DNA of 64,000 nt from Patescibacteria group bacterium (lineage in GTDB: Bacteria; Patescibacteriota; Patescibacteriia; UM-FILTER-42-10). The DNA is taken from the NCBI GenBank assembly GCA_041666485.1, contig JBAYGW010000002.1, forward strand, positions 7,711 through 71,710. The letters run 5' to 3'. A model generated the notes under the pieces. That model was not told the origin of the DNA and made no database searches. It was given only the letters and a program-made list of their open reading frames with translations. Position numbers and translations under genes: made by a program. Positions 1-64,000 of this stretch are shown here, piece after piece. Numbering within the stretch: position 1 is the first letter of the stretch; each line of letters begins with the position of its first letter.

Positions 1-879
1 AAGCACAAATTTAATCTCATTAATTATTGAGCTGACAATAAATTCAATCGTCCGTGGTATCTGACCCTGTGAAGAATCACCCGCTGCTGATATGCCGAAA
101 TCCCTTTTAAACTGCTCAGCACGATCCAGATTTACATTAAGGCTATTTGCTATGGCCTTAGTGATCGTGTTACCGCCGATATCAACACTCCGGTTCAATA
201 TCGGAATACCGTCAACAATAACACTGATATCACAGGCAATAGCCCCAATATCAACAATCATAGTCGCCGACCGATCATTACCGATCAGAGAGCGTTCCAA
301 GGCGAATGATTCAGTCTCCAAACTCACCAATTGGAGGTTCGCCTGCTTAAATATATCAACATACCTTTTTACTAGTGTCTTTGGTGCCGCTGTAAGCAAT
401 ATTCTGATATTTTTTGATCCACCGGTCGGTTGAGCAGTGTTAATCCTTTTATCATTGACTTCGTCCTCTTTTGCTCCCTTATCTTCCTTCTTGTCGGAAT
501 TCAACACCTTCCAATCCAGAATCATTTCTTCCAGAGGCATTGGAACGAATTTTTTTGCTTCCCAGCGAACCGCGGCAACTAAGTCCTTTTTTGACATTGA
601 TGGCAGACTGATGATTGAACTGAAAACCGCAAAACTGGGTAATGCTGCGACTGCTTTCATGGTAGTGACTTTTGCCTGGGAAATGATAGCTTTCAAAGCC
701 GCCACAATCTCCTTTTGAGCTTCCTGAGAATCACTTTTAATCACGTCCGTTGACTGCTCAGCAAAACCGTAGGTTATTAGTTTCGGCCTTCCTTTTTCGT
801 TCTCTAACTCAACAACTTTGATACTGGATGTCCCCAAATCAATTCCGATGAAACTTTTTTTTGAGCTGAATAATGCCAT
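1..879 (-). CDS. pilM: Type IV pilus assembly ATPase-like protein PilM. The N-terminus is in the window; the C-terminus runs off the left edge.
   Basis: My reverse-complement translation from the ATG at 877-879 gives MALFSSKKSFIGIDLGTSSIKVVELE..., then ...DIGAIACDISVIVDGIPIL...DIGGNTITKAIANSL... These are the characteristic actin-like PilM motifs. The reading frame stays open to position 1. The plus-strand ORFs 92-433 and 437-718 are antisense to this gene. Confidence 0.8.
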   Translation of the reverse strand, partial: MALFSSKKSFIGIDLGTSSIKVVELENEKGRPKLITYGFAEQSTDVIKSDSQEAQKEIVAALKAIISQAKVTTMKAVAALPSFAVFSSIISLPSMSKKDLVAAVRWEAKKFVPMPLEEMILDWKVLNSDKKEDKGAKEDEVNDKRINTAQPTGGSKNIRILLTAAPKTLVKRYVDIFKQANLQLVSLETESFALERSLIGNDRSATMIVDIGAIACDISVIVDGIPILNRSVDIGGNTITKAIANSLNVNLDRAEQFKRDFGISAAGDSSQGQIPRTIEFIVSSIINEIKFVL

Positions 880-918
880 AGGTTTATTTTTATATTTTAC
901 TGTATTTTTTGATTTTGT

Positions 919-3147
919 TTAAGGGGTGATCTCTATTGGTGCTACCTCACGCACAACCGGCAACGCTTCAGCAAAATCTCCGATCCCCGGAGGAGTGTTA
1001 ATTATTATTCTACCGTCATAGAAAATGCGCTCCGCTGCCTGAATATCTTCTACAGTACCAATCCCTGATCGCTGTAAAAATAGCTCGTGCGCAATTACTA
1101 ATCCGCTGATCACCAAATTTTCATCCCCGGCACCGGTATAAAACTCTCCAGTTCCGCCAACTAGTGATCCGCCGGTAGCCTCGCCTACAACTACAAAATT
1201 TCCTGCTACTTTGGAAACATTCGGGTTGATATGTACACTACCTTTAACAATCCATACTACTGAAGGGATATCTTTCAGTTCAGTATCAGCAGCATCAGTT
1301 GGTTGATACGTAATATTTTGTTCAATATACATATCACCGTCCACAACCACCGTGCCTGACGCAGTTTCATTCTGCACTTCAAGTCCGCTTTGAATTTCCG
1401 TCGCGAGATCTACGGTAAGATCGCCCTGGATATGATATACCTTTCCTTGCAACTGAGACAGCCCATTTAACCACAAATTCTGTCCAAGAGTGCCGCCGGG
1501 ATACACCTCTACGACATTACCAAACTTATTTCTGAAGTCACCCGGTAATACTTCCACACGACTGGTAATTCCGTCCAAATCCAGCTTGCCCATGACATTC
1601 GTGTATTTATTGGTGGCTAGCGGCGGTACTAGCGGGTCATATCCCGGTCGTAAATAGTCGGAACCGCTTTCGCTGGTATATCTTTGGATTGCACCGCCCG
1701 TTTGTATTAAAAAGGTGGAATTATAGAAAAGTCCGGCGGTTAAAGGGCTTGTCGGCAGGTTAAATATTTCTCCAGAACCCACTCCTTCCTTTGAATAAAC
1801 ATCTCCCTGCACTGTCTGTAAAAATGGCGCCACGTAGGTCGGCGGTAATTGACTTACACCGGTATAGTCGCTGAAGGATATCCACCCTAAACCTACAGAT
1901 TCATTATAGCACGTTAATCCGATACATTCTGTTCCTCCGCCCGACCAACCATCACCGTCAAACTCCCCCGTATCTATGCTCATTGAAACCCCGTAATCAA
2001 CCGTATCATCATCTGTTGCGTGCATTTTAACCCATCCCCAGTTTTCAAAATGGCCCTTTGCCCCCTCTTTTTGTAAAGAAATGAGTCGCGCCCAGCCCAC
2101 AACATCGCCTAATTGATAATTCCCGTTTGAATCAGCGGCAGCAGTCGCGCTGTCCAGAAATACTTTTGCCGAATAGTCAGGACTTTCAGGATAAGGATTT
2201 GGGTCAAAATCTATCCATCCGATCGGGTTGCCATCAGAAGATTCACCGATCCAAGCATAGCCTGATACATTACCCGAGACAGAATCAACAGATACTTTAA
2301 AATCAGATGTCGCACAAACATTAGCTCCTCCCGCCCCGGCGGTGTTACAGTTCAAGGCAATCCAACCGATATTAGTATCATACAAAACATCCAGTTTGTC
2401 AGTATTACCGATCCAGGCATAACCCTCCAGAGCACCACTGGCCAGATTTACGTCAGTATCAACTGGATCAAATGAAATCCAGCCCAAACCGGTAGTAACA
2501 TTTTCATATGTGCTTGGCGGCAACTGATCATTTGCCAGATGTCCGCCAGCCCAGGCATAGCCTGATACATTATTAGTGGCAAAATCAATGTTTACACCGA
2601 ACTGACGGTTAGTACTCGGCGCCGGTCCCAGCAAAATCCAACCCCAATCCTCATAACCCAAATATTCTCCCGCTTCTTTGATTGATTTTATCCGCGCCCA
2701 ACCGGAAACCTGCCCGGCATAGGGAGATCCGACCGGTTCTACTCTTGCGGAATAATACGGCTGACCCGGAAATGGCTGTGGTGCAAAATCCAACCAACCC
2801 ACGCCCGTAACCGCACCGGAATCATCCAGTATCCCGTTCCAGCTGTAGCCTGTAATATCACCAGACACAGGATCAACGCGTACGCCGTAACGCGTTCCGC
2901 ACCGGCTTTCCATATCCGTTGTGAAATAGTTATAACAGTTGTTGCTGAACCAGCCAATATGGGTAAACTCGGGAGTGTCAATATTCTCTGTTCCGATACC
3001 TGACCAATTCCATCCCGAAACATTTGTTTCATCCCAAGCCGGCTGCGCAGCGACAACTCTATTTATGTTAAAGACCGCCAGAAAAACAAACACCGAAAAA
3101 ATTACGACTGAACTTAATATTATTAATTTTTTTTTGTGTTTTTGCAT
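919..3147 (-). CDS. Large secreted or membrane-anchored repeat protein, 742 aa. It has an N-terminal signal-anchor and about eight aromatic repeats, and lies directly upstream of pilM on the same strand.
   Basis: Complete ORF. The N-terminus MQKHKKKLIILSSVVIFSVFVFLAVF is hydrophobic. Repeated motifs include NVSGYAWIG...GWISFDP, GWIDFDPNP, GWLDFAP and GWARI. I cannot assign a family with certainty. Confidence 0.6.
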   Translation of the reverse strand: MQKHKKKLIILSSVVIFSVFVFLAVFNINRVVAAQPAWDETNVSGWNWSGIGTENIDTPEFTHIGWFSNNCYNYFTTDMESRCGTRYGVRVDPVSGDITGYSWNGILDDSGAVTGVGWLDFAPQPFPGQPYYSARVEPVGSPYAGQVSGWARIKSIKEAGEYLGYEDWGWILLGPAPSTNRQFGVNIDFATNNVSGYAWAGGHLANDQLPPSTYENVTTGLGWISFDPVDTDVNLASGALEGYAWIGNTDKLDVLYDTNIGWIALNCNTAGAGGANVCATSDFKVSVDSVSGNVSGYAWIGESSDGNPIGWIDFDPNPYPESPDYSAKVFLDSATAAADSNGNYQLGDVVGWARLISLQKEGAKGHFENWGWVKMHATDDDTVDYGVSMSIDTGEFDGDGWSGGGTECIGLTCYNESVGLGWISFSDYTGVSQLPPTYVAPFLQTVQGDVYSKEGVGSGEIFNLPTSPLTAGLFYNSTFLIQTGGAIQRYTSESGSDYLRPGYDPLVPPLATNKYTNVMGKLDLDGITSRVEVLPGDFRNKFGNVVEVYPGGTLGQNLWLNGLSQLQGKVYHIQGDLTVDLATEIQSGLEVQNETASGTVVVDGDMYIEQNITYQPTDAADTELKDIPSVVWIVKGSVHINPNVSKVAGNFVVVGEATGGSLVGGTGEFYTGAGDENLVISGLVIAHELFLQRSGIGTVEDIQAAERIFYDGRIIINTPPGIGDFAEALPVVREVAPIEITP

Positions 3148-3175
3148 AACTTATTAACCGCTTAAACAGGTGGGA

Positions 3176-4645
3176 CTATATTGATACCGATTTCCATCCT
3201 GTATCATCACATACATATAATTTGTTACCTGTCGCGTCCAGTACCATCCTGCCTACTTCATCCGCAACATCACAATCACCGGCGGCAGGTGCTGCGGTTA
3301 TTGAATCTATCTGTAAATATGCCGGGCTGGCATCTTCATTATCAACCCGAAGACTACCTCTTACCCTTAATGCATCAGTCAGACTGGTTGTTCCGATTCC
3401 CACATTTGATCCGAAGGTGGTAGTCAGATCTCCCGTGACGTGTACATCGCCGGAGAAATACCCCGCGTAACTCACCCCACCGTTTACTTCCGCGCCTTCA
3501 GTGGCGTAAAGACCGTAAGTATTAATATGTTCAATTGGAGAATCTGCGCTAGCCGTTCCCGCTTTTGCATATACACCATATGTATCAACATAGCCATGAG
3601 ACAGATTCGTATCCGCGCTTTCACCTAACACGCCCGCTGATTTAGCATGATTAAAAATACCTGTGCCAAATATAACCGCACTCTTCCCTTTCAATCCCGG
3701 CGCAAAATAATCTGTACTGTTAATGCTATAACCGGAATTAAACCCGGCGGTACCGGCCCTGCTACTGCTACTTGTTACGCCCCTCACTCCGTAGGTGCCG
3801 GCTAATCCATCACCCTCCACACCAGCGCGCCAAGAACTGCCTGAGTTGACTCCGTAAATAGTTGACTCTGTACCATTACTAAATGCCTCTATCCCCCGAA
3901 TCGTTGTCACGGGGGATGTAGGTGTGCCGACATAGAGCGTGGCATTAGCGTCAGGAATTGTGGCTGATCCGATAATCATTCTACCATTTGCAATACTGGC
4001 ATCTCCATTATCAACATCCAGGGCATAAGTCGGTGCGGGAGTGCCGATACCCACTCTGTTATTTGTCGCATCAACGGCTAAGGTATATGAATCAATATTT
4101 ATTCCGCCCAGAGCTGTAATATTTCTTCCGGCCCAAAAATCTCCAATATGATTTATTGAACCCACTACTGTTGAAGCACCACTCTCTCCTTTAATAAAAT
4201 TGAATGTATGACTAGTGCTGTTGAAAGCTATTCCAACATTATTTGGAGAATTTTCAAAATGAATCCCATTAACAAATTCATCCGTTGTATTTGATTTCAG
4301 CCATATTTTATTCCAAGCGATTGATGATGCATATGTTCCGCTCCCAAGAGAATAGCTGCTATCCGAACCGGGGACAATACTTCCTTCAGAAAAAGTATCT
4401 CCTTCAACATATAGCTGGTACGCTCCCGGGGAGGCGGCACTGCCCAGCCGCAGACTGCCGATTTTGTATTGTTCAGCCGCTGAGATATTGATCGGTGCGG
4501 CAATATCCCCTGCCGGCGGAGTGCTGGAAGGAGCAGTCCAGGCTGCCAGGACGATGTTAACACCCATGCCAACAATTGCGCTGATAACCACAACGCTTAA
4601 ACTAACAATTGCTGTTCTGTTAAATTTATGAAACATTTTTTTCAT
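3176..4645 (-). CDS. Glycine-rich, tail-fibre-like secreted protein, paralog 1 of 3 (489 aa).
   Basis: N-terminal signal peptide with a likely cleavage site at VLAA|WTAP. Gly/Ser/Thr-rich body with VGIGTPAPTYALDV motifs of the kind seen in phage tail-fibre-like proteins. The C-terminus is GNKLYVCDDTGWKSV. Shares its N-terminal pattern (W-x-P-T...PP...N-S...Q-K-G-L) with the two downstream paralogs. Confidence 0.6.
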   Translation of the reverse strand: MKKMFHKFNRTAIVSLSVVVISAIVGMGVNIVLAAWTAPSSTPPAGDIAAPINISAAEQYKIGSLRLGSAASPGAYQLYVEGDTFSEGSIVPGSDSSYSLGSGTYASSIAWNKIWLKSNTTDEFVNGIHFENSPNNVGIAFNSTSHTFNFIKGESGASTVVGSINHIGDFWAGRNITALGGINIDSYTLAVDATNNRVGIGTPAPTYALDVDNGDASIANGRMIIGSATIPDANATLYVGTPTSPVTTIRGIEAFSNGTESTIYGVNSGSSWRAGVEGDGLAGTYGVRGVTSSSSRAGTAGFNSGYSINSTDYFAPGLKGKSAVIFGTGIFNHAKSAGVLGESADTNLSHGYVDTYGVYAKAGTASADSPIEHINTYGLYATEGAEVNGGVSYAGYFSGDVHVTGDLTTTFGSNVGIGTTSLTDALRVRGSLRVDNEDASPAYLQIDSITAAPAAGDCDVADEVGRMVLDATGNKLYVCDDTGWKSVSI

Positions 4646-4677
4646 TGTTATGTATGATTTTTAGTTGAGGCATTTAA

Positions 4678-6357
4678 TTAAGGAATAAACTCACCCTCCC
4701 CGGGATCTGAAGGCCATATATGCCCTCCCCCAATAGGAGGTAGTGGTGGTTCTAAACAAGTCACGGTGGTTAAATCATATCCGATATTTACCCAGCGATA
4801 ATTCATACGAACCATTATTGCTGTATAACGTTGTGTGTCACTAGCACACCATGAACAGGTAAACATAGTTCCTTCGGCATATACTGCCGGTGTGACATTG
4901 CAACCGCTTGACTCAGTACTCAAATACGGAAATCCGCCATCCATATACATTTTCCCTATGTACTCAATACCTCCACCCGCAGAAATATCATCCCTAAGCC
5001 ATATGTCACTATTTGTTCCGGTCAGATTAATATCACTGTCCGTACCGGCAAGGTTCAGATTACTAAAACCATTTATATCTGATTCTGCGGTTAGTGTGTT
5101 ATAAGCTTTTAGTTTAGACGTTACGGATAGATCTCCGTTCATTTGCACAAAACCATCAAACCACCCCGCATATGTATTACCGCCAATTTCATTTCCAACC
5201 CCCATTATTCCAACCGACTGACCATTGCCCGGATCACCCGCTTTACCAAAAACGCCAAAGTTCCATCCGGTGCCTGTGCCAGAATAAGTTACAGTTCCAC
5301 TTTCACCATATATTGCTGCTGCCGTCTCTGTCTGTGCGCCATAATCAACACCTGTACTATTACTACCTGCCAAACCATAGATTGTTGATGTATTATCCGA
5401 ACCAATCACATGCAATCTTGTTTTTGGATTGACCGTACTAACACCCACTTTATTCGTTAATGACCGAACAACTAATGTACTACCATCAACTACGAAATCA
5501 CTATTACCCCCTGTGCTGGAAATAATATCAACTGACCCTTCAAACAACCCTGCTCGTGTTGTACCGGACGCGTCAAAGTGTGGATCAAGTAAATCTTCAG
5601 TATTATCAAAACCCGCAACACCATACAGCCCCCTACCCACTAACCCATAGGCATTATTCCTCCCTCTTGCATATAAACCCCCATCCAATTCCGTCCATTC
5701 ATCCCTTTTTGCGTCAGCCAATACGCCGTACCCGGTCAGACTCCCGGAAGATACCCCATAACGGTAACCGGATCCGAAGACACCGGTTCCTCCCGAAGCG
5801 TCATTTATTCCTTGGATAGTCGCAAGAGCTATAGAATCATTTTCAACATCTATCCCCGGCTCATCTTCTGCTTTGACTGTCACAAATCCTTTAACGACAG
5901 AAGTGTTTATAAGGACGGAATCTCCCGGACCATCAACATATAGGACATTTAGCAATCCGTCGTGAACATCAAGTTTTGTACCAACAATTGCGCTACCAAT
6001 AGATGCTGACCATGTATCCAGACTGCCAGTAACATTCAAATCAGCCTCCATGCCGATATCACCCCCTAAATAAGAACTGCCCATTACATAAAATTTCTCG
6101 CCGGAAGCGACACCAGAGGCAACGCGTAGAACGCCTTCCTGAGTCGCCACATTCAGCCCGCCTATTTTTTCCTGTCCTGACAGCGAAGTATTCAGGGGTG
6201 GTTCCAGATCACCTAAGTTAGGAGCGACAGCCGTCGGATCTTGCCATGTGGCGGCAACTACGATATTTACACTAAGCCCCACAAAAAAACTCGTCAGGAT
6301 AAAAGAAATACTGATAATTGCTGTTTTGTTTAACTGTCTAAGTGCTTTTTTCATCAA
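4678..6357 (-). CDS. Glycine-rich, tail-fibre-like secreted protein, paralog 2 (559 aa).
   Basis: Signal peptide with cleavage site at VVAA|TWQDPT. Internal motif VGVSTVNPKTRLHVIGSDN. The Cys-containing C-terminal domain CNVTPAVYAEGTMFTCSWC...RMNYRWVNIGY is conserved in the 6366-8030 paralog. Confidence 0.65.
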   Translation of the reverse strand: MMKKALRQLNKTAIISISFILTSFFVGLSVNIVVAATWQDPTAVAPNLGDLEPPLNTSLSGQEKIGGLNVATQEGVLRVASGVASGEKFYVMGSSYLGGDIGMEADLNVTGSLDTWSASIGSAIVGTKLDVHDGLLNVLYVDGPGDSVLINTSVVKGFVTVKAEDEPGIDVENDSIALATIQGINDASGGTGVFGSGYRYGVSSGSLTGYGVLADAKRDEWTELDGGLYARGRNNAYGLVGRGLYGVAGFDNTEDLLDPHFDASGTTRAGLFEGSVDIISSTGGNSDFVVDGSTLVVRSLTNKVGVSTVNPKTRLHVIGSDNTSTIYGLAGSNSTGVDYGAQTETAAAIYGESGTVTYSGTGTGWNFGVFGKAGDPGNGQSVGIMGVGNEIGGNTYAGWFDGFVQMNGDLSVTSKLKAYNTLTAESDINGFSNLNLAGTDSDINLTGTNSDIWLRDDISAGGGIEYIGKMYMDGGFPYLSTESSGCNVTPAVYAEGTMFTCSWCASDTQRYTAIMVRMNYRWVNIGYDLTTVTCLEPPLPPIGGGHIWPSDPGEGEFIP

Positions 6358-6365
6358 ATCTTCCC

Positions 6366-8030
6366 CTATGGTTGCATATTAGGAAGCTCGGGATTATAAG
6401 GATCACCACCACAAAGCGCGCCTTTGGAATATCCGATATTAATCCACTTTCCGTTCAGTCTCGCCATTACCGCGTGAATACGCTGAGTTGTCAGACTGGG
6501 GCACCAATAACAGACAAACATTGTCCCTTCAGCATAGTACGTAGGCGCAACATTGCATTCCGCCGCGACCCCCCCCTCCATCGCCGGAAGCCCGCCGGTC
6601 ATAATCAGTTTTCCGTTATAAGTGATATCACCGCCCGCCGAAATATCACCGGTCAATGTGATATCACTGTCAGCGCTGGTCATAATAATATCACTACCTG
6701 TACCGGCTAAATTCAAGTCACCATAGCCATAAATGTTACCATCAACATCAAGAATATCACCGATCTCCACAGGACCTACTACTGAAAGTTGGCCATCTAT
6801 TTTTACGTCTCCATCAAAAAACCCGGCATATGAATTTACAGCTCCATTGAAATCCATACCCAAGATTCCCGCCGTCTTACCAGTTCCAGGGTTACCTGCT
6901 TTTCCATAGACACCAAAATTCCAACCTACCCCAGCAACACTATATGTTACTGTCCCGCCCTCACCATATACTCCTGCTACTGTATGTGTTGGATCACTAT
7001 AATCTGGCAATAAAGAATTTATTCCCGCCTGAGCATATATAGCAGATTGATTATCTGTTCCTAACACATGAAGTTTTACCGACGGATTGGTAGTCCCAAT
7101 CCCCACCCCATCAGTAGAAGAATTGACAACAAAAGTGTTAGTATCAACAGTGAAGTCGGCATTTCCACCTGAGCTCGGCACTATCTCTACTGATCCTTGA
7201 AATAGTGCCGCCAATGTTCCATCAGGACCATTTATAACTGGGTTATAAACATCTTCAGTATTATCTAATCCAACAACGCCATACAGCCCTCTTCCGACAG
7301 CTCCATACTTTTCATTTCCACCACGAGCGTAAAGACCTCCTATCCCGGTAAGGCTCGCGTCTGCCAGTACGCCATAACCATTTAGTGAAACACCCCATAC
7401 ACCAAATTGATCAGCATAACCATAGATTCCCGTTCCACCGACTGTGGAAATATTTGTTGCTTGAACAGCTGCCATTGTGGCTGAATTATTTTCCGAATAG
7501 ATTCCTGATCTGTCTCCGGTGGTAATACTCAACTTGCCCAGATCATTTGTTGAATTTATAAATACTGTATCTGTAACACTGTCTACTCTAAGTAATCCGC
7601 TTCGGACATTTAAATCATCAGTTATGGTTGCAATACCGGATACTAATAAATCTGACATTGTTATAGCACCAGAAACAGACTCGTTTCCAATGACATTAAC
7701 ATTTCCGTTTAATAATGTAGTGCCTTCAACATAAAGTTTATTACTACCCGCTGTGCTTGAAGAACCAACGACCAGCGCACCATCCTGAGTCGCCACATAG
7801 AGGCCTCCCTTCTTTGTCTGAGTAGAGGTGGATGTATTGATTGGCGGCTCTAATTCTGAAGGAAAATTCGGTGGTGTAACGGTTGGGTTCTGCCAAACAG
7901 CTGAAAATACGTATTTCGGTGCTAATATTCCTCCAAATATTGAAAAAATTCCAATAATCAAGCAAAAAACAGCCACCTTACTTACCTTCAGGGAAGCTGT
8001 TTTCATTATTTTAATGGTTTTTATCTTCAT
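6366..8030 (-). CDS. Glycine-rich, tail-fibre-like secreted protein, paralog 3 (554 aa).
   Basis: Signal peptide with cleavage site at VFSA|VWQNPT. Motif VGIGTTNPSVKLHVLGTDN. C-terminus CNVAPTYYAEGTMFVCYWC...RLNGKWINIGY, clearly homologous to paralog 2. Confidence 0.65.
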   Translation of the reverse strand: MKIKTIKIMKTASLKVSKVAVFCLIIGIFSIFGGILAPKYVFSAVWQNPTVTPPNFPSELEPPINTSTSTQTKKGGLYVATQDGALVVGSSSTAGSNKLYVEGTTLLNGNVNVIGNESVSGAITMSDLLVSGIATITDDLNVRSGLLRVDSVTDTVFINSTNDLGKLSITTGDRSGIYSENNSATMAAVQATNISTVGGTGIYGYADQFGVWGVSLNGYGVLADASLTGIGGLYARGGNEKYGAVGRGLYGVVGLDNTEDVYNPVINGPDGTLAALFQGSVEIVPSSGGNADFTVDTNTFVVNSSTDGVGIGTTNPSVKLHVLGTDNQSAIYAQAGINSLLPDYSDPTHTVAGVYGEGGTVTYSVAGVGWNFGVYGKAGNPGTGKTAGILGMDFNGAVNSYAGFFDGDVKIDGQLSVVGPVEIGDILDVDGNIYGYGDLNLAGTGSDIIMTSADSDITLTGDISAGGDITYNGKLIMTGGLPAMEGGVAAECNVAPTYYAEGTMFVCYWCPSLTTQRIHAVMARLNGKWINIGYSKGALCGGDPYNPELPNMQP

Positions 8031-8080
8031 TTTTGTTTAATTCAAGTAGAAAACTTCGTAAATAGCGACTTAACTACTCT

Positions 8081-8110
8081 TTGACAAAAGGTCTTATAAC
8101 ATTATATAAT
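8081..8110 (+). promoter_or_regulatory. Candidate sigma70-type promoter for the plus-strand block that starts at 8165, located in a divergent intergenic region.
   Basis: TTGACA at 8081-8086, followed 16-18 nt later by a TATATAAT-rich -10 region (8103-8110). The surrounding intergenic sequence is AT-rich. Confidence 0.3.
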
Positions 8111-8164
8111 ATAATCTGAAATAAGCCAAGTATATATTCAATATTTTACCACAAGTAAAAAGAA

Positions 8165-8689
8165 ATGTCAATAACAAAAAACCGTCAGTCAAACGATTCT
8201 AATATCCAGAAGAACATGGGTGTTGCCATTGTTGTAATAACAATCTGTGCAGGGATAGTTGCTATGGCAATTGGCTACCATTGGGGTTATTACAAAGGAA
8301 CACAAAAAAATCAAGAAAATGGCTCAATTATGGCTAATAATACGCTAAATGATGAATTTGGTAATGTTACCCTTTGCCAGGGTAAGGTAGTCAGTATTGA
8401 GGGTAATAAGCTCCTTATTACGGCAAAAGTGGATGAAAACGGAGAAAAAGTTGAAAAAACTGTCACAGTAAACACGACCGATAATACAACCTACCGTAAA
8501 GTTGACATATCAGTCCCCCCGATTGACCCTGAAGAGCTGGAAAACGGAGTGGAAAATTCGCGTGAAACGGCAATTGAGTTGAAAGATGTTCAAATCGGGG
8601 ATAATATTATTGCGGAGGCCAGTGAAAATATATATGGAAAAACTAGTTTTCAAACATATCAAGTAACCGTTCTTTCAATAGGTAATTAA
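8165..8689 (+). CDS. Hypothetical membrane-anchored protein (174 aa).
   Basis: Complete ORF with a single N-terminal TM segment (GVAIVVITICAGIVAMAIGYHWGYY). No motif I recognise. Confidence 0.5.
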   Translation: MSITKNRQSNDSNIQKNMGVAIVVITICAGIVAMAIGYHWGYYKGTQKNQENGSIMANNTLNDEFGNVTLCQGKVVSIEGNKLLITAKVDENGEKVEKTVTVNTTDNTTYRKVDISVPPIDPEELENGVENSRETAIELKDVQIGDNIIAEASENIYGKTSFQTYQVTVLSIGN

Positions 8690-8710
8690 TAATAAAAGAA
8701 AGGAATTTCC

Positions 8711-9268
8711 ATGGATACATTATTATGGGTCGTCGTGGGGTTGGTTGCCATAGTTGGTCTATGGTTCATTGCCACCTACAATGGACTCATCCGGTTAAAG
8801 AACAGGACTGACGAAGCTTGGTCCGATATTGACGTACAATTAAAACGCCGATACGATTTAATACCCAATCTTGTTGAAACAGTAAAAGGTTACGCAACAC
8901 ATGAACGTGAACTCTTTGAGAAAGTGACACAAGCTCGCAGTAATGCTATGCAGGCAACTACTCCGGAAACACAGGCTAAAGCTGAAAATATGTTGGCCGG
9001 TACATTGAAATCGCTTTTTGCCGTCGCAGAGAATTATCCGGACTTAAAGGCCAATCAGAATTTTGCAAAACTGCAGGATGAATTGTCCGACACTGAAAAT
9101 AAGATTCAGGCTTCCAGAAGATTCTACAATGGAAACGTACGCGACTTCAACACCAAGATTCAGGTCTTCCCCACCAATATGGTCGGCAATATGCTCGGTT
9201 TCAAACAAAGAGAATTCTTTGAGATTGAAGACGCGACACAGAAAGAAAATGTTGCTGTAAAATTCTAA
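8711..9268 (+). CDS. lemA: LemA family protein.
   Basis: N-terminal TM segment, then DVQLKRRYDLIPNLVETVKGYATHERELFEKVTQAR, ...NYPDLKANQNF...L.DEL..TENKI..SRRFYN. This is the canonical LemA signature. An RBS-like aaaggaa sits upstream of the ATG. Confidence 0.85.
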   Translation: MDTLLWVVVGLVAIVGLWFIATYNGLIRLKNRTDEAWSDIDVQLKRRYDLIPNLVETVKGYATHERELFEKVTQARSNAMQATTPETQAKAENMLAGTLKSLFAVAENYPDLKANQNFAKLQDELSDTENKIQASRRFYNGNVRDFNTKIQVFPTNMVGNMLGFKQREFFEIEDATQKENVAVKF

Positions 9269-9330
9269 TCTTTATTCTAATTAAGAACGAAGCGCGGAAT
9301 TATCATCCGCGCTTCAATTGCCTATAAAAA

Positions 9331-10227
9331 ATGTATAACCAAATTGATTCAAATAAAAGAAAGTCTATCACACTGATTATTCTTTTTGTTGTAATAGTTG
9401 CATTGATCGGTTGGGCATTTGGCGCAATGACTGATTTGGGGTATACCGGTTTAATCTTTGCGATAATTTTCGCGGTGTCAACTTCAATGTACGGTTACTA
9501 TTCGGGGGACAAGGTTGCATTATGGACTTCCGGGGCAAGGCAGATTACCAGTGAGGAAAATCCCTACGTTTATCGCATGGTTGAAAATCTGAGCATTACC
9601 GCTGGCATACCGGTACCGAAGGTTCACATCATCACTGACAGCACAATTAATGCATTTGCCACGGGTCGGGATCCGGAACATGCCTCAATTGCCGTCACCA
9701 CCGGCGCGGTTGAAAAGCTGGAAAACGAAGAACTGGAAGGAGTGCTGGCTCATGAGCTGTCGCATATCAAAAACTACGACATCCGTTTAATGACTCTGGT
9801 AATTATTTGTGTAGGGATTATCGCTTTGTTGTCTAACTGGTTTTTCCGTATCAGCTTTTTCGGTGGAAGAAAAAGTTCACGTGAAGGAGGAGGACAGATA
9901 CAATTAGTTATCATGGTAATTGGGATCATCTTACTGATTTTTGCACCGATTATCGCGCAATTGATTAAACTGGCTGTATCCAGAAAAAGAGAATTCCTTG
10001 CTGACGCCTCCGGAGCACTATTAACCAGATACCCGGCAGGTCTCGCAAATGCGCTGGAAAAAATTGAAAATCAAAACGTAGAACCAATGTTGCGGGCGAA
10101 TAATTCAACCGCTCACCTTTTCATTTCTAATCCGTTCGGTCAAAGAGCACGTAAAGGTTTGGCAAAACTATTCCTAACCCATCCTCCGATTGAAGAAAGG
10201 GTTACAGCACTTCGTGCAATGGCATAA
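9331..10227 (+). CDS. htpX: HtpX-like M48 family zinc metalloprotease.
   Basis: HELSHIKNYD (HExxH zinc motif), multiple TM segments, and a C-terminal ...HPPIEERV motif. Adjacent to lemA, which is the common LemA-HtpX pairing. Confidence 0.8.
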   Translation: MYNQIDSNKRKSITLIILFVVIVALIGWAFGAMTDLGYTGLIFAIIFAVSTSMYGYYSGDKVALWTSGARQITSEENPYVYRMVENLSITAGIPVPKVHIITDSTINAFATGRDPEHASIAVTTGAVEKLENEELEGVLAHELSHIKNYDIRLMTLVIICVGIIALLSNWFFRISFFGGRKSSREGGGQIQLVIMVIGIILLIFAPIIAQLIKLAVSRKREFLADASGALLTRYPAGLANALEKIENQNVEPMLRANNSTAHLFISNPFGQRARKGLAKLFLTHPPIEERVTALRAMA

Positions 10228-10241
10228 TCAATTATATTTCT

Positions 10242-12737
10242 ATGATACCAAACATATTAAACAAATTTACAACAAATCTTAAAAACACGCTCAAGACAGC
10301 GGCGGAGTTAGCCTTACGGTCCAAGCGCGAAAAAGTAGATCCCGTTGATCTGTTCAATGGCTTGCTTCAGCAGAAAGGAAGTATTGGTTCCGAGGTACTG
10401 GCAAAAGTCGGCTTCAAACAAAAAACGATAGATACCTTGCATCAGACATTTGGGATTAATGAGCCGGTTGATTCTGTAAAAAGCATGTCGTCATTAAATC
10501 CCCGATTTTCTGAAGAGAGCAAAAGAGCGCTTGAAAAATCCGCACTTGTATCCTCCCGCCACCAGCATAAATATGTCGGTACCGAACATTTACTCCACGC
10601 TCTGCTGGAAATAAAAGATCAAAAAATTGAAGAATTGCTTGCTCAATCAAACGTAAAGATCAGCGATTTGGTACAACATTTAAACACTGTATTGAAAAGT
10701 ACTTCAAAATTTCCTGACATAACACGAATTTTTGAAAATAACAAAGAACTGAGCATGGGCGAAATTGATTTGAAAGAAAGCCCCGCTGGAACCGCACTGG
10801 AATTTTTCTGCACGGATCTTACCAATAAAGATGTACAAAAAAACATTGATCCGGTAATCGGCAGAGAAGAAGAAATTAGCCGGCTGATTCATGTACTGGC
10901 CCGTCGGACAAAAAATAATCCCGTACTCATCGGCGAACCCGGCACCGGCAAAACTGCTATTGCTGAAGGACTGGCCAAGCGCATATCCGAAGGCAATGTC
11001 CCGGTGATTCTGCAGAACAAAAAAGTATTAAGTCTAGATTTGAGTCTGGTTGTTGCCGGTACGATTTATCGCGGTGAATTTGAAGGACGAATAAAACAAA
11101 TCATTGATGAAATAAAAGCCGATCCGAATATCATACTGTTTATTGATGAAGTACATATGATAATCGGTGCCGGTACTACTTCCGGGTCAATGGATGCGGC
11201 AAACATTCTTAAACCAGCTCTGGCAAAAGGAGAAATCCGTTGTATCGGTGCAACCACACTGGATGAATACCGTAAACATATAGAATCAGATGCGGCTCTG
11301 GAAAGAAGATTCCAGCCGATCCTGGTTGAAGAGCCTTCATTTGAAGAGACTTTAGCGGTATTAAAAGGTATTCGGGCAAATTATGAGAAATATCATCGGG
11401 TGACAATTACGGATGAAGCATTAGAAGCGGCAATTAAAATGAGTGAGCGTTATATGCAGGATAAATTCCTGCCGGACAAGGCCATTGACCTAATAGATGA
11501 ATCCGCCTCAAAATTCCGCATTCATCAAAAATTGGATCCGATTACCGAAAAATTAAATTCTGCTGAAAGGGATTTACGCAACTGCCGTAAAGATAAAGAA
11601 TCCGCCATATTGCAGGAAAGATTTGAAGAAGCAATGAATATTAGAAATCGGGAAATATCGCTGATAAAAGAACTGGAAGAGTTGAAAAAGAAACAAGAGA
11701 CTCTAAACCAGAAACCGCTTGGTAGAATTACGGAGAGAGAAATTACAGAAGTAATCAGCAATATTACTAAAATTCCATTAACCGAATTAAGTATTGAGGA
11801 AAAGGAAAAAATCATTAACCTGGAAAGTGAGATCAGTCGGCACATTGTCGGTCAATCGGAAGTGATTAATGATATCTGCGGATTTATCAAAAGATCGCGA
11901 GCGGGCCTCAGCAACCCGAACCGGCCGCTCGGTTCGTTCATTTTTCTCGGACCGACAGGTGTCGGTAAAACAGAAACAGCAAAAGTAATCGCCAGAACGA
12001 TTTTCGGCAGTGATGATTCCTTGGTCAGGATTGATATGTCGGAATATTCCGAAAGTTTTCAGGCATCTAAATTGATCGGCGCGCCGGCAGGTTACGTTGG
12101 CTATAAAGACGGCGGCAAGCTGACCGAAAGCGTACGACGAAAGCCATATTCAGTAGTTTTGTTTGATGAAATTGAAAAGGCACATCCGGAGATTTTCAAC
12201 CTACTACTGCAGGTTTTAGAGGATGGACATTTAACTGATGCTGTCGGGAAAAAAATAAACTTTAAAAATACAATCATTATTCTTACGTCCAACGTTGGTT
12301 TGTCATTATTGAACCAGGGTGTGATTGGATTTGAATCTGAGGAAAAAGAATCCCAGCTGAATTATCAGACATTAAAACAACAGGTGCTGAAAGAATTAGA
12401 AAAGAAATTTAAGCCGGAATTTTTAAACAGAGTTGATAAAATTTCTGTTTTCAAACCACTTGATAAAAATTCAATCAGAAAAATTGTTGAACTGCAAATT
12501 ACCGATTTGAAAGAGAGACTAAACGCACAGGGAATTGAGATGGAATTATCCAAAACAGCCATTGATCTGCTGACGAATAAAAGTTATGTTCCGGAAAAAG
12601 GTGCGCGCGAAGTAAGGCGTGTGATTCAGGAATATGTGGAAAATCCGTTAGCTGATAAAATCCTTAAAAATGATGTGCGCAAGGGCGAATCAATTAAAGT
12701 CAAAACTAAACTTAAAGAGGTTGTGCTTGAAGATTAA
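10242..12737 (+). CDS. clpC: Class III AAA+ chaperone, ATP-dependent Clp protease ATP-binding subunit (ClpC/ClpB-like), 831 aa.
   Basis: N-terminal Clp_N-like repeats. First AAA+ domain [15 protein letters not shown] with Walker B ILFIDEVH. Second AAA+ domain [15 protein letters not shown] with [12 protein letters not shown] short middle domain, which favours ClpC over ClpB. Confidence 0.8.
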
Positions 12738-12761
12738 ATAGTATATAATTTGAATATTAGA

Positions 12762-12786
12762 ACCGGGCGTCTTCTGTCCGGTTTTT
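12762..12786 (+). terminator. Rho-independent terminator downstream of clpC. It lies inside the N-terminal extension of the annotated comFC ORF.
   Basis: The ACCGG-gcgtcttctgt-CCGGT hairpin is followed by TTTTTG. Confidence 0.5.
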
Positions 12787-12794
12787 GTTATCAC

Positions 12795-13532
12795 ATGAAT
12801 ATATTAAATAAACTATTACAAAATATCATTGACCTGATTTTTCCTTCAAACTGTTTTGGGTGTGGTATTGAAGGAGTCTGGTTATGCAAAGATTGTATTG
12901 AGAAAATACCTATACTCAACAAGAATAATTGTTTCTGGTGTAATAATAAAGACAATAACATTTGTTTTTCTTGTCAGCAAGAATCAAAATTATCAGCATT
13001 ATTCGTCATTACCGCATATCAGAATCCTCTGTTTCAGGATATGCTGCACAATTTAAAATATAATTTTGCTTCCAGCATTGGTGATACATTTAAACTATTG
13101 CTAATCAAATATTTTGAGCAAAATAAAATTGACATTATCAATAAAGATTCCGTAATCGTTCCTATTCCATTACACAGAAAACGTTTAGCAGAACGGGGTT
13201 TCAACCAGTCAGAACTTATCGGCAACCATATTGCTGAAATATTACAGTTGAAGATTAATCCCAAATTATTAATCAGAAAAAAGAATACAAAATCGCAAAT
13301 GACCCTGAACAGAGCTGACCGGATTCTGAATATGCAGAAGTCATTTGTCTGCCCGGATCCTACCCAAATCAAAGGAAAAGACATTATTTTGATAGATGAT
13401 GTGCTTACTACCGGAACAACAATTAGAGAGGCCGCGCAAGCACTAAAATCCTCGGGCTGCAGGTCTGTAAGCGCTATTGTGCTAGCAAAAGGGGGGTTGA
13501 TAAATATGAAAAATAATGTTAGGATAGATTAG
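12795..13532 (+). CDS. comFC: ComF family protein, a phosphoribosyltransferase-domain competence protein ComFC.
   Basis: N-terminal zinc-finger-like CFGCG...CKDC. HRKRLAERGFNQSELI. PRTase motif DIILIDDVLTTGTT. I moved the start from the track ORF (12750) to the ATG at 12795 because the first 15 codons overlap the clpC terminator hairpin. Confidence 0.75.
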   Translation: MNILNKLLQNIIDLIFPSNCFGCGIEGVWLCKDCIEKIPILNKNNCFWCNNKDNNICFSCQQESKLSALFVITAYQNPLFQDMLHNLKYNFASSIGDTFKLLLIKYFEQNKIDIINKDSVIVPIPLHRKRLAERGFNQSELIGNHIAEILQLKINPKLLIRKKNTKSQMTLNRADRILNMQKSFVCPDPTQIKGKDIILIDDVLTTGTTIREAAQALKSSGCRSVSAIVLAKGGLINMKNNVRID

Positions 13533-13542
13533 TCCAAAAAAT

Positions 13543-13632
13543 GGAGGAGTGCCAGAGCGGTCGAATGGGACAGTCTTGAAAACTGTTAGACCTGCAAGGG
13601 TCTCGGGGGTTCGAATCCCTCCTCCTCCGCCA
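13543..13632 (+). tRNA. tRNA-Ser (anticodon TGA).
   Basis: Manual fold: acceptor GGAGGAG/CTCCTCC, anticodon stem ACAGT/ACTGT with loop CTTGAAA (anticodon UGA), a long variable arm, T-arm GGGGG-TTCGAAT-CCCTC, discriminator G, and an encoded CCA. Confidence 0.85.
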
Positions 13633-13816
13633 TTCGACTCCTCCTCACTATCGCTCGGAGTCGCTCATGGCCTATCGGCCACTCAATTAGTAACATACTA
13701 ATTAACAGCTAAAGTCGAATGCCTCGAGAGAAATTGAGAGGCACTCGCTCGTGACCTATCGGCCACTCATCAAAAACTACTGAGTCGAGTGTCTCGAGCA
13801 TGGCCGAGAGACATAA
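13633..13816 (+). repeat. Array of about three hairpin-forming repeat units in the tRNA trailer (family copy A). It ends in a conserved gene-leader element at 13784-13816.
   Basis: Units begin TCGA(C/A/G)T and contain the inverted repeats CGACTCC...GGAGTCG, GCCTC...GAGGC and TGGCC-tat-CGGCC-A. Similar units recur at 14525-14722 and 15423-15532. Confidence 0.55.
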
Positions 13817-13827
13817 CATATAGATTT

Positions 13828-14070
13828 ATGGAGAAATGGTATATCTATATAGCGCGATGTAAAGATAATAGTATATATACTGGTTTAAGCAGTGATCCAA
13901 ATAAAAGGATAATAAGACACAATGAAGGAAAAGGCGCACTATGGATAAAACAACATGGGGAAGCCAAAATTGTATATACAGAAGAATACGATAATTATCT
14001 GGATGCGCATAGAAGAGAATTACAGATAAAAAGATGGTCACGCAAAAAGAAAGAAGCATTGTATTGTTGA
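13828..14070 (+). CDS. Small GIY-YIG nuclease-superfamily protein (YhbQ-like), about 80 aa.
   Basis: MEKWYIYIARCKDNSIYTGLSSDPNKRIIRHNEG matches the GIY-YIG core (Y.Y.....G..Y.G.T.....R...H). The track ORF starts at a GTG at 13789. The ATG at 13828, just 3' of the conserved leader repeat, is the more likely start. Confidence 0.7.
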   Translation: MEKWYIYIARCKDNSIYTGLSSDPNKRIIRHNEGKGALWIKQHGEAKIVYTEEYDNYLDAHRRELQIKRWSRKKKEALYC

Positions 14071-14108
14071 AGAAAATAAGAAGCACTTTATTACAAAAAT
14101 TAGCACTC

Positions 14109-14129
14109 GGAGAGATACCCAAGAGGTTG
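14109..14129 (+). repeat. A 21-nt copy of the 5' end of tRNA-Ser(GCT) (acceptor plus D-arm). It forms a direct repeat with 14431-14451 and flanks the second GIY-YIG gene.
   Basis: GGAGAGATACCCAAGAGGTTG is identical at both positions. The left copy is followed by two short hairpins, CCAGCC-cgag-GCTGG and CGGCC-ttg-GGCCG, instead of the rest of the tRNA. Confidence 0.6.
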
Positions 14130-14185
14130 CCAGCCCGAGGCTGGTCGGCCTTGGGCCGAAAGGGGCTAGCAAAAAGACAAATAAC

Positions 14186-14452
14186 ATGTATTATGTTTAT
14201 ATAATTCAAAGTAAAAAAGATGGCCGTTTGTACAAAGGTTTTACCTCAGATTTAGAAAATCGATTAAAAGAGCATAAAGAAGGGAAAACAAAGTCAACTA
14301 AAAGTTTCAGACCCTGGAAACTGGTTTACTATGAAGTATTTGTAGATAAAAAGGATGCATTAAGAGAGGAATTATTTCTGAAGTCAGGAAAAGGTAAAAG
14401 CACATTAAAAGAGAAATTAAAAAACTACATGGAGAGATACCCAAGAGGTTGA
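14186..14452 (+). CDS. Small GIY-YIG nuclease-superfamily protein (YhbQ-like), 88 aa. Its last 7 codons and its stop are encoded by the 5' end of the downstream tRNA-Ser.
   Basis: MYYVYIIQSKKDGRLYKGFTSDLENRLKEHKEG is a GIY-YIG motif. The C-terminus ...MERYPRG* is read from atggagagatacccaagaggtTGA, which is tRNA positions 1-22. Confidence 0.7.
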   Translation: MYYVYIIQSKKDGRLYKGFTSDLENRLKEHKEGKTKSTKSFRPWKLVYYEVFVDKKDALREELFLKSGKGKSTLKEKLKNYMERYPRG

Positions 14453-14524
14453 AGGGGCGGGTTTGCTAAACCTGTAGGTCGGGTTTTTCCCGGCGCGAGG
14501 GTTCGAATCCCTCTCTCTCCGCCA
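14431..14524 (+). tRNA. tRNA-Ser (anticodon GCT).
   Basis: Manual fold: acceptor GGAGAGA/TCTCTCC, anticodon stem CGGGT/ACCTG with loop TTGCTAA (anticodon GCU), a long variable arm, T-arm GAGGG-TTCGAAT-CCCTC, discriminator G, and CCA. Confidence 0.8.
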
Positions 14525-14722
14525 CTCGATTCGCGTCTCACTAATTCGGCGCTCACTCGTGGTCTATGGTATCTAACGATACCCCCGACCATTTCATATT
14601 AGAATCGAGTGTCTCGAGAGAAATCGAGAGGCACTCGCTCATGGCCTATTGGCCACTCAATTAGTAATCTAACAACTTTATATATAAGTCGAATGCCCTG
14701 AGTAGTGCCGAAGGGCATAATG
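14525..14722 (+). repeat. tRNA-trailer hairpin repeat array (family copy B).
   Basis: Contains CTCGATTCGCG..., then TCGAGTGTCTCGAGAGAAATCGAGAGGCACTCGCTCATGGCCTATTGGCCACTCAATTAGTAA, which is near-identical to a unit at 13718-13775. It ends in the hairpin GCCCT-gagtagtgccga-AGGGC-ATAATG. Confidence 0.55.
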
Positions 14723-14772
14723 AAGGAAAATCTGCTATAATATAAGTACAGTTTATTATTTATATTACTTAT

Positions 14773-15303
14773 ATGGACTTAGACATTAAAAAACCAGAAC
14801 AGACAACGGAAGACATATCATCTGCTCAAGATGTCGGAGATACCCTGTTGCAATGGAAATTCCCTGAATACGAAGAACATGAAAGAGGAATTGTATGGTA
14901 TGTAATTGCCGGTTTGGTATCAGCAGCATTCTTAACATATGCTATTCTAGTATCAAACTACCTCTTTGCATTAATCGTAGTAATTGTTGACATGATAATT
15001 TTGATCCAGATTAATAGAAAACCGGATCGGATTGATTTTAAGATTACCGATGAAGGATTAATGATTGGTTCCTCTTTTACGCCCTATAGCAACATCAGAA
15101 AATTCTGGATTATCTACAATCCGCCAAAAGTAAAGACTCTATACATCAATTACAAATCAACAATCCGGCCGGACATTACCATACCGCTTGAAAATAAAAA
15201 TCCGTTGCGTGTACGTGAAATGTTGCTTAAATATATTGAAGAAGATTTGGAAAAAGAAGACGAGTCCAATAGTGAACAAATTAGAAAATTACTTAAATTA
15301 TAA
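14773..15303 (+). CDS. Hypothetical membrane protein (176 aa, two TM segments).
   Basis: Complete ORF. Hydrophobic segments VWYVIAGLVSAAFLTYAIL and LFALIVVIVDMIILIQI. No motif I recognise. Confidence 0.5.
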   Translation: MDLDIKKPEQTTEDISSAQDVGDTLLQWKFPEYEEHERGIVWYVIAGLVSAAFLTYAILVSNYLFALIVVIVDMIILIQINRKPDRIDFKITDEGLMIGSSFTPYSNIRKFWIIYNPPKVKTLYINYKSTIRPDITIPLENKNPLRVREMLLKYIEEDLEKEDESNSEQIRKLLKL

Positions 15304-15345
15304 AATTCGCATTACCAAGTTAAGATTTCTGCCCTGCTAAAACAT

Positions 15346-15422
15346 GCGGTCATAGCTCAGTTGGATAGAGCGTAGGATTGCGGATCCTAAGGTCGGAGGT
15401 TCAAATCCTCCTGACCGCACCA
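15346..15422 (+). tRNA. tRNA-Arg (anticodon GCG as I read it; an unusual isoacceptor).
   Basis: Manual fold: GCGGTCA/TGACCGC acceptor, D-arm GCTC-AGTTGGATA-GAGC, anticodon stem TAGGA/TCCTA with loop TTGCGGA, T-arm GGAGG-TTCAAAT-CCTCC, discriminator A, and CCA. Confidence 0.65.
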
Positions 15423-15532
15423 CTCGACTCACCCCGCCAAGGCGGGATTCGCTCGTGGTCTGCGACCACATCATTTTAATAAAGGCATATCAAAATAAAA
15501 TCGAGTGCCTCGAGCGTAGCCGAGAGACATAA
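15423..15532 (+). repeat. tRNA-trailer hairpin repeat array (family copy C), ending in the conserved gene-leader element at 15501-15532.
   Basis: CTCGACTCACCCCGCCAAGGCGGGATTCGCTCGTGGTCTGCGACCAC ... TCGAGTGCCTCGAGCGTAGCCGAGAGACATAA. The last part matches 13784-13816 and sits about 15 nt upstream of the recG ATG. Confidence 0.55.
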
Positions 15533-15546
15533 ATTATCTACGCATT

Positions 15547-17628
15547 ATGGCAACAGAATTATCTACTCCTATATCAAATTTCCCGACAGTAGGCCCCCGC
15601 ACGGCTCAACGCCTAATAAAACTAGGAATTGAAACGGCAGAAGACCTGCTTTTTTATTTTCCTTTCCGATATGAAGATTACAGCAATATATCAGTCATTG
15701 GTGAAGTTCAAAACAATCAGACAGCTACCATAAAGGCTAGAGTTGATTTGATCCGTAATAAGCGTTCGCCAAGAAAAAGAATGATTGTTACTGAAGCTAT
15801 GTTAGGCGACGATACCGGATCAATCAAAGCTGTCTGGTTCAGACAGCCATATCTGACTAAAACCATATTGCCGGGCGATGAACTATTTCTCTCGGGAAAA
15901 ATTGAAGGTGATTTATTTTCATTTCAAATGATTAATCCGATTTATGAAAAAGTAAAATCCATCCCCTTACACACTGCCCGGCTGGTACCGGTTTATCCCA
16001 CCACTTCCGGAATTACCCAAAAACAGCTGAGATTTCTGGTAAATGTGGCTCTACTTGTCGCTGATCATGTTACTGATTGGCTACCAATTTCAATAAAAAG
16101 AAAGTACAACTTTTTACAACTTAAGGAAGCGATTAGGCAAATTCATTACCCTAAAACAAAAGGGTTGCTGGAAGAAGCCCGCGCAAGAATTGGTTTTGAT
16201 GAGTTGTTTCTTATTCAACTTGGTGCGCTAAAAATAAAATCCGATCTTGCTGAAAAAGAAGCACCCAGCATAAATTTTCAAGAAAAAGAAATAAAATCTT
16301 TTGTTAATAATTTGCCGTTTGTCTTGACTGCATCACAAAAGAAATCTTCCTGGGAGATTATTAAAGATCTGGAAAAACACCATCCGATGAACCGGCTACT
16401 GGAGGGAGATGTCGGCTCCGGCAAAACAGTTGTTGCCGCTCTTAGTATACTCAATACGGCATTGAACGGATTTCAAGTAGCATTGATGGCACCGACAGAA
16501 ATACTGGCACAGCAACATTTTGATACGCTCAACCGGCTATTTCAAAAAGAAAAAAGCATCAAACTTTGCCTGCTAACAAGTCACACGGTAAAAATTGGTA
16601 AAGGAACAATGATCAAAAAAACAGACTGCCTTAAACAAATAAGTTCCGGGGAAATTAATGTAGTAATCGGCACCCATGCCATAATACAGAAGAGTGTATC
16701 CTTTAATAATCTGGCTTTTGTCATTATTGACGAACAACATCGGTTCGGAGTGAAACAAAGAGGTGAAATGAAAGTCAAGAATCCAAAAACCGTCAACTGG
16801 GCTCCTCATTTCCTTTCCATGACCGCCACGCCAATTCCCCGTTCTTTAGCGCTGACTGTTTATGGAGACCTGGATTTATCAATAATCAACGAATTGCCTA
16901 AGGGGAGAAAACGGATTTCAACAAGTATCATTCCTAAAGTAAAAAGACTGGCTGCCTACGATTTTATTGAAAAAGAGATTCAGAAAGGGAGGCAAGTTTT
17001 TGTTATCTGTCCTTTAATTGAGGAATCCGATAAATTGGGTGTTAAGGCAGTCACATCTGAATACGAAAAACTGAACAATAACATTTTCCCGAATATTGCG
17101 ATCGGCATGCTCCATGGCAAAATGAAGGCTGATCAAAAAGAAGATGTAATGAAAAAGTTTCTGGCAAATGAATACAGAATATTGGTATCAACATCCGTCA
17201 TTGAAGTAGGCGTGGATGTTCCAAATGCCACTATCATGATGATTGAGGGGGCAGAACGCTTCGGATTGGCACAATTACATCAATTCAGGGGTCGGGTAGG
17301 CCGGAGCACACATCAGTCCTATTGCTTTCTTTTTACTGATCAGGCCGGACCGGATGTGTTAAATAGGCTGGGAGCCTTAGTAAAAAGCCATGACGGTTTT
17401 GCCCTGGCGGAAAAAGACCTGGCGCTTCGGGGACCGGGGGAAGTATATGGCAGCAAACAATCCGGTTATTTCCCCAGTTTAAAAATCGCGAGCTTAACCG
17501 ATTATGAATTGGTGAAAAAAGCCCGACTTGAGGCCGGGCAATTATTAAGAAGCGATCCTCGCCTGACTGAAAATCAGTATATACGAAAAAAGATTACTGA
17601 ACTCACTAAAAATATTCACCTGGAATAA
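15547..17628 (+). CDS. recG: ATP-dependent DNA helicase RecG.
   Basis: 693 aa. Wedge-domain region, helicase motif I GDVGSGKT, motif II IIDEQHRFGV, LSMTATPIPRSL, HGKM...VSTSVIEVGVDVPNA, and QLHQFRGRVGR. Confidence 0.85.
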   Translation: MATELSTPISNFPTVGPRTAQRLIKLGIETAEDLLFYFPFRYEDYSNISVIGEVQNNQTATIKARVDLIRNKRSPRKRMIVTEAMLGDDTGSIKAVWFRQPYLTKTILPGDELFLSGKIEGDLFSFQMINPIYEKVKSIPLHTARLVPVYPTTSGITQKQLRFLVNVALLVADHVTDWLPISIKRKYNFLQLKEAIRQIHYPKTKGLLEEARARIGFDELFLIQLGALKIKSDLAEKEAPSINFQEKEIKSFVNNLPFVLTASQKKSSWEIIKDLEKHHPMNRLLEGDVGSGKTVVAALSILNTALNGFQVALMAPTEILAQQHFDTLNRLFQKEKSIKLCLLTSHTVKIGKGTMIKKTDCLKQISSGEINVVIGTHAIIQKSVSFNNLAFVIIDEQHRFGVKQRGEMKVKNPKTVNWAPHFLSMTATPIPRSLALTVYGDLDLSIINELPKGRKRISTSIIPKVKRLAAYDFIEKEIQKGRQVFVICPLIEESDKLGVKAVTSEYEKLNNNIFPNIAIGMLHGKMKADQKEDVMKKFLANEYRILVSTSVIEVGVDVPNATIMMIEGAERFGLAQLHQFRGRVGRSTHQSYCFLFTDQAGPDVLNRLGALVKSHDGFALAEKDLALRGPGEVYGSKQSGYFPSLKIASLTDYELVKKARLEAGQLLRSDPRLTENQYIRKKITELTKNIHLE

Positions 17629-17629
17629 T

Positions 17630-19015
17630 TTATTTAGTAAAGGCGATCTCCGATGCTTCTTTTATGCTTTTGACGTTATAGCACTCCGCATCTTTGTGAG
17701 CTTTTGCATTATTGGGAATAATTATTTTATTGTATCCGAGTTTTGCCGATTCTTCCAGACGCTTTTCAATATTAATTACCGGGCGAACTTCACCCCCTAA
17801 ACCGACCTCCCCCATAACTGAAAGCGTATTGGGCAGCGGGATATTCTTCAATGCGGAAATAATAGCAAGACACACGGCCAGATCAGCGGATGGTTCTTTT
17901 ATTTTCACCCCTCCGACAACATTGATATGAATATCCTGATCACCGATTCTTAGACCCATGCGTTTTGTCAGCACCGCCAATAACAACTGCAGTCTTTTCT
18001 GATCATAGCCAGAAGTTTTTCTTTGCGGATAACCGAATCCGGCTTTTGTTACCAACGCCTGTACTTCCACCAGAAATGGCCGGCTGCCTTCCATAATACA
18101 AGTGATCACCGATCCCGGAATTTGCTTTGCCCGGTCTTTCAATAACAGCTCTGATGGATTAGCAACTTCTGCTAAACCGCTTTCTTTCATTTCAAAGATA
18201 CCAATTTCGGCAGTAGAACCGAAACGGTTTTTTATCGCCCTCAAAACTCTCAGTGACTGATAACGGTCACCTTCCAGATACAAAACGCTGTCCACCAGAT
18301 GCTCCAAGGTACGTGGACCGGCTACCGCACCCTGTTTAGTAACATGCCCGATAATAATGATCGCTATTTTGCTTTTTTTTGCCACTTCCATCAACTGTGC
18401 CGTAACCGCTTTTATCTGCTGAAGACTGCCGGGTTGTGAATTAATTTCACTTGAAGTTAGCGTTTGGATTGAGTCAATCACCGCCACCCGCGGTTTTTTA
18501 TCATTTAAAGTTGCACATACCATTTCCGCGTCTGTCTCTGAAATAAAATGTAAATCTTTTGCGGTAATTTGCAGTCGATCCATCCGCTGTTTAACCTGTT
18601 CCGCCGATTCTTCTCCAGATACATAGATTACAGTCTCATTCTGGCTTATTCTCGCGGTTACCTGCAGAACAAGCGTTGATTTCCCGATTCCCGGATCACC
18701 ACCGAGCAAAACCACAGAACCGGACACCAACCCATCACCGAGCACTCGGTCAAATTCCTTAAAACCGGTCCTGAATTTAGGCGTATCCCCGCCCTGAATA
18801 TCATTAAACGAAATAGTCTCGGCCAAAGGCGACAGAGGTTTTTCACTGACTGATGCGACATATCTTCCCTCCACAATAGTGCCCCACTGCCCGCATTCTG
18901 AGCATCTGCCCTGCCATTTTGGGTATTGCGCATCGCAGTGTTCACAAGTGAATATTTTTTTTTCTTTGCTAACCATTATTTTAAGAAGAAAAGACTCTCC
19001 GAATACGGAGGCCAC
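17630..19015 (-). CDS. radA: DNA repair protein RadA/Sms.
   Basis: N-terminal C4 zinc finger CEHCDAQYPKWQGRCSECGQWGT, Walker A GGDPGIGKSTLVLQ, and a C-terminal Lon-protease-like domain. It is convergent with recG, with no spacer between them. Confidence 0.9.
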   Translation of the reverse strand: MASVFGESFLLKIMVSKEKKIFTCEHCDAQYPKWQGRCSECGQWGTIVEGRYVASVSEKPLSPLAETISFNDIQGGDTPKFRTGFKEFDRVLGDGLVSGSVVLLGGDPGIGKSTLVLQVTARISQNETVIYVSGEESAEQVKQRMDRLQITAKDLHFISETDAEMVCATLNDKKPRVAVIDSIQTLTSSEINSQPGSLQQIKAVTAQLMEVAKKSKIAIIIIGHVTKQGAVAGPRTLEHLVDSVLYLEGDRYQSLRVLRAIKNRFGSTAEIGIFEMKESGLAEVANPSELLLKDRAKQIPGSVITCIMEGSRPFLVEVQALVTKAGFGYPQRKTSGYDQKRLQLLLAVLTKRMGLRIGDQDIHINVVGGVKIKEPSADLAVCLAIISALKNIPLPNTLSVMGEVGLGGEVRPVINIEKRLEESAKLGYNKIIIPNNAKAHKDAECYNVKSIKEASEIAFTK

Positions 19016-19032
19016 AATTAATTATTCAGAGG

Positions 19033-19785
19033 CTATTTTTTTAACCCTGATTCAACCAGACTTTTTAAATCATCATAGCTTACCGTACCGCTGACTTCCT
19101 GATCATTAATAAAATAATACGGCAAACCGGCAATTTCCAATTCCGCCGCCTGATCAATACCATCCTGCACCAGGGAAGCCGTTGCACCGGAATCAACACA
19201 ACTGTTGAATTCATCCAGTTTTAGACCAAGGTCTTTTGCTAAATCAGCTATTCTCCCTTTGTTCAAGAACTGACTGTTTTTCAGCAACAGATCATGCATC
19301 TCCCAAAACTTTCCCTGAGCCTGGGCACAACGTCCGGCAAACGCCGCATTAACACTTGAAGCGGTCGGGACATCTTTCCATACCAGGTTAACCTCGTCAG
19401 GATAATCCGCCAATATTTTATTGATGGTTTTATTCATTGATTCACAGTTGGCGCAACTATAATCACCATATTCTATAATTGTAACCTTTGCATCGGCATT
19501 GCCTTTAATCGGGTCCGTGTCCAGCACGGTCGGTACATATGATTTAACTGAAACAAATAAATCATTTGCAACCACCCCTCTTTCCACCAAAGAAAAATCA
19601 CTAATTGATTCCGGGGTTTTCAATGCTGAACCGCGGTATATAGAAACGCCAAAAAGTACGATAACTACAAAACCCGCCAGACTCACCAAGCCGGTTATAA
19701 TTAATAACTTCGGAAAATGCACTGAAACTTTTTCTTTTGTTTTAATTCCTGAAGAAATGTTTTTCTCAACTTTTTTTATCGCCAT
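19033..19785 (-). CDS. DsbA-like thiol:disulfide oxidoreductase, membrane-anchored (thioredoxin fold).
   Basis: N-terminal TM segment and a CxxC active site (DYSCANCES). Overall DsbA/thioredoxin_4-like layout. Confidence 0.6.
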   Translation of the reverse strand: MAIKKVEKNISSGIKTKEKVSVHFPKLLIITGLVSLAGFVVIVLFGVSIYRGSALKTPESISDFSLVERGVVANDLFVSVKSYVPTVLDTDPIKGNADAKVTIIEYGDYSCANCESMNKTINKILADYPDEVNLVWKDVPTASSVNAAFAGRCAQAQGKFWEMHDLLLKNSQFLNKGRIADLAKDLGLKLDEFNSCVDSGATASLVQDGIDQAAELEIAGLPYYFINDQEVSGTVSYDDLKSLVESGLKK

Positions 19786-19795
19786 TTATCCTCTA

Positions 19796-21031
19796 TTATT
19801 TTAACCTGATAGAATTAAGCTCCCCGGTAGTTTTGTCGGTAAAATACAAGATTCTTTCGTCTGGTGACAGATATATCTGATCAATAACGTAACCACCACC
19901 ATCAACATTTGAAGGTGTCGCTAGCTTTGTCTTTGCTCCTGTCGTCAGATCAACCCGATATATATTATCATTTATTGAGTCGGCTAATTCAGGGTATAAG
20001 CCGCTTCCTTTTTCAAGTCCGATTGGAACGCCGCAATACAGAGCACCGCCGCCGATTGCACATTTGCTAGGCCAAGTTTTGAGCCCGGTGTTAATTGTAT
20101 TAGCACCCGTGTTGTCACCGCCGACATCCGCTATCTTTAGTTCCGGATTATAATCCGTAGTAGCGGAGTAAGTGCTGTAAATCATCTGGGTCCCGGTATT
20201 ATTCCATATCCCTTCAAACCCCCTGCCTTGAACCTCCAACGATTTGAAATTTTCACCATTTTGTCCGACAAAGAACACATCCTGCGCATCACCTGCTGAA
20301 GTCTTTCTGAATGTTGCAACCATCTGACTGGTCGGAGACCAATTGACCTCAACATCACTACTTTTATCCCCCAGTAATTCAATCTGCCTCATTGCTGTCC
20401 CATCCACATTGGAAACTCCCAGGAAGTTGTTGTTGGTGTTTTCATCAATGTATTCAAATCCCAACTGTTCGCCGGTTGCGGAAAATTTGATTTCATTCAG
20501 TTCTTTCGGCAGAGTTATCTGACTTTTGGAATCAAAATCATAAACAATATTCGTACCGTCCGGGAAAGTAATGATCGCTTTATTTCCGGTTGGAGACCAT
20601 TCTACACTTTCCGCATCCGGAAAAAGATCTTCTGTTAAAAGGCTCTTAATCTTTCCATCGGAAGAAATCTGATAAAATTTTCCGGTTTCTTTGTCATAAA
20701 ACCGCAGATTTGTGCCGATCACTTTTGCCGCCTTAATATCACCGTCAGCTACATTATTGGTCAGTGTATTTCCGCCATTGGCGATCGGTGACACCACTGG
20801 CAGGCCGGCGTTCGTATTGGCATTTACATTCTCAACCGGGCGGTTAACATTTTGGTTGGCAATCGGCAGTTCACCGGAATTAACGATCACTCCGTTGATA
20901 TTTACCTGACCGGGACCGGGACCTACATCACCGCGGAAAAATATTACATAAATCAAATATCCCATAAATATCACAATTGCAATAAAACCGATGATAATCC
21001 CTGCAATTTTAAGAAAATTTTTATATTTCAT
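19796..21031 (-). CDS. Membrane-anchored protein with a TolB-like (PD40-type) beta-propeller domain.
   Basis: N-terminal TM segment IAGIIIGFIAIVIFMGYLIYVIFF. Repeated segments such as FSATGEQLGF, WSPTSQMVAT and YLSPDERILYF resemble PD40/WD40-like propeller blades. Confidence 0.45.
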   Translation of the reverse strand: MKYKNFLKIAGIIIGFIAIVIFMGYLIYVIFFRGDVGPGPGQVNINGVIVNSGELPIANQNVNRPVENVNANTNAGLPVVSPIANGGNTLTNNVADGDIKAAKVIGTNLRFYDKETGKFYQISSDGKIKSLLTEDLFPDAESVEWSPTGNKAIITFPDGTNIVYDFDSKSQITLPKELNEIKFSATGEQLGFEYIDENTNNNFLGVSNVDGTAMRQIELLGDKSSDVEVNWSPTSQMVATFRKTSAGDAQDVFFVGQNGENFKSLEVQGRGFEGIWNNTGTQMIYSTYSATTDYNPELKIADVGGDNTGANTINTGLKTWPSKCAIGGGALYCGVPIGLEKGSGLYPELADSINDNIYRVDLTTGAKTKLATPSNVDGGGYVIDQIYLSPDERILYFTDKTTGELNSIRLK

Positions 21032-21060
21032 AATTTTTGGTGATTGCTACTTGATTATAA

Positions 21061-22008
21061 TTAATTGGCACATTCCATATTACTTAAATATCCGCATCCG
21101 GCTTTAATTTGAGCTGCCGTTAATTGTGTTCCATCCTTATGTGTATAAGGATAGCCATCATCCAAAACATAACTGCAAATTGCTTCGTCAATTGTGAAAT
21201 TACCATACGGTCCGTTTAATACGCATCTTTCCCCCTGTTGATCACCACCCTCTATGGGTACTTTCGGACATGAAGTACCCACATTCCATACTTTATCCAT
21301 AAAATTCCAAAATACTTTACCACAGTCCTTGAAGGCTAGATTTACGGAAGTAGTCGTTTCAAAATCCTGTTGAGTTGTGATTGCTCCATGATTCATAATC
21401 TTGACCGTCTTCACCTCTTCCGCGGTAAACATGGCTGGGGTTGTGTTAGTGCCGATCACTTTACAGACTTTATCCGCATCATTATTCCAAACACCGATGC
21501 ATTTGTCCTGATTTTCGGCGTTAATAACAATGGATGAACCGCATCTGACCGGTTCTTTTTCCCCTTTTATATTTGTGGTTAGTTCTGTATCAAAATCGCA
21601 TTTTCTGGATGCTTCTCCGCCGAGCGTCATAGTGTCAACAACCGGTATCACAAGCGGCTGCAATGAAACAATATTCGGATTGATGGCGTTTAATATCATA
21701 TACGAAGTGAGTGCCAAAATCAGTCCGAAAACAGCGCTCATTATTTGTTCTTTAGCACCGCTGATTATGGAAGTATTGCCGGCCGCTGTAATCCATTTGT
21801 ATCCGGCAATCACCATCATGGCCGCGGCCAAAATTCCGGCGGAAGTAACAAAAAACTCATAAAATATTCTGATATACTCCCCCAAATCATCCACTGATTT
21901 TGTATCACCAATCGGAATGTTCAGCGGTATCGGCGCGGCAGAGACAATCAGCGGTAGCAATATTATCCCCAGTGAAATGACAAATATTTTGAGAGATGAT
22001 TTATTCAT
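21061..22008 (-). CDS. TrbC/VirB2-like pilin-fold protein with a C-terminal Cys-rich extension (315 aa).
   Basis: A signal peptide followed by two long hydrophobic helices (FFVTSAGILAAAMMVIAGYKWI and IMSAVFGLILALTSYMILNAI), which is the VirB2/TrbC topology. It is the last gene of the VirB4-containing minus-strand cluster. Confidence 0.45.
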   Translation of the reverse strand: MNKSSLKIFVISLGIILLPLIVSAAPIPLNIPIGDTKSVDDLGEYIRIFYEFFVTSAGILAAAMMVIAGYKWITAAGNTSIISGAKEQIMSAVFGLILALTSYMILNAINPNIVSLQPLVIPVVDTMTLGGEASRKCDFDTELTTNIKGEKEPVRCGSSIVINAENQDKCIGVWNNDADKVCKVIGTNTTPAMFTAEEVKTVKIMNHGAITTQQDFETTTSVNLAFKDCGKVFWNFMDKVWNVGTSCPKVPIEGGDQQGERCVLNGPYGNFTIDEAICSYVLDDGYPYTHKDGTQLTAAQIKAGCGYLSNMECAN

Positions 22009-22032
22009 AGTACTATTGTCAATAATTTTGAG

Positions 22033-23214
22033 TTATTTTGAATCAGGTAAATTATATAGAGCTAATAAAGCTTGGATTGATTTATTTAATTTCTTCTCTT
22101 CTTCTTTTCGTCTTTTGCTAAGATCGGCGATTTCTTTATTTCTGTTAATAATCGCCAATACTACACGCATTGTCCAAGCCGGCAACATGTCAATATAAGG
22201 GATAAGCTCCACACTATTGATTGCCCATCCGATTACCTTAGCCCTACCGTCACCAGGTTTTTCAATTTTTAAAACGAATGCTGCAATTAATAGCGGGAGA
22301 TCCAACATCCAGTCCAGCCAGGACCAAACCCCTATACTCAACGCCTCAGCTATGATATCAAATAAATCTTTTGATATAGCAACCGCCAGTACAGTGAATA
22401 ACATAATTAGCGTTCGCTTTGCCGCCGAATTTTCTTTATCTAATTTTTCAACTTTTTTCCTCTGGGCAGTTACTCTTGCCTGCTCTATAGCTATTAGATC
22501 CGTTGGTCCTGATTCATTATCATCTTCATTTTTTGATTCATTCCTCTGTTCATTCAATTGCTGTTCAGTGTCATTCTCTTCATCTTCTGAAATATTCAGC
22601 GGTTGTTCATTACCAGTATCTTCATTTTCATCTGAGTCTTCTTGATCAGACAGCGAATCATCCAAATCTCTTAGCCCGCTCAAACCACTGCTGTATTCGG
22701 GGATTATTTGACCTGTCCTAACCGTACTGTTATCCCCCCTATTCTTTGATCTTCTCATCAACCGGTTTGCTTTTGGCTGTTGTCCTTCACTAAGATCTTC
22801 GGGTAGAACATTTGCTGATGATTCTTGTATGGGAGAACCGAGATTAACCATCCCGCGTGATGCCTGTCTTTTCTTTTTATACTCTCTTTTTCTGTTGCTC
22901 AGTTCTCTCTGCTTGTCTTTTTCGGTTACCGCTTCTCTTGAATAATCTCCTCCAACTTGAGGCAGAGCGGACTCCGTGCTGTTCGGCTGGTCAGTGTCCC
23001 TGATCACTACTTTAATTTTCGTTCCGCCGTCATCCGAAGGCAGTATACTGGCTGAAAATCCTTCTGAAGCTGCCGTAGATGTCCCTGGTTCATTTACTGG
23101 ATTTTGCGGAGAATTCGCCTCAGTACCGGCGGACTCTTCAGTATCAACAGCATTTACTTTAATATTATTTTCAGTGTCCTTAACTGTTTCGGATCTTTCC
23201 ATTTTTTTATGCAA
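22033..23214 (-). CDS. Hypothetical protein with an acidic, low-complexity N-terminal half and a polytopic membrane C-terminal half (393 aa).
   Basis: D/E/N/S-rich region (SDQEDSDENEDTGNEQ...). C-terminal TM helices LIMLFTVLAVAISKDLF, LPLLIAAFVLKI and VVLAIINRN. Confidence 0.5.
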   Translation of the reverse strand: MHKKMERSETVKDTENNIKVNAVDTEESAGTEANSPQNPVNEPGTSTAASEGFSASILPSDDGGTKIKVVIRDTDQPNSTESALPQVGGDYSREAVTEKDKQRELSNRKREYKKKRQASRGMVNLGSPIQESSANVLPEDLSEGQQPKANRLMRRSKNRGDNSTVRTGQIIPEYSSGLSGLRDLDDSLSDQEDSDENEDTGNEQPLNISEDEENDTEQQLNEQRNESKNEDDNESGPTDLIAIEQARVTAQRKKVEKLDKENSAAKRTLIMLFTVLAVAISKDLFDIIAEALSIGVWSWLDWMLDLPLLIAAFVLKIEKPGDGRAKVIGWAINSVELIPYIDMLPAWTMRVVLAIINRNKEIADLSKRRKEEEKKLNKSIQALLALYNLPDSK

Positions 23215-23228
23215 CTAGATTAGCTTAT

Positions 23229-23855
23229 TTACAGCCAGTTTGCTTCGTTAACTTTCCATTCATCATTTTCCAAAATAAATTTCAACTTGATGTTCTGATA
23301 AATTATTTCTGATTCCTCATTCAACTTTGTCTGATTCCTCTGCGTTGAAACGGTAAATTCCGCCTTGCCACCTTTTTCATCTATCAAATCTGTTGTTAGA
23401 CTAAGTGCCCTGGTAGTTACGCCGTAGTAAGGATCGTCAACGCTGGTTTTTGCCTGTTGATCTGCTACATAATTTTCCGCCCATTTTTTTAGACTTGCTG
23501 ACATGTATATTTCCAGCTTGGTAATATTCTCAAAATTACTGTCGGAAGAATAACTGCCGAACCTTTCAGCAAAGTTCCGTGCAATCGGCTTGAGTAGCGT
23601 TTCCACACTGGCATTAACGTCTGAAGTGGGACTGTTAGTATTGACTGATGCGCTGTTTATGTTGGCATTATCGCTGTTCGTATTTACAGACTGGTTTGTA
23701 TTAGAATTAGTCGTTGTATTTATATTTGTTACTGAGTTGGTATTTGTTTCACCTTTGCGTTCTTGGGTAAAATAGACAACGGCAAATATGACAACAGTGG
23801 CTACCAGAATAATTGCCATTGCTACAATCAGCGCTATTTTTAGCTTTTTGTTCAT
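23229..23855 (-). CDS. Hypothetical membrane-anchored protein rich in Asn/Ser/Thr (208 aa).
   Basis: N-terminal TM segment IALIVAMAIILVATVVIFAVVYF, followed by an N/T/S-rich linker. Confidence 0.5.
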   Translation of the reverse strand: MNKKLKIALIVAMAIILVATVVIFAVVYFTQERKGETNTNSVTNINTTTNSNTNQSVNTNSDNANINSASVNTNSPTSDVNASVETLLKPIARNFAERFGSYSSDSNFENITKLEIYMSASLKKWAENYVADQQAKTSVDDPYYGVTTRALSLTTDLIDEKGGKAEFTVSTQRNQTKLNEESEIIYQNIKLKFILENDEWKVNEANWL

Positions 23856-23874
23856 TCGGATATTGATTTAAAAA

Positions 23875-25770
23875 TTATGATTCTGTTTGATTTGCCATTT
23901 CCGCTTCAAACTCTTTTTTGGCATCTTCAATTTCCAAAAGCTGCCGCGGATCGGATGTAATCAGCTGGTCTTCGGTATATGAAGCGACGATTTTTATTGC
24001 GGCGTGTTTTGCCCCCGCAAAAAATATGCCCTCACCTAAACCCGACTCAATTAATAAATATTTTTCTCCTTCCGTCAGCATAAAGGTGTTTACCAGGAGA
24101 TCAATGCCGGCCGGCGATTGTTTCAAAAGAAGCTGTAGAGATGAGTTGGTAACAATCGCCTGTCCGTATGGCGAGCGCAGAAAGTCATTGACATCCTGTG
24201 TGATTGTGGTGACACCAAGATAATACTTACGGCAGCGTTTCACCAGCGCATAAATAAACTTCGCCGAATCCTCATTCTGCATCAGCCACCATGCTTCATC
24301 AATTACTAGCACTCTTTTTTTCACTTCGGAACGGACAATGTTCCAGATGTAGTTGATAATAGTGTAAATTCCGATCGGACGCAGTTCGTCCTCTAAATCA
24401 CGGACACTGAACACTACCAGTTGATTTTGCGTATCAATATTGGTCGGGCTGTTAAACAGTCCGGCAAAAGTACCTTTGGTATATTTTTTCAGTCTTTCCG
24501 ATAAATCCGCGCCGCCTTCCATCCCCAATAATATATCTTCAAAATCCTGCATGATAGGCGCCTCAATTTTTGTCAGATCCGATTCAGCGGATATGTCTTT
24601 TTTCGCGTAGGTTTCAATCAATGCACGGTCAACTAGTGAATCTTCAGCATGTGTCAGATCACCAAGCATCAAACGAACTAAACCTTTGAGCGTGATTACT
24701 GCGGAACGGATAATATCCGCCGGTTTATCCCTGCCAGATACAGGACGCGGCAGATCAAACGGGTTGATCTTACTTTCGGAGTTTAAAGAGATATCAATGT
24801 AAGCACCGCCCACCGCATCGCTTAAATGTTTATACTCCATTTCTGGATCAATAATAATAACTTCCGTACCAAGCATTAAGCTCCTGAGCACTTCTAATTT
24901 AACCGCGTAGCTTTTCCCGGCGCCGGAAGTGGCAAATACGACCGTATTGGCGTTTTGCAGGCTGAAACGATCAAACAGGATTAAACTGTTGTTATGCCGG
25001 TTAACTCCGTACAAGATGCCGTTATCAGATGTAAGTTCAGACGAAATGAAAGGAAAAGACGAGGCGCAGGGAGACGTGTTCATATTAAACGTGATATACA
25101 ATTCATCATTGCCGATCGGCAAAGTTGAATTAAATCCCTGCTCCGACTGAAATAAAACGCGTTTGGAATAGACAAGTTTAGAACCGAATATGGATTCAAT
25201 TCTTTCTGTGATTCGGTCTAATTCTTTTGTATCATCCGCGTAGGCAGAGATATATAAAGCATATTGAAAGAATTTTTCCGTGCCCTGAGTAATTTCATCC
25301 CGGAGCATTTCAATGTCTTTTAACGCGGTCTCTCTCAAAGGATCGCGCGGAGCGCCTTTTTCCGCATCAGAAAGAATCTGCGCTTCCAGCGCACCGACCT
25401 TGTTCTTTAACTGTTTCAAAATTGCCTCGGGTTTTACCGGATAAAAATACATGGCAATGTCCATCGGGATATTCAGATTGATCACCGGGGCAAACCAGCC
25501 GACACTGATGTACCTGGGATAAGTAACCACAAAAACAGTACTGACAAATTTGGTGCCGAGCTGGACATAGCGCGCGTCAACTTTGAAAGCTGAAGGGGCT
25601 ATTAAATCACGGACTGAAACCACACCGCGCTGAAAAGATCTTTCCGCTTCAAGAATTTCTTTCTCTTCCTGAGCAAGCGTCCTTTCGCGTTCAGCCTGTT
25701 TCAGGGAAGATGCTTCCTTCTTTGCTTCCTCTTCATCTTTGATATCCGCCTTTTTGAATAGTTGAACCAT
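23875..25770 (-). CDS. virB4: VirB4/TrbE/CagE-family T4SS ATPase.
   Basis: Walker A VVFATSGAGKSYAV and Walker B VLVIDEAWWLM, with VirB4-like overall length and motif spacing. Confidence 0.8.
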   Translation of the reverse strand: MVQLFKKADIKDEEEAKKEASSLKQAERERTLAQEEKEILEAERSFQRGVVSVRDLIAPSAFKVDARYVQLGTKFVSTVFVVTYPRYISVGWFAPVINLNIPMDIAMYFYPVKPEAILKQLKNKVGALEAQILSDAEKGAPRDPLRETALKDIEMLRDEITQGTEKFFQYALYISAYADDTKELDRITERIESIFGSKLVYSKRVLFQSEQGFNSTLPIGNDELYITFNMNTSPCASSFPFISSELTSDNGILYGVNRHNNSLILFDRFSLQNANTVVFATSGAGKSYAVKLEVLRSLMLGTEVIIIDPEMEYKHLSDAVGGAYIDISLNSESKINPFDLPRPVSGRDKPADIIRSAVITLKGLVRLMLGDLTHAEDSLVDRALIETYAKKDISAESDLTKIEAPIMQDFEDILLGMEGGADLSERLKKYTKGTFAGLFNSPTNIDTQNQLVVFSVRDLEDELRPIGIYTIINYIWNIVRSEVKKRVLVIDEAWWLMQNEDSAKFIYALVKRCRKYYLGVTTITQDVNDFLRSPYGQAIVTNSSLQLLLKQSPAGIDLLVNTFMLTEGEKYLLIESGLGEGIFFAGAKHAAIKIVASYTEDQLITSDPRQLLEIEDAKKEFEAEMANQTES

Positions 25771-25782
25771 AGTATCCTTTTT

Positions 25783-26496
25783 TTATTTTTTATCGTCTTC
25801 TTCCATTGAGCTAGAATCTTCTTCTACCTGAAGTTTATCCAAATCTACTAACTGCTCCTGGCTGAAAACTTCCGGATTATATGTATTGTAGAAAAGCTCA
25901 ATAATACTTTGAGTGTCCAGCTGTACTGATTTCAGCCCGATTGATGACAATCCGTCAGTCACATAATCTACCCTTTTGAATAATTCAGTCCGGTATTTAT
26001 CAAACTTTTTACGTTTCAAATGGATAACCGACGTCGGTGACAGTACTTCCTTCAATCTGGAAAAATATTTTTTTTGTTTATCAGAAATTGGTGAATAAGG
26101 CACAATGACATAAAATCTTTTGCTCATAATATCAGCAATCTCCACCAGTTCTTTAATGTATTGCTGATACTCAGCAGTCTGCATCCTAAGCAGTTCATTG
26201 GACTGTTCTTTCTCCACTTTCTTCAGGCGGTCCAGATATTCTTCAATATTCAATTTCCTGGATTGGATGACAATCTGGATGGAAAAATCAAATGAATTAA
26301 GGAACTGAGTATAACCCTGGATAACAGCCACCTGCTCATCTTCCGATTTCAACGCGAAATTTATTGAAGAAACTAAGATTATCGCCCTCAAGGTTCCGTC
26401 CTTCATCGCAACCACGTTATCTTTAATCTCCAAAATATCAAGATGACTCTGCGTGGAAGCTTTTGGTTTTTGTCCTGCTAACTGGTTAGAATGCAT
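25783..26496 (-). CDS. Hypothetical protein in the T4SS-like cluster (237 aa).
   Basis: Complete ORF, translationally adjacent to virB4. No motif I recognise. Confidence 0.45.
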   Translation of the reverse strand: MHSNQLAGQKPKASTQSHLDILEIKDNVVAMKDGTLRAIILVSSINFALKSEDEQVAVIQGYTQFLNSFDFSIQIVIQSRKLNIEEYLDRLKKVEKEQSNELLRMQTAEYQQYIKELVEIADIMSKRFYVIVPYSPISDKQKKYFSRLKEVLSPTSVIHLKRKKFDKYRTELFKRVDYVTDGLSSIGLKSVQLDTQSIIELFYNTYNPEVFSQEQLVDLDKLQVEEDSSSMEEDDKK

Positions 26497-26513
26497 ATTT
26501 GTTTTATTTAGAC

Positions 26514-26951
26514 TTAAAAAACGCTGTCTTCGTCTTCTTCTTTGAACGCCCCGCCGGTGTCAACTACTAAAGACAAGCGGGTTAATTTTGAGTTTGTCAC
26601 TACCATTTTGGGCGGAACAACTACCGTGGTCTTGATCGGACCTTTGTGCGCGGATGAATTCCTTTCCTGAACTGCTGTTTTATTCCAAATTTTAATTTTT
26701 GGTTTTCTGATTGTATATACGATATTCAAAATAAAATAGTGAAATGACTGGCCGTTAATTTTTGCAAAGGCAACGATGCCGGCAAACCCAAATGTGAATA
26801 GGGCAATAAATATGAACAGCACAAAACCAAAAATCTTATATTCAATGAAAATAATACCAAAAGCAACCAGGAAAATCACAAACTGCCGGACCGAAATAGG
26901 TCCGATGATTTTATCCTCCACTTCAATAAACTGCGGCACCACAAAACGCAT
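26514..26951 (-). CDS. Small two-TM membrane protein, possibly VirB3/PrgI-like (145 aa).
   Basis: Hydrophobic segments FVIFLVAFGIIFIEYKIFGFVLFIFIALFTFGFAGIVAF. Its position just upstream of virB4 matches the VirB3/PrgI arrangement in Gram-positive-type T4SS. Confidence 0.4.
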   Translation of the reverse strand: MRFVVPQFIEVEDKIIGPISVRQFVIFLVAFGIIFIEYKIFGFVLFIFIALFTFGFAGIVAFAKINGQSFHYFILNIVYTIRKPKIKIWNKTAVQERNSSAHKGPIKTTVVVPPKMVVTNSKLTRLSLVVDTGGAFKEEDEDSVF

Positions 26952-26956
26952 ATAGG

Positions 26957-28351
26957 CTAAAATCTTAATTGCTTATTTAGATCCCCTACCGCTTCAAATT
27001 CTTCATCCGTCAGATATGAACGGCCGTCTATTTTCCTGCTGGTAATCACTTCCTGCACCGACTTCCCTTTGTTCATGCCTTCGTTACCTATATCAAGATA
27101 AATCTGGTAGATTTCCGATTTTTTCCACGCCTGAATCGCTTCCGATTTCTTGGTAAATGACTCCTCCTCCAACAAATCAACCTTCTCTTTTATCTTTTCT
27201 ATTGCCTGACGGGGGTTACCTCCTAGCCTCCTGAAATCAACCAGATTTAAACTCCTTATTTCTTCAATCGGTCCCATCAATCTTGGCGGTGTTTTAATAT
27301 CTACAATCTTCGGTCGGGAATCAAATTCCGGCATCGGCCGCTGTATCTTCGGCAAAATCGGAATTCTTCTTTCTACAACAGGGGTAACCGGGATAGCCGG
27401 CTGACTGGCTTTCGTCTTTATTTCATTTTCCAGTTCATTCTTATTTTGCTGATGCAAATTGAGCACTGCTTTTTTTATTTGCTCATTGGCTACCGCTTTT
27501 CTCATCCTCTCCTGCTGCTCTTTTTCTTTCTCCGCTTCCTGCATTTTCATCCTTTGCCGCATCTCTATCTTCTTAATCTCCCCCTCATCATGAAAACTCA
27601 TTGCTTTTTCCGCTGTTATCTTCACTATCTGTTCAACAACTTCGGGAGCAAGTTCCAAGCCACCGACTTTTTTTGAACGAACCAGCAATTCTCTCAGCTG
27701 AACGGATGTCCGAATATCACGTAGACGTGATGTGATAAGACTTTCAAATCTTTTTTGCATGAGCTCATCGGAAAAACTGACTCCAACCTGACCTGCAATT
27801 TCTTTAACAACCGCACCGTAATCAATCGCTCTGGTTACTGACGATATTTCTTTGTTATGTAATCTTTTTACCTCCTCCTCATCCTCAACATCAAAATAGA
27901 AACTGGCGTTTACACCTTTACCGGGAATCATCCTACTCGCCAGTCCTGGCTTCAATTGGGAAGCTGTAATCTGCTGGACGCCCTCTTGCTTTTCAGATGC
28001 GGGTGTAACCATTTCTTTGCTTACCGGTTCTTGCTTGGGAACTGTCTGGATAACGGGTGCGGTCGGGACGGGAGTATTTGGTGTTTTCTTTACTGACAAT
28101 TGTGCAACCGCCTTCTGGATGACGGAGGGATTTATCGCAGTCGGTTTCGGTACACGAGCAACATTTACCGGAGCAACAACCGTATTTTCTTCGCCTAATA
28201 ATTTAGCGCCATTAACATAACTGAACTGACCTTTTTGGTCCTTAATCAATATTTTAGCGCCTTTTAAAATTTCTTTTTCCTCGTTATCTTTTTTGCCACT
28301 TGCGACATTTACGGATATTGAGGGGTTACTTTTGTTTTTTTGATCCTCCAT
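26957..28351 (-). CDS. Hypothetical protein (464 aa) with a Lys/Glu-rich coiled-coil region.
   Basis: Complete ORF. It overlaps the upstream gene by 26 nt, which suggests translational coupling. No motif I recognise. Confidence 0.45.
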   Translation of the reverse strand: MEDQKNKSNPSISVNVASGKKDNEEKEILKGAKILIKDQKGQFSYVNGAKLLGEENTVVAPVNVARVPKPTAINPSVIQKAVAQLSVKKTPNTPVPTAPVIQTVPKQEPVSKEMVTPASEKQEGVQQITASQLKPGLASRMIPGKGVNASFYFDVEDEEEVKRLHNKEISSVTRAIDYGAVVKEIAGQVGVSFSDELMQKRFESLITSRLRDIRTSVQLRELLVRSKKVGGLELAPEVVEQIVKITAEKAMSFHDEGEIKKIEMRQRMKMQEAEKEKEQQERMRKAVANEQIKKAVLNLHQQNKNELENEIKTKASQPAIPVTPVVERRIPILPKIQRPMPEFDSRPKIVDIKTPPRLMGPIEEIRSLNLVDFRRLGGNPRQAIEKIKEKVDLLEEESFTKKSEAIQAWKKSEIYQIYLDIGNEGMNKGKSVQEVITSRKIDGRSYLTDEEFEAVGDLNKQLRF

Positions 28352-29300
28352 TATATTTCAGTGTTGTTATTGGTCTTGACTGCGTAATGTATATTTTATT
28401 TTTTTCCAGCGCCCACTCTATGTCCTGCGGATGCCGATAATGTTTTTCAATTTTCTCGCAGATTCCGGCTAATTGGATTATTTGTTTGCCCGTGAGTTTC
28501 TGCTTCTCCTGCATTATCTTTGGAACCTTCACTTTTTTTACTCCGCTGGTTCCGGCCTGAACAATCATTTCTTTTTGCTCGGAAATATTGATATCCAGGA
28601 TTGTTTTTTCCTTTTTATCAATAATGTACGTATCCGGCGTAATCTGCCCGGAAACGATCGCCTCCCCCTGGCCGTATCCCGCTTCAATCACCATTTGATC
28701 CCGGTCGTTTGTCACCGGATGAGCCGTAAAGGCAACTCCGGATATTTCAGAATTCACCATGCTCTGCACCACTACACCCACACTGACTTTGGTTTTGTGC
28801 AGTTTCTTTTCAAAACGGTAAAAAATAGCGCGCGGAGTGAATAGTGATGACCAGCATTTACGGACTGCTTCGGCTAGATTCTTCCTGGTAATGAACAAAT
28901 ATGTCTCTAACTCGCCCGCCCATGACGCGACAGAGGAATCTTCAGCTGTTGCAGAAGAACGGACAGCAACATATTTGGTTTTCAATTTATCAAAAGCCGC
29001 CAATATCTCTTTTTGTATATCCTCCGGAATTATGAAATCGTGGATTAAGTCCCGAATTGTGTTGGAAACACGGTCCACACTGTTTATATCATTCAACTTT
29101 ACTTTCTTTAACAGTGCGTCTATCTCCACATCCAGATCTGTTTCCTCTAAAAAACGCTCAAAAGTGCCGGAAAGTACTACAAACCCGGGTGGGACCGGCA
29201 TTTTTACCATTGTCATCTCCCCCAGTTGCGCGCCCTTTCCCCCAGCTTCTGCAACACTCTTTCTATTTAATTGCGAAAAAGTTTTGGTAAATTTTGCCAT
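28326..29300 (-). CDS. Stand-alone PPDK_N-type ATP-grasp (nucleotide-binding) domain protein, homologous to the N-terminal domain of PEP synthase, pyruvate-phosphate dikinase and rifampin phosphotransferase (324 aa).
   Basis: VAEAGGKGAQLGEM...GFVVLSGTFERF, VAVRSSATAEDSSVASWAGELETYL, and DIEWALEKNKIYITQSRPITT match PPDK_N motifs throughout. It has no phosphohistidine or PEP-binding domain. Confidence 0.8.
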   Translation of the reverse strand: MAKFTKTFSQLNRKSVAEAGGKGAQLGEMTMVKMPVPPGFVVLSGTFERFLEETDLDVEIDALLKKVKLNDINSVDRVSNTIRDLIHDFIIPEDIQKEILAAFDKLKTKYVAVRSSATAEDSSVASWAGELETYLFITRKNLAEAVRKCWSSLFTPRAIFYRFEKKLHKTKVSVGVVVQSMVNSEISGVAFTAHPVTNDRDQMVIEAGYGQGEAIVSGQITPDTYIIDKKEKTILDINISEQKEMIVQAGTSGVKKVKVPKIMQEKQKLTGKQIIQLAGICEKIEKHYRHPQDIEWALEKNKIYITQSRPITTLKYNGGSKKQK

Positions 29301-29383
29301 GAAAAATCTTTTATATTATAGCATAACTGATAATAATTCACAACATTACATACAGGCACAATCGCGCTTGCTTTGGCCATTGA

Positions 29384-29411
29384 CCCCGTTAGAGCAAATG
29401 CTCTAACGGGG
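29384..29411. other. Perfect hairpin with a 13-bp stem immediately upstream of the cassette promoter.
   Basis: CCCCGTTAGAGCA-aat-GCTCTAACGGGG. No flanking T-tract. Confidence 0.5.
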
Positions 29412-29440
29412 TTGACAAATTTGTAAAAAAGGTATATAAT
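29412..29440 (+). promoter_or_regulatory. Perfect consensus sigma70 promoter (TTGACA-N17-TATAAT) driving high-GC cassette 1.
   Basis: TTGACA at 29412-29417, exactly 17 nt of spacer, then TATAAT at 29435-29440. It is followed by a ~170-nt leader containing the hairpin GAGGA-gtaa-TCCTC (29531-29544), the palindrome CCACGTG-AA-CACGTGG (29560-29575), and the SD AAGGAG (29598-29603) placed 6 nt before the ATG. Confidence 0.6.
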
Positions 29441-29609
29441 CCCCGGTTAAAAGTACGCCGTTTTGCTTGATGATGTTTCCTTAAACAAATCGGCGTGCTT
29501 TTGCACATAGTTGCCCATTCAAAAACGATTGAGGAGTAATCCTCATAACAATACCTTCACCACGTGAACACGTGGCGAAACAGGAGTCCCCCCAGCCAAG
29601 GAGTTTGTG

Positions 29610-30272
29610 ATGGTACTAGTACAAGTTTCGCAGATCCTGGCCAGGATCCCCGATGGCACCACTCGCATCTCCCTGCTCGGCCGGCATTCGCTGTCCGTGC
29701 AGGACGGGCCGAACGAGACCCGCACGCTCAGCGCAGATGGTATTCAGCTCTGCAACGAGGTGAGTGGGTTCTACACCCAGCTCGTCCATGAGTTGGAGGT
29801 GCTCACTTCCTCCTCTGAGGCCGCGTTCTACTGCTCTGACATGGCACGCTCGTTCGCGACCATCCAGGAGATTTTCCATCCGGACAGCATCTACCAGGAC
29901 GACCGGCTCAACCTGCTGGCCAGCTTGAAGAAGATCGATGGCGGCGCCTGGTTCAAGGAACAGAAGGATGCCGGGTGTTCCGAGAGGGAGATCATCTCCA
30001 ACTTCATTGTCCTGACTGATCCCAGCGTCGGCGCCGACCAGCCGTTCGAGCTGAACGCGCGGAATTACCTGCACTGGGCCGCCGAACCGAGCGGACCCCG
30101 TCTGCGGGTCGCCTTCGCGCACGAGGTGGCCTGCACCATGGCCGCCTACCCTTACTTCTTCTTCGGGGAGCAGTGGCCCGGCCTCAAGGAGTGCGAGTCG
30201 TACATGTTCTGCATGAACGACTGGGGTCACATCCTGCGCATGATCAAGGTCACCCCTCCGGCTACCCAGTAG
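29610..30272 (+). CDS. Compositionally foreign (high-GC) ORF of unknown function, 220 aa, in cassette 1.
   Basis: The ATG at 29610 is preceded by a consensus SD. Codons are strongly GC3-biased and the ORF is about 60% GC against a host background of about 38%. I see no recognisable catalytic motif. Confidence 0.6.
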   Translation: MVLVQVSQILARIPDGTTRISLLGRHSLSVQDGPNETRTLSADGIQLCNEVSGFYTQLVHELEVLTSSSEAAFYCSDMARSFATIQEIFHPDSIYQDDRLNLLASLKKIDGGAWFKEQKDAGCSEREIISNFIVLTDPSVGADQPFELNARNYLHWAAEPSGPRLRVAFAHEVACTMAAYPYFFFGEQWPGLKECESYMFCMNDWGHILRMIKVTPPATQ

Positions 30273-30289
30273 CCAACCGTACCTTCTCA

Positions 30290-30362
30290 GTCGAGCACAA
30301 ACTCGACCCACCGTTCCCGAAAGGTTCCCATTCACTCTCATGAATGTTCGGAGCCTTTTTTC
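30290..30362 (+). terminator. Terminator-like region after cassette 1.
   Basis: Hairpin GTCGAG-cacaaa-CTCGAC (30290-30307), then GGAGCC followed by TTTTTTC (30351-30362). Confidence 0.3.
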
Positions 30363-30473
30363 TTTGCCGAAAATAATATTATCGCCGGCGGGGCGCAATT
30401 ATTTCCGCAACTTTAACTTGAATTTTCACAATAAAAAGGCTACTATTAATGACTGACCATTAACCATGAATAT

Positions 30474-31376
30474 ATGAGAGAATCAACACTAGCCCCTACA
30501 ACTCTTGACGGAATTGTTGAACAAGGAAAGGAAAAAGAAAGAGAATTGCCAAAAATGACCGTATTTTTATTGCGTCATGGAGAAAGTAATAATGACAAAA
30601 CAAATCCCAACCGAGGACTTACCGAGAGAGGTATGGAGCAGGTAACAGAAAGTATCAACCAGATATTGAATAGTTTATTGTTAGAAAGCAATCCGGAATT
30701 TGAAGAATGGGATAATGAAGAATCAAGAATAACCGCCGTTCAAAATGCCATCCAAAATATAGAATTCCAGCTGAAAGATTCCGGCACCACTAGAACATTG
30801 GAACAAGTTTGGCTGGAATATGAAATACTGGAACAATACGGCGTGCCGGCAGAACACATTTATCTGCCACAAAGCGCATTTGAATACAAAGATAAAGAAC
30901 CGAATGAAAAAGCGGGCCCCGGCATAGCTAAAAGGCTCAAAGGAGTACGGGGGCTGGATCAGAATCCGGAATATAGGACTAAAATCAAATCAAAGGAGTA
31001 CCAAGAACGTGTTGGTGCAACCGGAGACATGATGGCCTGGGCCGTCTCCCCCGATGAAGATGTTCCGGATAACGTAGAAAAAAGAAGTCATATGGAAGAA
31101 CGCTACGCATCTGATATTGCAAAACTTGATAGAGTAGTCGCCCATAAAATGGAAGACTATCCGAAACGGGTGGTAGCGATTGCCAACGCCCATGCATCCA
31201 TCGCCACAATTGCCGCCGCCAAAGAATCCGGAATTCCACTGGAAAAACTTATGGGAAAAATTGGGGAAGTGCCGGAAGCCCAGGGCTTGCGCTATGATTT
31301 TTATGAAGGCGACACGGAACATACAGCTAAACCTTTTGGCCCTGAGATGGAACAGGCTGTGGCGGAATTAAAATAA
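30474..31376 (+). CDS. Histidine phosphatase superfamily protein (phosphoglycerate-mutase or SixA-like).
   Basis: MTVFLLRHGESNNDKTNPNRGLTERG contains the RHGE catalytic motif. The true start may be the internal ATG at about 30555. Confidence 0.65.
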   Translation: MRESTLAPTTLDGIVEQGKEKERELPKMTVFLLRHGESNNDKTNPNRGLTERGMEQVTESINQILNSLLLESNPEFEEWDNEESRITAVQNAIQNIEFQLKDSGTTRTLEQVWLEYEILEQYGVPAEHIYLPQSAFEYKDKEPNEKAGPGIAKRLKGVRGLDQNPEYRTKIKSKEYQERVGATGDMMAWAVSPDEDVPDNVEKRSHMEERYASDIAKLDRVVAHKMEDYPKRVVAIANAHASIATIAAAKESGIPLEKLMGKIGEVPEAQGLRYDFYEGDTEHTAKPFGPEMEQAVAELK

Positions 31377-31385
31377 TAGAGACCT

Positions 31386-31448
31386 TAAAAAAACCGTCCC
31401 CCACTTCCGCCTCCGCCGATTGGCGAATGGCAGATGGGACGGTTTTTT
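31386..31448. terminator. Bidirectional rho-independent terminator between convergent genes.
   Basis: AAAAAAACCGTCCC...GGGACGGTTTTTT: an A-tract, a GC-rich stem and a T-tract, located between the gene ending at 31376 (+) and the gene ending at 31457 (-). Confidence 0.6.
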
Positions 31449-31456
31449 GATTTACA

Positions 31457-32965
31457 TTATTTAATCTTCAGTATTCCGGTATTACCATCCACTTCCACAA
31501 CCTGTCCGTCTTTGAGAATTTTGGTAGTCATACGCAGACCGATTATTCCCGGGATACCTGCCTCCCGAGCCAGAGTTGCCGGGTGAGAGGTAATTCCCGG
31601 CCCTCCATCACAGATCAGTGCCGAAGCTATAGAGAGCACCTGAGTAAACACCGGCGTAGCCTGCAGAGTACATATAATATCTCCCTTTTTCACTTTATGA
31701 AATGAATCCGGATTAATTACGATCTTCACCGGCCCTTTGGTAACACCCGGTGAAACAGCCATTCCTACTAACTCTTTTACGTTCTTGTCTACTTCCACAA
31801 ATTTTTTATAATAATGCTTCGCTTTTTCCCCTGTATACAGGCTCGTTCTGCCATTTTCCATAATAAACGCACACAGCTTTATTCTTTCATTAAGGGCGTT
31901 ACTCATATTTAAACCTTTGGTAAGCATCGGTCTGACTTCTGCTGTCCTCAAATGACGCGTCTGGCGCATAGAAAGCCCGCCACGCCGGGCTATTTCCATT
32001 AAGATCGGGTCATAATAATAAAGGGTTTGTGAGACGATACTTTTTCTTAATTCTTTGTAATAGATTCCTTCGCGCATAGTTTGAAATAAGCGCTGATGTT
32101 TTTTATCAATCTTTAATTTATCTTGAATCTCATTAATTTTTGTGCCAATCCTTTCCTCTTCTTTTAGCATCTTTTCTAATGCATTTTTCGGATTCCCCTT
32201 TAGATGCTTTTTGAAACGAATAATAAAATCTTCGTATGTTAATATCGGATCATCATAATCTCTAGTGATCCAAAAGAATTTTTTTTCATGATTCTTTATC
32301 AATCTCAACAGCTCCTTATCTTTTTGAATTAAGTTAATAGTATTTATTACGTTTCCTTTAAAATAATCCGCCCATTTTTTCCGCTTATTGATAATTTTAC
32401 ATATTTTTAAAGCGGCTAAAGTTTCCTGCCTGCTTACCATTGCTTTTGTTTCAGTAATAAGAGCATCTACATAATGCGCGGCTTTTTTGGAATCTGCTTC
32501 TTTGGTGGCAATATACTCTTGCAAATATTTGAACAAATAGTTTTCTATAGCTAGAATCGGAAAATAATGGGAATACACCTGTTTATAGCGCCTCTCGTAT
32601 TCCTCGTGCAATCCCGCCAGTCTACTATTACTTAGCAATCCAAGTTTCTTTAGACTGTTATTCTCCTTTAGAAATGCATAAAAGCTCTTGGCAAAAGCCC
32701 TCTGTATTTTACCAAGTTTAATAAACATATCCGGCTGTTGGAATGCTTTTTCCAATACATTCATCCCCACCCGTTCATGATCAGCCTTATCAAAATACAA
32801 ATACATATGGTTCTCTTCAAACATTTGTACTATTCTTTTATAGGTAACCCCGACCACATCCTTCAGTTCCTTTCCTATTGATTCCATAGAAAGGTAGTTT
32901 GGGAAAGGACTCATCCGTTGCCTTTGGGATATTTGAAACCATACGATTTTTTTATTTTTGATCAT
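31457..32965 (-). CDS. PEP-utilizing-enzyme phosphohistidine (swivel) domain protein, rifampin-phosphotransferase or PEP-synthase-like but lacking an ATP-grasp domain. Paralog 1 of 6 (502 aa).
   Basis: The C-terminus GDIICTLQATPVFTQVLSIASALICDGGPGITSHPATLAREAGIPGIIGL is the PEP-utilizers mobile-domain motif with its catalytic His. The N-terminal ~400 aa is a domain I cannot assign. Confidence 0.7.
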   Translation of the reverse strand: MIKNKKIVWFQISQRQRMSPFPNYLSMESIGKELKDVVGVTYKRIVQMFEENHMYLYFDKADHERVGMNVLEKAFQQPDMFIKLGKIQRAFAKSFYAFLKENNSLKKLGLLSNSRLAGLHEEYERRYKQVYSHYFPILAIENYLFKYLQEYIATKEADSKKAAHYVDALITETKAMVSRQETLAALKICKIINKRKKWADYFKGNVINTINLIQKDKELLRLIKNHEKKFFWITRDYDDPILTYEDFIIRFKKHLKGNPKNALEKMLKEEERIGTKINEIQDKLKIDKKHQRLFQTMREGIYYKELRKSIVSQTLYYYDPILMEIARRGGLSMRQTRHLRTAEVRPMLTKGLNMSNALNERIKLCAFIMENGRTSLYTGEKAKHYYKKFVEVDKNVKELVGMAVSPGVTKGPVKIVINPDSFHKVKKGDIICTLQATPVFTQVLSIASALICDGGPGITSHPATLAREAGIPGIIGLRMTTKILKDGQVVEVDGNTGILKIK

Positions 32966-33563
32966 GATCCAAATATATGTTTAGTTCTTTATTAAATTGA
33001 CTGAAACTTTTCACTAAGACAGTCTTCATCCCCAGCGCTTTCGCATCCACAAGGTTTGATTCCTGATCATCCGCATACACAATTTCCCTTGGAGTTACAT
33101 TGAAACGCTTCATAACCACCCGCAGCGTTTTTTTACTCGCCTTCGGCAGATTAAGCTCCCAGGTATTGATAATATTCTTGAATTCATTTCTGAGGCGGAA
33201 TTTTTTGACAATCGCATCAACAAATTGGGAACGCGTATTTTTGGTAAGAAGTAGCGTCACATACCCCCTCCTGTTTAAATCCCTATTTACTACCAGCACC
33301 CGGTTATCAATTTTCATGAGTTTGTAATGCACATCCCTTAACTGTTGCCAGGTTATCGGCAGATTAAAATATTCTACCGTTTTTTGCCACGCTTCTTTCT
33401 GTGATATCTTCCGGATTGCCGCCAGATTAAAATATTCTGAATACATTTTCTGCTGATATGTCTTCCAGTTACCGCCATAACGTTTTGCCAGTTCCTTAGA
33501 AGTATTCGGATATCCGGCATTCAGAATTAACCCATAGCAGTCAAATATTATTAGTTTAACCAT
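32952..33563 (-). CDS. HAD-superfamily hydrolase (haloacid-dehalogenase-like, with a DxYG-type motif I).
   Basis: N-terminus IIFDCYGLIL (compare FDxYGTL) and C-terminus IVYADDQESNLVDAKALGMKTVLV (motif IV). It overlaps the downstream dikinase-like gene by 14 nt. Confidence 0.5.
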   Translation of the reverse strand: MVKLIIFDCYGLILNAGYPNTSKELAKRYGGNWKTYQQKMYSEYFNLAAIRKISQKEAWQKTVEYFNLPITWQQLRDVHYKLMKIDNRVLVVNRDLNRRGYVTLLLTKNTRSQFVDAIVKKFRLRNEFKNIINTWELNLPKASKKTLRVVMKRFNVTPREIVYADDQESNLVDAKALGMKTVLVKSFSQFNKELNIYLDHDQK

Positions 33564-33703
33564 ATATTGATCAATTATTTATTTGTTTACTCACATATCT
33601 TATATAATATCATGTTTGGTATACTTTGGTTATTATGCAGTTTCTATTCTACTTGATTTTTTTGCCCAGATGTGTTACAATAAGCATATTAACCCTCTCA
33701 AAC

Positions 33704-34036
33704 ATGAATGTAGAAATAATCCGTAATGTAATACTGGCAATCGGTTGGCCAGTTTTATTTGTTTTCAGCATTTATATATTTAAAGTTGGAAAACGGGCAT
33801 ATTCCGCAGTCAATGGTTCTTTGGTCGGGAAAATTATTAAAGTACTCGTTTATTCAATGTTAGTTGAGATGTACAGCCTGGGCATCGTCAGTACAGTATA
33901 TCTTTTGAATAACGCTAATGGCATATATATTGTGCTGCCTATATTTATTGTCTGGGGGTTTGTTTTCGTCTGGAGCATCAATACGATTAAAAAATCAAGT
34001 GATTTAGCCAATAACATTACATTACAAAATAATTAA
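33704..34036 (+). CDS. Small polytopic membrane protein, tandem paralog A.
   Basis: MNVEIIRNVILAIGWPVLFVFSIYIF...LVGKIIKVLVYSMLVEMYSLGIVSTVY aligns with the next ORF. I moved the start to the internal ATG (33704) to match that paralog. Confidence 0.55.
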   Translation: MNVEIIRNVILAIGWPVLFVFSIYIFKVGKRAYSAVNGSLVGKIIKVLVYSMLVEMYSLGIVSTVYLLNNANGIYIVLPIFIVWGFVFVWSINTIKKSSDLANNITLQNN

Positions 34037-34048
34037 CTAATTAAATTT

Positions 34049-34375
34049 ATGTCGCTAGAACTTATGAGAAATACAATTTTGTTTATTGGGTGGCCGGTTT
34101 TGATTGCCGGTTCGGTCTATATTTTCATAAAAGGCCGAAATGTCTATCAATTAGTTAAGGGGTCATTGGTCGGTAAAATTACTAAGGTATTGGTTTACAC
34201 CATGTTGGTTGAAATGTATTCTCTAGGGATCGTCAGCACCGCTTATATGTTTGAAAATGCCAAAGGAGTTTACTGGGTACTGCCGGTATTTGCCGTGTGG
34301 TTCATTACCTTTGTTTGGTCTCTAAAAACACTCAAATCCGCAGGTGAAGAAGCCAAAAAAATTACCCAGGGATAA
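34049..34375 (+). CDS. Small polytopic membrane protein, tandem paralog B.
   Basis: MSLELMRNTILFIGWPVLIAGSVYIF...LVGKITKVLVYTMLVEMYSLGIVSTAY. About 60% identical to paralog A. Confidence 0.6.
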   Translation: MSLELMRNTILFIGWPVLIAGSVYIFIKGRNVYQLVKGSLVGKITKVLVYTMLVEMYSLGIVSTAYMFENAKGVYWVLPVFAVWFITFVWSLKTLKSAGEEAKKITQG

Positions 34376-34396
34376 AAAATCATTAACTATAAAACA

Positions 34397-34666
34397 ATGG
34401 CAAACGGAGAAGAATACAAAAATATAATGAGCGAGATGATTAAAAAGCAAATAGTCATCCTAGGGCCGGATATCGCGATTATGAAGGCAAAAAATGTCAC
34501 AGAACTGGCGATCAACCCAGATGGAGAGGTAACAGAGATTAACGGTGAACCGCAGGTGGCACTACAAAGATTAATTGATGAATATGTCGCCTTATCGGGT
34601 TTGATTGTCAAAAAAACCATGGAACCTTTGCTGGCAAAATATCCATCGGTTAAAGTAGATCAGTAA
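34397..34666 (+). CDS. Hypothetical small protein (89 aa).
   Basis: Complete ORF positioned between the membrane-protein paralogs and the histidine kinase. No motif I recognise. Confidence 0.4.
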   Translation: MANGEEYKNIMSEMIKKQIVILGPDIAIMKAKNVTELAINPDGEVTEINGEPQVALQRLIDEYVALSGLIVKKTMEPLLAKYPSVKVDQ

Positions 34667-34687
34667 AAGAATAAATAGATCCAGACA

Positions 34688-36436
34688 ATGGATAATTGGA
34701 ATCTTACAGTTGTTTTAATTTTTTCAGTTGCTATTACCGGGATAGTGATCAGTTTTTGCGTATATATTAGAAAATTGAAAGGAACGTTAAAAGCAGAAGG
34801 TGAAAAAAGAGAATCAGAAAATAACCGGCGCATGTATGAACTGTCCATTCTTAAAGAAATAGGAGAAAGAGCCGGTTATTCTTTAAATACCCAGAGAATT
34901 GCTGATATTATCACCGGATCATTAAAAGAACTGATTGATTACTCTACGACTTCCTATATTCTGGAAGATTCCCAAAAAAAAGAATTGCTTTTCAAGTGCG
35001 AAGTTGAAGAAAGTGTCAGCCCTAAATTTGTGGAAGATGTAAAAAGCAGGATGGTCGCGGCGCTGTCAATTTTGACAGACCAGAACTATCAGGAACGAAA
35101 GATTGAAGAAGTCGTCGCGGGGACTATTTTGGATGATGAAAACAATGAGCCTTTAAGCTCATTTTTCAATATTCCGCTGACAGTCGGCGATAAAGTCGTC
35201 GGCATTTTGAACGTATCCAGCACCAAGACCGGCCTGTACAAGGAAGATGAAATGACTATTCTGTATAAAATAACCGCGCAGGCATCCAATGCTGTTACCC
35301 GCCTGCAGGATGTACTGGATTCCGAACAGAGCAAACTCAATGCTATGGTAGTCAGCATGGCTGACGGAGTATTGATGATTGACATGGAAAACAGGGTCTA
35401 TGTGATTAATCCTAAAGTAAAAGAGCTTTTGGGGATTGAGAGTGAGGAAATTTCCATTTTTGATATTATTGAGGCATTTGAAGGCAAGGTGGATTTCAGA
35501 ACTAAGCTTGAAGAATGCGTTAAATTGAACCGCCAGGAAATTGTAGAAGAAACTTATCTTCAGCACCGTTATATTAGAATTTTGTTTTCGCCGGTAAAAG
35601 ATAAAAATGACGATACTTTGGGAGCAGTAATTATTTTACACGATATTACACACGATAAAGAACTGGAAAAAGTAAAAGAAGATTTTACCAGCATGATGGT
35701 ACATGATCTGCGATCTCCTCTGAATGGTATCCGGCTGATCGCTGAAATGTTGCAGGATAAGAAAATGCCCAAGGACCAGTTTTTGCAATCAGCTAAAATG
35801 ATTCACGAAAGCACTACGAATATTTTAGAGCTGGTAAATGATTTATTGGATGTCGCTAAATTAGAAGCCGGTAAATTCATTGTGGCCAAAGAAAAGGGCG
35901 ACCTGCAAGCGGTAATTGCCAGCAGGATTAATTTCTTTCAGGCTCTGGCGAATGAAAAAAATATAAAACTTGATTCATATTGGGAGCCCGACATTGAACA
36001 AATACCGTTTGATGAAAAAGAGATAGTTCAAGTGCTGAATAACTTACTGTCCAATGCAATCAAATTCACCGATAAAGATGGTAAGGTAACTGTGCAAACA
36101 CTACTTTTAAGAAAAGATGAGGACGTTAAAAATAAGGCCGATTCCAATAAGATAAAATGGTTTATTTCCAATACATCCCCCGCTCTGATGAAACGTAGTA
36201 GTGACCTGTTAATTTGTGCTGTAACTGATAATGGGAACGGTATTGCACAAGAAAAAATTAAGAGTTTGTTTAATAAATTTCAACAGGCGGAAAACGGTAA
36301 AAAGTCAGAAATTAAAGGAACGGGGCTGGGTTTGGTAATCGCCAAGGGGATAATTGAAGCACATGGCGGCGCGGTTGGTGTTGAGTCTGTGATTGGCAAG
36401 GGCAGCACATTTTATTTTACATTACCATTAGAATAA
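34688..36436 (+). CDS. Sensor histidine kinase (TM, GAF/PAS-like sensor, HisKA and HATPase_c domains).
   Basis: N-terminal TM segment. H-box MVHDLRSPLNGI, N-box LLSNAIKFT, and G-boxes TDNGNGIAQE and GTGLGLVIAKGIIEAHGG. Confidence 0.85.
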   Translation: MDNWNLTVVLIFSVAITGIVISFCVYIRKLKGTLKAEGEKRESENNRRMYELSILKEIGERAGYSLNTQRIADIITGSLKELIDYSTTSYILEDSQKKELLFKCEVEESVSPKFVEDVKSRMVAALSILTDQNYQERKIEEVVAGTILDDENNEPLSSFFNIPLTVGDKVVGILNVSSTKTGLYKEDEMTILYKITAQASNAVTRLQDVLDSEQSKLNAMVVSMADGVLMIDMENRVYVINPKVKELLGIESEEISIFDIIEAFEGKVDFRTKLEECVKLNRQEIVEETYLQHRYIRILFSPVKDKNDDTLGAVIILHDITHDKELEKVKEDFTSMMVHDLRSPLNGIRLIAEMLQDKKMPKDQFLQSAKMIHESTTNILELVNDLLDVAKLEAGKFIVAKEKGDLQAVIASRINFFQALANEKNIKLDSYWEPDIEQIPFDEKEIVQVLNNLLSNAIKFTDKDGKVTVQTLLLRKDEDVKNKADSNKIKWFISNTSPALMKRSSDLLICAVTDNGNGIAQEKIKSLFNKFQQAENGKKSEIKGTGLGLVIAKGIIEAHGGAVGVESVIGKGSTFYFTLPLE

Positions 36437-36451
36437 TTAAATAATACGAAC

Positions 36452-36820
36452 ATGGCAAAAAAAATATTAGTCATCGACGACGATGATGCGATACAACAAG
36501 TGATAAAATCAGCCCTCGTTTCTGAAGGCTATGAAGTAAGAATTGCCGATGACGGCAAAGAAGGTTTAAAAGTAGTAAAAGAATTCCAACCGGACTTGAT
36601 AATACTGGATATTATAATGCCGGTAATGGATGGTTTGGGATTTCTAAAAGAAAATAAAAATAGATCAATTCCTGTTATTATCCTAACCTCCCTGGGTAAG
36701 GATGATAATGAGCAGAAATTTATTGATCTGGGGGCCAGACACTTTCTACAGAAGAGCATTGTACATGTTGACGATATTAAACAAAAAATTTCTGATGTAT
36801 TAAAAGAAGAGAGTAAATAA
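36452..36820 (+). CDS. Single-domain response regulator (CheY-like receiver).
   Basis: KILVIDDDDAIQQVIKSAL...DLIILDIIMPVMDG...ILTS...K contains the receiver-domain acidic pocket and the conserved Lys. Confidence 0.85.
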   Translation: MAKKILVIDDDDAIQQVIKSALVSEGYEVRIADDGKEGLKVVKEFQPDLIILDIIMPVMDGLGFLKENKNRSIPVIILTSLGKDDNEQKFIDLGARHFLQKSIVHVDDIKQKISDVLKEESK

Positions 36821-36868
36821 TATATTAGACAAATAAAAAACCGATGGTAATTATCCCTCGGTTTTTTG

Positions 36869-38383
36869 TTAGATCTTTTTTACAATCCCCTTCGTCGCGT
36901 CCACTTCCACCAGATCGCCGTCTTTGAATACTTTGGTGGCAATTCCTGTGCCGATAATACAGGGTATTTTGAGTTCTCTGGAAACAATGGCTGCGTGGCA
37001 AGTAATGCCGCCCGTATTAGTGACAATAGCCACTGCTTTGTTCATTGCCGGCACCAATGATGGGTTGGTGGAATAGCTAATCAAAATATCTCCTTCATTG
37101 AATTTGTTTAAATCACTTGTAGAATTGATTATTTTCACCATGCCCTTGGCTTTGCCCGGATAAGCCACTTGACCACTGATAATATTATTATGCTTAATCT
37201 TAATAGTAGGTTTGGTTTGGACAAATAATTTCTTAAATTTTTTAGCTTTAGCACCAGTATAAAAACCGACTTTACCATTTACTAAAATATGAGCCGAACA
37301 TTGATACCGTTCATTTAATTGATCACTGGTAAAGGCTTTTTTATCGTTTATCAGGATATCCTGATACTCAGCCCTGGTGACATAACGGGCCTGCAGTGGA
37401 GACCAATAAAAACGACCAGCAATTTCTTGATACCATCTACCCATAGCATAATTATGGTAGTAAACCTGAACCTCTTTCCGAATTTCTTTTAAATAAGCTA
37501 ATTCCCGGACAATCTCAATTTGGTACAATTCTTCTTTATTAAAAAATAATTTTGCTTTGTTGTGAAATTTTTTAAGTTCAGCTAATTTATTTTGTTTAAT
37601 CCTTATCTCTCTATCAGGAAATATCCCCCATCGCCTTTTGACTAAATCAAAATAATATTCTGGCCCAGCGGCTGGACCTACAAAATAATACTGTAGCCAA
37701 CCAAATTTATCAGCCAGTTTTTTAAAACTACTTTGAGCGCCAGCTGATAATTCCTTAAGACTTTTACAATTTTTAAATTGTTTTAATAGAGTTTTATTTT
37801 TCTTTATCCTACTGATCAATTTTAAAACCGCCATATTTTCTTCACTGATAGCTGTCGGCTTAATAGAAGTAACTAAATTACTAAAAACAATTTCCGGGTT
37901 ACCTAATTTTTTTAGCTTGGGTTCTAGTTCTTGATATAAATTTACCGAGAATTTAACTCTGCTCATATCCAGTGTTTGTACTACTAGACCCCATTTCCAA
38001 CATTCAGCAAAAACATCATACAAATTACAATAAATCTTAAATAGCTGACTATTTGTTTTTATTTTCAAATTGTCTACCAATAAACGCCGACATAATATTT
38101 TCATCATTTTAAAAGCATCATAGTGGCCGTGACAAAGCTGTTGAAAAAATTCTTTATCTCTAATTAGCTTCTGACCAAAGTAATCCCCGGCTTTTATAAA
38201 CTGCAATTCTACGGGCCCCCAAACCACAAAATCTTTTTCAAAAACAAATAAGCTGTCCAATTTTAGCTTGTTGGCAGATAATTTTGGCAAATCTACTTTA
38301 AAATTTTTTTCATTTAAAACACACCAAGGAGTCAAAGCCACATTATAATCTTCAACTAATATGATAAACTGTCTTTTTGGCAT
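36869..38383 (-). CDS. Phosphohistidine swivel-domain (PEP-utilizers) protein, paralog 2 (504 aa).
   Basis: C-terminus GQVAYPGKAKGMVKIINSTSDLNKFNEGDILISYSTNPSLVPAMNKAVAIVTNTGGITCHAAIVSRELKIPCIIGTG. Confidence 0.75.
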   Translation of the reverse strand: MPKRQFIILVEDYNVALTPWCVLNEKNFKVDLPKLSANKLKLDSLFVFEKDFVVWGPVELQFIKAGDYFGQKLIRDKEFFQQLCHGHYDAFKMMKILCRRLLVDNLKIKTNSQLFKIYCNLYDVFAECWKWGLVVQTLDMSRVKFSVNLYQELEPKLKKLGNPEIVFSNLVTSIKPTAISEENMAVLKLISRIKKNKTLLKQFKNCKSLKELSAGAQSSFKKLADKFGWLQYYFVGPAAGPEYYFDLVKRRWGIFPDREIRIKQNKLAELKKFHNKAKLFFNKEELYQIEIVRELAYLKEIRKEVQVYYHNYAMGRWYQEIAGRFYWSPLQARYVTRAEYQDILINDKKAFTSDQLNERYQCSAHILVNGKVGFYTGAKAKKFKKLFVQTKPTIKIKHNNIISGQVAYPGKAKGMVKIINSTSDLNKFNEGDILISYSTNPSLVPAMNKAVAIVTNTGGITCHAAIVSRELKIPCIIGTGIATKVFKDGDLVEVDATKGIVKKI

Positions 38384-38401
38384 ATTATTTGATGTCTTAT
38401 T

Positions 38402-39880
38402 CTACTCATTTAACTTTTTTACAACCCCCTTTATCGCGTCTACTTCCACTATGTCGCCGTCTTTTAATACTTTGGTAGCAATTCTGGTCCCAATGACACA
38501 GGGCGTTTTTAATTCTCTGGCGACAATAGCTGCGTGGCAAGTAATGCCGCCAGAATCAGTGATTATTGCACTGGCCTTTTGCATAGCAGGTACAACCTGA
38601 GGATTTGTAGAAGTGGAAACCAGAATGTCGCCTTTGTGCATTTTCTTCATATCCGCTAGCTCATCAACTCTCCTTACAATACCTTTCGCTTTACCTGGAT
38701 AAGCGGTACTGCCTTCAATTATCTTTATGTTGGGGTTAACAAACAGTGACTGTTTTATTTCCTGAGAAATTCTTTTGACTTTTTTCCCTGACATAACCTG
38801 ATAATTAGTCCCCTTAAAAAGAACTACTGATTCCTTGATTCTTTCGTTCATCAGATCGGCACTAATATTTTCTTTGAGCAGAGCTTGTTTTATTTCGTCG
38901 GGCGTAATCATAAAGGACTGCAACCGTGATAAATTATTTCTTCTTGCAACTTCATTAATGAAACCCTCCATTAATAAATGAGCTTTCTGGTTCAAAAACT
39001 TCCGCTCAAATTTCCAGAAGCCTAGCGTTTGTAAAGCATGAATGATTCTCAGCTCTCTTTTGTTCAATTTGAGTTCCTTCTCAACCGCCCTCTGTTTTGC
39101 TGCTAGAATCTTTCCGGTCTTACCCTTTTCATTCAGCAATTTGACTATTACCTCCATTTTCCTTGGCAGTGCACTCAACCGGCGCCGGATATCATGCGTT
39201 TGCCAAGCTGGCCCGTTATAACCATAACCGATCCAAGTATATTGTTTAAGATGACTAGCAATATCTTTCTTTGACAACTTCCGCTTCAACTGTTTAAGCC
39301 GTAACTTCAATAAGGCCACTTCCTCACGCGATGCCACTGTTTCTCTAGAAGAAGAAGATAATAGTTGAAAGTATTCTCCAATTTTATCATTATCCTTTCC
39401 TAATTTTATACCAATAATTTTTTCTACTTGGTTGCTCAAAAGAGGCGCCTCCATTTCAGCCGCAGTAGCCATTACACTATAAGTCATCATGGAAATAAAT
39501 TTTTTCAACCAATCCTGCCAACGCGTTATGAGCTCTTGACCGCTCAAAGTAGATAAATCACCTGAAAGCCTTTTAGCTGCTTCAAGCATTATTGGTATTT
39601 CTTCTTTATTTACTGACTCAATCTTTTTTAGCAAAATATCATTCTGTTCTAGACGCTTTAAAATTTTTCTTCCAGGAGCAATTAAGGATCCTTCTTTTAC
39701 CAGATAGCTAAACCAATGATTTTTATACCAACAACCAATTACACCATTTTCTATGCCCACTTTTTTTGCCGCATACTGCGCACACCACCAGTACAGCATG
39801 GTAGGGTAAAGATAAGCGTTCTTATCATGGGCTAGTTCAAGCCATCTTTTTTGATGTTGATTATTCATTCTAACTAACAA
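38402..39880 (-). CDS. Phosphohistidine swivel-domain (PEP-utilizers) protein, paralog 3 (492 aa).
   Basis: C-terminus GSTAYPGKAKGIVRRV...GDILVSTSTNPQVVPAMQKASAIITDSGGITCHAAIVARELKTPCVIGT. Confidence 0.75.
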   Translation of the reverse strand: MLVRMNNQHQKRWLELAHDKNAYLYPTMLYWWCAQYAAKKVGIENGVIGCWYKNHWFSYLVKEGSLIAPGRKILKRLEQNDILLKKIESVNKEEIPIMLEAAKRLSGDLSTLSGQELITRWQDWLKKFISMMTYSVMATAAEMEAPLLSNQVEKIIGIKLGKDNDKIGEYFQLLSSSSRETVASREEVALLKLRLKQLKRKLSKKDIASHLKQYTWIGYGYNGPAWQTHDIRRRLSALPRKMEVIVKLLNEKGKTGKILAAKQRAVEKELKLNKRELRIIHALQTLGFWKFERKFLNQKAHLLMEGFINEVARRNNLSRLQSFMITPDEIKQALLKENISADLMNERIKESVVLFKGTNYQVMSGKKVKRISQEIKQSLFVNPNIKIIEGSTAYPGKAKGIVRRVDELADMKKMHKGDILVSTSTNPQVVPAMQKASAIITDSGGITCHAAIVARELKTPCVIGTRIATKVLKDGDIVEVDAIKGVVKKLNE

Positions 39881-41348
39881 TCTTAATATCCCCTTTTCTG
39901 GTATCCAGCTCCACTAAATCGCCGTCTTTCAGAACTTTTGTGGCAATCTTTGCGCCGATAATGCAGGGCTTTTTCATTTCTCGGGCAACGATGGCCGCAT
40001 GCGAAGTCAATCCGCCCACATCCGTGACAAACGCCGAAGCTCTTTTCATCGCCGGTAATAGCGACGGGGTAGTAGCAACCGATACTAATATATCACCATT
40101 CTTCACTTTTGCTATTTTTGACGCTTCATTTACGATTTTCACTCTTCCTTTAGCGTAACCGGCTGAGGCTACAGTCCCATGGATAACAATAACCTGTTGT
40201 ATTTTTTGTTTTTCTCTTTTTACATTTTGCTTTACATACTCTCTTGCCTTTTTACCAGTAAGAATAATCTGCCGATCTTCACTAAGCGCAATCCAAACGC
40301 AATATTTACTTCGCTCCTGTAATACCTCAGGCAGAACCGCTTTCCCTGCACTCAGCCAGTTGACCAACTCCGACTTTGAACAATAATACAGTAATTTTTT
40401 GGGCAGTTTAAATCTCTTTGATGCTACAGACAGAATCTTTTCCCATTGAGAATATACACCAAATAGCACCTCCATACGTAGTCCTTTTAGATAAGTAAAT
40501 ATCTGGGCAACACTAAAGAGATATTTTTCTTGATCATTTAGACCAAGCTTTTTAAATACAGCAAGCTGTTTTTCCCGCAGTGCAGCGGCATAGTTAAGCA
40601 GATCAGTTAGTTCTTTCTTTGCTTCTTTTTTATTTTTAACCAGCTCCTGAATAGAAAGCTTCACTTCTTCAAATGTTGTACGAGGACCAAGTTGTCCGAA
40701 ATTTACCCAGTTCCATTTCTTATAATAATTACTGACCTTTCTTTCTTCTACATTTCTCCCGGCAGTATTAACAATCATTTTCATGAGTTCAATTCTGGCT
40801 GTCTTTGATGGTATAGGTTTTACTGGAGAAGAAAGTGTGTTCACTATTTCTGGAATTGACAGAGATTTATTATTTTTATCCACTGCTCTTTTTACTATTT
40901 TTTTTAGTAAATGGGAATATTTTTGAAAATAGTGATCAGAAAACACCGGCACATAACCCCAAACACAAAGTTCGTTAGCCAGTTTGTAGGTTTTTTGTAA
41001 ATAACTTGCCAGCTGACGGTTAGTCCACTGATCTAGGTCTTCATTTTCTACATCTCGGATTAATTTCAATAGAACTTTCACTATAGCCTCTGATTCTTTC
41101 CGGACTTGCTTTACAAACTCAGGTTTTTCCTGAATCTTGCCAATCAAATAATCCGAGCCCTTATCCCACGCAACATAGTCAACATAAAACAAAAGCATTT
41201 GTTTTTTGTGTTCGCAAAAAGTTTTCTCACCTACCCTACGACCGTCCAATAACTTAATTAATAAATTACTTGGCCAAGCATTATGATTCGGTGAAATAGT
41301 CAGTGGGCTTATGGAATATTCTTCATGTGATAGTACGTATTTTTTCAT
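39870..41348 (-). CDS. Phosphohistidine swivel-domain (PEP-utilizers) protein, paralog 4 (492 aa).
   Basis: C-terminus GTVASAGYAKGRVKIV...GDILVSVATTPSLLPAMKRASAFVTDVGGLTSHAAIVAREMKKPCIIGA. It overlaps paralog 3 by 11 nt. Confidence 0.75.
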   Translation of the reverse strand: MKKYVLSHEEYSISPLTISPNHNAWPSNLLIKLLDGRRVGEKTFCEHKKQMLLFYVDYVAWDKGSDYLIGKIQEKPEFVKQVRKESEAIVKVLLKLIRDVENEDLDQWTNRQLASYLQKTYKLANELCVWGYVPVFSDHYFQKYSHLLKKIVKRAVDKNNKSLSIPEIVNTLSSPVKPIPSKTARIELMKMIVNTAGRNVEERKVSNYYKKWNWVNFGQLGPRTTFEEVKLSIQELVKNKKEAKKELTDLLNYAAALREKQLAVFKKLGLNDQEKYLFSVAQIFTYLKGLRMEVLFGVYSQWEKILSVASKRFKLPKKLLYYCSKSELVNWLSAGKAVLPEVLQERSKYCVWIALSEDRQIILTGKKAREYVKQNVKREKQKIQQVIVIHGTVASAGYAKGRVKIVNEASKIAKVKNGDILVSVATTPSLLPAMKRASAFVTDVGGLTSHAAIVAREMKKPCIIGAKIATKVLKDGDLVELDTRKGDIKIVS

Positions 41349-41402
41349 ATCTTTTCCCCATAAAGTGATGCACGGGGCGCTTCTATAAAAGAAATTATAT
41401 TA

Positions 41403-43028
41403 TTAAAGTTTTCTCACTACCCCCTTCGTCGCGTCCACTTCCACCAGATCGCCGTCTTTTAAAATTTTGGTTACTATCTTAGTACCAATTACACAGGGGA
41501 TGCCCAGTTCTCTGGCAATGATTGCAGCATGAGAAGTTACTCCCCCCTGTTCTGTAACAATGGCTGATGCTTTTCTCATGGCCGGCATAATGTCTGGATC
41601 TGTTGCGATTGATACCAAAACATCACCATTTTTCATTTTATTCATATCGGAGGCTCTGATAATTATCCTTACCGTTCCCTTACCCCTGCCGACGCATCCG
41701 CATTGTCCTTGTATTTCTGTTATTTCCTCATCAATTGCCATTTTAGTTTTTTCGGCCAGTTTTTTTGCTGTATTTCCAGTAAATACTTTCTCAATTCCTT
41801 TTTCAACATAATACACGCAAAATCTAGTGCGCTGTTGTAATTCTTTTTTGTCGGGCTTTTCCCCGCCGATTAATGCGTCTCTAACCTCTGATTTGAGCAT
41901 AAACCTCGCCTGCATCAGGGAAATATCCAACCGTCTGGCTATCTCCCCTAATACCGGTTGCATGTTATAAATTGCATATATTTGAGCAAAACGGCGGTAA
42001 ATTTTTGTAATCATGAAATCAGACCAACTTGCGAATATTGTTTTCCAGGGGTTTTTTATCTTAAGCCGTTTGATTAGTATATTACGTTTCAGTATTAAAT
42101 CCTTATATTCTTTTTTTTCTTTTTTAATAATTTCGGATGTATTAATCCCTTCTCCGACCAGTTTTACCAGTTCCTTCAAATAATAGTCAAAAGTATAGAT
42201 ACCATCCTTGCCGATCCACATAAATTTTACATAGTGATACTTAACATAATGATACTGAATCAGTTTCAGTATTTCCATTTTAATCTGATCTTTGATATCG
42301 GCAACCTTTTTTTCAAACGCATCCTCATATTCAGGCGTATGCGTTTCCAGTCCGTACGGAGAAGCACTGTATTCTAAAAACTCCTGGTATAATTCCTGAA
42401 AAAGTTTTTTATGATACGGGTCTTTTTGAATTTTTGCCGCGATTGTTAAAAACTCTTCACGTTCAACCTGGATTAGAGATTTTTTTTCAGGTGCAGTCAG
42501 AGTTACTAAATATTCATTAATCTTTTCTTTTCTGACTCCGATTGATTTTAAATATTTTTTAAGCTCCCCGGTAAAGTTGCTATGAAACATATCAGCGGCA
42601 ACGGGTAACCAGCCCCATTGGTAATACTTCGTGTGGATCTCATCATGTCTGCGATAAAGATACCAAAGCTGTTTTTTCGTCATTCTCTCCAGATTTTCTT
42701 GAGGAAGATTATGTGCATAGTAACACAATTTGTCAGACCATTTTATAATCTCTTCATTCGCTTCCACCGAAAATTGAGGATTTTTAATGAACTTATCAAC
42801 TAGATGTTCCCCCTGCTTATACGAGTCATTTTCACCGAGATAAAACAGCATGCGGTATCCCTTGAAAATAGCCATTACTTTTTCGTTGGCAAATCCGCCC
42901 GGCCTGGCAAATTCATTGGCAAAACAGGATAGCCAAATTTGAGAAAAAAATAAATCAATATCCGGTATGTCTTCAGCTAGCATCCACGGATCTGCGCTAT
43001 TTATATACTTAATTTTTCTTGTAGACAT
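41403..43028 (-). CDS. Phosphohistidine swivel-domain (PEP-utilizers) protein, paralog 5 (541 aa).
   Basis: C-terminus GQCGCVGRGKGTVRIIIRASDMNKMKNGDVLVSIATDPDIMPAMRKASAIVTEQGGVTSHAAIIARELGIPCVIGT. Confidence 0.75.
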   Translation of the reverse strand: MSTRKIKYINSADPWMLAEDIPDIDLFFSQIWLSCFANEFARPGGFANEKVMAIFKGYRMLFYLGENDSYKQGEHLVDKFIKNPQFSVEANEEIIKWSDKLCYYAHNLPQENLERMTKKQLWYLYRRHDEIHTKYYQWGWLPVAADMFHSNFTGELKKYLKSIGVRKEKINEYLVTLTAPEKKSLIQVEREEFLTIAAKIQKDPYHKKLFQELYQEFLEYSASPYGLETHTPEYEDAFEKKVADIKDQIKMEILKLIQYHYVKYHYVKFMWIGKDGIYTFDYYLKELVKLVGEGINTSEIIKKEKKEYKDLILKRNILIKRLKIKNPWKTIFASWSDFMITKIYRRFAQIYAIYNMQPVLGEIARRLDISLMQARFMLKSEVRDALIGGEKPDKKELQQRTRFCVYYVEKGIEKVFTGNTAKKLAEKTKMAIDEEITEIQGQCGCVGRGKGTVRIIIRASDMNKMKNGDVLVSIATDPDIMPAMRKASAIVTEQGGVTSHAAIIARELGIPCVIGTKIVTKILKDGDLVEVDATKGVVRKL

Positions 43029-43109
43029 TTTGCGTGCTTATCAAATACAGACAGCTTCTTTGTTATTTTATCATACTGTTTTCACGTGACATATACTTTT
43101 GTTCATTAA

Positions 43110-43622
43110 CTAAAACCTTCCTCCGCATATTGTAGACCATGTTCCGCCCCATTCGTCAGGACATTCATTTATCTTGGGCTTTGTCTCTAATCTATACATG
43201 ATGAAATATTTCTGGGAAGCCGCTTCATCACTTGCCTCCCATCTATTATAAAGGTATATATAGTGCTGATTGGTTTCATTATCCAATATGTTTAAGGGGT
43301 CATTGGGTAATGTCGGCATATATTTTGGCACAAGCGAAGGAATCCAATTGCCTGGCTGAAAACCCGGAGCTGAATTACAAGCAGAAACTGCGGGCAAGTT
43401 ATTGCATAAATGATAATCAGGATACACTCCATAATCATGATAATAGAGCTCTAGGGCGTTTCGGATCGCGCTGATATCCGCCACCCTTTTAGCATCACGT
43501 GCTTCTGCTCGGGCATGTTGCATGGATACGAATGCAATTGAGGAAATAAGACCCATAATAGCAACCACTACTAAAAGTTCCAGCAATGTGAAGCCTCTTT
43601 GTCCTTTGAATTGATGTTTCAT
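43110..43622 (-). CDS. Type IV pilin or pseudopilin with a prepilin N-terminal cleavage and methylation motif.
   Basis: MKHQFKGQRG|FTLLELLVVVAIMGLISSIAFVSM is the classic class III signal peptide, with Gly at -1 and Glu at +5. Confidence 0.85.
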   Translation of the reverse strand: MKHQFKGQRGFTLLELLVVVAIMGLISSIAFVSMQHARAEARDAKRVADISAIRNALELYYHDYGVYPDYHLCNNLPAVSACNSAPGFQPGNWIPSLVPKYMPTLPNDPLNILDNETNQHYIYLYNRWEASDEAASQKYFIMYRLETKPKINECPDEWGGTWSTICGGRF

Positions 43623-43632
43623 ATGTTTTTTA

Positions 43633-45279
43633 TTATTGCGGCAAGAAGAATCTGCCCACCGCTATGTTTATACCTGATGTCATTTCATTCGGGAAAGCTA
43701 CCACTTCATAAAGCGGATATTCGCCCATCCCTTTCCAAATTTTGATCACTGCCCGGTCGCCTGATTGTACCGCAGTTACTATCTCATCTTTACCATTATA
43801 ATTAAAATCGCCTGTAGCCAAACTTACTCCTCCGCGGAATTCAGGATGATAGGCAAAAAAACCATTGTGATACAGGGTCATGGAGCCGTCGGGTAAACGC
43901 CGGAATATCCGGACGTGCGGACCACCAACCGCCACCGGCGCCGTGATTATTTCATCGCCGTCGTTACCCACCAGATCACCCGTCGCAATATTTACCCCTC
44001 CTCTGAAACTGGTGGGATAAGCCATGAATCCTAAAATATGCGGCCAAATTTTATTTCCTTCGTAATGAAAAATCCGGACATGCGGTCCGCCGGTCAATTT
44101 TCCCGGAACTGTAATAATGTCAGCATGTCCGTCACCATCCAAGTCACCGCTTGCCACTTCCCAGCTTCCTCTCAGCCACTCATTGTAGGCAAAAAAGTTT
44201 TCAATCGTCGGTACATACACGCCATCGCGCTTGCCAAATATCCTGATATTCGGCCCGCCGCCTGATGCAGGAGATACGATTATCTCGCTATTGCCTTTCT
44301 TGTCCACATCACCAATTGCCACTTTTACGCCGTTTCGGAATCCATCCTGATATACTGATATTTCATCAAGCAGATCACCTTTCCAGTTGAAAATACGTAC
44401 TCTCGGCTCATAACCGGCACCCGGGCCAACAACTATTTCATCAATACCGTCTGAATCAAGATCACCGGCGGCAACATTTACGCCACCACGAAATGACTGG
44501 GAATAGGCGAAAAATTGGGAGAGCAAATGTCCTTCTTTTGTAAAAATTCTTACCTGGGGTCCGCCGCCCTGGTTCGGAACAGCAACTAAATAACTCTCCT
44601 GAAGCTGTAAATCACCCCCGCCAACCGGTGGTTGCGAAGGATTATCGGGCGGGTTGTCGTCTACAGGGATTTCCGTTGGCGGACTAACCACAGTACATTC
44701 ATCGGTCAGGTACGGTATTTCTTCTTGTGTGCCGCAACTATTTAAATCACTGCAGGTTCTGGACTTTACTCCGTCAACACATTCTGACCAGGCGGAACAC
44801 GTCCAAGATTCCACACAGTCCGTCCTGTGTGTAGCAATATTTGAAAGCGCGGACCATTGACCTTCATTATCCGCGGTCTTGATTGCAAAATAATAAGTGG
44901 TGTTTGGCGCCAGACCCATAACTATAAATGTTTCTCTGGTGCCGGCGGATGAGGGAGTGAGCGGATCAACCACTTGTGTCGCGCTACCCCAATTGGAATC
45001 ATTAATCGCCTGTGTACTGTAACGAATATCATATTCAACTGCTGTGCCGGTAAAACCGTCATCACCAGGCGCTGTCCAGTTAAGTGTCACTGAATTTGCT
45101 GAGGTGGCGCTGAACCCAGCTTGTACTTCAGTTAAGTGCAGTTGACTCCCGTATGGATATAACAAGCTGTATACCAATCCGATCAGCGCTGAAAGACCGG
45201 CAATAACGGCAATTTCAATGCTTAACCTGACAAGGAGTATTGGTTTGTTCTTAATTATTGAATCTGTCTTCACTTGCAC
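43633..45279 (-). CDS. Membrane-anchored protein with a fibronectin type III-like domain and FG-GAP (integrin-alpha-type) beta-propeller repeats.
   Basis: N-terminal TM segment. Five or more repeats of the form GDLDSDGIDEIVVGPGAG...PRVRIF, GDVDKKGNSEIIV, GDLDGDGHADIITVPG...PHVRIF, GDLVGNDGDEIITAP and GDFNYNGKDEIVTA. Confidence 0.7.
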   Translation of the reverse strand: MQVKTDSIIKNKPILLVRLSIEIAVIAGLSALIGLVYSLLYPYGSQLHLTEVQAGFSATSANSVTLNWTAPGDDGFTGTAVEYDIRYSTQAINDSNWGSATQVVDPLTPSSAGTRETFIVMGLAPNTTYYFAIKTADNEGQWSALSNIATHRTDCVESWTCSAWSECVDGVKSRTCSDLNSCGTQEEIPYLTDECTVVSPPTEIPVDDNPPDNPSQPPVGGGDLQLQESYLVAVPNQGGGPQVRIFTKEGHLLSQFFAYSQSFRGGVNVAAGDLDSDGIDEIVVGPGAGYEPRVRIFNWKGDLLDEISVYQDGFRNGVKVAIGDVDKKGNSEIIVSPASGGGPNIRIFGKRDGVYVPTIENFFAYNEWLRGSWEVASGDLDGDGHADIITVPGKLTGGPHVRIFHYEGNKIWPHILGFMAYPTSFRGGVNIATGDLVGNDGDEIITAPVAVGGPHVRIFRRLPDGSMTLYHNGFFAYHPEFRGGVSLATGDFNYNGKDEIVTAVQSGDRAVIKIWKGMGEYPLYEVVAFPNEMTSGINIAVGRFFLPQ

Positions 45280-47826
45280 TTAATTAGCAGTTAAATTACT
45301 AATCATGCCCGGAGGAGTACTATCCACCGGCGGTAAGGGGTTGAGCAGTATCCTGCCGTCATACCAGTTTAACGTTACCGAGGTTGTTTCACCTCCCGGA
45401 TTTGCGGCTGGATCTTGTCCGCCATTTGTAGCATCAAGATAGCGATATGTGCCTCCAAGATCTACTGTTGAAGATCCTATATTATTGTTGAGTAATACAA
45501 TCCCGTGCTCAAAGTCCCTTCTATATACTCCGGTTTGAATTTGGACGTAATCAGTCACCGGCAGGCCTAAATAACCCCTTCCGGTGGCATAATCATCTGT
45601 TGGCTGTCCGGTATTAAAATCAACCCAATATTCATCAAACCAGGACTGTGATCTGTTCCCATCAGGGCTTTGCGAATTATAATAAATACCCGTCATTAGA
45701 CTGGCGGCAAGACCATATCTATGATACCGATAGTAAGACGTACTACCCAGAAGGTATGCATTTTCAAATAAATTGTCATTCAGACGGGGTGAAAGCGAAT
45801 GCTCCTCCCAATATTCAAATCCGCGCGTATTGGCCGGATCAAAATAATAAGTTAGCGTACTTGGTTGGAAGAACCTTTCCCACAAATTCCCATTATAATC
45901 AGCATGGTATTCAGCATTGCCATTACCGACTGTCAGCATGTCCTGACCTAAATGCGCCCTATTTTTTTGCATTTGAGCATGCATTCCTTCAATCCAAATT
46001 TGTGTTGCTTTAGCAAGATCCGCATTATCATTTAAATCTTCATCAATTCCGTCAAAATCAAAATCACAATACTGCTCGTAGATCCCCGGATTCTTTACAT
46101 AATCATATAAAAACCAAAAGGAGGATCCGGTTACATCCCACCAAATTCCATCAAAGTAATTCAGCCGGTCAAAAATATCTTTTTCCATGTGTTCCGCTGA
46201 AATATCCGTATACGGAGAAACAACGTTTAAATTATAAATCAAATTACTTGGGAAGCTGGGATTTACGCAATAAGTTCCCGGGTTTTCCGAACTCTGCAAC
46301 CGAAGACTGGGGTTCAAACGGTCATTAAAAGTCTTAAAAGCCACCCCGCTGTAATCCTGATACCCAATCGCATCTTTATACAAAAGAACTACTTCCTGAG
46401 GATTAGCTTCCTTGATTTGGCGGATAACATCAGGAACTAGTATTGAGGCCTTAGAAAAACTCACCAAGTCATATTTTCTTAGATAATCTACTTCGCTTAC
46501 AGATGGAGCATTGCTCCACCACAATTCCGAAATTTTTGGATAGGTCTGCGGAACATCCGGCAGAACCCGGAACTGGCGGAAAAAGCCGTAATCATCCGGA
46601 TCATCTGATGCCCCCTGGCATTTAATGGCAACAGGAAACTGATCAACGATATCATCAACTGTCTGTGTTATTGAATGCTCGGTTCCCACGGCACCAGTAG
46701 AATTTTCAAGTACACTGTATTGCTCCGGCTTCGTACCGTAACGGCAAGCCATGGGTGATGATGTTGTGAAGTTTATGGTAAATTGCTCCGTATTCGGTAT
46801 GAAATACCCGTCGGGACTGGTTACGGATATTTTAGAATCCAAAACAGTCGCGCTACTGTTTAATGCATCACCGCTACCCGTGACAGTCAGGCTGAATTCA
46901 TTACCAACCGCAAAATCACCACTATAATAGATATCGCTTTCGGAAAACGGCACGGATCTTTTATAATATTCATGTATCTGATCTGTTCCGAGCGGAGTAT
47001 TCAAAAATCTCATCTCGTCCACAATTACATCATCATTTCCGATAACCATATCCCCTGCCCCGGGAACGATAGACGGGAAATTTTCCGCCTCTGTGTAATC
47101 TCTCCTGGAAACCTGTTCGCCGTTATAATAATATTTAACGACTTTTTCGGAGGCAGACCAGGTGGCGGTCAGTAATATTGGCGTGTTAGTCGGCATCTCA
47201 ACACGATCATTTCCAGCCTGCGCAGAAAGTTCCCAGCCATCAGTCCCGTCATACATTGTAAATTTGAGTACATTTATTTCATGCACGTTCATCATGAATG
47301 AATCGCCCGTAGAATCATTGTGATACCTGAAAATATACGGACTCGCATCAAACGCCGGATCGCTGAGCGGTTTTTTCAGCGTTAACCAGATATCCATTGT
47401 TCCTTCGTTGAAATCAACATTATTATCAAGTGAATAATTTGCGCTACCGATCATTCCTTTTCCAAATTTTCCATTTTCATATGTTACAGAATCGGAAGAG
47501 ACAGGATTCTCGCCATTCACCGTTGTCTGAGTATCATCAAAATGAGCTAAAAAAGTTGTAGGTACTACGCCGTTTTCAGAAGTAACATCATTTACTGACC
47601 ATTCATAAAGTGAACCCTCAGCTGCATCAGATTGCGCAACTATTTCACTGCCAATATACGGCTGGATAATGTTTAGGTAGGAATCAGTCGCCTGGGTTTC
47701 CGGTGCTAACACACCACCTTTCCACAAATAAAAAACCGCCGATGAAACGGCAGCACTAAAAACAAAAATAACAACTACTTTAGTTATTATACTTCTGACT
47801 CTGAATGCGCTGATATCATTACGCAT
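45280..47826 (-). CDS. Large secreted or membrane-anchored hypothetical protein (848 aa).
   Basis: Complete ORF with an N-terminal TM segment VVVIFVFSAAVSSAVFYLW. It directly abuts the FG-GAP gene. No family I can name. Confidence 0.5.
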   Translation of the reverse strand: MRNDISAFRVRSIITKVVVIFVFSAAVSSAVFYLWKGGVLAPETQATDSYLNIIQPYIGSEIVAQSDAAEGSLYEWSVNDVTSENGVVPTTFLAHFDDTQTTVNGENPVSSDSVTYENGKFGKGMIGSANYSLDNNVDFNEGTMDIWLTLKKPLSDPAFDASPYIFRYHNDSTGDSFMMNVHEINVLKFTMYDGTDGWELSAQAGNDRVEMPTNTPILLTATWSASEKVVKYYYNGEQVSRRDYTEAENFPSIVPGAGDMVIGNDDVIVDEMRFLNTPLGTDQIHEYYKRSVPFSESDIYYSGDFAVGNEFSLTVTGSGDALNSSATVLDSKISVTSPDGYFIPNTEQFTINFTTSSPMACRYGTKPEQYSVLENSTGAVGTEHSITQTVDDIVDQFPVAIKCQGASDDPDDYGFFRQFRVLPDVPQTYPKISELWWSNAPSVSEVDYLRKYDLVSFSKASILVPDVIRQIKEANPQEVVLLYKDAIGYQDYSGVAFKTFNDRLNPSLRLQSSENPGTYCVNPSFPSNLIYNLNVVSPYTDISAEHMEKDIFDRLNYFDGIWWDVTGSSFWFLYDYVKNPGIYEQYCDFDFDGIDEDLNDNADLAKATQIWIEGMHAQMQKNRAHLGQDMLTVGNGNAEYHADYNGNLWERFFQPSTLTYYFDPANTRGFEYWEEHSLSPRLNDNLFENAYLLGSTSYYRYHRYGLAASLMTGIYYNSQSPDGNRSQSWFDEYWVDFNTGQPTDDYATGRGYLGLPVTDYVQIQTGVYRRDFEHGIVLLNNNIGSSTVDLGGTYRYLDATNGGQDPAANPGGETTSVTLNWYDGRILLNPLPPVDSTPPGMISNLTAN

Positions 47827-47918
47827 AGTTTTTTTATACTCAATTTACACATTTAATGATAACAGAAAAATCACATTTTGTCAATCAAGGACGCAACGCT
47901 TCAACATTCTTATTGAGT

Positions 47919-48596
47919 CTACATTTTATTACTTTTTATTTTTTCACAATCTCTTTTCCAATTCAAGAATTTCTTCCAAATTTTCTTATCCTTGTGCCAA
48001 TTATCCCGATCCGCCTCATAAGCTTGTTCTAATTCCCATACAACTTCACTGAAGAATCCTATCTTTCTAAAATAAAGGTCCCGGTCTTTTTTGTTAAAAA
48101 GCGCTTCAAATTTAATTTTACGCCTGCTAATCCACTCAGGATATTTTCCGCCAGTATCATCTAAAATAACAATAATTTTTTGAATGTTCAATTCCCCTCT
48201 GACATTTTCAATAAATATTTCCTTACTTGCTCCTGTAGCGATTACATCATCAACCAAAACTGCCCTGGCACCCTTGCTATATATTCCCTCTATTAATGAG
48301 TCTGTGGAATAACCCTTTGCTTTTTTTCTAATGTAAACCCAAGGGAGTTTTGTTTCCAACGCTATGGCAGCAGCCAGGCCAATCCCACCAGTTTCCCCTC
48401 CGGCAATTATTTCAATCTTTGGTTTGATTATTCTAATAATTTCGGCTAATTCTCGCGCTACCATTTTTAGAACAGCCGGATCAGATAGTGCCGCCTTAGG
48501 ATCCCAATAGATTGGAACAATCCGGTTCGCCTGGATCTTTACTCCGGGAGTATAAAAACGCTTCTGGGCTAATATTTTGAATACCTCATTTTTCAT
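47919..48596 (-). CDS. Type I phosphoribosyltransferase (OPRT-like) domain protein, paralog 1 of 5, with a W-rich C-terminal tail.
   Basis: PRPP-binding loop VLVDDVIATGAS. Tail NWHKDKKIWKKFLNWKR. Confidence 0.65.
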   Translation of the reverse strand: MKNEVFKILAQKRFYTPGVKIQANRIVPIYWDPKAALSDPAVLKMVARELAEIIRIIKPKIEIIAGGETGGIGLAAAIALETKLPWVYIRKKAKGYSTDSLIEGIYSKGARAVLVDDVIATGASKEIFIENVRGELNIQKIIVILDDTGGKYPEWISRRKIKFEALFNKKDRDLYFRKIGFFSEVVWELEQAYEADRDNWHKDKKIWKKFLNWKRDCEKIKSNKM

Positions 48597-49222
48597 TTTT
48601 TTACCCTTCCTCCCCAGTTAATTGGATCTTTAAGATATTGTCTAATCGCTAAAGTATCCTCAACATTAAAAATGCCGTGCTCAATACCAAAGTTGGCAAT
48701 CTCTTGAAAAGTAACCAGATAGTGAATCTTTATCCTATTAGCTTTCTCTATTTTCTTTACCAGTTCCTTTTTGACTATAGAAATTACTAAAACATCTTTT
48801 ATTTTTGCCTTGTTTTTTCTTAACACTTTGACAGCATAATTAATATTGCTCCCGGTCACCACCATATCATCAATCAACACCACTTTCTGACGAGGATTAA
48901 TGATTCCTTCAATTTGTTTTTTAGTACCATTCCTCTTCGGCTTTTTTCTTACATAAACCATTGGTTTGGCAAGTGCCTGAGCAAGAATACCAGCAAATGC
49001 AATACCCGCTGATTCATTTCCCGCAATTATATCATAATAACTTGGCAATAATTTTTTTAGTTGGTTAAAAACCGCTGATAATTCTTTTGGGTAAGATAAT
49101 AAATTTCTATGATCAAGATAAATAGGTTGATATAGCCCCGCTCCACCCAATAGCGGCTTCTTGGAATTACAATAAACATTCTGTGCCTTGTATAATGCTT
49201 TAATAATTTTTAGCTTGTTCAT
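48593..49222 (-). CDS. Type I phosphoribosyltransferase-domain protein, paralog 2.
   Basis: VVLIDDMVVTGSNI. It overlaps paralog 1 by 4 nt, and the upstream gene by 4 nt. Confidence 0.65.
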   Translation of the reverse strand: MNKLKIIKALYKAQNVYCNSKKPLLGGAGLYQPIYLDHRNLLSYPKELSAVFNQLKKLLPSYYDIIAGNESAGIAFAGILAQALAKPMVYVRKKPKRNGTKKQIEGIINPRQKVVLIDDMVVTGSNINYAVKVLRKNKAKIKDVLVISIVKKELVKKIEKANRIKIHYLVTFQEIANFGIEHGIFNVEDTLAIRQYLKDPINWGGRVKK

Positions 49223-50817
49223 AGCTTTTTGATTATCCCTCTTTCCGCATCAACCGATATCTTATCGCCATCTTTCAACAGTTTATCACAATCTGCTACA
49301 CCGACCACGCATGGTATTTTCATTTCTCTGGCTACAATCGCAGTGTGACAGGTCAGCCCGCCGGCTCCGCCAATCAACGCTGATGCCTTTTTCATGGCCG
49401 GCACTAAATTCGGGTTGGTGTTATGAGCAACCATAATATCGCCCTGCTTCATTTTTTTTATATCTTCTGGTATGTTAACTATTTTTACAATTCCTTTGAC
49501 TTTACCGGGATAAGCACAGGTCCCGGAAAGCTGTTTTTTGGCATAATTTGGCTTTTTCAGATTAATAGATTGCATAAACTGTACCGCCTGTTCTCCTGTC
49601 ATGACTTTATTTGCAAATCCCGTTTTTCCTTTTCGTTGCCAGTAATCAACAGCTTTCTTTAGCCTTTCATTCAGAATATGTGGATCAACCTTACCACCTC
49701 TCAGTACAGTAATTATTTCACGTGATTTTAAAGCCTGAACTTGACTTACCGATAGTCCAAATCTCTTTCCTACTTCTTTAAAAATATTTTCATAATAATA
49801 CATCGCATTGTACAGCGCATCTTTACGGAAACTCTTGATATAGACCATTTGCCGAGCCATTTTTAAGATATTTTTTTCATGCTTTGAAAATCCCATCTCA
49901 CTGGTAAGCCTTTTCTGCTCTTTGAATAAATCATTTCTATCATTTTTCTTTTGATTTAACATCGCTTGCGGATCTTTTCTTTCACGCAAAAATGCCTGCC
50001 AACGAACTAAATAATCTCCCAGAGGATAAGCTGGACCTTTGTATTGATAGGTAATCGGACTAAATTTATAATAATGCTGATTGATACTTCGCTGAATTTG
50101 TGGATCAATTCCTGATAAATTATTTATCAGGCTTTTCAAACTAGACTGGACAAAAACCTCCCTTAGCTTTCTTTTTTTACTAATCATTAATGCAATTTTT
50201 AGAAAGCTTGTTTCCTCCTGATCAAGCAAGCTGCGTTTAACCGGCGAAGTAAGGATGGAAAAAATCCTTGATGCGCTTTCTTGTATTTTTGCTTTGTTTA
50301 ATTGTTTTTGCACTATTTTCAAGATTGCCTTGGTCAACAGTTGTTCTCCGGCATCCACATGCCAACTTACGCTAGTTGCATATCCATGACTTTGCATGTG
50401 AACTTTGCGAATTTCTGCCATGAGTTCAGCAATTTGCAGATTGCTCATTTTTGATAGATTCATTCTTTTCACTCGGTTCATTATTCTGAAGAATTCTTGA
50501 TTTGCCTCCTCAACTTTTTTCATAATTCCCAAGGCCCATTCTGGTTTTTTTATCGCCTTATCTGCTAGATATCTGCACTGTGTATTAAATTCTTTTTGCA
50601 CATAAATCATTTGGGAGAATTCACCGTCAAAATATGTGAAATATTCTTTTTCAAAATTACCTGCCCCCTGTTTTGGATATACAGAAAAAAACGCCTCAGC
50701 CGGAATTTCCATCATAAAGATAGTGTTCTGGGGGATGCCCTCAACCGCTTCCCATATTTTTTTGCTGGTTGTATTAGGTTTTATTCTTTTCTTTTTCATA
50801 TTATTTGGTGCCCCCAT
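49219..50817 (-). CDS. Phosphohistidine swivel-domain (PEP-utilizers) protein, paralog 6.
   Basis: C-terminus GTCAYPGKVKGIVKIVNIPEDIKKMKQGDIMVAHNTNPNLVPAMKKASALIGGAGGLTCHTAIVAREMKIPCVVGV. The track ORF (to 50931) runs into the tRNA-Arg gene. I chose the internal ATG at about 50817 (MGAPNNMKKK...). An alternative start is the ATG at 50799. Confidence 0.7.
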   Translation of the reverse strand: MGAPNNMKKKRIKPNTTSKKIWEAVEGIPQNTIFMMEIPAEAFFSVYPKQGAGNFEKEYFTYFDGEFSQMIYVQKEFNTQCRYLADKAIKKPEWALGIMKKVEEANQEFFRIMNRVKRMNLSKMSNLQIAELMAEIRKVHMQSHGYATSVSWHVDAGEQLLTKAILKIVQKQLNKAKIQESASRIFSILTSPVKRSLLDQEETSFLKIALMISKKRKLREVFVQSSLKSLINNLSGIDPQIQRSINQHYYKFSPITYQYKGPAYPLGDYLVRWQAFLRERKDPQAMLNQKKNDRNDLFKEQKRLTSEMGFSKHEKNILKMARQMVYIKSFRKDALYNAMYYYENIFKEVGKRFGLSVSQVQALKSREIITVLRGGKVDPHILNERLKKAVDYWQRKGKTGFANKVMTGEQAVQFMQSINLKKPNYAKKQLSGTCAYPGKVKGIVKIVNIPEDIKKMKQGDIMVAHNTNPNLVPAMKKASALIGGAGGLTCHTAIVAREMKIPCVVGVADCDKLLKDGDKISVDAERGIIKKL

Positions 50818-50880
50818 GAGGAATCCCCGCCAGAGGCGGGTGCGCCTCGGGCGCAGAACCTTTAACTTAATACTCCAGAT

Positions 50881-50957
50881 TGGTGTGCCCGACAGGACTT
50901 GAACCTGTGGCCTTGAGATCCGGAATCTCACGCTCTATCCAACTGAGCTACGGGCAC
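50881..50957 (-). tRNA. tRNA-Arg (anticodon CCG).
   Basis: The reverse complement folds as GTGCCCG/CGGGCAC acceptor, GCTC-AGTTGGATA-GAGC, anticodon stem TGAGA/TCTCA with loop TTCCGGA, T-arm ACAGG-TTCAAGT-CCTGT, discriminator A, and CCA. Confidence 0.8.
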
Positions 50958-50962
50958 ATGAC

Positions 50963-51682
50963 TTAAATTTTATAAAAACTTTGATCAAAAGTTAAGTTTC
51001 TCTCTTTTGCCGCCAATTCTTTGAATCGTTTCCAGTTGGCGGGGACTTTTTGCCAGGCTAATGGATCCTTGAGTTGTTCAATAATCAAATCCCCTAATTT
51101 TTTACTGATAAATTTATTATCAGCCGCATATTTCATCATTTCCGGCCAGGTAAAAAGAGCGATGAATTTATATTTTTTATTTTCCCTGAGCCAACGTTGC
51201 GGTTTACGGTATTTTGGTCCATAAAATGCATCCATAATCACGATGATGCCTTTAACCTTCAAACCAGCCGCTGTTAATGTTTTAATAATTTCTTTTTTAT
51301 CCCCGCCTGTTGACATCGCATCATCAATAACCACCACGCTTTGGCCTTTCCGATACATACCTTCAATTACATTCCTAGTATTGTACCCTTTTGGCTTCTT
51401 CCTTAGATACAGGAAATCTTTTTTCAAAATACTGGCCACTGCTACACCGTAAGGCACCCCCGCCGCTTCTCGGCTGGCAATCAGATCCGACTTCACACTT
51501 CTTGCTGATTTTGCCAGTTCTTGGGTCAGTATACTAAAGACCTTATTCCGGGAGAAGGCCTTGCGGTGGTCTGGATATAAGGGAAAATGTCCGATACGCG
51601 GACTAATAAAGTTCCCTGCCATAAAATATCCTTTGAATAACAATGCTTTCGCTGCCCGCTTATTCATATTATATTCTGACAT
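50963..51682 (-). CDS. Type I phosphoribosyltransferase-domain protein, paralog 3.
   Basis: VVVIDDAMSTGGDK. Tail PLAWQKVPANWKRFKELAAK. Confidence 0.65.
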   Translation of the reverse strand: MSEYNMNKRAAKALLFKGYFMAGNFISPRIGHFPLYPDHRKAFSRNKVFSILTQELAKSARSVKSDLIASREAAGVPYGVAVASILKKDFLYLRKKPKGYNTRNVIEGMYRKGQSVVVIDDAMSTGGDKKEIIKTLTAAGLKVKGIIVIMDAFYGPKYRKPQRWLRENKKYKFIALFTWPEMMKYAADNKFISKKLGDLIIEQLKDPLAWQKVPANWKRFKELAAKERNLTFDQSFYKI

Positions 51683-51737
51683 TGAATCTTATAAATTTAT
51701 TTCATCCAGAGAATATTCAGAAGACCGCCAGTAGTAT

Positions 51738-52445
51738 TTACTTTCCTGAGTCAGTGAAACCCTCCGATTTTGCCAGTGATACAAACTCATTCCACTTTTT
51801 ATTATCCTTTTGCCATACCTTCAAATTTTTCCAGATATCATACATATAATCGCCCAGCTTTTTTGAAATATAGCCGTTCTTAACCATATACTTCACCAAG
51901 TCATTATGTTTCACAAATGAATGTATTTTAATTTTATTTTTGGCATAAAACGGAATATATTCCACCCCGGCATCATAAAGCACCAACACATCGCTTACAA
52001 CCAGACCTTTTCTCTGCAGTGTCTTGATAAAACGTTCCTTTGTACTGCCGGTACCGATCCCGTCATCTACCACTAATACATTTTCACCCTTCCTGTATAA
52101 TCCTTCCAATAAAGTTACTGTTGAGCCGTCCTTTTTTGTTTTCTGCCTGAGATAAATAAACGGTTTATGGGATGCTAGCGATACAGCCATGGCCAGCGGA
52201 GTACCGGAAACCATGGTGCCGGCCACTAAATCAATCTTTTTTCCTTTCATAAAGTCGGCGATTTCTTCTGATACCACTTTCATTTTATCCGGATGGGAAT
52301 AGAGCCGTTTACTGGTAATATAGATCGGCGACGGCTCGCCAAGTGATCCATAAAATTTACCAAAGACAAAAAAACCGAAATCACTGAGTAGCTTGGCGAT
52401 ACGTTTATTCATACGGACAATAATTATTAGAGTATTAGATAGCAA
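51738..52445 (-). CDS. Type I phosphoribosyltransferase-domain protein, paralog 4.
   Basis: VLVVDDGIGTGSTK. Tail LKVWQKDNKKWNEFVSLAKS. Confidence 0.65.
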   Translation of the reverse strand: MLSNTLIIIVRMNKRIAKLLSDFGFFVFGKFYGSLGEPSPIYITSKRLYSHPDKMKVVSEEIADFMKGKKIDLVAGTMVSGTPLAMAVSLASHKPFIYLRQKTKKDGSTVTLLEGLYRKGENVLVVDDGIGTGSTKERFIKTLQRKGLVVSDVLVLYDAGVEYIPFYAKNKIKIHSFVKHNDLVKYMVKNGYISKKLGDYMYDIWKNLKVWQKDNKKWNEFVSLAKSEGFTDSGK

Positions 52446-52483
52446 CTACTATCATAATGGATTTTCTGCTTTTTGAAAACCCT

Positions 52484-53218
52484 TCATTTCCTCATATCAT
52501 CCACTGCATTAATTACTGACTGCGGAATCTGACATTTTAATTTATTCAAGACCTCAAAATAAACATCCCATTTTGATACATCCTTCTGCCAGACTTCCGG
52601 ATGCAGGGCATAATCCATAAAATGCGGATAGATTTCCTTATCAATTTTTCCCCGTCTGTATAAACCATCAATTAGTTCTTCCCAGGTAAAAAGATTATAA
52701 ATGGGTATACCACTAACTTCTAAATTTTCTCTTGCTTCGTTTTTAGTAAAATATTCTGCCATAGTTTTAAAGATCATGGCCAGAGCAACAGTTACCACGC
52801 CGTCATGCTTCATATTTTCAACAAACAATGTTTTAGCTTCCCCCTTAGCCATCAGATCATCTACCAGAATCGCCCGGTCGCCCGGTCTGGCCCGTCCGGA
52901 AATGTAAGTATCCTCGCCTCGGCCACGCTGCTTTTTCCGAACGTAACTGAAAGGAATCCTAGTTTTATAGGATAAAAGCGTTGCTAATGGCATGCCGGCC
53001 GTTTCTGCTCCTACAATCAAATCAATTCCGTGCCAGTCAACCAGCTTAAGCAGTTCATCGGTAACTAAATCCATAAGCTCCGGATTGGAGAACGCTTTTC
53101 GATTATCCGTCTGTAACGGAATCGGCCCGACTGAAACGACTACCGGATATTCACCAACCAGATTAGGCGTGGCCGCATATAAATCAAAAATTTTTTCTTT
53201 AGTTTCTTGGTTAATCAT
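52484..53218 (-). CDS. Type I phosphoribosyltransferase-domain protein, paralog 5.
   Basis: AILVDDLMAKGEAK. Tail PEVWQKDVSKWDVYFEVLNK. Confidence 0.6.
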   Translation of the reverse strand: MINQETKEKIFDLYAATPNLVGEYPVVVSVGPIPLQTDNRKAFSNPELMDLVTDELLKLVDWHGIDLIVGAETAGMPLATLLSYKTRIPFSYVRKKQRGRGEDTYISGRARPGDRAILVDDLMAKGEAKTLFVENMKHDGVVTVALAMIFKTMAEYFTKNEARENLEVSGIPIYNLFTWEELIDGLYRRGKIDKEIYPHFMDYALHPEVWQKDVSKWDVYFEVLNKLKCQIPQSVINAVDDMRK

Positions 53219-53328
53219 GGTTATTCTAATTACTTTTCCTTGTTTTATTTTAGCATGAAATCTATTATTTTGTACTGGTTAATAATTAACTGACGAAATT
53301 GATTCCCATACTAAGTACTGTCGCAGGA

Positions 53329-53357
53329 GTTGACAAAAGCGAGAAATAGGTGTATAA
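53329..53357 (+). promoter_or_regulatory. Perfect consensus sigma70 promoter (TTGACA-N17-TATAAT) driving high-GC cassette 2.
   Basis: TTGACA at 53329-53334, a 17-nt spacer, then TATAAT at 53352-53357. Confidence 0.6.
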
Positions 53358-53522
53358 TTGTCTGTTAAAATTTATTCTCTTTTGGAGAGAATGCGGGCAC
53401 TCTCTTGCAAGTGAAAAATTCATTTTCAGCAGAGTGCCTACTTTACTGGCACATTGACATAAAACACAACCAGTCCAGAAATTCTGGCTGGTTTAGAATC
53501 ACCACTGTCATGGAGGTAACCA
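53358..53522 (+). promoter_or_regulatory. Structured ~165-nt 5' leader of cassette 2, possibly a cis-regulatory RNA.
   Basis: Nested inverted repeats TTCTC-ttttg-GAGAA, GGCACTCT...AGAGTGCC (8-bp stem) and CCAG-tCCAGAAatTTCTGG-CTGG, then the SD GGAGGT placed 6 nt before the ATG. Confidence 0.4.
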
Positions 53523-54125
53523 ATGACGAAGCGAGTATTCGTCCAGGGTGATCGTGATCCTGGCGTAGATCTCTCCGCATGCGCGCTGAAGACTGCTCAG
53601 CTCCTCAAGCAGAGTGGCTGGGAAGCGAACGTCGGCGCGTACGGCGGACTGGTTCGGATCTTTGAGGAGTCTGGCATGCGCTGCCATGCGCATGTTATGG
53701 CACCTCGCGGCAGGGAAGTTCAGTTCAGCGACTGCATCGTGTCGGTCACGGACTGTAACCAACTCGTGCGGTCTCTCCCGGCGAATATCCGCTGGGGAGG
53801 CGAAGCCGACCAGATTCTCACTTGGGGGCTCCGTCTCAGCGTCTGGATGGCCCATTCCGATGCCTTCATTTTCTTCGCCGGCCGGGAAGGCACGATGGCC
53901 CATCTCGTGCCGATCCTGGCCTGGAACCGCAAAGTTCTGGCCAAGGAAGGCCGGGCCAAGAAGGTCGTCCTGATCGGATGGGACAAGCTGCAGCGGGATG
54001 CACTCTACACCTTGGGATTGATCACAATCCCGGAAGGTGATTGGGCCTCCGATGACGCGGAATGGTTCCGCACATACTCAATGTACAACGTTGAGGGAGC
54101 CGTCAACTTCCTCACCGAGGAGTGA
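53523..54125 (+). CDS. Divergent LOG/SLOG-family (Lonely-guy, TIGR00730-like Rossmann fold) protein. High-GC and foreign. 200 aa.
   Basis: HSDAFIFFAGREGTMAHLVPILAW aligns with the LOG signature [24 protein letters not shown], and AYGGLVRIF is in the position of GGGxxGLMG. The catalytic Glu of the PGGxGTxEE motif is replaced (MAH). GC3-rich codons. Confidence 0.55.
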   Translation: MTKRVFVQGDRDPGVDLSACALKTAQLLKQSGWEANVGAYGGLVRIFEESGMRCHAHVMAPRGREVQFSDCIVSVTDCNQLVRSLPANIRWGGEADQILTWGLRLSVWMAHSDAFIFFAGREGTMAHLVPILAWNRKVLAKEGRAKKVVLIGWDKLQRDALYTLGLITIPEGDWASDDAEWFRTYSMYNVEGAVNFLTEE

Positions 54126-54131
54126 CAACAC

Positions 54132-54263
54132 ATGGACTTCATCAAGCCTCTCCTGCTGGTGGTGTCACTAGTGTGTTTGCTGACTGCGGCGAAGGACCAT
54201 CGTGGTGATGGACCGCTCGCCAAAATCGGCACCCTGCTCCTTATCGTTGGCGCTATGGCGTAA
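54132..54263 (+). CDS. 43-aa hydrophobic membrane peptide, translationally coupled to the LOG-like gene.
   Basis: MDFIKPLLLVVSLVCLLTAAKDHRGDGPLAKIGTLLLIVGAMA. The ATG lies 6 nt after the upstream stop. High GC. Too short to appear in the ORF track. Confidence 0.4.
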   Translation: MDFIKPLLLVVSLVCLLTAAKDHRGDGPLAKIGTLLLIVGAMA

Positions 54264-54285
54264 GCCTGGGGCGCCCTCACCCTTT

Positions 54286-54338
54286 CCCCCGCGTGTCGTA
54301 CTGATTAGTTTCGGTACGATGCGCGGGGTGTTTATTTT
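54286..54338. terminator. Rho-independent terminator ending cassette 2. It overlaps the 3' end of the convergent APH-like gene.
   Basis: CCCCGCGTGTCGTAC...GTACGATGCGCGGGG is a long imperfect stem, followed by TGTTTATTTT. Confidence 0.55.
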
Positions 54339-55378
54339 GTCAAAATATCTGTATACCAATCAGCCGTTTTGTTTTCACTTCTGGTTATTAAAGCCAATCC
54401 GGTTTCTCTGATTTTTGCCTCCAATCGTGGCTGATTCTTATAATATGACCCGGACCGACCATCAGTTCTGGAAACCATATATACCCCGGTCCAGACAGTG
54501 ATTCGCCTAATAATCCCCTCAATCTCTTGAGCAGAAATGCCGAAGGATCTCATTGTTTCAATGTATGCTTTGTTAAAATATTTAATGAAATATCGGCAAT
54601 CTCTGACAACCTGCTCATTGCCTTCTAATAACTTGATTACCCAATGTGCTAGAAATATGCCATTATCAAAAGCCGGATCATGATGTATGGCAAAATCAAA
54701 ATCTAACACCGAAAAATTGTATTTACTGACAAAGATATTTCTATGCACAGGATCGCCCCAAATGAAGGCCTTTTTGGCTTTATCAGATTGGTTGGTGAAT
54801 TTACTGATTACTTCCTTGGCCACAAGTTTTTTAGCACCAAACATAACCCAATCCCGCCATATGCCATGAATTCTTTTTTGCCAATCAGCACCATCAAATG
54901 CAAGCGGTGTATTATAGGTTTTTCCATGCAGTGTGCCAAAAAAAATGCCAAATTTTTCTGCTAGCTGAGGATACACTTTATGTTTATCAAATTCTTCAAC
55001 CAAGATCTTCTTTTTTCCTTGTATATCATCCATCACCAAAATATAATTTTGAAGATCAATATATAAGACCATTGGTACAATTTCTTTGCCGAGTAATGAT
55101 TCTAATAACCTCAGTTTTTCACCTTCAATTATTACTCTTTCCGGATCTACGCGAATTCTCCTGTTTCTCTTAACATACCCGTCAGACTGTTTCAAATACA
55201 AAATCTTTTTACCCCGACTGGTAAGACAGTTCACCCGATAGACAAAACAGGCATTGGTATATTTTGTTACCTCCTCTACGCTAGTTACTTTTTTTAATTC
55301 AAAAGAAAATTCTTTCGCTGCTTGAGTGAGCAAATATTCAGCAATGTTTCCTTCAGTTAGAAAAAATCTTTTTCCCAT
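54332..55378 (-). CDS. Protein-kinase-like fold phosphotransferase (APH, choline-kinase or MTR-kinase family).
   Basis: WGDPVHRNIF aligns with the HGD...N catalytic loop, and VLDFDFAIHHD with the DFG/DFE metal-binding motif. Overall ~350 aa, typical of the APH family. Confidence 0.5.
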   Translation of the reverse strand: MGKRFFLTEGNIAEYLLTQAAKEFSFELKKVTSVEEVTKYTNACFVYRVNCLTSRGKKILYLKQSDGYVKRNRRIRVDPERVIIEGEKLRLLESLLGKEIVPMVLYIDLQNYILVMDDIQGKKKILVEEFDKHKVYPQLAEKFGIFFGTLHGKTYNTPLAFDGADWQKRIHGIWRDWVMFGAKKLVAKEVISKFTNQSDKAKKAFIWGDPVHRNIFVSKYNFSVLDFDFAIHHDPAFDNGIFLAHWVIKLLEGNEQVVRDCRYFIKYFNKAYIETMRSFGISAQEIEGIIRRITVWTGVYMVSRTDGRSGSYYKNQPRLEAKIRETGLALITRSENKTADWYTDILTK

Positions 55379-55422
55379 GATATTTTCATCTTAGCGCTTG
55401 CCCGACCGCTTGTAAACCCAAG

Positions 55423-55446
55423 AAAAAACAGCCTGCTAGGGCTGTC
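55423..55446 (-). terminator. Rho-independent terminator for the minus-strand gene ending at 55489.
   Basis: On the minus strand: ACAGCCCTAGCAGGCTGT hairpin followed by TTTTTTC. Confidence 0.55.
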
Positions 55447-55488
55447 TCTAAAATAAGGGGGTAAACTCTCCGCCTACTTTTATTGATT

Positions 55489-56838
55489 TTAAACTGGTTC
55501 CGGTATAGATAATTTCACACCGTTATCTTCAACGTCCTGCCACACGTATTTTCCGCTGACCAAATCGCCATACACCATCCCCTGCACGGAAGTCTCACCT
55601 TTCTCCACTAACATATTTTCCAGCTGTATGCCGAAACGGGCGGATTCCGGGTCGCTCAGATTCATTTTTTCTTTGAAAATATTTTGTAGAAAAGCGCTGA
55701 GATACGGAGCGGTAAATCCGTTGCGTTGAAAATCGGCCATAACTTCCGGTTTATATTTTTTCTGCAGTAGAGCTTTGGTAAAGAAACTGATTCTTTCATT
55801 CAACTTTAGCTCTTCAATCAAATCCCCCTTCTCCGCTATAAACCGCAGGGCCGCGACCGCTTTATATTTATCTTTCTGGTCAACTGCTGACATGAATATT
55901 TCAACAATTGCACTTAAATTACCATTATTCAACTGCTCCAGGCCGGTTTCTGCATCATGAATCATAATTCTTTCCCCTTCGGAACCGAGGAATTCTTCAA
56001 TCAGTTTTTCACGCTGTTTTTCCGGATCAATATTCTCTGCAGGAATTGGTTTCACTGAAGTAACCACCTCTTCTTCAACCATATGCCCGGTAGTCGGCGT
56101 ATAAAGCGGGGTCGGAAAGCGCAGATAATCATAAACGCGGATGACTTTCAGTATCAGATTTTTTTCCGCCGGAGCGAGATTACGTACATTTTTACCCTGG
56201 TTGATATAGCTCACTTCTTCCACAGGCGAATGCAAGCTGGATGAATTAAAAAACGCTTCAAAATCAACCAGCCAATTACCTACTGTCGGCTCTTTCGTCT
56301 GCTTCGGACCGTCATCTAAGTTATAAGCACCACCGATCGGCATTTTACCGATTTTTTCCTTGTTCTCCCTGATACTCTGAATCAATCGCTGACGTAAGAC
56401 CACCAGTAAATCAAATGGAAACCCTTTAAACACCATCATATTGTAAAACAGCTCTTCAACCGGTAATTCCCAAAGAAACGCTTTAACCAAAAAATTTCTT
56501 AATAGCCAGGTGATTTCCAGTTCGCCGCGGACAGGCATAGTTCGGAACATACCATAAACCACCAAGTCCTGGTATTTCAGATATAATTTCGGATCCTGTT
56601 CCTGAAAACCTTTGATCAAATTCTGCAGAACAAAAATCATTTCCGATGAATCACCCAGTTCCATGCCGAATTGCGGATCTATAAAAGTTATAAAAAGCCG
56701 TTCATATATCTTCTCATTTTTCAGATCTTCAGCGGATATTTTGCGGATGGAGTCCGGGGTAAACAAAACAATTCGTTCCTGAACGATTTTATTCACTATA
56801 TCTTCGCGTAATGGAATTGAATTTAAATCCATGATCAA
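55489..56838 (-). CDS. Hypothetical protein (449 aa).
   Basis: Complete ORF with its own downstream terminator. No motif I recognise. Confidence 0.5.
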   Translation of the reverse strand: MIMDLNSIPLREDIVNKIVQERIVLFTPDSIRKISAEDLKNEKIYERLFITFIDPQFGMELGDSSEMIFVLQNLIKGFQEQDPKLYLKYQDLVVYGMFRTMPVRGELEITWLLRNFLVKAFLWELPVEELFYNMMVFKGFPFDLLVVLRQRLIQSIRENKEKIGKMPIGGAYNLDDGPKQTKEPTVGNWLVDFEAFFNSSSLHSPVEEVSYINQGKNVRNLAPAEKNLILKVIRVYDYLRFPTPLYTPTTGHMVEEEVVTSVKPIPAENIDPEKQREKLIEEFLGSEGERIMIHDAETGLEQLNNGNLSAIVEIFMSAVDQKDKYKAVAALRFIAEKGDLIEELKLNERISFFTKALLQKKYKPEVMADFQRNGFTAPYLSAFLQNIFKEKMNLSDPESARFGIQLENMLVEKGETSVQGMVYGDLVSGKYVWQDVEDNGVKLSIPEPV

Positions 56839-56868
56839 TTTGATATTAAATAACTGAAAATAAGATTA

Positions 56869-59800
56869 TTATTCCTCGCTGTCCGGTTTAGGATTCGGCT
56901 CTGCCGGAGGCTCCGGTGTTGGTCCGGAAGCAGGTGGAACATCACCTGTCGCAGGTGCCTGCTCCGTTGTAGCAGTGTTTGGATTTCTAGTATCCGGTTT
57001 AGATGCCTCGGGTTTCGGAGTAACTTCATGCCAATCCGTAGTCCCCGCAGGACTCGGCGCGGGGCCGGCACCGCCTTGCGGACGGCTGGGTCTCGGGTTA
57101 GGTCCGCTAGATCTGGAAGCTGCCGGTCTTGGACCTGTCTGTCCGCCTCCGCTAGATGGTTTTGGAGCGCCGTCTCCTGACGGAGCTTCTTCTCCCTTAC
57201 CGGCTTTTTCACCTTTCAATGTCTTTACTAACTGCGTTAACGCGTAAACCAGTGTCTGTTGCATCATCGGATTGTTCATTTTTCCGCTAGCAACCAATTC
57301 TGAATGAAGGCCAAAAGCATCAACCGCATCCCGGGCTTTATTTTGTTTTTCCGGATCTTTTATTTTATCAATATTTTCTTTCAGTGCCAGGACCATGTTA
57401 CCGATACTCTGGTTCAAATCAAGGAATGACTGCGGATCAATCACCTTGCCAAGTGTTGCAAACTGGTTGCTTAAGTCAGCCAGTCCGGCGGCGAGTGCAT
57501 CCATTCCTGTCATAGATTCCGCGTCCTTCGGCATCAGATCAGCCAACCCCTGTTCAATTGCCGCTTGATTCGCAGCTTCCAGATCATCGGATAGTTTCTT
57601 CACACCCGCAACCTGAGCATTCACTACTCCTTCCATTGCATCATCATCCAATGTATCCACAAATTCCCCGTCCATTTTCTTCTTTGCCCACTTTTTCTTT
57701 CCGCCTGTTTTCTTGTCTAATACTTCATCATACTCATATGTAAAATCGCCGTCACTAATCGGGGTTCTGTCTTTAAGACTGGTACGTAAATCTTTTTCGT
57801 GCTTTTCCGCTGCCGCCTTAGGTTCCAGAACTGGTTTTTCTTTTGGTAATTCACCCAGACCCGGTTTCATTCTGGATACATCTACAGGCATCTTTTCCTT
57901 ATCATTACTATAGTTATAGTAATCTTCATCTATCGGAATAGACAATTCAGGTTTTTTTGCTCCACGGTAGGCACTATTCCACAACGCCCTGATCATAGAT
58001 GGATTAATTGCGTATATATCTTCAAATCTTTTCTTGGCAACTGGATCAGGCTTTGGCATTCCTTTCTCGTCCAGAACTACATTGTTATTTTCATCTTTTT
58101 CTGGCACAAAATTTCCTTTTTCATCAAATATCCGATCTCGCCAGTTTTCATCACTGATTCCATTGTGACTGCCGACCAGAATCTGGGACAGGCGCGCCTG
58201 AAAATGATGCGCTTCCGGAATCATGGAAGGTGTCAGTACTTCACCCAAAAATCTTTTCTGGGAAACAGACATAAGATCCGCGTCAGTTGAAAAATCCCAA
58301 CCAGCACCTAAATCTTTTCCATCTTCATCTTTTCTGTTTTCTTTATACACTAGCGAGTGCATGGCATGAGGAGCCACACCCTGCATAAAAGCACGAGATC
58401 CGCGTTTGCGCGCTTCCCCTTTTACTTCGCCGATTCTTTCATCCTCGTTCATAATCCGATACTTGCCGGTTTTCGCATCCAAAGTAGCCATCGTCTGCTC
58501 CCAGTGGCCGACATTACGTGACGACTGGCTGATTGTATACATGGTACGTAATGCAGTCTGCTCTTCATGTGTAGCATTTTCCGCACTCTTATTGGATTCT
58601 GCAGTAGCTTCTTTCATTAATCTACTTCTCTCTTTTGGATCAGCCTTATCGTAATCAATATTCTGTTCTTTTGCTTTTCTTTTAGCAATGGTTGTGGGGT
58701 CAAATTTACCACGATCCAACTGCAAATAACCCATGGTAAACTGCTTGAACCCTTCATCATCCATGACTTTGGCTTTTTCCCAGCTATCAAACCCGAATTG
58801 CTGGGCTGTTGTATTATCCTTAATCAGACCGCTGGAAAGAAAATGGGCATACACATCATCCAAATTGCCTCGTTCCGCGGCTAATTCAATAATAGCCTCA
58901 CGGGAACGCTCCCCTTTGATACCACCCAAACGCATCGCTTGTTCCGCCAGTTCCGCCATTTTCTCCTTGCCGGCGCCGGACTCCGAGATCTCTTTCATCA
59001 TTTCGCCTTTGTATTCACCCACCACTGCACTACGGGCCATTTCCGCTCGCTGCATAGCTGCGCCCTTGGGTGAAACTTTAAGATTACCCCGTTTCTGACG
59101 GAAAAAACGCGGTAACCATTCGTCCATTACCTTTTCCGCCATCTCTTCTCCCTTACCGGCTATTTCCCTGTTTTGTTGGGTGGCTAAACGCTCTCCTCTC
59201 TGGCCGATACCCTTCCAATAGGAAGGGCTCAATATCGGGGCTTTTTCTGTGATCTTTCTGCCGATTGCACCGTAGGTTCGCTTGGCAAACCGGTTGTTGA
59301 AAGGCTTCTTTAAGGTCTTCATACCCATTGATTTCAGCTTGTCCGGGAACCGGCCGACGGTTGAACCGCCCATCACGCCGAATTCCTGAGTCAGCATAAT
59401 ACCGGTCAGAAGCAGTGCAATAGTAATAATATAATTAAACATGTTCTGGGTGTTCATGATTGCCGAAGCACCCTTTGGCAGTTTTGTAGCATCAACAGCA
59501 TCAGAGTCTGCTAATGTTCCATCGCTCACTCCAATATCAGACAAATCAATCGGCGCTCCCGCGCTGGTAGAGATCACGGAAAGTGATAACCACAAAAAGA
59601 AAGCCAGCACCGGACCGGCCGTCAGATTTTTACCCAGTTCCGTCCACCACCTGCTGGCATAGCGTGAAGTATTGGGTAACACTGATGCAATGTAGGCAAC
59701 CGGAGAAAGAATAACCAGGATCCAGATCATCAGAATTCTTGCTATTAAGATAACTAGCATGGCAAGTAAAACCGCAATCGCAACCACCAGCATCCCGTTG

Positions 59801-60411
59801 GCTAAAAAAATAGCCATTATTACGGAACCGATGCCTAACATACCGTCTGTATCTTTAGCAAAACTGGTCATTTGAGCGAGATTCAAACCAACCGTCAAGA
59901 CAATCGCCGCGGAATCTTTAAATGAATTCACAAATGTCAGCATGATCACCTGTGAAAAATCCACAAAGATGCCGGTGATCGTTTTACTGAAGTTAATCAG
60001 CACCGCCATGATAATCATTTTTGTCAGCAGACTGCGCGCGTGATACTGCTGGAGTTTCATGATTGTACCGAAAGCGATGACAATCAGAATTACGATAAAC
60101 ATCATGTTGGACAGATCCCTGATAATCGTCCAGCCGATATGCACCGCCGGCGGCGCTTTCATGTTGACGAAATTATTATAGCTGAATATTTTAATTACCA
60201 ATTCAATCAGCATACCCAGCAATGCTCCCAACAATTTCATAATATTTGCCCCAAAGCTTCCAATCGCACCAATAATCGCATCAGAAACATCAACACCTAA
60301 AATTGCTTCCGTTTTTACCGGGAAAACCAGTCCGACAAATATAAGCACAGCCAACACACCAAGTATTGGTAATAGCGCTTTTCTGAACCGTGACAAAATC
60401 TTTCTGAACAT
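56869..60411 (-). CDS. Giant polytopic membrane protein (1180 aa) with about 8-10 N-terminal TM helices and a long C-terminal extension ending in a Pro/Gly/Ala-rich low-complexity tail. Possibly VirB6/TrbL-like.
   Basis: Multiple hydrophobic helices in the first ~330 aa (LPILGVLAVLIFVGLVF, MMFIVILIVIAFGTIM, LVVAIAVLLAMLVILIARILMIWILVILSPVAYI...). C-terminus GEEAPSGDGAPKPSSGGGQTGPRPAASRSSGPNPRPSRPQGG... The small ORF 56835-57212 in another frame is probably spurious. Confidence 0.55.
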   Translation of the reverse strand: MFRKILSRFRKALLPILGVLAVLIFVGLVFPVKTEAILGVDVSDAIIGAIGSFGANIMKLLGALLGMLIELVIKIFSYNNFVNMKAPPAVHIGWTIIRDLSNMMFIVILIVIAFGTIMKLQQYHARSLLTKMIIMAVLINFSKTITGIFVDFSQVIMLTFVNSFKDSAAIVLTVGLNLAQMTSFAKDTDGMLGIGSVIMAIFLANGMLVVAIAVLLAMLVILIARILMIWILVILSPVAYIASVLPNTSRYASRWWTELGKNLTAGPVLAFFLWLSLSVISTSAGAPIDLSDIGVSDGTLADSDAVDATKLPKGASAIMNTQNMFNYIITIALLLTGIMLTQEFGVMGGSTVGRFPDKLKSMGMKTLKKPFNNRFAKRTYGAIGRKITEKAPILSPSYWKGIGQRGERLATQQNREIAGKGEEMAEKVMDEWLPRFFRQKRGNLKVSPKGAAMQRAEMARSAVVGEYKGEMMKEISESGAGKEKMAELAEQAMRLGGIKGERSREAIIELAAERGNLDDVYAHFLSSGLIKDNTTAQQFGFDSWEKAKVMDDEGFKQFTMGYLQLDRGKFDPTTIAKRKAKEQNIDYDKADPKERSRLMKEATAESNKSAENATHEEQTALRTMYTISQSSRNVGHWEQTMATLDAKTGKYRIMNEDERIGEVKGEARKRGSRAFMQGVAPHAMHSLVYKENRKDEDGKDLGAGWDFSTDADLMSVSQKRFLGEVLTPSMIPEAHHFQARLSQILVGSHNGISDENWRDRIFDEKGNFVPEKDENNNVVLDEKGMPKPDPVAKKRFEDIYAINPSMIRALWNSAYRGAKKPELSIPIDEDYYNYSNDKEKMPVDVSRMKPGLGELPKEKPVLEPKAAAEKHEKDLRTSLKDRTPISDGDFTYEYDEVLDKKTGGKKKWAKKKMDGEFVDTLDDDAMEGVVNAQVAGVKKLSDDLEAANQAAIEQGLADLMPKDAESMTGMDALAAGLADLSNQFATLGKVIDPQSFLDLNQSIGNMVLALKENIDKIKDPEKQNKARDAVDAFGLHSELVASGKMNNPMMQQTLVYALTQLVKTLKGEKAGKGEEAPSGDGAPKPSSGGGQTGPRPAASRSSGPNPRPSRPQGGAGPAPSPAGTTDWHEVTPKPEASKPDTRNPNTATTEQAPATGDVPPASGPTPEPPAEPNPKPDSEE

Positions 60412-60427
60412 TCTTGATTGATATAAT

Positions 60428-63400
60428 TTAACTTGGCTGTACCGTTATTGTTCCGCCGAACTCCTGATAATCCTGGGTATTTATATCACACGGACGATGT
60501 CCGGGTGCCGCATCATTCTGGTCATTACAGAATCCCCAGTTATCTTTCAGCATAATCTCAATATTATAGACTTGTGTTGAACCGGGCTCGTCATAAGTAT
60601 GCGACATCAAATGCGGCTGGCTCGGATCAGATTTCGGCGCGCCGTTCCAGACGATAGAGCTGGTAGAACCGTCACCCCAGTCAATAACTATATTTTTCAA
60701 AGCTTCCTGCTCCGGATCCACAAAACTGGTGAATGAAAGAGTGATGGATCCACCGCCGAATAATTCCACGTCACCTTCAGCACCGTTGATCAAAACATTA
60801 TCAATCGCCGGAAGAATTGCGCAGTAGTCATTATCTGGCGGCCAGGTTGGACGTGGCCCGACACCGCCGGCATTACAGAGCGGCATAGTGTTGAAATCAT
60901 CATTCCATTCATAGTTCCAGCTTCCGATTGCGCCCGGAATTTTTTCGTATGTTGCCGTATCTACATCCCAGAACCAGGCATCATAAACATAGGCAAAGAT
61001 TCTTTGCAGATTATCCACCGCCCATACATTGCCATCAAACCCTGATGTTTGTCTTACCCCATCCCCGGCGTTTCTAGCTGCCAATCCGACACAAGATCCA
61101 GCGTTGATGCTGGTGCAATACGCATCATCGGTACAATACTTTGTCGCATCACCACTGCAATAGCCAAGCCCTACGCACACGCCGCGATTGCCGTCTTCTC
61201 CTCCGCAATCAGCATCTGTTGTACAGGAATATTGAGTACCACGATGCACCGTGTCATAACTACCGCCCATACAAACTTTCGGCACGCAATCGCCTTCGCA
61301 ACTGTATGGACTACCCGCTCGTGTATTATTTACAGGTGGCGTGGGTGTGTTGTCAAAATTCTCAATATATAAAGGCTGTAAACCGTCCGATATACTACTG
61401 TCCCAAGTTGATCCCGGATCATCACCCTGCCCCGCTACAATCGCGCCGAACGGAGCGGCGTTTTCACCATACTTGTACAGTAAATCGCGAATTTGATATG
61501 AGCTGGTATTGGCAGTTCTCTGTGCCCAAGCTTTATCGTCGGAAATACTAGCCACTTTTGCCACCTCTGTACAAACGTCACGCAAATACACATATCCCAT
61601 CACCCACATCCCACCAGTATCGCCGCTGCCATCTTCCATATAAACATAATAACTGTCTATGGTGTGATCTGTGGCCGAAAAATTCGTTTTAATTCTAAAA
61701 TGGTTATCATTACCGTCCCAACTGATATCCCAGTCATTTTCAGCATTGGCTACCCAGGTAGCTCCGCCACCCGGCCAGTCAGCATGTGACGACCGCTGTT
61801 GCACCCATTCAATCCGGTCAATTTCCCAGTCATGGTAAGTCCGGTCGCTTCCTTGGGCGGTAATTGTACTGTTTATCCCGCCTCCACCACGGCAACTGCA
61901 GAATCCAATACCGTCAGCCGGAGTGTGATTAACTAATGTATCATTACACCAACCAATATCTTCAAGTGATCCGCATTCATTGTCATCTCCTTCACAACTT
62001 TCACTCATTATTCCTGCATTAGCCCATACAGTCACCAAGTTACGACGATAGCCGGCAATCTGACCGACTAAATCAGTTTTAATATTAGAAGCACCACAAG
62101 TGCTGTTTTCATCATCATTACCGAGAAGTGTTGTAGTATTATCCCAATTACCGGTTGCTTCCACGCACATGTATAACGGCCTGCGGCCTTTATAGCCCGC
62201 CGGATCCACCGTGCCGAACACGCTGGACTCGCCGGAAATGACATCCACCGGCCACCAGGTAATACACTTATCAGGGTTGGAAGGATCCGATTCTATACAG
62301 TAACCCTGCCAGCCGTTGAACTGCACCAGATCACTGTTGGTATATTGGCATACCTCCGAATCCTCTCTCGGATAAGCACGGCAGGAACGTACCAGATATT
62401 TCTGATCACCGTCAGTAGTGGAAAGGTTTTCCGCCGGAACCGCTGTGATCCCCGGCGCTCCAGGTGGCTGCCAGTTGAATTGCATAGATGAATTACCCAG
62501 TTTCTGATAATACTCAATCATGATCGGATGCCAGCCGGCGTCCAATCCGTTGACGGTAAACGAATCATCATGCACACCATCCGTCCAATTTTCATGGACC
62601 GGCACAGTAAGATCGTCAATAAAGAATTTATATCCGTCGTCAGCAACTAAATTAAACAAATGATTACCTGCGTTTTCTACCAGAATCTTTCCGGTCCAGC
62701 GCACCGCGACCATTTCCGTAGCCCCGGCATTGTCATTTAAAAGCGTCGGCATGGAAGCATTGTCATACTGCAGGTAATCGCTGACATAGGTTCCTAAATA
62801 ATTTCCATAAGTCAACTCCAGTTCTGTAGTCAGGTTTGTTTGTGGTACTAAATAGTTGCTCGGAATGGCGGTAATTCTATTATACGTCGGGAAAAGCATT
62901 CCTTCGGTGAGCGGGCTTATTACACCGTCACCATTTTGATCCCAGGCATAGTTGATACAGAATGCGTCCGGTATTCCGCCACCGCAATTTGTCGGATTCC
63001 ATTGACCCGGATACCAGCCCATCTGCAAGCCACCATAACCACCTCCGTTAGTGAACTCAATTTTAACCGGATGCCAGCCGGCAGTGAAATACTGCGACCA
63101 CATATAACCCAGTGTCGGGATACTACCCCAGGCACTGACAATTTCCGCGCCCGGTGCCATGTCATCCACCCAAATTCTGACTCCGTCATTCACATTGAAA
63201 AACAATGTATGATATCCGGATGTTGTGAAATTAATTCCACCCTCCCACCTACCGGAACTGATATTAACTATGAAATCACCATCATCCGGAACTAGCGGAT
63301 CCATTTCTCCGGGGATTGATACGGTTGCATCTCCGTTTCCGCATAGTGTACAAATTGCCCCTCCTGCTGCATCACACGCAACACATGGTTCATACCAATT

Positions 63401-63928
63401 TAATTTTGGTACGATGTAGGGATTTCCGGGGCATGCCGTCACTAAGTTACCATCAGTAAAACATTGTTCATTCAATCCGGATTGACTGGTTGAACTCGGT
63501 TGATAAACAAAAGTATAAAAATCTCCACGGATTCCCGGTGAATCAGAAGCTTTGACTGCCAGCGCCGGTTTCATAGATACATTGTCTACGGCAAAGGAGA
63601 CATTACCACCCATATTTCTGATTAAAAGGAATGTTTCCGCGTTCTCATCCGGGATACCGTTAATCTCCACCGGTTTCAACACCTGCTGTTCCCAGCCGGT
63701 TGAGCCGTCAAAATATCCCAGGAAGTTTTCACCGACAATATCGCCGTTAAAATCAAACTGAGCAAGTGAAACAGAAATCGTTTCCTGTCCAACTTCCGGC
63801 AGGTTTTCAAACCGGAAATCCAGACTGGCAATGTATTCAGCATTGTTCAAAATATTCGTTCCCAAACTGGTTTTGACGCCCAGTCCAGTAAACTCACAAC
63901 TGCCGATCACACACTCACCACCCGCCAC
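60428..63928 (-). CDS. Giant Cys-rich secreted protein (about 1166 aa) with two PA14-like domains.
   Basis: GYHTLFFNVNDGVRIWVDDMAPGAEIVSAWG and NHLFNLVADDGYKFFIDDLTVPVHENWTDG...GWHPIMIEYYQKLGNSSMQFNWQ resemble PA14 carbohydrate-binding modules. Many Cys residues. The start is a GTG at 63928 (a TTG at 63934 is an alternative), bounded by an upstream in-frame stop at 63947. Confidence 0.55.
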   Translation of the reverse strand: MAGGECVIGSCEFTGLGVKTSLGTNILNNAEYIASLDFRFENLPEVGQETISVSLAQFDFNGDIVGENFLGYFDGSTGWEQQVLKPVEINGIPDENAETFLLIRNMGGNVSFAVDNVSMKPALAVKASDSPGIRGDFYTFVYQPSSTSQSGLNEQCFTDGNLVTACPGNPYIVPKLNWYEPCVACDAAGGAICTLCGNGDATVSIPGEMDPLVPDDGDFIVNISSGRWEGGINFTTSGYHTLFFNVNDGVRIWVDDMAPGAEIVSAWGSIPTLGYMWSQYFTAGWHPVKIEFTNGGGYGGLQMGWYPGQWNPTNCGGGIPDAFCINYAWDQNGDGVISPLTEGMLFPTYNRITAIPSNYLVPQTNLTTELELTYGNYLGTYVSDYLQYDNASMPTLLNDNAGATEMVAVRWTGKILVENAGNHLFNLVADDGYKFFIDDLTVPVHENWTDGVHDDSFTVNGLDAGWHPIMIEYYQKLGNSSMQFNWQPPGAPGITAVPAENLSTTDGDQKYLVRSCRAYPREDSEVCQYTNSDLVQFNGWQGYCIESDPSNPDKCITWWPVDVISGESSVFGTVDPAGYKGRRPLYMCVEATGNWDNTTTLLGNDDENSTCGASNIKTDLVGQIAGYRRNLVTVWANAGIMSESCEGDDNECGSLEDIGWCNDTLVNHTPADGIGFCSCRGGGGINSTITAQGSDRTYHDWEIDRIEWVQQRSSHADWPGGGATWVANAENDWDISWDGNDNHFRIKTNFSATDHTIDSYYVYMEDGSGDTGGMWVMGYVYLRDVCTEVAKVASISDDKAWAQRTANTSSYQIRDLLYKYGENAAPFGAIVAGQGDDPGSTWDSSISDGLQPLYIENFDNTPTPPVNNTRAGSPYSCEGDCVPKVCMGGSYDTVHRGTQYSCTTDADCGGEDGNRGVCVGLGYCSGDATKYCTDDAYCTSINAGSCVGLAARNAGDGVRQTSGFDGNVWAVDNLQRIFAYVYDAWFWDVDTATYEKIPGAIGSWNYEWNDDFNTMPLCNAGGVGPRPTWPPDNDYCAILPAIDNVLINGAEGDVELFGGGSITLSFTSFVDPEQEALKNIVIDWGDGSTSSIVWNGAPKSDPSQPHLMSHTYDEPGSTQVYNIEIMLKDNWGFCNDQNDAAPGHRPCDINTQDYQEFGGTITVQPS

Positions 63929-64000
63929 AGTACAAACTGTTCCCTGATTAGTGGACAGATCATCACAGACACCCTGTGATCCGGCAGAGTAGAGCAGGTA

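Follow-up and report, generated by a model that had tools for sequence, protein, structure and literature searches.

A four-helix element of about 110 bases at the 3´ ends of tRNA and tmRNA genes of Patescibacteria and its association with small GIY-YIG nuclease genes

The repeats in the trailers of tRNA genes in a 64,000-nucleotide stretch of a Patescibacteria genome (in the following the window) are copies of one element of about 110 bases with four helices. The element is attached in one orientation to the 3´ ends of tRNA and tmRNA genes, either directly after the CCA or, if the CCA is not encoded, after the discriminator base. It is present in more than 100 genomes, mostly Patescibacteria (many classes, several phyla overall), and some Verrucomicrobiota and Acidobacteriota also carry it. 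The reading that we favour, with a probability of roughly 50%, is that the element is the non-coding leader of a selfish GIY-YIG homing-type cassette that is located at tRNA ends and transcribed together with the tRNA.

The sequence features that a preliminary description of this region had listed are all present where it had placed them. The three plus-strand tRNAs end in CCA and are followed by TTCGACTC, CTCGATTC and CTCGACTC, respectively. The repeated units at 13710-13769 and 14600-14659 share 87% identity over 60 nucleotides, and a block of 33 nucleotides is duplicated (86% identity between 13785-13821 and 15501-15537), with the two blocks ending 12 and 15 nucleotides ahead of the ATGs of GIY-YIG 1 (13828) and recG (15547). 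TCGARTGYCYYGAG occurs five times in the window, always on the plus strand and between 13715 and 15514 (shuffle mean 0.14; 0 of 100 shuffles reach five), and CTCGCTCRTGRCCTATYGGCCACTCA occurs three times with none expected. The modular units proposed earlier consist of real pieces but had been delimited wrongly, since (C/T)TCGA(C/T)TC and the TCGAG that opens the 33-nucleotide block pair with each other in a single helix, P1.

From 5´ to 3´, the element is made up of the P1-5´ strand (YTCGAYTC, directly after the CCA), P2, the junction J23 between P2 and P3 (YCGCTCRTGG), the P3 hairpin (UGG..CCA), the AT-rich spacer J31, the P1-3´ strand (GARTCGAR, the start of the 33-nucleotide block) and, 3´ of P1, the conserved P4 hairpin (TGYCCY-GAGCGAAGTCGA-RGGRCA). 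The median length is 110 nucleotides. P1 is a long-range helix with strands 70-90 nucleotides apart; it encloses P2 and P3 and closes a multi-branch loop, in which the junction and loop nucleotides are unpaired and conserved. Loop and junction sequences such as GAGCGAAGUCGA and CGCUCRUGG are kept across phyla; J31 ranges from about 10 to 35 nucleotides across the family and is not conserved in sequence. The covariance model R1, which rests on 32 sequences, all from other lineages and phyla, detects three full copies (68-79 bits, each starting at CCA+1) and two truncated tandem copies in the 64 kb (Table 1) and finds no match outside the three plus-strand tRNA trailers. The earlier statement that every tRNA trailer carries such units holds for these three tRNAs and fails for Arg-ccg, whose trailer contains GC-rich hairpins, yet no element according to the model. 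The single-sequence minimum free energy fold of copy 1 gives P1-P4, and in copy 2 it is identical to the consensus fold (z -4.8). Copy 1b is the core of the first 33-nucleotide block.

Table 1. Positions of element copies, their parts and neighbouring features in the window
Feature	Position	Strand	Remarks
Sigma-70-like promoter candidate TTGATA-17-TAGGAT	13497..13525	+	consensus match only; upstream of tRNA-Ser(tga)
tRNA-Ser(tga)	13543..13632	+	encoded CCA at end
Element copy 1, full length	13633..13743	+	R1 67.8 bits, E 5.6e-16
Copy 1 P1-5´	13633-13640	+	
Copy 1 P2	13641-13660	+	weak
Copy 1 J23	13661-13667	+	TCGCTCA
Copy 1 P3	13668-13681	+	
Copy 1 J31	13682-13711	+	AT-rich
Copy 1 P1-3´	13712-13719	+	
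Copy 1 P4	13720-13743	+	
Truncated tandem copy 1b	13744..13813	+	R1 35.1 bits, E 1.8e-07
Copy 1b CTCGCTCG	13744-13751	+	
Copy 1b P3	13752-13765	+	
Copy 1b P1-3´	13782-13789	+	GAGTCGAG
Copy 1b P4	13790-13813	+	
GIY-YIG 1 ORF	13828..14070	+	80 aa, catalytic domain only; Pfam PF01541, E 4e-16; starts 15 nt past copy 1b P4
Orphan 21 nt	14109..14129	+	5´ end of tRNA-Ser(gct), 100% identity
GIY-YIG 2 ORF	14186..14452	+	88 aa; PF01541, E 2e-18; overlaps tRNA-Ser(gct) 5´ end by 22 nt
tRNA-Ser(gct)	14431..14524	+	CCA-terminated
Element copy 2, full length	14525..14633	+	R1 73.4 bits, E 2e-17
Copy 2 P1	14525-14532 with 14602-14609	+	8/8 paired
Copy 2 P2	14533-14552	+	
Copy 2 J23	14553-14559	+	
Copy 2 P3	14560-14591	+	nested hairpin inside
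Copy 2 P4	14610-14633	+	
Truncated tandem copy 2b	14634..14717	+	R1 28.8 bits, E 8e-06
Copy 2b P3	14642-14655	+	
Copy 2b P1-3´	14686-14693	+	
Copy 2b P4	14694-14717	+	
ORF176 extended -10 TGCTATAAT	14733..14741	+	outside element; kept in element-free relatives
tRNA-Arg(gcg)	15346..15422	+	CCA-terminated
Element copy 3, full length	15423..15529	+	R1 78.8 bits, E 8e-19
Copy 3 P1	15423-15430 with 15498-15505	+	6/8 paired
Copy 3 P2	15431-15448	+	
Copy 3 J23	15449-15455	+	
Copy 3 P3	15456-15468	+	
Copy 3 P4	15506-15529	+	
recG	15547..17628	+	17 nt past copy 3 P4
tRNA Arg-ccg (fourth tRNA)	50881-50957	-	no family member

The covariation supporting this structure is abundant. RNAalifold finds P1, P2 and P4; 91% of the cells are paired compared to 76.5% in shuffles and at most 44.5% in slid controls, double changes are present in 18 of 21 pairs, and this level is attained by 0 of 500 shuffles. 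Positions that the search pattern did not constrain covary as well (TA 62, CG 56, TG 4, CA 2). For P3, the pairing was tested with the first downstream CCA as control, guarding against spurious G·U partners, and the fourth pair is TA in 36 copies, CG in 30 and another combination in five. Over the pairs of the family, G·U is found 77 times vs 35 times A·C, and one P4 pair has 27 UG vs four CA; this excess marks the structure as one of the sense strand. Single-sequence folding cannot separate the strands because both fold well, and only the G·U/A·C asymmetry distinguishes them. A pseudoknot between GCUC of J23 and GAGC of the P4 loop was considered as well and is unsupported, since the sole variable pair gives A·C mismatches without compensation.

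Searches with Rfam 15 revealed only tRNA, tmRNA and rRNA, in the whole window at the gathering threshold, in positions 13400-15700 at E values up to 5, and also in L002 (a related locus), 15 canonical loci and three further loci. The families without a match include tRNA-like structures, group I introns, self-cleaving ribozymes, riboswitches and sRNAs. Group I introns are common in tRNA genes of Patescibacteria (PMC13011429); none was found here by Rfam. The element is also undescribed in the literature that we searched, including with literal sequence strings.

The connection to tRNA loci, which the preliminary description had proposed for a dispersed repeat family, is confirmed, and the family recurs in relatives as well as in over 100 further genomes. 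Of the 108 R1 matches across 100 GTDB loci, 92 are immediately preceded by CCA, and 61 start within one nucleotide of the end of a tRNA or tmRNA called by ARAGORN on the same strand. These 61 copies span 14 tRNA isotypes and 12 tmRNAs; at two loci (L134 and L141) the match begins one nucleotide past the tmRNA end defined by Rfam. For some CCA-preceded copies the upstream sequence is just part of a tRNA or contains none at all. The P3 hairpin has a terminal CCA of its own, directly behind which a new P1-5´ strand is present in some cases. Occupancy is partial, with the element behind only 11 of the 89 bystander tRNAs of the loci examined, and in several genomes it lies between neighbouring tRNAs of one cluster. 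The P3-centred pattern TCGCTCRTGRCCTATYGGCCAC had no matches in genome contigs and none in viral contigs and was found in two contigs from JGI metagenomes; the exact P3 variant of the window is therefore clade-specific. A phage origin of the family is unlikely: the P4 pattern occurs in 1 of 2.9 million viral contigs.

Comparison with close relatives showed that the element is not a fixed part of these loci. The site between tRNA-Arg and recG is empty in L002, L003 and L006, all clean indels in which a block of 111 nucleotides (15423-15533) is missing, and the occupied CCA|element|TTATC corresponds to the empty CCA|TTATC with zero duplication. In the element-free relatives recG starts 10-13 nucleotides past the tRNA CCA. 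The window and L002 carry the element together with GIY-YIG 1, in contrast to L004 and L006, whose syntenic trailers lack the element; in L003 and L009 the same modules are located behind a different tRNA. The element-free tRNAs show no visible compensation. Since the element is lacking at the same sites of close relatives, with clean indels, it is facultative and mobile, and the best reading is that it moved horizontally or by recombination.

About 27% of the copies, including the first of the window, are followed after 4-70 nucleotides by a GIY-YIG ORF of 80-95 amino acids. A GIY-YIG ORF starts within 250 nucleotides downstream in 33 of 124 pattern matches, with about 0.8% expected from the ORF density. 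The reciprocal test, starting from homologues of GIY-YIG 1, gave the same picture: the element ends 12-40 nucleotides upstream in three of three independent contexts. GIY-YIG was the only recurrent neighbour ORF seen, and about 70% of the copies are without a nuclease ORF. The proteins belong to the YhbQ/YazA/Slx1 family of structure-selective nucleases; the Pfam match covers nearly their whole length and they have no separate DNA-binding domain. In a Firmicute, the homologue yazA is a normal member of an operon and free of the element, so that selfishness is not an inherent trait of this protein family. The GIY-YIG catalytic domain in an intergenic ORF and the presence/absence polymorphism between close relatives are what is expected of a homing cassette.

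From these observations we infer that a full cassette would consist of element and ORF, as at 13633-14070, and that the ORF-less copies (14525-14717 and 15423-15529) may be non-autonomous or decayed derivatives. No sigma-70-like -35/-10 match with 16-18 nucleotides spacing was found inside any copy. T-rich tails after P4, as in intrinsic terminators, were found in 26 of 108 copies, about chance level for an AT-rich background, and no consistent sites of this kind were found in the window. The lack of an internal promoter or terminator suggests that transcription would reach the element by read-through from the tRNA promoter; at tRNA-Ser(tga), the promoter candidate is likely to be the start of a transcript that runs through the tRNA into the element. 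The start of P1 would coincide with the tRNA 3´ processing site, and with P1 placed exactly there, release of the tRNA would remain possible and the RNA behind it would have a base-paired and thereby protected 5´ end. P4 would cover the region where translation of the following ORF is initiated. In many copies the 3´ strand of P4 (GAGG/AAGG) resembles a Shine-Dalgarno sequence, with 4-70 nucleotides between P4 and the ATG across the family; at 15-17 nucleotides in the window, the GAGAG found here is too distant from the ATG for such a role. The earlier observation that the 3´-most hairpin lies just ahead of start codons stands, and this hairpin could belong to a leader. The cassette might spread by nuclease-triggered or plain homologous recombination in the 3´ segments of tRNA and tmRNA genes. 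No conserved boundary was found 3´ of the GIY-YIG ORF, and it is difficult to see how simple homing with two defined sides could then reach new loci.

An alternative that is possible, if on balance unlikely, is a mobile element acting at the DNA level, in which the hairpins would be signals of folded single-stranded DNA, as in REP/RAYT- or IS200/IS605-derived palindromic elements, and the RNA structure would be incidental. Such an element would insert without duplication 3´ of the CCA at tRNA-like gene ends and be mobilised by the Slx1-type GIY-YIG nuclease. The CCA in front of most copies, even of those behind a mere piece of a tRNA or without any tRNA, the CCA at the end of P3 with a new P1-5´ strand sometimes behind it, the clean indel and the structure-selective protein family all speak for it, and a single DNA strand also tolerates a G·U excess. 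The comparison with the IS200/IS605 class is mixed: target duplication is missing, hairpins are located near either end and 92 of 108 copies have a 5´ CCA, but the tRNA specificity and the long-range helix are untypical of this class. P1, with its strands 70-90 nucleotides apart, and the conserved unpaired nucleotides differ from local end hairpins of the REP or IS200 type. In addition, the orientation always follows the tRNA transcript, a target of three nucleotides is insufficient for the near-exclusive association with tRNA and tmRNA genes, no Y1 transposase was noticed next to the copies (not a systematic search) and we know of no GIY-YIG transposase. DNA-level transposition accounts for the invariant CCA flank and for the link to the nuclease just as well as the leader model does.

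Quite improbable is a trailer RNA that serves the host, as a processing signal or as a mimic of the substrates of RNase P or RNase Z, as a stable regulatory RNA derived from the trailer or as a site bound by a conserved factor, with the GIY-YIG gene homing into the conserved P4. Homing targets are typically highly conserved multi-copy sequences, and the loop and junction sequences kept across phyla, the start exactly at the mature tRNA end and the copies between adjacent tRNAs of one cluster would suit such a function. Against it stand the minority of occupied tRNAs, the same tRNAs in close relatives that lack the element without visible compensation, the shuffling of modules among tRNAs and the missing tRNA likeness in the Rfam tRNA model. 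A guide-like link between the variable parts (P2 and J31) and the upstream tRNA was tested as well, and both identity and complementarity are within the range of permuted pairs.

We consider an active role of the four-helix RNA as partner of the nuclease very improbable. As scaffold or guide for RNA-dependent homing, this RNA would use the 3´ end of the tRNA or tmRNA next to it in the read-through transcript to steer cleavage to element-free tRNA genes; as an RNA-processing module, the element would be a ribozyme, or the nuclease's own substrate, and be excised from the tRNA precursor. Structured RNAs next to nuclease genes are known from OMEGA systems (omega-RNA of IscB/TnpB; PMC13565253) and from IS110, which has a bridge RNA. 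Like them, the element would be a multi-helix non-coding RNA at an element boundary beside a nuclease ORF with the host flank immediately 5´, but the protein is of another, far smaller class and the variable parts show no relation to the tRNA beside them. R2 elements in rRNA genes have an HDV-like ribozyme at the 5´ junction, and a lariat-capping ribozyme is located upstream of the I-DirI homing endonuclease ORF. The likeness here lies in a promoterless structured RNA at the 5´ junction to a stable-RNA gene, upstream of an endonuclease ORF; unlike those systems, the element matches no Rfam ribozyme. Ribozyme cleavage would leave a 2´,3´-cyclic phosphate on the tRNA.

The portable promoter suggested by the preliminary description, with the 3´-most unit driving the downstream gene, deserves hardly any credence. 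The terminal hairpin lies 12-17 nucleotides from two start codons of the window and recG has no other obvious promoter, but this distance is too short for a -10 element plus leader, no copy contains a sigma-70-like match and J31 is variable in length and sequence. ORF176 has its own conserved TGCTATAAT outside the element, and recG, 10-13 nucleotides behind the tRNA in relatives, is already served by read-through. Coincidental local duplication without a wider family, which the preliminary description had linked to a motif absent elsewhere and lacking covariation, would fit the clustering of all window copies inside 2 kb but is refuted by more than 100 covarying copies elsewhere, in many classes and several phyla.

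The leader reading has its closest parallel in phage T4, where SegB is a free-standing GIY-YIG homing endonuclease gene in a tRNA cluster (PMC2330249). In both cases a small intergenic GIY-YIG ORF lies among tRNA genes, its presence varies between related genomes and flanking tRNA sequence is co-converted or duplicated. In T4, RNA hairpins that cover the ribosome-binding site typically keep the expression of such genes low. In contrast to SegB, the cassette resides in bacterial chromosomes, the protein of 80-95 amino acids is a catalytic domain only, lacking the DNA-binding domain of Seg and I-TevI enzymes, and the conserved 110-nucleotide element is always located between tRNA end and ORF and stands alone in most copies.

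The comparison to REP-like repeats made earlier is apt for short structured multi-copy intergenic repeats with a nuclease gene beside a subset, as in REP/BIME-RAYT systems (REPINs), and REP/BIME repeats are co-transcribed with neighbouring genes, as we propose for the element. As a classification it had to be dropped: REPs are single palindromes of 20-40 nucleotides with a GTAG head, found in both orientations and in inverted pairs, not tied to tRNAs and served by a Y1 HUH transposase, whereas the element has about 110 nucleotides, four helices, one orientation, a near-exclusive location after tRNA and tmRNA ends and a GIY-YIG nuclease as associated enzyme. The assignment as MITE-like was likewise not borne out, as the element is without terminal inverted repeats and shows a clean indel without target-site duplication; the complement of its 5´ end (CTCGACTC...) sits 24 nucleotides inside the 3´ end, the last 24 nucleotides being P4. 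Modular MITE-like repeats that alter expression are known as BOX in pneumococci and Correia elements in Neisseria (PMC2229807). Modular repeated sub-units, transcription with downstream genes and hairpins beside start codons would be shared with them; strictly one orientation, the exact tRNA/tmRNA 3´ junction and the conservation across phyla are not.

With this work a widespread conserved structured element, new compared to Rfam 15 and the literature searched, is defined, and a covariance model that works for it is available. Among Patescibacteria, a phylum with little-explored RNA biology, the 3´ ends of tRNA and tmRNA genes are marked by it, and it accounts for a large share of the hairpin-rich "junk" and of the partially duplicated tRNAs near tRNA genes of these reduced genomes. 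For mini-nucleases of the YhbQ/YazA/Slx1 type, now tied to a specific nucleic-acid element, it is a concrete candidate substrate, and host genes such as recG sit behind a mobile putative leader. Should the RNA turn out to have catalytic activity or to act together with the nuclease, the system would represent a new class of mobile RNA-protein element with the smallest known nuclease fold.

The window contains a further cassette type. GIY-YIG 2 represents a second cassette class, which adjoins tRNA 5´ ends, and the comparison with L006 and L004 shows the orphan piece of tRNA-Ser(gct) to be a scar of its insertion.

The repeats behind the plus-strand tRNA genes of the window, which belongs to a metagenome-assembled patescibacterial (CPR) genome, are a local view of a widespread structured element of about 110 nucleotides, for which the mechanism given below is still a proposal. 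Its architecture was derived by aligning the family matches from the tRNA end. P1-5' (YTCGAYTC) stands immediately 3' of CCA, or of the discriminator base in genes without encoded CCA, and is followed by P2 (a hairpin of free sequence), the P2-P3 junction YCGCTCRTGG (J23), P3 (a hairpin UGGnn...nnCCA, with a nested hairpin inside in some copies), an AT-rich spacer, P1-3' (GARTCGAR) and P4 (TGYCCY-GAGCGAAGTCGA-RGGRCA). The parsing into units of the preliminary description has to be redrawn on this alignment, since (C/T)TCGA(C/T)TC is P1-5' and the "33-nt block" is P1-3' plus P4.

The covariance model R1, built from foreign sequences only, was run unfiltered over the whole window and found three full copies, each starting at CCA+1, and two truncated tandem copies. 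Three weaker matches (E 2e-4 to 0.4) echo these copies on the reverse strand, and no other place in the 64 kb matched convincingly (best elsewhere E 0.11). The tandem form with an "extra 3' half" is also present in other genomes, e.g. at loci L121, L119, L002 and L003.

Genes and element copies in the window
Feature	Position	Strand	Remark
ComF-like phosphoribosyltransferase	12750-13532		
tRNA-Ser(tga)	13543-13632	+	encoded CCA end
Element copy 1	13633-13743	+	R1 67.8 bits
Truncated tandem copy	13744-13813		R1 35.1 bits
GIY-YIG 1	13828-14070		
GIY-YIG 2	14186-14452		
tRNA-Ser(gct)	14431-14524	+	encoded CCA end
Element copy 2	14525-14633	+	R1 73.4 bits
Truncated tandem copy	14634-14717		R1 28.8 bits
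ORF176	14773-15303		
tRNA-Arg(gcg)	15346-15422	+	encoded CCA end
Element copy 3	15423-15529	+	R1 78.8 bits
recG	15547-17628		

Directly 3' of the three tRNA CCAs we find TTCGACTC, CTCGATTC or CTCGACTC. TCGARTGYCYYGAG has five copies in the window with 0.14 expected, all on the plus strand (13715-15514), and the 26-nt CTCGCTCRTGRCCTATYGGCCACTCA has three with none expected. The 60-nt and 37-nt repeats reported earlier are real (87% and 86% identity), and shuffled sequences fold less well than the tRNA trailers (z = -2.8 to -5.1). Such repeats had been assigned to every tRNA trailer, which holds for the three plus-strand tRNAs; behind the fourth tRNA, which is on the minus strand, there are GC hairpins without any member of the family. 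The tRNA-Arg(ccg) trailer (50790-50880, minus strand) contains the hairpins TGCGCCcgaGGCGCA and CCCGCCtctGGCGGG as well as GATTCCTCATGG, which is similar to the J23/P3 part; P1, P4 and a model match are absent, and this may be a decayed relic.

The structure is supported by strong compensatory covariation. RNAalifold recovered P1, P2 and P4 from the 32 diverse seed sequences, which had been picked by a P1 filter; in their alignment 91.7% of the cells are paired compared with 80.2% after shuffling and at most 49% with slid partners. The corresponding values for the 108 model matches, an alignment fitted to the model, are 91.0%, 76.5% and at most 44.5%; here 18 of 21 pairs show double changes, and none of 500 shuffles reached the observed values. 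The P1 filter and the fit to the model qualify these figures, but the 5' ends of the elements do not depend on them, being set by the annotation of tRNAs and tmRNAs. Covariation is also seen where the search pattern had left pairing open (inner pair TA 62, CG 56, TG 4, CA 2) and at the fourth pair of P3 (TA 36, CG 30, other 5), for which the partner was simply the first downstream CCA. G·U pairs exceed A·C pairs (77 vs 35; at one P4 pair UG 27 vs CA 4), which speaks for a sense-strand structure, i.e. RNA or top-strand DNA. For copies 1 and 2 the consensus is identical to the single-sequence minimum-energy fold.

A one-genome-per-species collection was scanned with the terminal-hairpin pattern TCGARTGYCYYGAGNNNNNNYGARRGRC, in which pairing positions were left free. 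At least 119 stretches were found, with about 17 expected by chance according to our own estimate, and the family reaches far beyond this clade. Most of the matches listed come from Patescibacteria of many classes (Saccharibacteria, Komeili-, Buchanan-, Colwell-, Woese-, Uhr-, Kaiser-, Doudna- and Berkelbacteria, Paceibacterota), the remaining ones being labelled Opitutia/Verrucomicrobia, Kiritimatiellia, Acidobacteriota, Nitrospira and "Gammaproteobacteria". Four strict matches are dispersed over one 1.21-Mb Saccharibacteria contig, and the element is rare in viral contigs. The Rfam search that had been proposed gave no match to a family of Rfam 15 with any of the thresholds used, and the literature searched held no description of the element. 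It is a widespread and apparently uncurated element, anchored at tRNA and tmRNA ends and associated with minimal GIY-YIG nucleases.

The anchoring is precise. In 100 loci, CCA directly precedes 92 of the 108 R1 matches, and for 61 matches ARAGORN calls a tRNA or tmRNA end no more than 1 nt from their start (offset 0 in 44; -1 in 16, in CCA-less genes). These 61 junctions span 14 tRNA isotypes and 12 tmRNAs, making the tmRNA gene a favoured anchor, and recognisable tRNA or tmRNA 3' fragments underlie most remaining copies. At L134 and L141, to which the search with the protein led, the element starts one nucleotide past the Rfam tmRNA end. The order smpB (seen in L134), tmRNA, element, GIY-YIG, infC, rpmI (called in L134), rplT recurs there (L134 1442-2321, L141 160-989). 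Of the 89 bystander tRNAs in the loci that were fetched, just 11 have a variant, thus the element is facultative. Its variable parts showed neither match nor complementarity to their own tRNA beyond permuted controls.

Syntenic regions were compared in genomes with RecG 90, 78, 76 and 75% identical to that of the window, and comparison with these close relatives identifies the repeats as insertions. In L006 (75%) the hairpin units are wholly absent from the region: tRNA-Ser(gct) follows tRNA-Ser(tga) after 12 nt, then come "aatatgaaaatctgctataat", ORF176, tRNA-Arg, "ttatagtatt" and the recG ATG. L002 (90%) has the identical first trailer, wholly different material 3' of tRNA-Ser(gct), and only 10 nt between tRNA-Arg and recG. 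When the tRNA-Arg/recG sites are aligned, CCA and TTATC are separated by a clean indel of 111 nt without target duplication; the second trailer lies as an insertion between CCA and AAATCTGCTATAAT, the conserved promoter of ORF176. Related units stand behind a tRNA-Ser(gct) remnant in L003 and behind tRNA-Ser(gga) in L009, an unrelated JGI contig; R1 matches L002, L003 and L009 and finds nothing in L004 and L006. In L002, L003 and L006 only 10-13 nt, in which no Shine-Dalgarno sequence is visible, separate the tRNA-Arg CCA from the recG start. This implies that tRNA and mRNA share a transcript, with a very short leader, also where the element is absent. A conserved type IV secretion/conjugation-like block (TraG/VirB4-like ATPase, TraC-like, PrgI-like; minus strand, ~19000-31000), which comes after radA and a DsbA-like gene, keeps its synteny in every relative fetched.

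A GIY-YIG ORF starts within 250 nt downstream in 33 of the 124 pattern matches listed, with ~0.8% expected from ORF density (51 ORFs in 838 kb). Viewed from the ORFs, a P4-type hairpin lies upstream of 34 of 51, mostly 9-60 nt away. In the reciprocal test, starting from GIY-YIG 1 homologues (66-73% identity), the element ends 12-40 nt before the ORF in all three independent contexts (one tRNA-Ser(gct), two tmRNA-infC loci). In a Firmicute, a homologue with 46% identity is yazA of the yabA-yabB-yazA-rsmI operon, where the element is absent. The structure-selective nuclease Slx1 belongs to a family that includes YhbQ and YazA (PMC7017083). In Cytobacillus (L138-L140) yazA, the closest non-CPR homologue of GIY-YIG 1, lies between a methyltransferase gene (yabB position) and rsmI, which hints that an ancestral small GIY-YIG protein may have worked with RNA-modification genes.

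Many of the other 17 GIY-YIG ORFs adjoin or overlap a tRNA 5' end and form a second cassette class, including GIY-YIG 2. An exact second copy of the first 21 nt of tRNA-Ser(gct) stands at 14109-14129. GC hairpins (14130-14165) and GIY-YIG 2, which reaches 22 nt into the tRNA gene, lie between this copy and the tRNA's own. The segment 14109-14452 looks like a nuclease cassette inserted in the tRNA D-arm region, bringing a replacement 5' part. L002, L037, L056 and L081 share this layout, and in L041, L046 and L124 an ORF adjoins a tRNA 5' end.

Several other identities were rejected. The element is not a terminator: T-rich tails 3' of P4 are about as frequent as chance. Nor is it a "portable promoter", since a promoter search of the copies gave no sigma-70-like match and the ORF176 promoter lies beyond the inserted trailer. 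REP-like or MITE-like repeats, also considered before, do not fit the orientation and placement at tRNA ends or the missing target duplication.

The element has neither promoter nor terminator of its own and adjoins a strongly transcribed stable-RNA gene, thus it is probably transcribed by read-through; upstream of tRNA-Ser(tga) there is a sigma-70-like site at 13497-13525. With P1 at the exact processing site, a host 3' endonuclease could free a correct tRNA, and the 5' end of the RNA downstream would then be fully paired; bacterial mRNAs are known to gain stability from such ends. P4 adjoins the start codon of the next ORF, with the ATG 4-10 nt past P4 and GAGG or AAGG within its 3' strand in many copies, so that it may act as a gate on the translation of a nuclease that could be toxic. 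Hairpins gate the translation of phage homing endonucleases in a like manner. Spread might occur through homologous recombination, nuclease-triggered or plain, in conserved 3' segments of tRNA and tmRNA genes, which fits the indels between relatives, the modules shuffled among tRNAs and the carried-along tRNA 3' fragments; copies without an ORF, e.g. those before recG and ORF176, would be derivatives that have decayed or are not autonomous. We give this whole chain, from read-through to recombinational spread, about even odds (0.5). Transposition at the DNA level, for which a CCA target and a nuclease recognising single-strand hairpins would speak, seems unlikely to us, and a host function is more improbable still.

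Other rearrangements also touch tRNA genes in this clade, where incoming alleles seem to replace resident ones. In L004 (76% relative; 8588-9056 and 9790-9990) an insert with a second, different tRNA-Arg(gcg) interrupts the resident tRNA-Arg(gcg), and a 5' remnant of the resident tRNA-Ser(tga) precedes a complete incoming one identical to that of the window. In L002 (1276-2040) the tRNA-Ser(gct) 3' end AATCCCTCTCTCTCCGCCA occurs four times, the fourth copy being diverged at the first three bases. GC-rich hairpin modules of 160-180 nt from a different family, also present in L003 and L008, separate the first three copies, and the ~370 nt before the fourth contain a third GIY-YIG ORF (1760-2011). 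A ~42-nt GC-rich palindrome, CCCGCCTGCC...GGCAGGCGGG, is inserted, in one orientation or the other, within loops or remnants of tRNAs (L004 ~8826-8868, L009 ~13069-13112, also L031 and L037) and looks like a separate, truly palindromic mini-element family.

Follow-up and report, generated by a model that had tools for sequence, protein, structure and literature searches.

The window analysed in this study is a 64-kb stretch of DNA with a G+C content of 41.7%, contained in a 157-kb metagenome contig of the Patescibacteria group (ENA ERZ27249449 k141_1528268). Within it, the 21-mer GGAGAGATACCCAAGAGGTTG occurs as exact copies at 14109–14129 and 14431–14451, the second of which begins an intact tRNA-Ser(GCT) gene (Table 1). 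By our own arithmetic, about 5 × 10−4 exact repeats of 21 nt would be expected by chance in 64 kb, and apart from the second copy of the 21-mer the left region has no match anywhere in the 64 kb. Between the copies lie two abutting GC hairpins, each with a perfect 6-bp stem (hairpin 1, 14130–14144, CCAGCC-CGA-GGCTGG; hairpin 2, 14145–14159, TCGGCC-TTG-GGCCGA), and an open reading frame (ORF) for an 88-amino-acid GIY-YIG nuclease, here called g2. The first-pass annotation of this DNA had described the repeat, the hairpins and the ORF, and all three hold. It had also ended the duplication at 21 nt, which is correct for the exact repeat but not for the tRNA-derived part as a whole: beyond the hairpins the stretch AAGGGGC continues the tRNA (S2′ in Table 1), and the left copy overall comprises tRNA positions 1–28, split by the two GC hairpins after position 21. 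That AAGGGGC is merely a ribosome-binding site was considered and rejected, as equivalent bases elsewhere match their own local tRNA.

The ORF finishes inside the intact tRNA gene. Its last 22 nt are tRNA positions 1–22, which complete a Met codon with its third base and add six whole codons (ERYPRG) as well as the stop. This TGA occupies tRNA positions 20–22 and straddles the end of the 21-nt repeat (TG/A). The tRNA-internal stop had been recognized before, whereas the accompanying count of seven tRNA-derived codons has to be amended to the figures just given.

Table 1 Features of the tRNA-Ser(GCT) locus and related features in the window.
Feature	Position	Strand	Basis or remark
Sigma-70-like promoter match TTGATA-17-TAGGAT, with TG	13497..13525	+	Weak consensus; upstream of tRNA-Ser(TGA)
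tRNA-Ser(TGA), intact; unoccupied (empty site) on the 5′ side in the window	13543..13632	+	
tRNA trailer repeat module, between tRNA-Ser(TGA) and g1	13633..13827	+	
g1, 80-aa GIY-YIG paralogue, 38% identical to g2	13828..14070	+	Pfam GIY-YIG E = 4e-16
Ancestral tRNA-Ser(GCT) leader, flanking the insertion on its left	14082..14108	+	Same sequence in L088
S1-left, displaced original tRNA positions 1–21	14109..14129	+	Exact repeat
Inserted unit, whole, 322 nt	14130..14451	+	Filled versus empty (L088) comparison
H pair, two 15-nt GC hairpins; left end of inserted unit	14130..14159	+	
S2′, AAGGGGC, tRNA positions 22–28; pseudo-tRNA continuation after hairpins	14160..14166	+	
g2, 88-aa GIY-YIG nuclease ORF, UPF0213/Slx1-like	14186..14452	+	Pfam GIY-YIG E = 2e-18
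tRNA-Ser(GCT), intact, regenerated	14431..14524	+	ARAGORN; Rfam tRNA 55.7 bits
Single GC hairpin CCCGCC-AA-GGCGGG in tRNA-Arg(GCG) trailer	15433..15446	+	
ORF-less relative, pseudo T-arm and 3′ end, downstream of tRNA-Arg(CCG)	50790..50880	−	

As also reported previously, a second GIY-YIG gene, g1, follows tRNA-Ser(TGA); it retains the catalytic Tyr, Tyr, Arg, His and Glu. The repeat module that precedes it is also found 3′ of tRNA-Ser(GCT) and tRNA-Arg(GCG), and a 16-nt trailer motif, CTCRCTCRTGRYCTAT, occurs 4 times against 0.22 expected. Because the left copy of the 21-mer is in frame with g1, we considered whether g1, too, had once ended in the tRNA, and rejected this: an ancestral spacer lies between them in the related loci L088 and L007 (described below), and an in-frame relation arises by chance in 1 of 3 cases. 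Farther along the window, the ORF-less relative on the opposite strand reads AAGGTTC, two hairpins, then GATTCC..GGGGCACCA, with its H pair (50826–50855) in the T-loop.

The promoter match is the only sigma-70-like one on the + strand of 13400–14800, an interval in which no terminator-like site was found on that strand. It may be the promoter for the whole tRNA/GIY-YIG cluster, a candidacy that rests on a weak consensus match; promoter-type sites number 3 against 3.1 expected. A lone promoter-like site upstream of tRNA-Ser(TGA) and the lack of a terminator-like site make co-transcription with the tRNAs plausible without demonstrating it.

An empty site in the closest relative

A metagenome scan with the neighbouring ComF gene gave only two loci, one of which, L088, belongs to the closest relative that we found (ClpC, 95.7% amino acid identity to the window and pS 0.49; ComF, 83.5% and pS 0.45). 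Its tRNA-Ser(GCT) gene is uninterrupted and identical to the rebuilt tRNA of the window at 94 of 94 positions. Directly 5′ of this uninterrupted gene stands TTTAGCACTC, the same sequence that flanks the left copy in the window, and the hairpins, g2 and g1 are all absent from the L088 tRNA-Ser(GCT) locus. Compared with this empty site, tRNA-Ser(GCT) of the window is split in its D-loop, between tRNA positions 21 and 22, by an insertion of 322 nt composed of the H pair, S2′, a spacer, the g2 ORF and a regenerating copy of tRNA 1–21; g2 is its sole gene. The first-pass annotation had inferred an insertion with a regenerated tRNA 5′ end and had advised looking in related genomes for an uninterrupted tRNA-Ser(GCT); L088 supplies that gene and substantiates the inference. 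The same annotation had allowed that relatives might show the arrangement without any duplication, and no relative has the ORF without it. Nor is the arrangement an assembly artefact, since it recurs in five independent assemblies (L003–L007) and its architecture is present in isolate genomes (L013, L039, L046 and L049).

Searches of the locus for the machinery of other insertions were negative within the following limits. No transposase domain was detected in the insert region and no inverted repeats were found bracketing the 322-nt unit. No Rfam intron family matched at E ≤ 1 in 13000–16000, or at E ≤ 0.1 in L003 and L088; Rfam matches in these three regions were tRNAs only, the hairpins and the GC-rich ORF-less blocks being without a family.

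In the five assemblies that share the insertion the left side is as in the window, with g2 being 99% identical in L003 and 88% identical in L004–L007. The latter four carry the same A16T change in both 21-mers, stub and tRNA alike; their hairpin stems are unchanged, only the loops differing, while divergence has affected the spacer and the 7-mer that follows the hairpins. Over the 51 nt of S1-left and H, the window and L007 differ at 3 positions, one of them mirrored in the tRNA, which at the synonymous rate has P = 1.6 × 10−8 and, as judged from substitution counts, shows the stub and hairpins to be under constraint. The dN/dS ratio is 0.08–0.10 for g2 (against L007) and 0.14 for g1 (against L005), values which indicate that both proteins have been kept functional.

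Among the relatives, four distinct sites at the two Ser tRNAs are occupied in some and empty in others. The g1 gene is present in L003–L006 and absent from L007 and L088. At tRNA-Ser(TGA), L004–L007 and L088 have an ORF-less insert of this design in the anticodon loop, with a pseudo-5′ copy and hairpins upstream of the tRNA, where the window is empty. Both L003 and L088 contain ORF-less GC-rich blocks between repeated tRNA 3′ ends, and L003 has a third GIY-YIG gene, behind which the tRNA 3′ end is repeated. These distributions are discordant with the host tree: the closer L088 lacks g1 and g2, whereas g2 is carried by L005 and L007, which are more distant from the window (ClpC, 85% identity and pS 0.77; ComF, 64.5% and pS 0.67). 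Over the same genome pairs, pS is 0.41 for g2 and 0.34 for g1, although these are small genes with few sites. A distant lineage thus carries g1 and g2 at lower pS; the elements are patchily distributed and younger than the genomic backbone, a pattern that reflects either horizontal spread or precise loss.

Minimal GIY-YIG genes and their tRNA neighbours

The two encoded proteins score 66.8 bits (g2) and 59.4 bits (g1) against PF01541, for which the curated cut-off is 22.6, and all 35 sequences compared, both of these among them, share Y5, Y16, R26, H30 and E62. By profile search, the best solved relatives are the UPF0213 proteins 1zg2 (BH0048; 9e-17) and 1ywl (EF2693; 1e-13), followed by SLX1 chains. 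A C-terminal Asn marks the UvrC/homing-endonuclease branch of the superfamily (PMC1564403), and no conserved Asn after E62 is among the invariant or nearly invariant columns. On the basis of these similarities we assign the mini GIY-YIG genes to the UPF0213/prokaryotic Slx1-like family. We found no second domain in g2, the GIY-YIG domain (residues 1–71) and the tRNA-encoded tail together spanning its 88 amino acids. NCBIfam gave nothing above cut-off for the proteins, PADLOC no defence-family match, and PHROGs only a weak match to ‘homing endonuclease’. A word-indexed search returned 649 relatives of g2 at E ≤ 1e-5, mostly of 79–93 amino acids and mostly from Patescibacteria, and an exhaustive library contained 10,379 cluster representatives at E ≤ 1e-3. 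Many C termini resemble translated tRNA 5′ ends, and over-called N termini are translations of the hairpins.

A scan limited to one genome per species recovered at least 471 relatives, of which the best 80 loci, with 89 GIY-YIG hits, were examined. These loci come from Patescibacteria, Bacteroidota, Ignavibacteriales, Melioribacter, Omnitrophota, Planctomycetota, Verrucomicrobia and others, cultured isolates included. Within this set (the best 80 of at least 471 loci), 46 of the 89 mini GIY-YIG genes are immediately next to a tRNA on the same strand or overlap it. Of these, 32 have their end between −36 and +20 nt from the tRNA start, with 21 stopping inside the tRNA, and 14 start within −1 to 58 nt after the tRNA end. 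A further 14 lie within 300 nt of a same-strand tRNA, and 27 of the 89 have no tRNA in the locus, among them a subfamily found mainly in Verrucomicrobia. Of the 21 stops inside a tRNA, 10 overlap it by 10 nt, which in the two cases that were read (L065 and L084) corresponds to TAG at tRNA positions 8–10. The 5′-end target and the mini GIY-YIG gene, deemed unusual in the first-pass annotation, are instead the rule for a large family, as represented by the best 80 of at least 471 loci. By comparison, a scan of viral contigs gave 3 relatives of g2, none with a tRNA adjoining, which makes carriage by phages unlikely.

The duplications follow the position of the ORF. Exact copies of the tRNA 5′ end, 13–38 nt long and from many tRNA isotypes, stand upstream of the ORFs; those in front of upstream-type ORFs comprise tRNA 1–13 up to 1–28. 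Downstream-type ORFs have behind them an exact copy of the tRNA from the T-loop to its 3′ end. All 23 of the 5′ duplications examined start within 0–2 nt of tRNA +1 (G−1 for tRNA-His); the 3′ duplications are less exact at their boundary. In the upstream-type loci that were read, one or two GC hairpins stand immediately after the 5′ copy, and 6–10 nt of the local tRNA follow the hairpins in L019, L026, L038, L043, L046 and L051 as well. Junctions fall in cloverleaf loops or at stem-loop borders, and in one subfamily a hairpin takes the place of the anticodon arm. Older copies are diverged pseudo-tRNAs that retain their hairpins, and most of a pseudo-tRNA is kept in L081 and L013.

GC hairpins are 7.6-fold enriched beside the ORFs and have a single orientation, with YCNGCC first and then GGCNGR. 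Across nine hairpin pairs from seven tRNA types, 108 of 108 cells are paired and 5 of 12 pairs have compensatory changes, a figure that is partly circular because the hairpins were picked by eye; a G-T pair is tolerated. Near-identical hairpin pairs occur at different sites, namely position 13 of tRNA-Tyr (L026), tRNA-Ser(CGA) (L011) and position 21 of tRNA-Ser(GCT) in the window, and L038 and L046 share an identical 20-nt hairpin while their proteins are only 57% identical. An origin of the hairpins by palindromic fill-in at a break was rejected, as their arms are unrelated to the flanks and near-identical pairs stand at different tRNAs. Closely related proteins can likewise be associated with different tRNAs (79% identity between the ORFs of L065, at tRNA-Gly, and L084, at tRNA-Ala). 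Two tandem units in L052 are 100% identical with a period of 323 nt, and arrays of ORF-less pseudo-tRNAs lie beside the GIY-YIG genes of L049 and L069.

Possible routes of insertion and spread

While the insertion and the regeneration of the tRNA are observed, how the unit was inserted is inferred. We favour, with a probability of roughly 0.6, the reading that positions 14130–14451 are one copy of a widespread family of tiny selfish elements that reside inside tRNA transcription units and spread in a homing-like manner; its mechanism is an inference, for which we have no data on nuclease activity or specificity. A unit consists of one or two strand-oriented GC hairpins, a few tRNA bases, a GIY-YIG gene of 80–90 residues and a copy of the tRNA 5′ end from exactly +1. 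In the window the old 5′ part has stayed behind as a pseudo-tRNA stub, and an intact tRNA has been rebuilt downstream, where it supplies the last codons and the stop of the nuclease gene. Read from the promoter of the tRNA cluster, such an element could be silenced by the host only at the cost of a tRNA. To spread, the nuclease would break an uninterrupted tRNA gene in a conserved loop, and repair from the occupied locus, with tRNA 1–x as the left homology arm and the remaining tRNA as the right, would copy the hairpins, the ORF and the regenerating 5′ piece into the cut gene. The observed order of stub, hairpins, short tRNA piece, ORF, 5′ copy and remaining tRNA matches the product expected if double-strand-break repair acted on a tRNA cut at the junction. 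The hairpins would both mark and destroy the cleavage site in the stub. Short arms around them could allow the hairpins alone to be copied into spare tRNA copies, which fits the hairpin-riddled pseudo-tRNAs, and repeated cutting of the rebuilt tRNA with misaligned repair might yield tandem arrays and ORF-less derivatives at other loci. The GIY-YIG gene, previously regarded as a passenger, is more likely the driver of the element.

Several observations sit uneasily with simple homing. The nuclease comprises the catalytic domain only, without a DNA-binding module, unlike characterized GIY-YIG homing endonucleases. In the occupied allele the stub is interrupted by hairpins, yet the rebuilt tRNA is identical to the empty-site tRNA, and a sequence-specific nuclease should therefore cut its own locus too. 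Simple homing leaves unexplained the moves to a different tRNA in which both copies are local in sequence, and the constant boundary of the 5′ duplications, 0–2 nt from +1 in all 23 examined, also needs more than homing. Strong purifying selection and long residence at this site equally fit a gene that is useful to the host.

This last possibility can be stated more fully: mini GIY-YIG genes would be host-beneficial members of tRNA operons, placed there for their expression, with pseudo-tRNA pieces and arrays as collateral scars of what they do and not as a vehicle of spread, and their products could be structure-specific nucleases that deal with transcription–replication conflicts or R-loops at heavily transcribed tRNA genes, or tRNA-related RNases. 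The dN/dS of about 0.1, the retention of the genes over a dS of about 0.5, the tandem pseudo-tRNA arrays that adjoin them in L049 and L069 and the mainly verrucomicrobial subfamily without a tRNA in the locus all count in its favour. So do the role of eukaryotic Slx1 in the maintenance of tandem rDNA and the existence of a bacterial fusion between an Slx1-like domain and a TrmH-like tRNA methyltransferase (PMC1564403). However, the closest relative, L088, does without both genes and has a pristine site, the divergence of the genes is below that of flanking host genes, several paralogues can share a locus while close relatives have them at different isotypes, and there is no match to a known defence family; we regard this explanation as unlikely. 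A passenger cassette moved by a trans-acting site-specific recombinase, in the Campbell manner, with the 21-nt tRNA segment as attachment site and the GIY-YIG gene uninvolved, would account for a direct repeat of a tRNA segment with a regenerated tRNA, the classic integrase signature; recombination of a circular S1–H–S2′–ORF molecule within S1 would yield the observed order, and in L004 a large serine recombinase gene abuts the 3′ side of tRNA-Ser(GCT). Yet the genes called in the window contig up to about 6 kb to each side include no recombinase, and only the GIY-YIG ORF with its hairpins accompanies the architecture constantly in the loci surveyed. Repeats of 13–38 nt at many isotypes, each with local copies, would moreover imply a separate attachment site every time, and we consider a recombinase improbable.

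The +1 boundary invites a different class of explanation, in which insertion proceeds not by double-strand-break homing but through RNA or through single-stranded DNA folded as a cloverleaf, for example by fill-in templated on mature tRNA or by structure-specific cuts at the base of the acceptor stem or in loops. It would accommodate 5′ duplications that begin at tRNA +1 in 23 of 23 cases (G−1 for tRNA-His) with 3′ duplications less exact, junctions in loops or at stem-loop borders, and hairpins that face one way with respect to the tRNA strand and in which a G-T pair is tolerated, and the nearest characterized relatives of the protein are structure-specific nucleases. We nevertheless hold it with little confidence: there is no reverse transcriptase, ribozyme or Rfam match, the contiguous intact tRNA makes splicing unneeded, and the +1 boundary might have been passed on within the unit as one of its internal junctions. 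A related conjecture, speculative and in our estimate unlikely, is that the bare Slx1-like domain, guided by DNA or RNA structure instead of a DNA-binding domain, cuts tRNA genes at cloverleaf loop borders and that the 5′ end is rebuilt exactly from +1 with the folded tRNA strand or mature tRNA as template, which would make these the smallest autonomous bacterial mobile elements, at about 320 bp. A structure-guided or tRNA-templated step remains possible. The least credible account is a remnant of an ordinary tandem tRNA duplication beside an unrelated ORF, or an artefact of assembly; the tandem duplication had been named as a potential objection in the first-pass annotation. This account could appeal to the left copy running past 21 nt to position 28 and to the largely retained pseudo-tRNAs of L081 and L013. 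The left copy is no such remnant, because the empty site in L088 has a single tRNA with the same leader; the structure is shared by five independent assemblies and by isolate genomes, and random duplications would not produce the family-wide regularities.

Comparison with known systems

A full-text literature search found no description of this tRNA/hairpin/GIY-YIG arrangement, and the window locus is a member of a large class that has, apparently, so far gone undescribed. Integrase-borne islands and prophages enter tRNA genes as set out in the Campbell model, a duplicated segment restoring the gene and a fragment remaining at the far end. Such elements span kilobases, bring their own tyrosine or serine recombinase and in most cases duplicate the tRNA at its 3′ end; their integration sites in tRNA genes were reportedly treated by Williams in 2002. 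The window locus shares with them the direct repeats of a tRNA segment and the restored tRNA, but its unit measures 322 nt, lacks a recombinase, has hairpins at the junction and duplicates the tRNA at its 5′ end, from +1 onward. It differs from an insertion sequence or transposon in having no transposase, no bracketing inverted repeats and, across its family, duplications that range from 13 to 38 nt instead of being fixed in length.

Other insertions in structured-RNA genes of the same phylum are closer in setting. Patescibacteria tRNA genes contain group I introns, some with homing endonuclease genes (PMC13011429, 10.1101/2025.07.03.662931); these are anticodon-loop ribozymes that are spliced out and whose few endonucleases are HNH, whereas the window has no ribozyme and its tRNA is restored at the DNA level. 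In CPR rRNA genes, GIY-YIG ORFs occur in non-intron insertions, mostly at the tops or bases of stem-loops (PMC11270868). The phylum and the presence of GIY-YIG ORFs in structured-RNA genes are common to both cases; the differences are that the host gene is an rRNA, that no duplication or regeneration is reported and that the ORFs were judged to lie outside homing (PMC11270868).

At the protein level, the UPF0213 proteins BH0048 (1zg2) and EF2693 (1ywl) are of the same family and the same minimal size as g2. E. coli YhbQ is likewise a UPF0213/prokaryotic Slx1-like stand-alone GIY-YIG protein. A 2006 survey of the superfamily regarded the stand-alone Slx1-like proteins as vertically inherited putative repair enzymes of unknown function (PMC1564403). 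In the literature on UPF0213/Slx1-like proteins we came across neither an association with tRNA genes nor any mention of mobility. To our knowledge, structures of UPF0213 proteins have been available for about twenty years without a function being assigned. The present analysis offers a concrete, testable role for UPF0213/prokaryotic Slx1-like proteins, with their 10,379 cluster representatives at E ≤ 1e-3. It also accounts for recurring oddities of annotation, namely tRNA fragments, ORFs that overlap tRNA genes, and N termini extended too far, into the hairpins. A structure-guided step is suggested by the exact +1 boundary and by the conservation of the hairpins, and it could be of mechanistic and biotechnological interest; the structure-guided reading, if true, would supply both a function for the orphan UPF0213/YhbQ family and a new insertion mechanism.

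Judged by arrangement, the closest known analogue is SegB of phages T4 and T6, a free-standing GIY-YIG homing endonuclease gene in a tRNA gene cluster (PMC2330249, PMC13096335). SegB cuts inside tRNA genes at a T-loop motif and drives recombination-dependent tandem amplification (PMC13096335). For SegB, the literature search brought up no account of a gene nested within a tRNA, a rebuilt tRNA end, hairpins or an ORF stop inside a tRNA. SegB is considerably longer, contains a DNA-binding region besides and falls in the homing-endonuclease/UvrC branch, whereas g2, at 88 residues, has the catalytic domain only and is placed in the Slx1/UPF0213 branch; SegB is also phage-borne, and the window element lies in a cellular chromosome. 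The likeness consists in a GIY-YIG gene among tRNA genes, in homologues enriched near tRNAs of many isotypes and, possibly, in a spread by homologous recombination that leads to tandem repeats of tRNA and nuclease, as is characteristic of SegB. On our reading of the surveyed loci, tRNA genes in the cellular genomes of several phyla host tiny nuclease elements for which phage SegB has hitherto been the comparable case.

Gene calls around the GIY-YIG elements

Gene calls are unreliable around these GIY-YIG elements. The paralogue g1, downstream of tRNA-Ser(TGA) in the window, is missing from the gene calls of the source contig, its homologue in the related loci L004 and L006 is called as a 158-aa protein whose start lies within tRNA-Ser(TGA), and the N-terminal extensions of several database homologues are translated hairpins.

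Features in the window and at related loci
Feature	Locus	Positions	Remarks
GIY-YIG paralogue g1	window	13828-14070	
g1 homologue	L004	192-668	
g1 homologue	L006	3453-3929	
Pseudo-tRNA-Ser(TGA) 5' copy with hairpin inserts	L088	4764-4990	
GC-rich ORF-less blocks	L003	1296-1650	
GC-rich ORF-less blocks	L088	5110-5250, 5400-5548	
Trailer module copies	window tRNA cluster	13633-13827, 14525-14730, 15423-15546	after all three tRNAs
Large serine recombinase gene, 538 aa	L004	959-2575	minus strand; L005-L007 too, 3' of tRNA-Ser(GCT)
Tandem ORF-less pseudo-tRNA arrays	L049	1400-1990	
	L069	1560-1985	
	L048	1730-1950	
	L036	1750-1965	
Downstream-type subfamily with different flank design	L040, L055, L062, L070	around 1960-2330	

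Hairpin inserts, ORF-less blocks and pseudo-tRNA arrays

In L088, the closest relative found, at least four distinct inserts that can form hairpins interrupt the pseudo-tRNA-Ser(TGA) 5' copy; extra inserts of this kind number zero in L007 and one in L004-L006, loci that carry the 88-aa GIY-YIG gene g2. Spare tRNA copies appear to go on accumulating hairpin-forming inserts.

GC-rich blocks without an ORF lie 3' of tRNA-Ser(GCT) in L088 and the g2-bearing locus L003, which have one such block in common, and 3' of tRNA-Ser(TGA) in L088. They are approximately 140-175 nt long, apparently structured and flanked by repeated tRNA 3' ends (T-loop to CCA). No match to these blocks was found in Rfam. 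They may represent a non-coding form related to the 3'-type elements, or else a small-RNA cargo distinct from them.

At four further loci, tandem ORF-less pseudo-tRNA arrays stand immediately 5' of the intact tRNA. The arrays comprise, among others, five Cys units with a 99-nt period and three Pro units with a 108-nt period, and each unit contains its own upstream AT-rich stretch. In L048, L049 and L069 a GC hairpin substitutes for part of the tRNA in every unit. The GIY-YIG gene is located 3' of the intact tRNA.

tRNA trailers and a neighbouring recombinase

All three tRNAs of the window cluster share a trailer module, which begins with (C/T)TCGA(C/T)TC immediately 3' of CCA; among its hairpins are CGAGTGYCTC..GAGAGGCACTCG and TGGCC-TATY-GGCCA. 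Four copies of its 16-nt motif CTCRCTCRTGRYCTAT are present where 0.22 would be expected. In L055, a distant Parcubacteria locus, the displaced tRNA-Gln 3' end has a similar trailer after it.

In L004 the serine recombinase gene adjoins the 3' side of tRNA-Ser(GCT), with an overlap in the gene as called. Synteny with the window is gone downstream of this tRNA at the recombinase-bearing loci, which, together with the recombinase, suggests an unrelated integrative element at tRNA-Ser(GCT).

Other branches of the GIY-YIG family

Relatives in Verrucomicrobia and Chthoniobacterales (L020, L023, L029, L030, L041 and L056) are 40-45% identical, had no tRNA within the 4-kb locus and may represent a branch that is not tRNA-associated and is possibly housekeeping. 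In the downstream-type subfamily of L040, L055, L062 and L070, where the ORF follows its tRNA, a conserved stem, CTTTCGCYAARGC, separates the two, and its inverted complement lies 3' of the ORF in L040, L055 and L070, the loci with the downstream flank covered, so that the ORF is bracketed there by inverted repeats.

Follow-up and report, generated by a model that had tools for sequence, protein, structure and literature searches.

One ATP-grasp gene and six phosphohistidine swivel paralogs as a likely hub-and-spoke version of the RPH-type dikinase in a Patescibacteria group bacterium

How are six proteins that each carry a phosphohistidine swivel domain, and no ATP-grasp domain of their own, charged with phosphate? 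The question is raised by a 64-kb window (the whole stretch of DNA analysed) from a Patescibacteria group bacterium; further ATP-grasp genes may be present in the rest of the genome. A preliminary description of the window reported a lone gene for a PPDK_N ATP-grasp protein and six proteins with C-terminal swivels, and Pfam searches agree. PPDK_N is confined in the window to a 324-amino acid protein encoded on the minus strand at 28326-29300 (E 9e-101, residues 18-317 against model positions 3-315 of 328). PF00391 is the sole domain detected in each of the six swivel proteins and lies at the extreme C-terminus, with E-values of 1.5e-14 to 2.9e-26 that are far beyond chance. As first claimed, neither an ATP-grasp domain nor the PF02896 TIM barrel is detected in these six proteins; the other window ORFs scanned contain no TIM barrel and no ATP-grasp domain beyond that at 28326-29300, and tblastn across the window reveals no additional ATP-grasp or swivel copies. 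A six-way alignment shows the swivel histidine to be identical in all six paralogs. The motif initially ascribed to all of them is present in five, and the protein at 31457-32965 has a one-residue insertion (GGPGITSHPATLARE) with the histidine kept. Since a PPDK_N gene is accompanied by six histidine-bearing swivels and no TIM barrel, the genes would constitute the two parts of a dikinase of the rifampin phosphotransferase (RPH) type, and we consider a hub-and-spoke form of this two-component small-molecule dikinase to be the likely product of the region.

The six paralogs are encoded on the minus strand. Paralog 1 (31457-32965; PF00391 E 1.5e-14, residues 426-497) has the most divergent swivel, followed along the window by paralogs 2 (36869-38383; E 5.3e-25), 3 (38402-39880), 4 (39870-41348; E 2e-25), 5 (41403-43028; E 2.9e-26) and 6 (49219-50817; E 9.5e-25). 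The start of paralog 6 was correctly placed at 50817, because the longer ORF (49219-50931) crosses the upstream tRNA-Arg(CCG) gene (50881-50957, minus strand; ARAGORN), which lies inside the string of phosphoribosyltransferase (PRTase) and swivel genes. Overlaps had also been claimed for two gene pairs: the 11-nt overlap at 39870-39880 needs a TTG start and vanishes with the likely start of paralog 3, the ATG at 39868 used by an identical database protein (P0001, 488 amino acids), and the 4-nt overlap at 49219-49222 joins paralog 6 to a PRTase gene rather than to another paralog. Paralog 1 overlaps the upstream gene of a HAD-family hydrolase (32952-33563, minus strand; Pfam HAD_2 E 2.8e-11) by 14 nt.

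The N-terminal domain of ∼400 amino acids had been regarded as unknown. Foldseek reveals an RPH-type substrate-domain fold rather than a divergent ATP-grasp or TIM-barrel domain: the best six matches of the paralog 3 model are all RPH, four of them at TMq 0.51-0.57, and the next matches are at about 0.2. Residues 265-501 of paralog 1 align to positions 625-863 of the NCBIfam model RIF_Ptrans_rph, and the family profile of the swivel paralogs aligns to RPH 651-866. Every one of the six paralogs has a constant lysine and arginine, numbered K290 and R293 in paralog 3, which line up with R666-E667...K670 of RPH-Lm, in which Arg666 and Glu667 are essential for the second phosphotransfer by mutagenesis and Lys670 lies within their hydrogen-bond network (PMC4844700). 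The window substrate domain is about 14% identical to that of RPH-Lm, and the six paralogs score 52-70 bits with the NCBIfam RPH model, for which the cutoff is 999. RPH-Lm (PDB 5FBS/5FBT/5FBU, 5HV1) is a single chain of 867 residues, whereas the ATP-grasp domain of the window occupies a separate gene. The ATP-grasp protein matches that of RPH-Lm end to end (4-314 against 4-316, E 2e-60); K22, R117 and T136 of RPH-Lm correspond to K22, R114 and T133, so that the first active site is kept in a full-length protein. Its best 120 database homologues are 308-350 amino acids long and 64-100% identical. It also matches 9goj_A end to end (E 1e-50), a stand-alone chain of 387 residues deposited as 'Phosphoenolpyruvate synthase'.

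Judged from its homologues, the ATP-grasp protein would bind ATP and transfer the beta-phosphate to the swivel histidine of a partner, with the gamma-phosphate released as Pi and AMP as the other product. The charged swivel would then swing onto its own RPH-type substrate-binding domain, where the hydroxyl (or enol) of a bound small molecule would receive the phosphate. All six partners may draw on the one ATP-grasp subunit in this way. Identity between paralogs is 39-67% in the swivel and 17-22% in the substrate domain; the presence of six partners so divergent in the substrate domain and one ATP-grasp protein suggests one loading module with several substrate specificities, each partner probably passing phosphate to a different small molecule.

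The split itself is known, because the phenylphosphate synthase PpsAB (Thauera/Aromatoleum), CreHI (Corynebacterium) and HpeHI (Rhodococcus) are already characterised as two-component RPH homologues with separate subunits (PMC12167813). They share with the window a separate ATP-grasp subunit and an RPH-type substrate domain followed by a C-terminal swivel with the catalytic histidine kept, and their reaction, ATP + X-OH + H2O -> AMP + Pi + X-P, is the one expected here (PMC12167813). The histidine mutant of HpeH is inactive (PMC12167813). In contrast with these 1:1 pairs, which belong to aromatic-catabolism operons of aromatic degraders, the window has a 1:6 layout, with up to 7-9 paralogs in relatives, and the host is an ultra-small symbiont. 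HpeH is 71 kDa; the window partners are about 490-540 amino acids long. Two differences argue against the hub model: the paralogs resemble the PpsA/HpeH-type NCBIfam models in the swivel alone, and the residue before the swivel Cys/Ser-His is a PEP-synthase-type threonine here and a methionine in HpeH and the homologues examined (PMC12167813).

The genes around the paralogs include putative phosphatases. A 300-amino acid protein with an LLRHGES motif (30474-31376, plus strand), convergent to paralog 1, has only faint His_Phos_1/SixA matches; on sequence it is a probable divergent member of the histidine-phosphatase superfamily. It holds the same position in four related loci (L005, L008, L009 and L011), and profile A6 matches almost exclusively PGM/PhoE/CobC/SixA chains (best E 3e-4). 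The 221-amino acid ORF at 29607-30272 (plus strand; LLGRHS motif) has no Pfam match of its own. It aligns with a neighbour cluster from 15 loci, whose profile matches SixA and PGM-family chains, and keeps the invariant R-H...R...H quartet; its product is thus a probable member of the same superfamily, and the ORF antisense to it (29616-30398) is unlikely to be a real gene. Two orotate-PRTase-like paralogs (47919-49222, minus strand; Pfam Pribosyltran), which match NCBIfam OPRT models below cutoffs, lie downstream of paralog 6 and three more (50963-53218, minus strand) upstream; the five share 25-36% identity. The PRTase and HAD genes are a weak hint of a role in the salvage of nucleotides or phospho-metabolites. 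The probable task of the HAD and histidine-phosphatase-like enzymes would be hydrolysis of the phosphorylated products or resetting of the phosphohistidine.

A survey of the stand-alone PPDK_N gene in relatives, proposed in the preliminary description, covers 80 species-representative Patescibacteria loci from 80 different assemblies and reveals that the one-to-many arrangement is conserved. Swivel paralogs lie near a single ATP-grasp gene in 60 of the 80 loci and directly adjoin it in 35, all 176 paralogs are co-directional with it, and only two loci have a second ATP-grasp-like ORF. The number of paralogs per single ATP-grasp gene has a median of 3 and a range of 0-7 in loci with both flanks complete; six of 41 fully flanked loci have none within 9-10 kb, which counts against the hub model. 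Phosphatase-type neighbours are present in 32/80 loci and HAD genes adjoin swivel paralogs in 13/80. Paralog 4 lacks a close orthologue in these loci, its best match being 38% identical. Two natural fusions join the parts in different orders: ATP-grasp, substrate domain and swivel in P0058, and substrate domain, swivel and ATP-grasp in P0039. The model of a natural fusion is of too low confidence (pLDDT 64) to show domain docking.

Could the partners instead be an array of RPH-like kinases that inactivate antibiotics or xenobiotics, each directed at a different toxic compound of the host or a competitor by the same chemistry? Among solved structures, only that of an antibiotic kinase has this overall fold, and rph-like genes have been counted in a resistome survey of CPR bacteria (PMC8651080). 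The 176 paralogs fall into 74 groups at 40% identity, and close relatives differ in content, as in L003, which has one paralog where the window has four. However, that sole paralog, at the syntenic site, is 71% identical to paralog 5, whose orthogroup is the most widely conserved and, at ≥45% identity, has one member in each of 24 loci, 24 in total. Orthologues of paralog 1 (91% identical in L008, 59% in L005/L011) are followed by the convergent histidine-phosphatase-like gene in these three loci and preceded by a HAD gene in L005/L011; L008 also has an orthologue of paralog 2 (86%), and a relative of paralog 6 (41%) in L032 likewise adjoins a PRTase gene. Such constant pairing with HAD, histidine-phosphatase-like and PRTase genes is more metabolism-like, an adjoining phosphatase would reverse inactivation, and all six proteins fall far under the NCBIfam RPH cutoff. 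We consider this array a minor possibility.

The position of the ATP-grasp gene raises a less probable alternative, in which it serves type IV secretion and the swivel proteins act without it, as phosphocarriers or a phosphorelay charged by PEP, acyl phosphate or phosphorylated product and reset by the histidine-phosphatase-like proteins. As originally noted, the gene is at the 5' end of the VirB4 cluster: it heads a minus-strand string of type IV secretion genes (23875-28351; 464-amino acid unknown, PrgI, TraC-like and VirB4 by Pfam) directly downstream, and overlaps the first by 26 nt. This translational coupling, and the 2.1 kb with two opposite-strand genes that separate it from the nearest paralog, speak against the hub model. 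In relatives it is often the first gene of a type IV secretion operon, the order being kept in 27/70 eligible loci, and no ATP-grasp gene lies within 21 kb of the nine paralogs of L001. HpeH by itself moves phosphate between product and substrate (PMC12167813). The SixA type of protein removes phosphate from phosphohistidine, and one profile search has SixA-like chains as its top matches. Against this alternative are the fusions in both domain orders, the strict co-directionality, and the adjacency, which is also seen in loci that lack type IV secretion genes; in one of these, L074, the ATP-grasp gene is followed by seven paralogs. The arrays contain no alternative phosphodonor domain, we know of no role for PPDK_N in type IV secretion, and a survey of type IV secretion in Patescibacteria mentions no such domain. 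On balance this alternative is improbable.

PEP synthase and PPDK have homologous ATP-grasp and swivel domains and the same dikinase chemistry, and by sequence the window swivel has its nearest counterpart in PEP synthase (8a8e, E 8e-26; E 3.6e-45 when the family profile is used); their swivel is central and a TIM barrel is present, whereas here the swivel is C-terminal, the barrel is absent and the domains are on separate genes. A fragmented conventional PEP synthase/PPDK of central carbon metabolism, in line with the database names 'pyruvate, water dikinase' (given to some homologues by JGI) and 'PEP-utilizing enzyme', with PEP synthase models as the top NCBIfam matches of both parts and with the fit of GGxT(S/C)H to the PEP synthase consensus, is contradicted by domain content and very improbable, as there is no PEP/pyruvate TIM barrel in the proteins, the window or the recurrent neighbours of the 80 loci, the RPH substrate-domain fold lies upstream of the swivel, every score is far under the PEP synthase cutoffs, and a single reaction would not call for six divergent copies. 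The prodigiosin-condensing enzymes PigC/RedH also belong to the RPH-like superfamily, with an N-terminal ATP-grasp and a C-terminal swivel, but are single chains in which phosphorylation activates the substrate for condensation; the window proteins are far below their cutoffs and no pigment genes are present.

The observations establish the domains and their folds, the catalytic residues, the conservation of gene linkage and the existence of fusions, and they support in part the trans-acting split dikinase first proposed, of which the N-terminal domain is not unknown and the split not novel. What seems to be left of the novelty claim is the one-to-many fan-out, of which no description was found in the searchable literature; this conserved layout appears to be undescribed there. 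If the hub-and-spoke reading is true, a bacterium with a tiny genome would have a single ATP-binding kinase subunit common to many partners.

Pfam searches on all seven proteins bear out the preliminary description of six swivel proteins and one separate PPDK_N protein. The ATP-grasp subunit (28326-29300, minus strand) is a full-length PPDK_N match (E 9e-101) with no other domain. Paralogs 1 to 6 (31457-32965, 36869-38383, 38402-39880, 39870-41348, 41403-43028 and 49219-50817, all on the minus strand) each carry a PEP-utilizers swivel at the C-terminus and nothing else that Pfam recognizes. The swivel phosphocarrier histidine is indeed invariant, both in all six paralogs and throughout a 48-sequence alignment; within the motif GGxT(S/C)H, the window paralogs retain the PEP-synthase-type threonine. 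The PEP/pyruvate TIM barrel (PF02896), described as missing, was found neither in the seven proteins nor in any other scanned ORF of the window, and tblastn of the 64-kb window detects no extra ATP-grasp or swivel copies. Two database proteins, P0001 and P0121, match proteins of the window at 100% identity; NCBI labels both 'Patescibacteria group bacterium', which assigns the window to an uncultured Patescibacteria (CPR) genome. One swivel homologue, P0074, bears an N-terminal receiver domain.

The start of paralog 6 at 50817 is correct, as the longer mechanical ORF (49219-50931) crosses a tRNA-Arg(CCG) gene (50881-50957, minus strand) that lies within the co-directional string of phosphoribosyltransferase (PRTase) and swivel genes. 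The 11-nt overlap reported between two paralogs needs a TTG start, and the identical database protein begins four codons later, so this overlap is not retained. The reported 4-nt overlap exists, but it joins a paralog to a PRTase gene rather than two paralogs. Paralog 1 overlaps the upstream HAD hydrolase gene (32952-33563, minus strand) by 14 nt.

The ATP-grasp subunit aligns end to end with the ATP-grasp domain in rifampin phosphotransferase (RPH; residues 4-316, E 2e-60), and the equivalents of the RPH ATP-site residues K22, R117 and T136 are all present. Another alignment partner is 9goj_A, a stand-alone chain of 387 residues whose deposited name is 'Phosphoenolpyruvate synthase' (E 1e-50). 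The stand-alone form is ∼312-325 aa long, and judging from the best 120 homologues, which are 64-100% identical, it is strongly conserved across Patescibacteria. The top NCBIfam scores of the ATP-grasp protein are 329 bits against PEP synthase/PPDK models (cutoffs 598-740) and 284 bits against RIF_Ptrans_rph (cutoff 999); the paralogs score 77-128 bits and 52-70 bits against the same models. Because all of these scores are far under the curated cutoffs, the proteins are neither RPH nor PEP synthase.

The N-terminal ∼400-aa domain of the paralogs, previously called unknown, is identified as an RPH-type substrate domain by Foldseek and profile alignment. Paralog 3 was modelled from the 48-sequence alignment (pLDDT 93.9, pTM 0.90), and the best six Foldseek matches to the model are all entries of the rifampin phosphotransferase RPH-Lm (E 2e-13 to 5e-11), with a TMq of 0.51-0.57 in four of the six and 0.34-0.36 in two G527Y-mutant entries. 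After RPH-Lm the matches fall to a TMq of ∼0.2, and other strong structural matches are confined to the ∼100-residue swivel. At the sequence level, the family profile reaches RPH residues 651-866, ∼115 residues past the swivel, and several NCBIfam RPH-like models reach equally far upstream of the swivel. On the grounds of this RPH fold and the lack of a TIM barrel, a conventional PEP synthase is rejected. Docking of the ATP-grasp domain through a model of the fusion homologue P0058, built from a mixed alignment, was discarded as poor (pLDDT 64, pTM 0.48).

Two residues are candidates for a second phosphotransfer site. A lysine and an arginine shared without exception by the six paralogs (K290 and R293 of paralog 3) fall at RPH positions 666 and 669, beside K670, in a profile alignment whose register is uncertain by one residue. 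In RPH-Lm, mutagenesis has established Arg666 and Glu667 as essential for the second phosphotransfer, and Lys670 lies within the same hydrogen-bond network (PMC4844700). The glutamate of the R666/E667/K670 segment is not conserved in the paralogs.

In RPH, the ATP-grasp, RIF-binding and swivel domains form a single chain, whereas in the window they are split between genes. Such a split had been presented as not described, which is incorrect because HpeHI, CreHI and phenylphosphate synthase PpsAB share the same two-part anatomy: each pairs an ATP-grasp subunit with a subunit in which an RPH-type substrate domain is joined to a swivel. Judged by domain architecture, the window system belongs to this two-component RPH-type dikinase mechanistic class. 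It differs from every characterized member of the class in having one ATP-grasp gene with many partners, its own sequence clade and another genomic setting. The characterized systems are 1:1 adjacent gene pairs, in contrast with the 1:6 ratio of the window and the median of three partners in its relatives. The members of the PpsA/CreH/HpeH clade are ∼45% identical pairwise, while PRK08296-type NCBIfam models match only the last 100-125 residues of the window paralogs (52-100 bits against cutoffs of 578-730); since these matches are limited to the swivel, the paralogs lie outside the PpsA/HpeH sequence clade. HpeH and the other homologues examined in the same study are reported to have methionine at the swivel position where the window paralogs have threonine (PMC12167813). 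Literature searches returned no description of a one-ATP-grasp, many-partner system in Patescibacteria, and a mention of PPDK_N in ProFaNA is unrelated.

The swivel/ATP-grasp feature is real and conserved over a large part of Patescibacteria. Its distribution was followed in 80 loci from 80 species-representative assemblies, annotated with our own ORF calls and profiles; the sample includes Kerfeld-, Falkow-, Buchanan-, Doudna-, Komeili- and Magasanikibacteria. Of the 80 loci, 60 carry one or more swivel paralogs and 35 have a paralog within 300 nt of the ATP-grasp gene, and all 176 paralogs share the strand of the ATP-grasp gene. A second ATP-grasp-like ORF occurs in only two loci. When only the 41 loci flanked by 9 kb or more on both sides are counted, a single ATP-grasp gene has a median of three paralogs (range 0-7). 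In the 64 kb of the genome that the window covers, one ATP-grasp gene accompanies six partner genes, the nearest 2.1 kb away. Three paralogs follow the ATP-grasp gene in locus L006 and seven in L074, and the array of L001 has nine. A substrate-domain-only profile recovers 4,475 clusters (50% identity) at E <= 1e-3 and at least 2,781 at E <= 1e-10, mostly of 480-530 aa, the length of the split form. One homologue of paralog 3 (P0015, 53% identical) is labelled as a Candidatus Diapherotrites archaeon (DPANN), and may reflect either a family common to both ultra-small symbiont radiations or a contaminated bin.

The N-terminal regions of the six paralogs are homologous yet only 17-22% identical, compared with 39-67% for the swivels. 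Orthologues of three of the six are present in distant genomes (38-59% identity). The type represented by paralog 5 (41403-43028) forms an orthogroup in 24 loci, with one copy per locus; others occur sporadically. Recent tandem duplication as the source of the six copies is ruled out because the substrate domains are only 17-22% identical and three paralogs are orthologous to genes of distant genomes; the copies are ancient, not recent. The close relative L003 has one paralog at the site where the window has four in tandem. Tandem paralog-paralog fusions are also found among the homologues. Some database ORFs, P0241 (1500 aa), P0242 (2309 aa), P0019, P0053 and P0055, contain two to four full units of substrate domain and swivel, and are either tandem fusions or read-through gene calls.

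The ATP-grasp gene heads a type IV secretion string (23875-29300, minus strand; an unknown protein of 430-630 aa in relatives, PrgI, TraC-like and VirB4) that is also found in L003, L005 and L007. In the window it overlaps the next secretion gene by 26 nt, and across loci the gap varies from a 13-nt overlap to ∼180 nt. The string directly follows the ATP-grasp gene in 27 of 70 eligible loci, often with RadA next, and on this gene-order evidence the synteny is conserved. A survey of Patescibacteria type IV secretion systems makes no mention of a dikinase or ATP-grasp gene.

Clustering of all other array neighbours across the 80 loci reveals two phosphatase-type kinds as the most recurrent. HAD hydrolases lie near arrays in 13 loci, several small divergent families with an initial beta-strand and then an RH(G/S/D/E) motif in 28, and one or the other kind in 32. 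The interval from the ATP-grasp gene to paralog 1 holds two RHG-motif ORFs (29607-30272 and 30474-31376, both on the plus strand), the second convergent to paralog 1; BLASTP detects no similarity between the two. An ORF on the opposite strand to the first (29616-30398, minus strand, 260 aa) is Arg/Gly/Leu/Val-rich, matches no family and is probably a spurious antisense artefact, the 29607-30272 frame being more plausible. In a 15-sequence alignment that includes a window ORF, R8, H9, R52 and H148, which make up an R-H...R...H quartet, are invariant. The RHG-motif families reach 12.7-19.6 bits against Pfam His_Phos_1, below the 21.7-bit cutoff, and NCBIfam is likewise sub-threshold for both window ORFs. 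Their profiles retrieve from the PDB nearly only SixA, PGM, PhoE and CobC chains, with SixA-like chains among the best, but weakly (E 3e-4 or weaker). Motif conservation and profile searches suggest, provisionally, that these proteins are probably members of the histidine phosphatase superfamily, which could act as phosphohistidine phosphatases on the swivel or as product phosphatases. L005 and L011 keep the arrangement of a HAD gene, paralog 1 and an RHG-motif gene convergent to it; in L008 and L009 an RHG-motif gene likewise follows the paralog, but the HAD gene is not detected.

Five orotate-PRTase-like paralogs surround paralog 6 (47919-49222 and 50963-53218, minus strand). They are 25-36% identical to one another, none of the five reaches any NCBIfam cutoff, and PRTase genes lie near arrays in three other loci (L010, L017 and L032). 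An expansion to five PRTases is odd for a reduced genome. PADLOC-DB defence models give no match for the seven dikinase-type proteins, and an anti-phage defence system was rejected on this negative result; the sole match, to PRTase_III-A, is weak and belongs to one of the neighbouring PRTases.

Between paralogs 1 and 2 (34688-36820, plus strand) lie a GAF-PAS histidine kinase and a single-domain response regulator, a pair also carried by L003, where the kinase is 87% identical. The stretch from the tandem paralogs to the PRTase block (43110-47826, minus strand) encodes type IV pilin-like (N_methyl), fn3/FG-GAP and GHL15-like 848-aa proteins, in an order kept in L003. Just upstream of the PRTase block, an APH-fold kinase-like protein (54332-55378, minus strand) has a weak methylthioribose-kinase match (E 5e-14, well below the cutoff) and is a further candidate small-molecule kinase. 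Two very large proteins (56869-63928, minus strand; 1180 and 1166 aa), one of which has a PA14 domain, may act at the surface or in adhesion.

In the most likely mechanism, drawn from the homologous RPH and HpeHI, the ATP-grasp protein would move the beta-phosphate of ATP onto the swivel histidine of a partner, with release of AMP and Pi. The charged swivel would return to its own substrate domain and phosphorylate a small molecule bound there, at the position that the invariant lysine and arginine mark, and a single ATP-grasp subunit would serve all partners. One shared subunit fits the gene ratio, the need for trans action in arrays that have no ATP-grasp gene nearby and a swivel far better conserved than the substrate domain, although the last argument is weak because the swivel is conserved in all dikinases. 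Hydrolysis of the products, or resetting of the phosphohistidine, may fall to the phosphatase-type neighbours.

The relationship to RPH hints at xenobiotics as acceptors, and the PRTase and HAD genes nearby hint at salvage of nucleotides or phospho-metabolites. An array that inactivates xenobiotics or antibiotics, with the chemistry outlined for the shared subunit and a different biology, is a possible though unlikely reading. It is very improbable that the swivel proteins are phosphorelay proteins independent of the ATP-grasp protein, with the latter serving type IV secretion as its place in the string might suggest; both domain sets are joined in natural fusions, in the order ATP-grasp, substrate domain and swivel in P0058 and substrate domain, swivel and ATP-grasp in P0039. 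A fragmented PEP synthase is contradicted by the domain content and deserves almost no credence.

The reading of one subunit charging many partners can be extended to a combinatorial phosphorylation platform of Patescibacteria and apparently some DPANN archaea, a speculative proposal that is, taken whole, rather improbable. A single, highly conserved subunit would load phosphate from ATP onto up to ∼10 substrate-specific phosphocarriers, accompanied by dedicated HAD and histidine-phosphatase partners. The system, often cotranscribed with type IV secretion genes, would scavenge or trap host metabolites as a functional PTS analogue in organisms that have no PTS. The swivel/ATP-grasp genes fill ∼9 kb, in a genome whose size is probably close to 1 Mb. 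Databases name the proteins only 'PEP-utilizing enzyme' or 'pyruvate, water dikinase', and such names can lead metabolic reconstructions of Patescibacteria to include a spurious PEP synthase. Recognition of these proteins as RPH-type modules extends the newly defined two-component dikinase class well past aromatic catabolism, and provides a natural example of modular kinase design, in which one activating subunit is combined with exchangeable specificity subunits. That phosphatase genes recur as partners, and that type IV secretion genes are linked, may be a clue to how these symbionts process host-derived material. If true, the platform would be a major overlooked route for ultra-small symbionts to acquire or recycle nucleotides and other building blocks.
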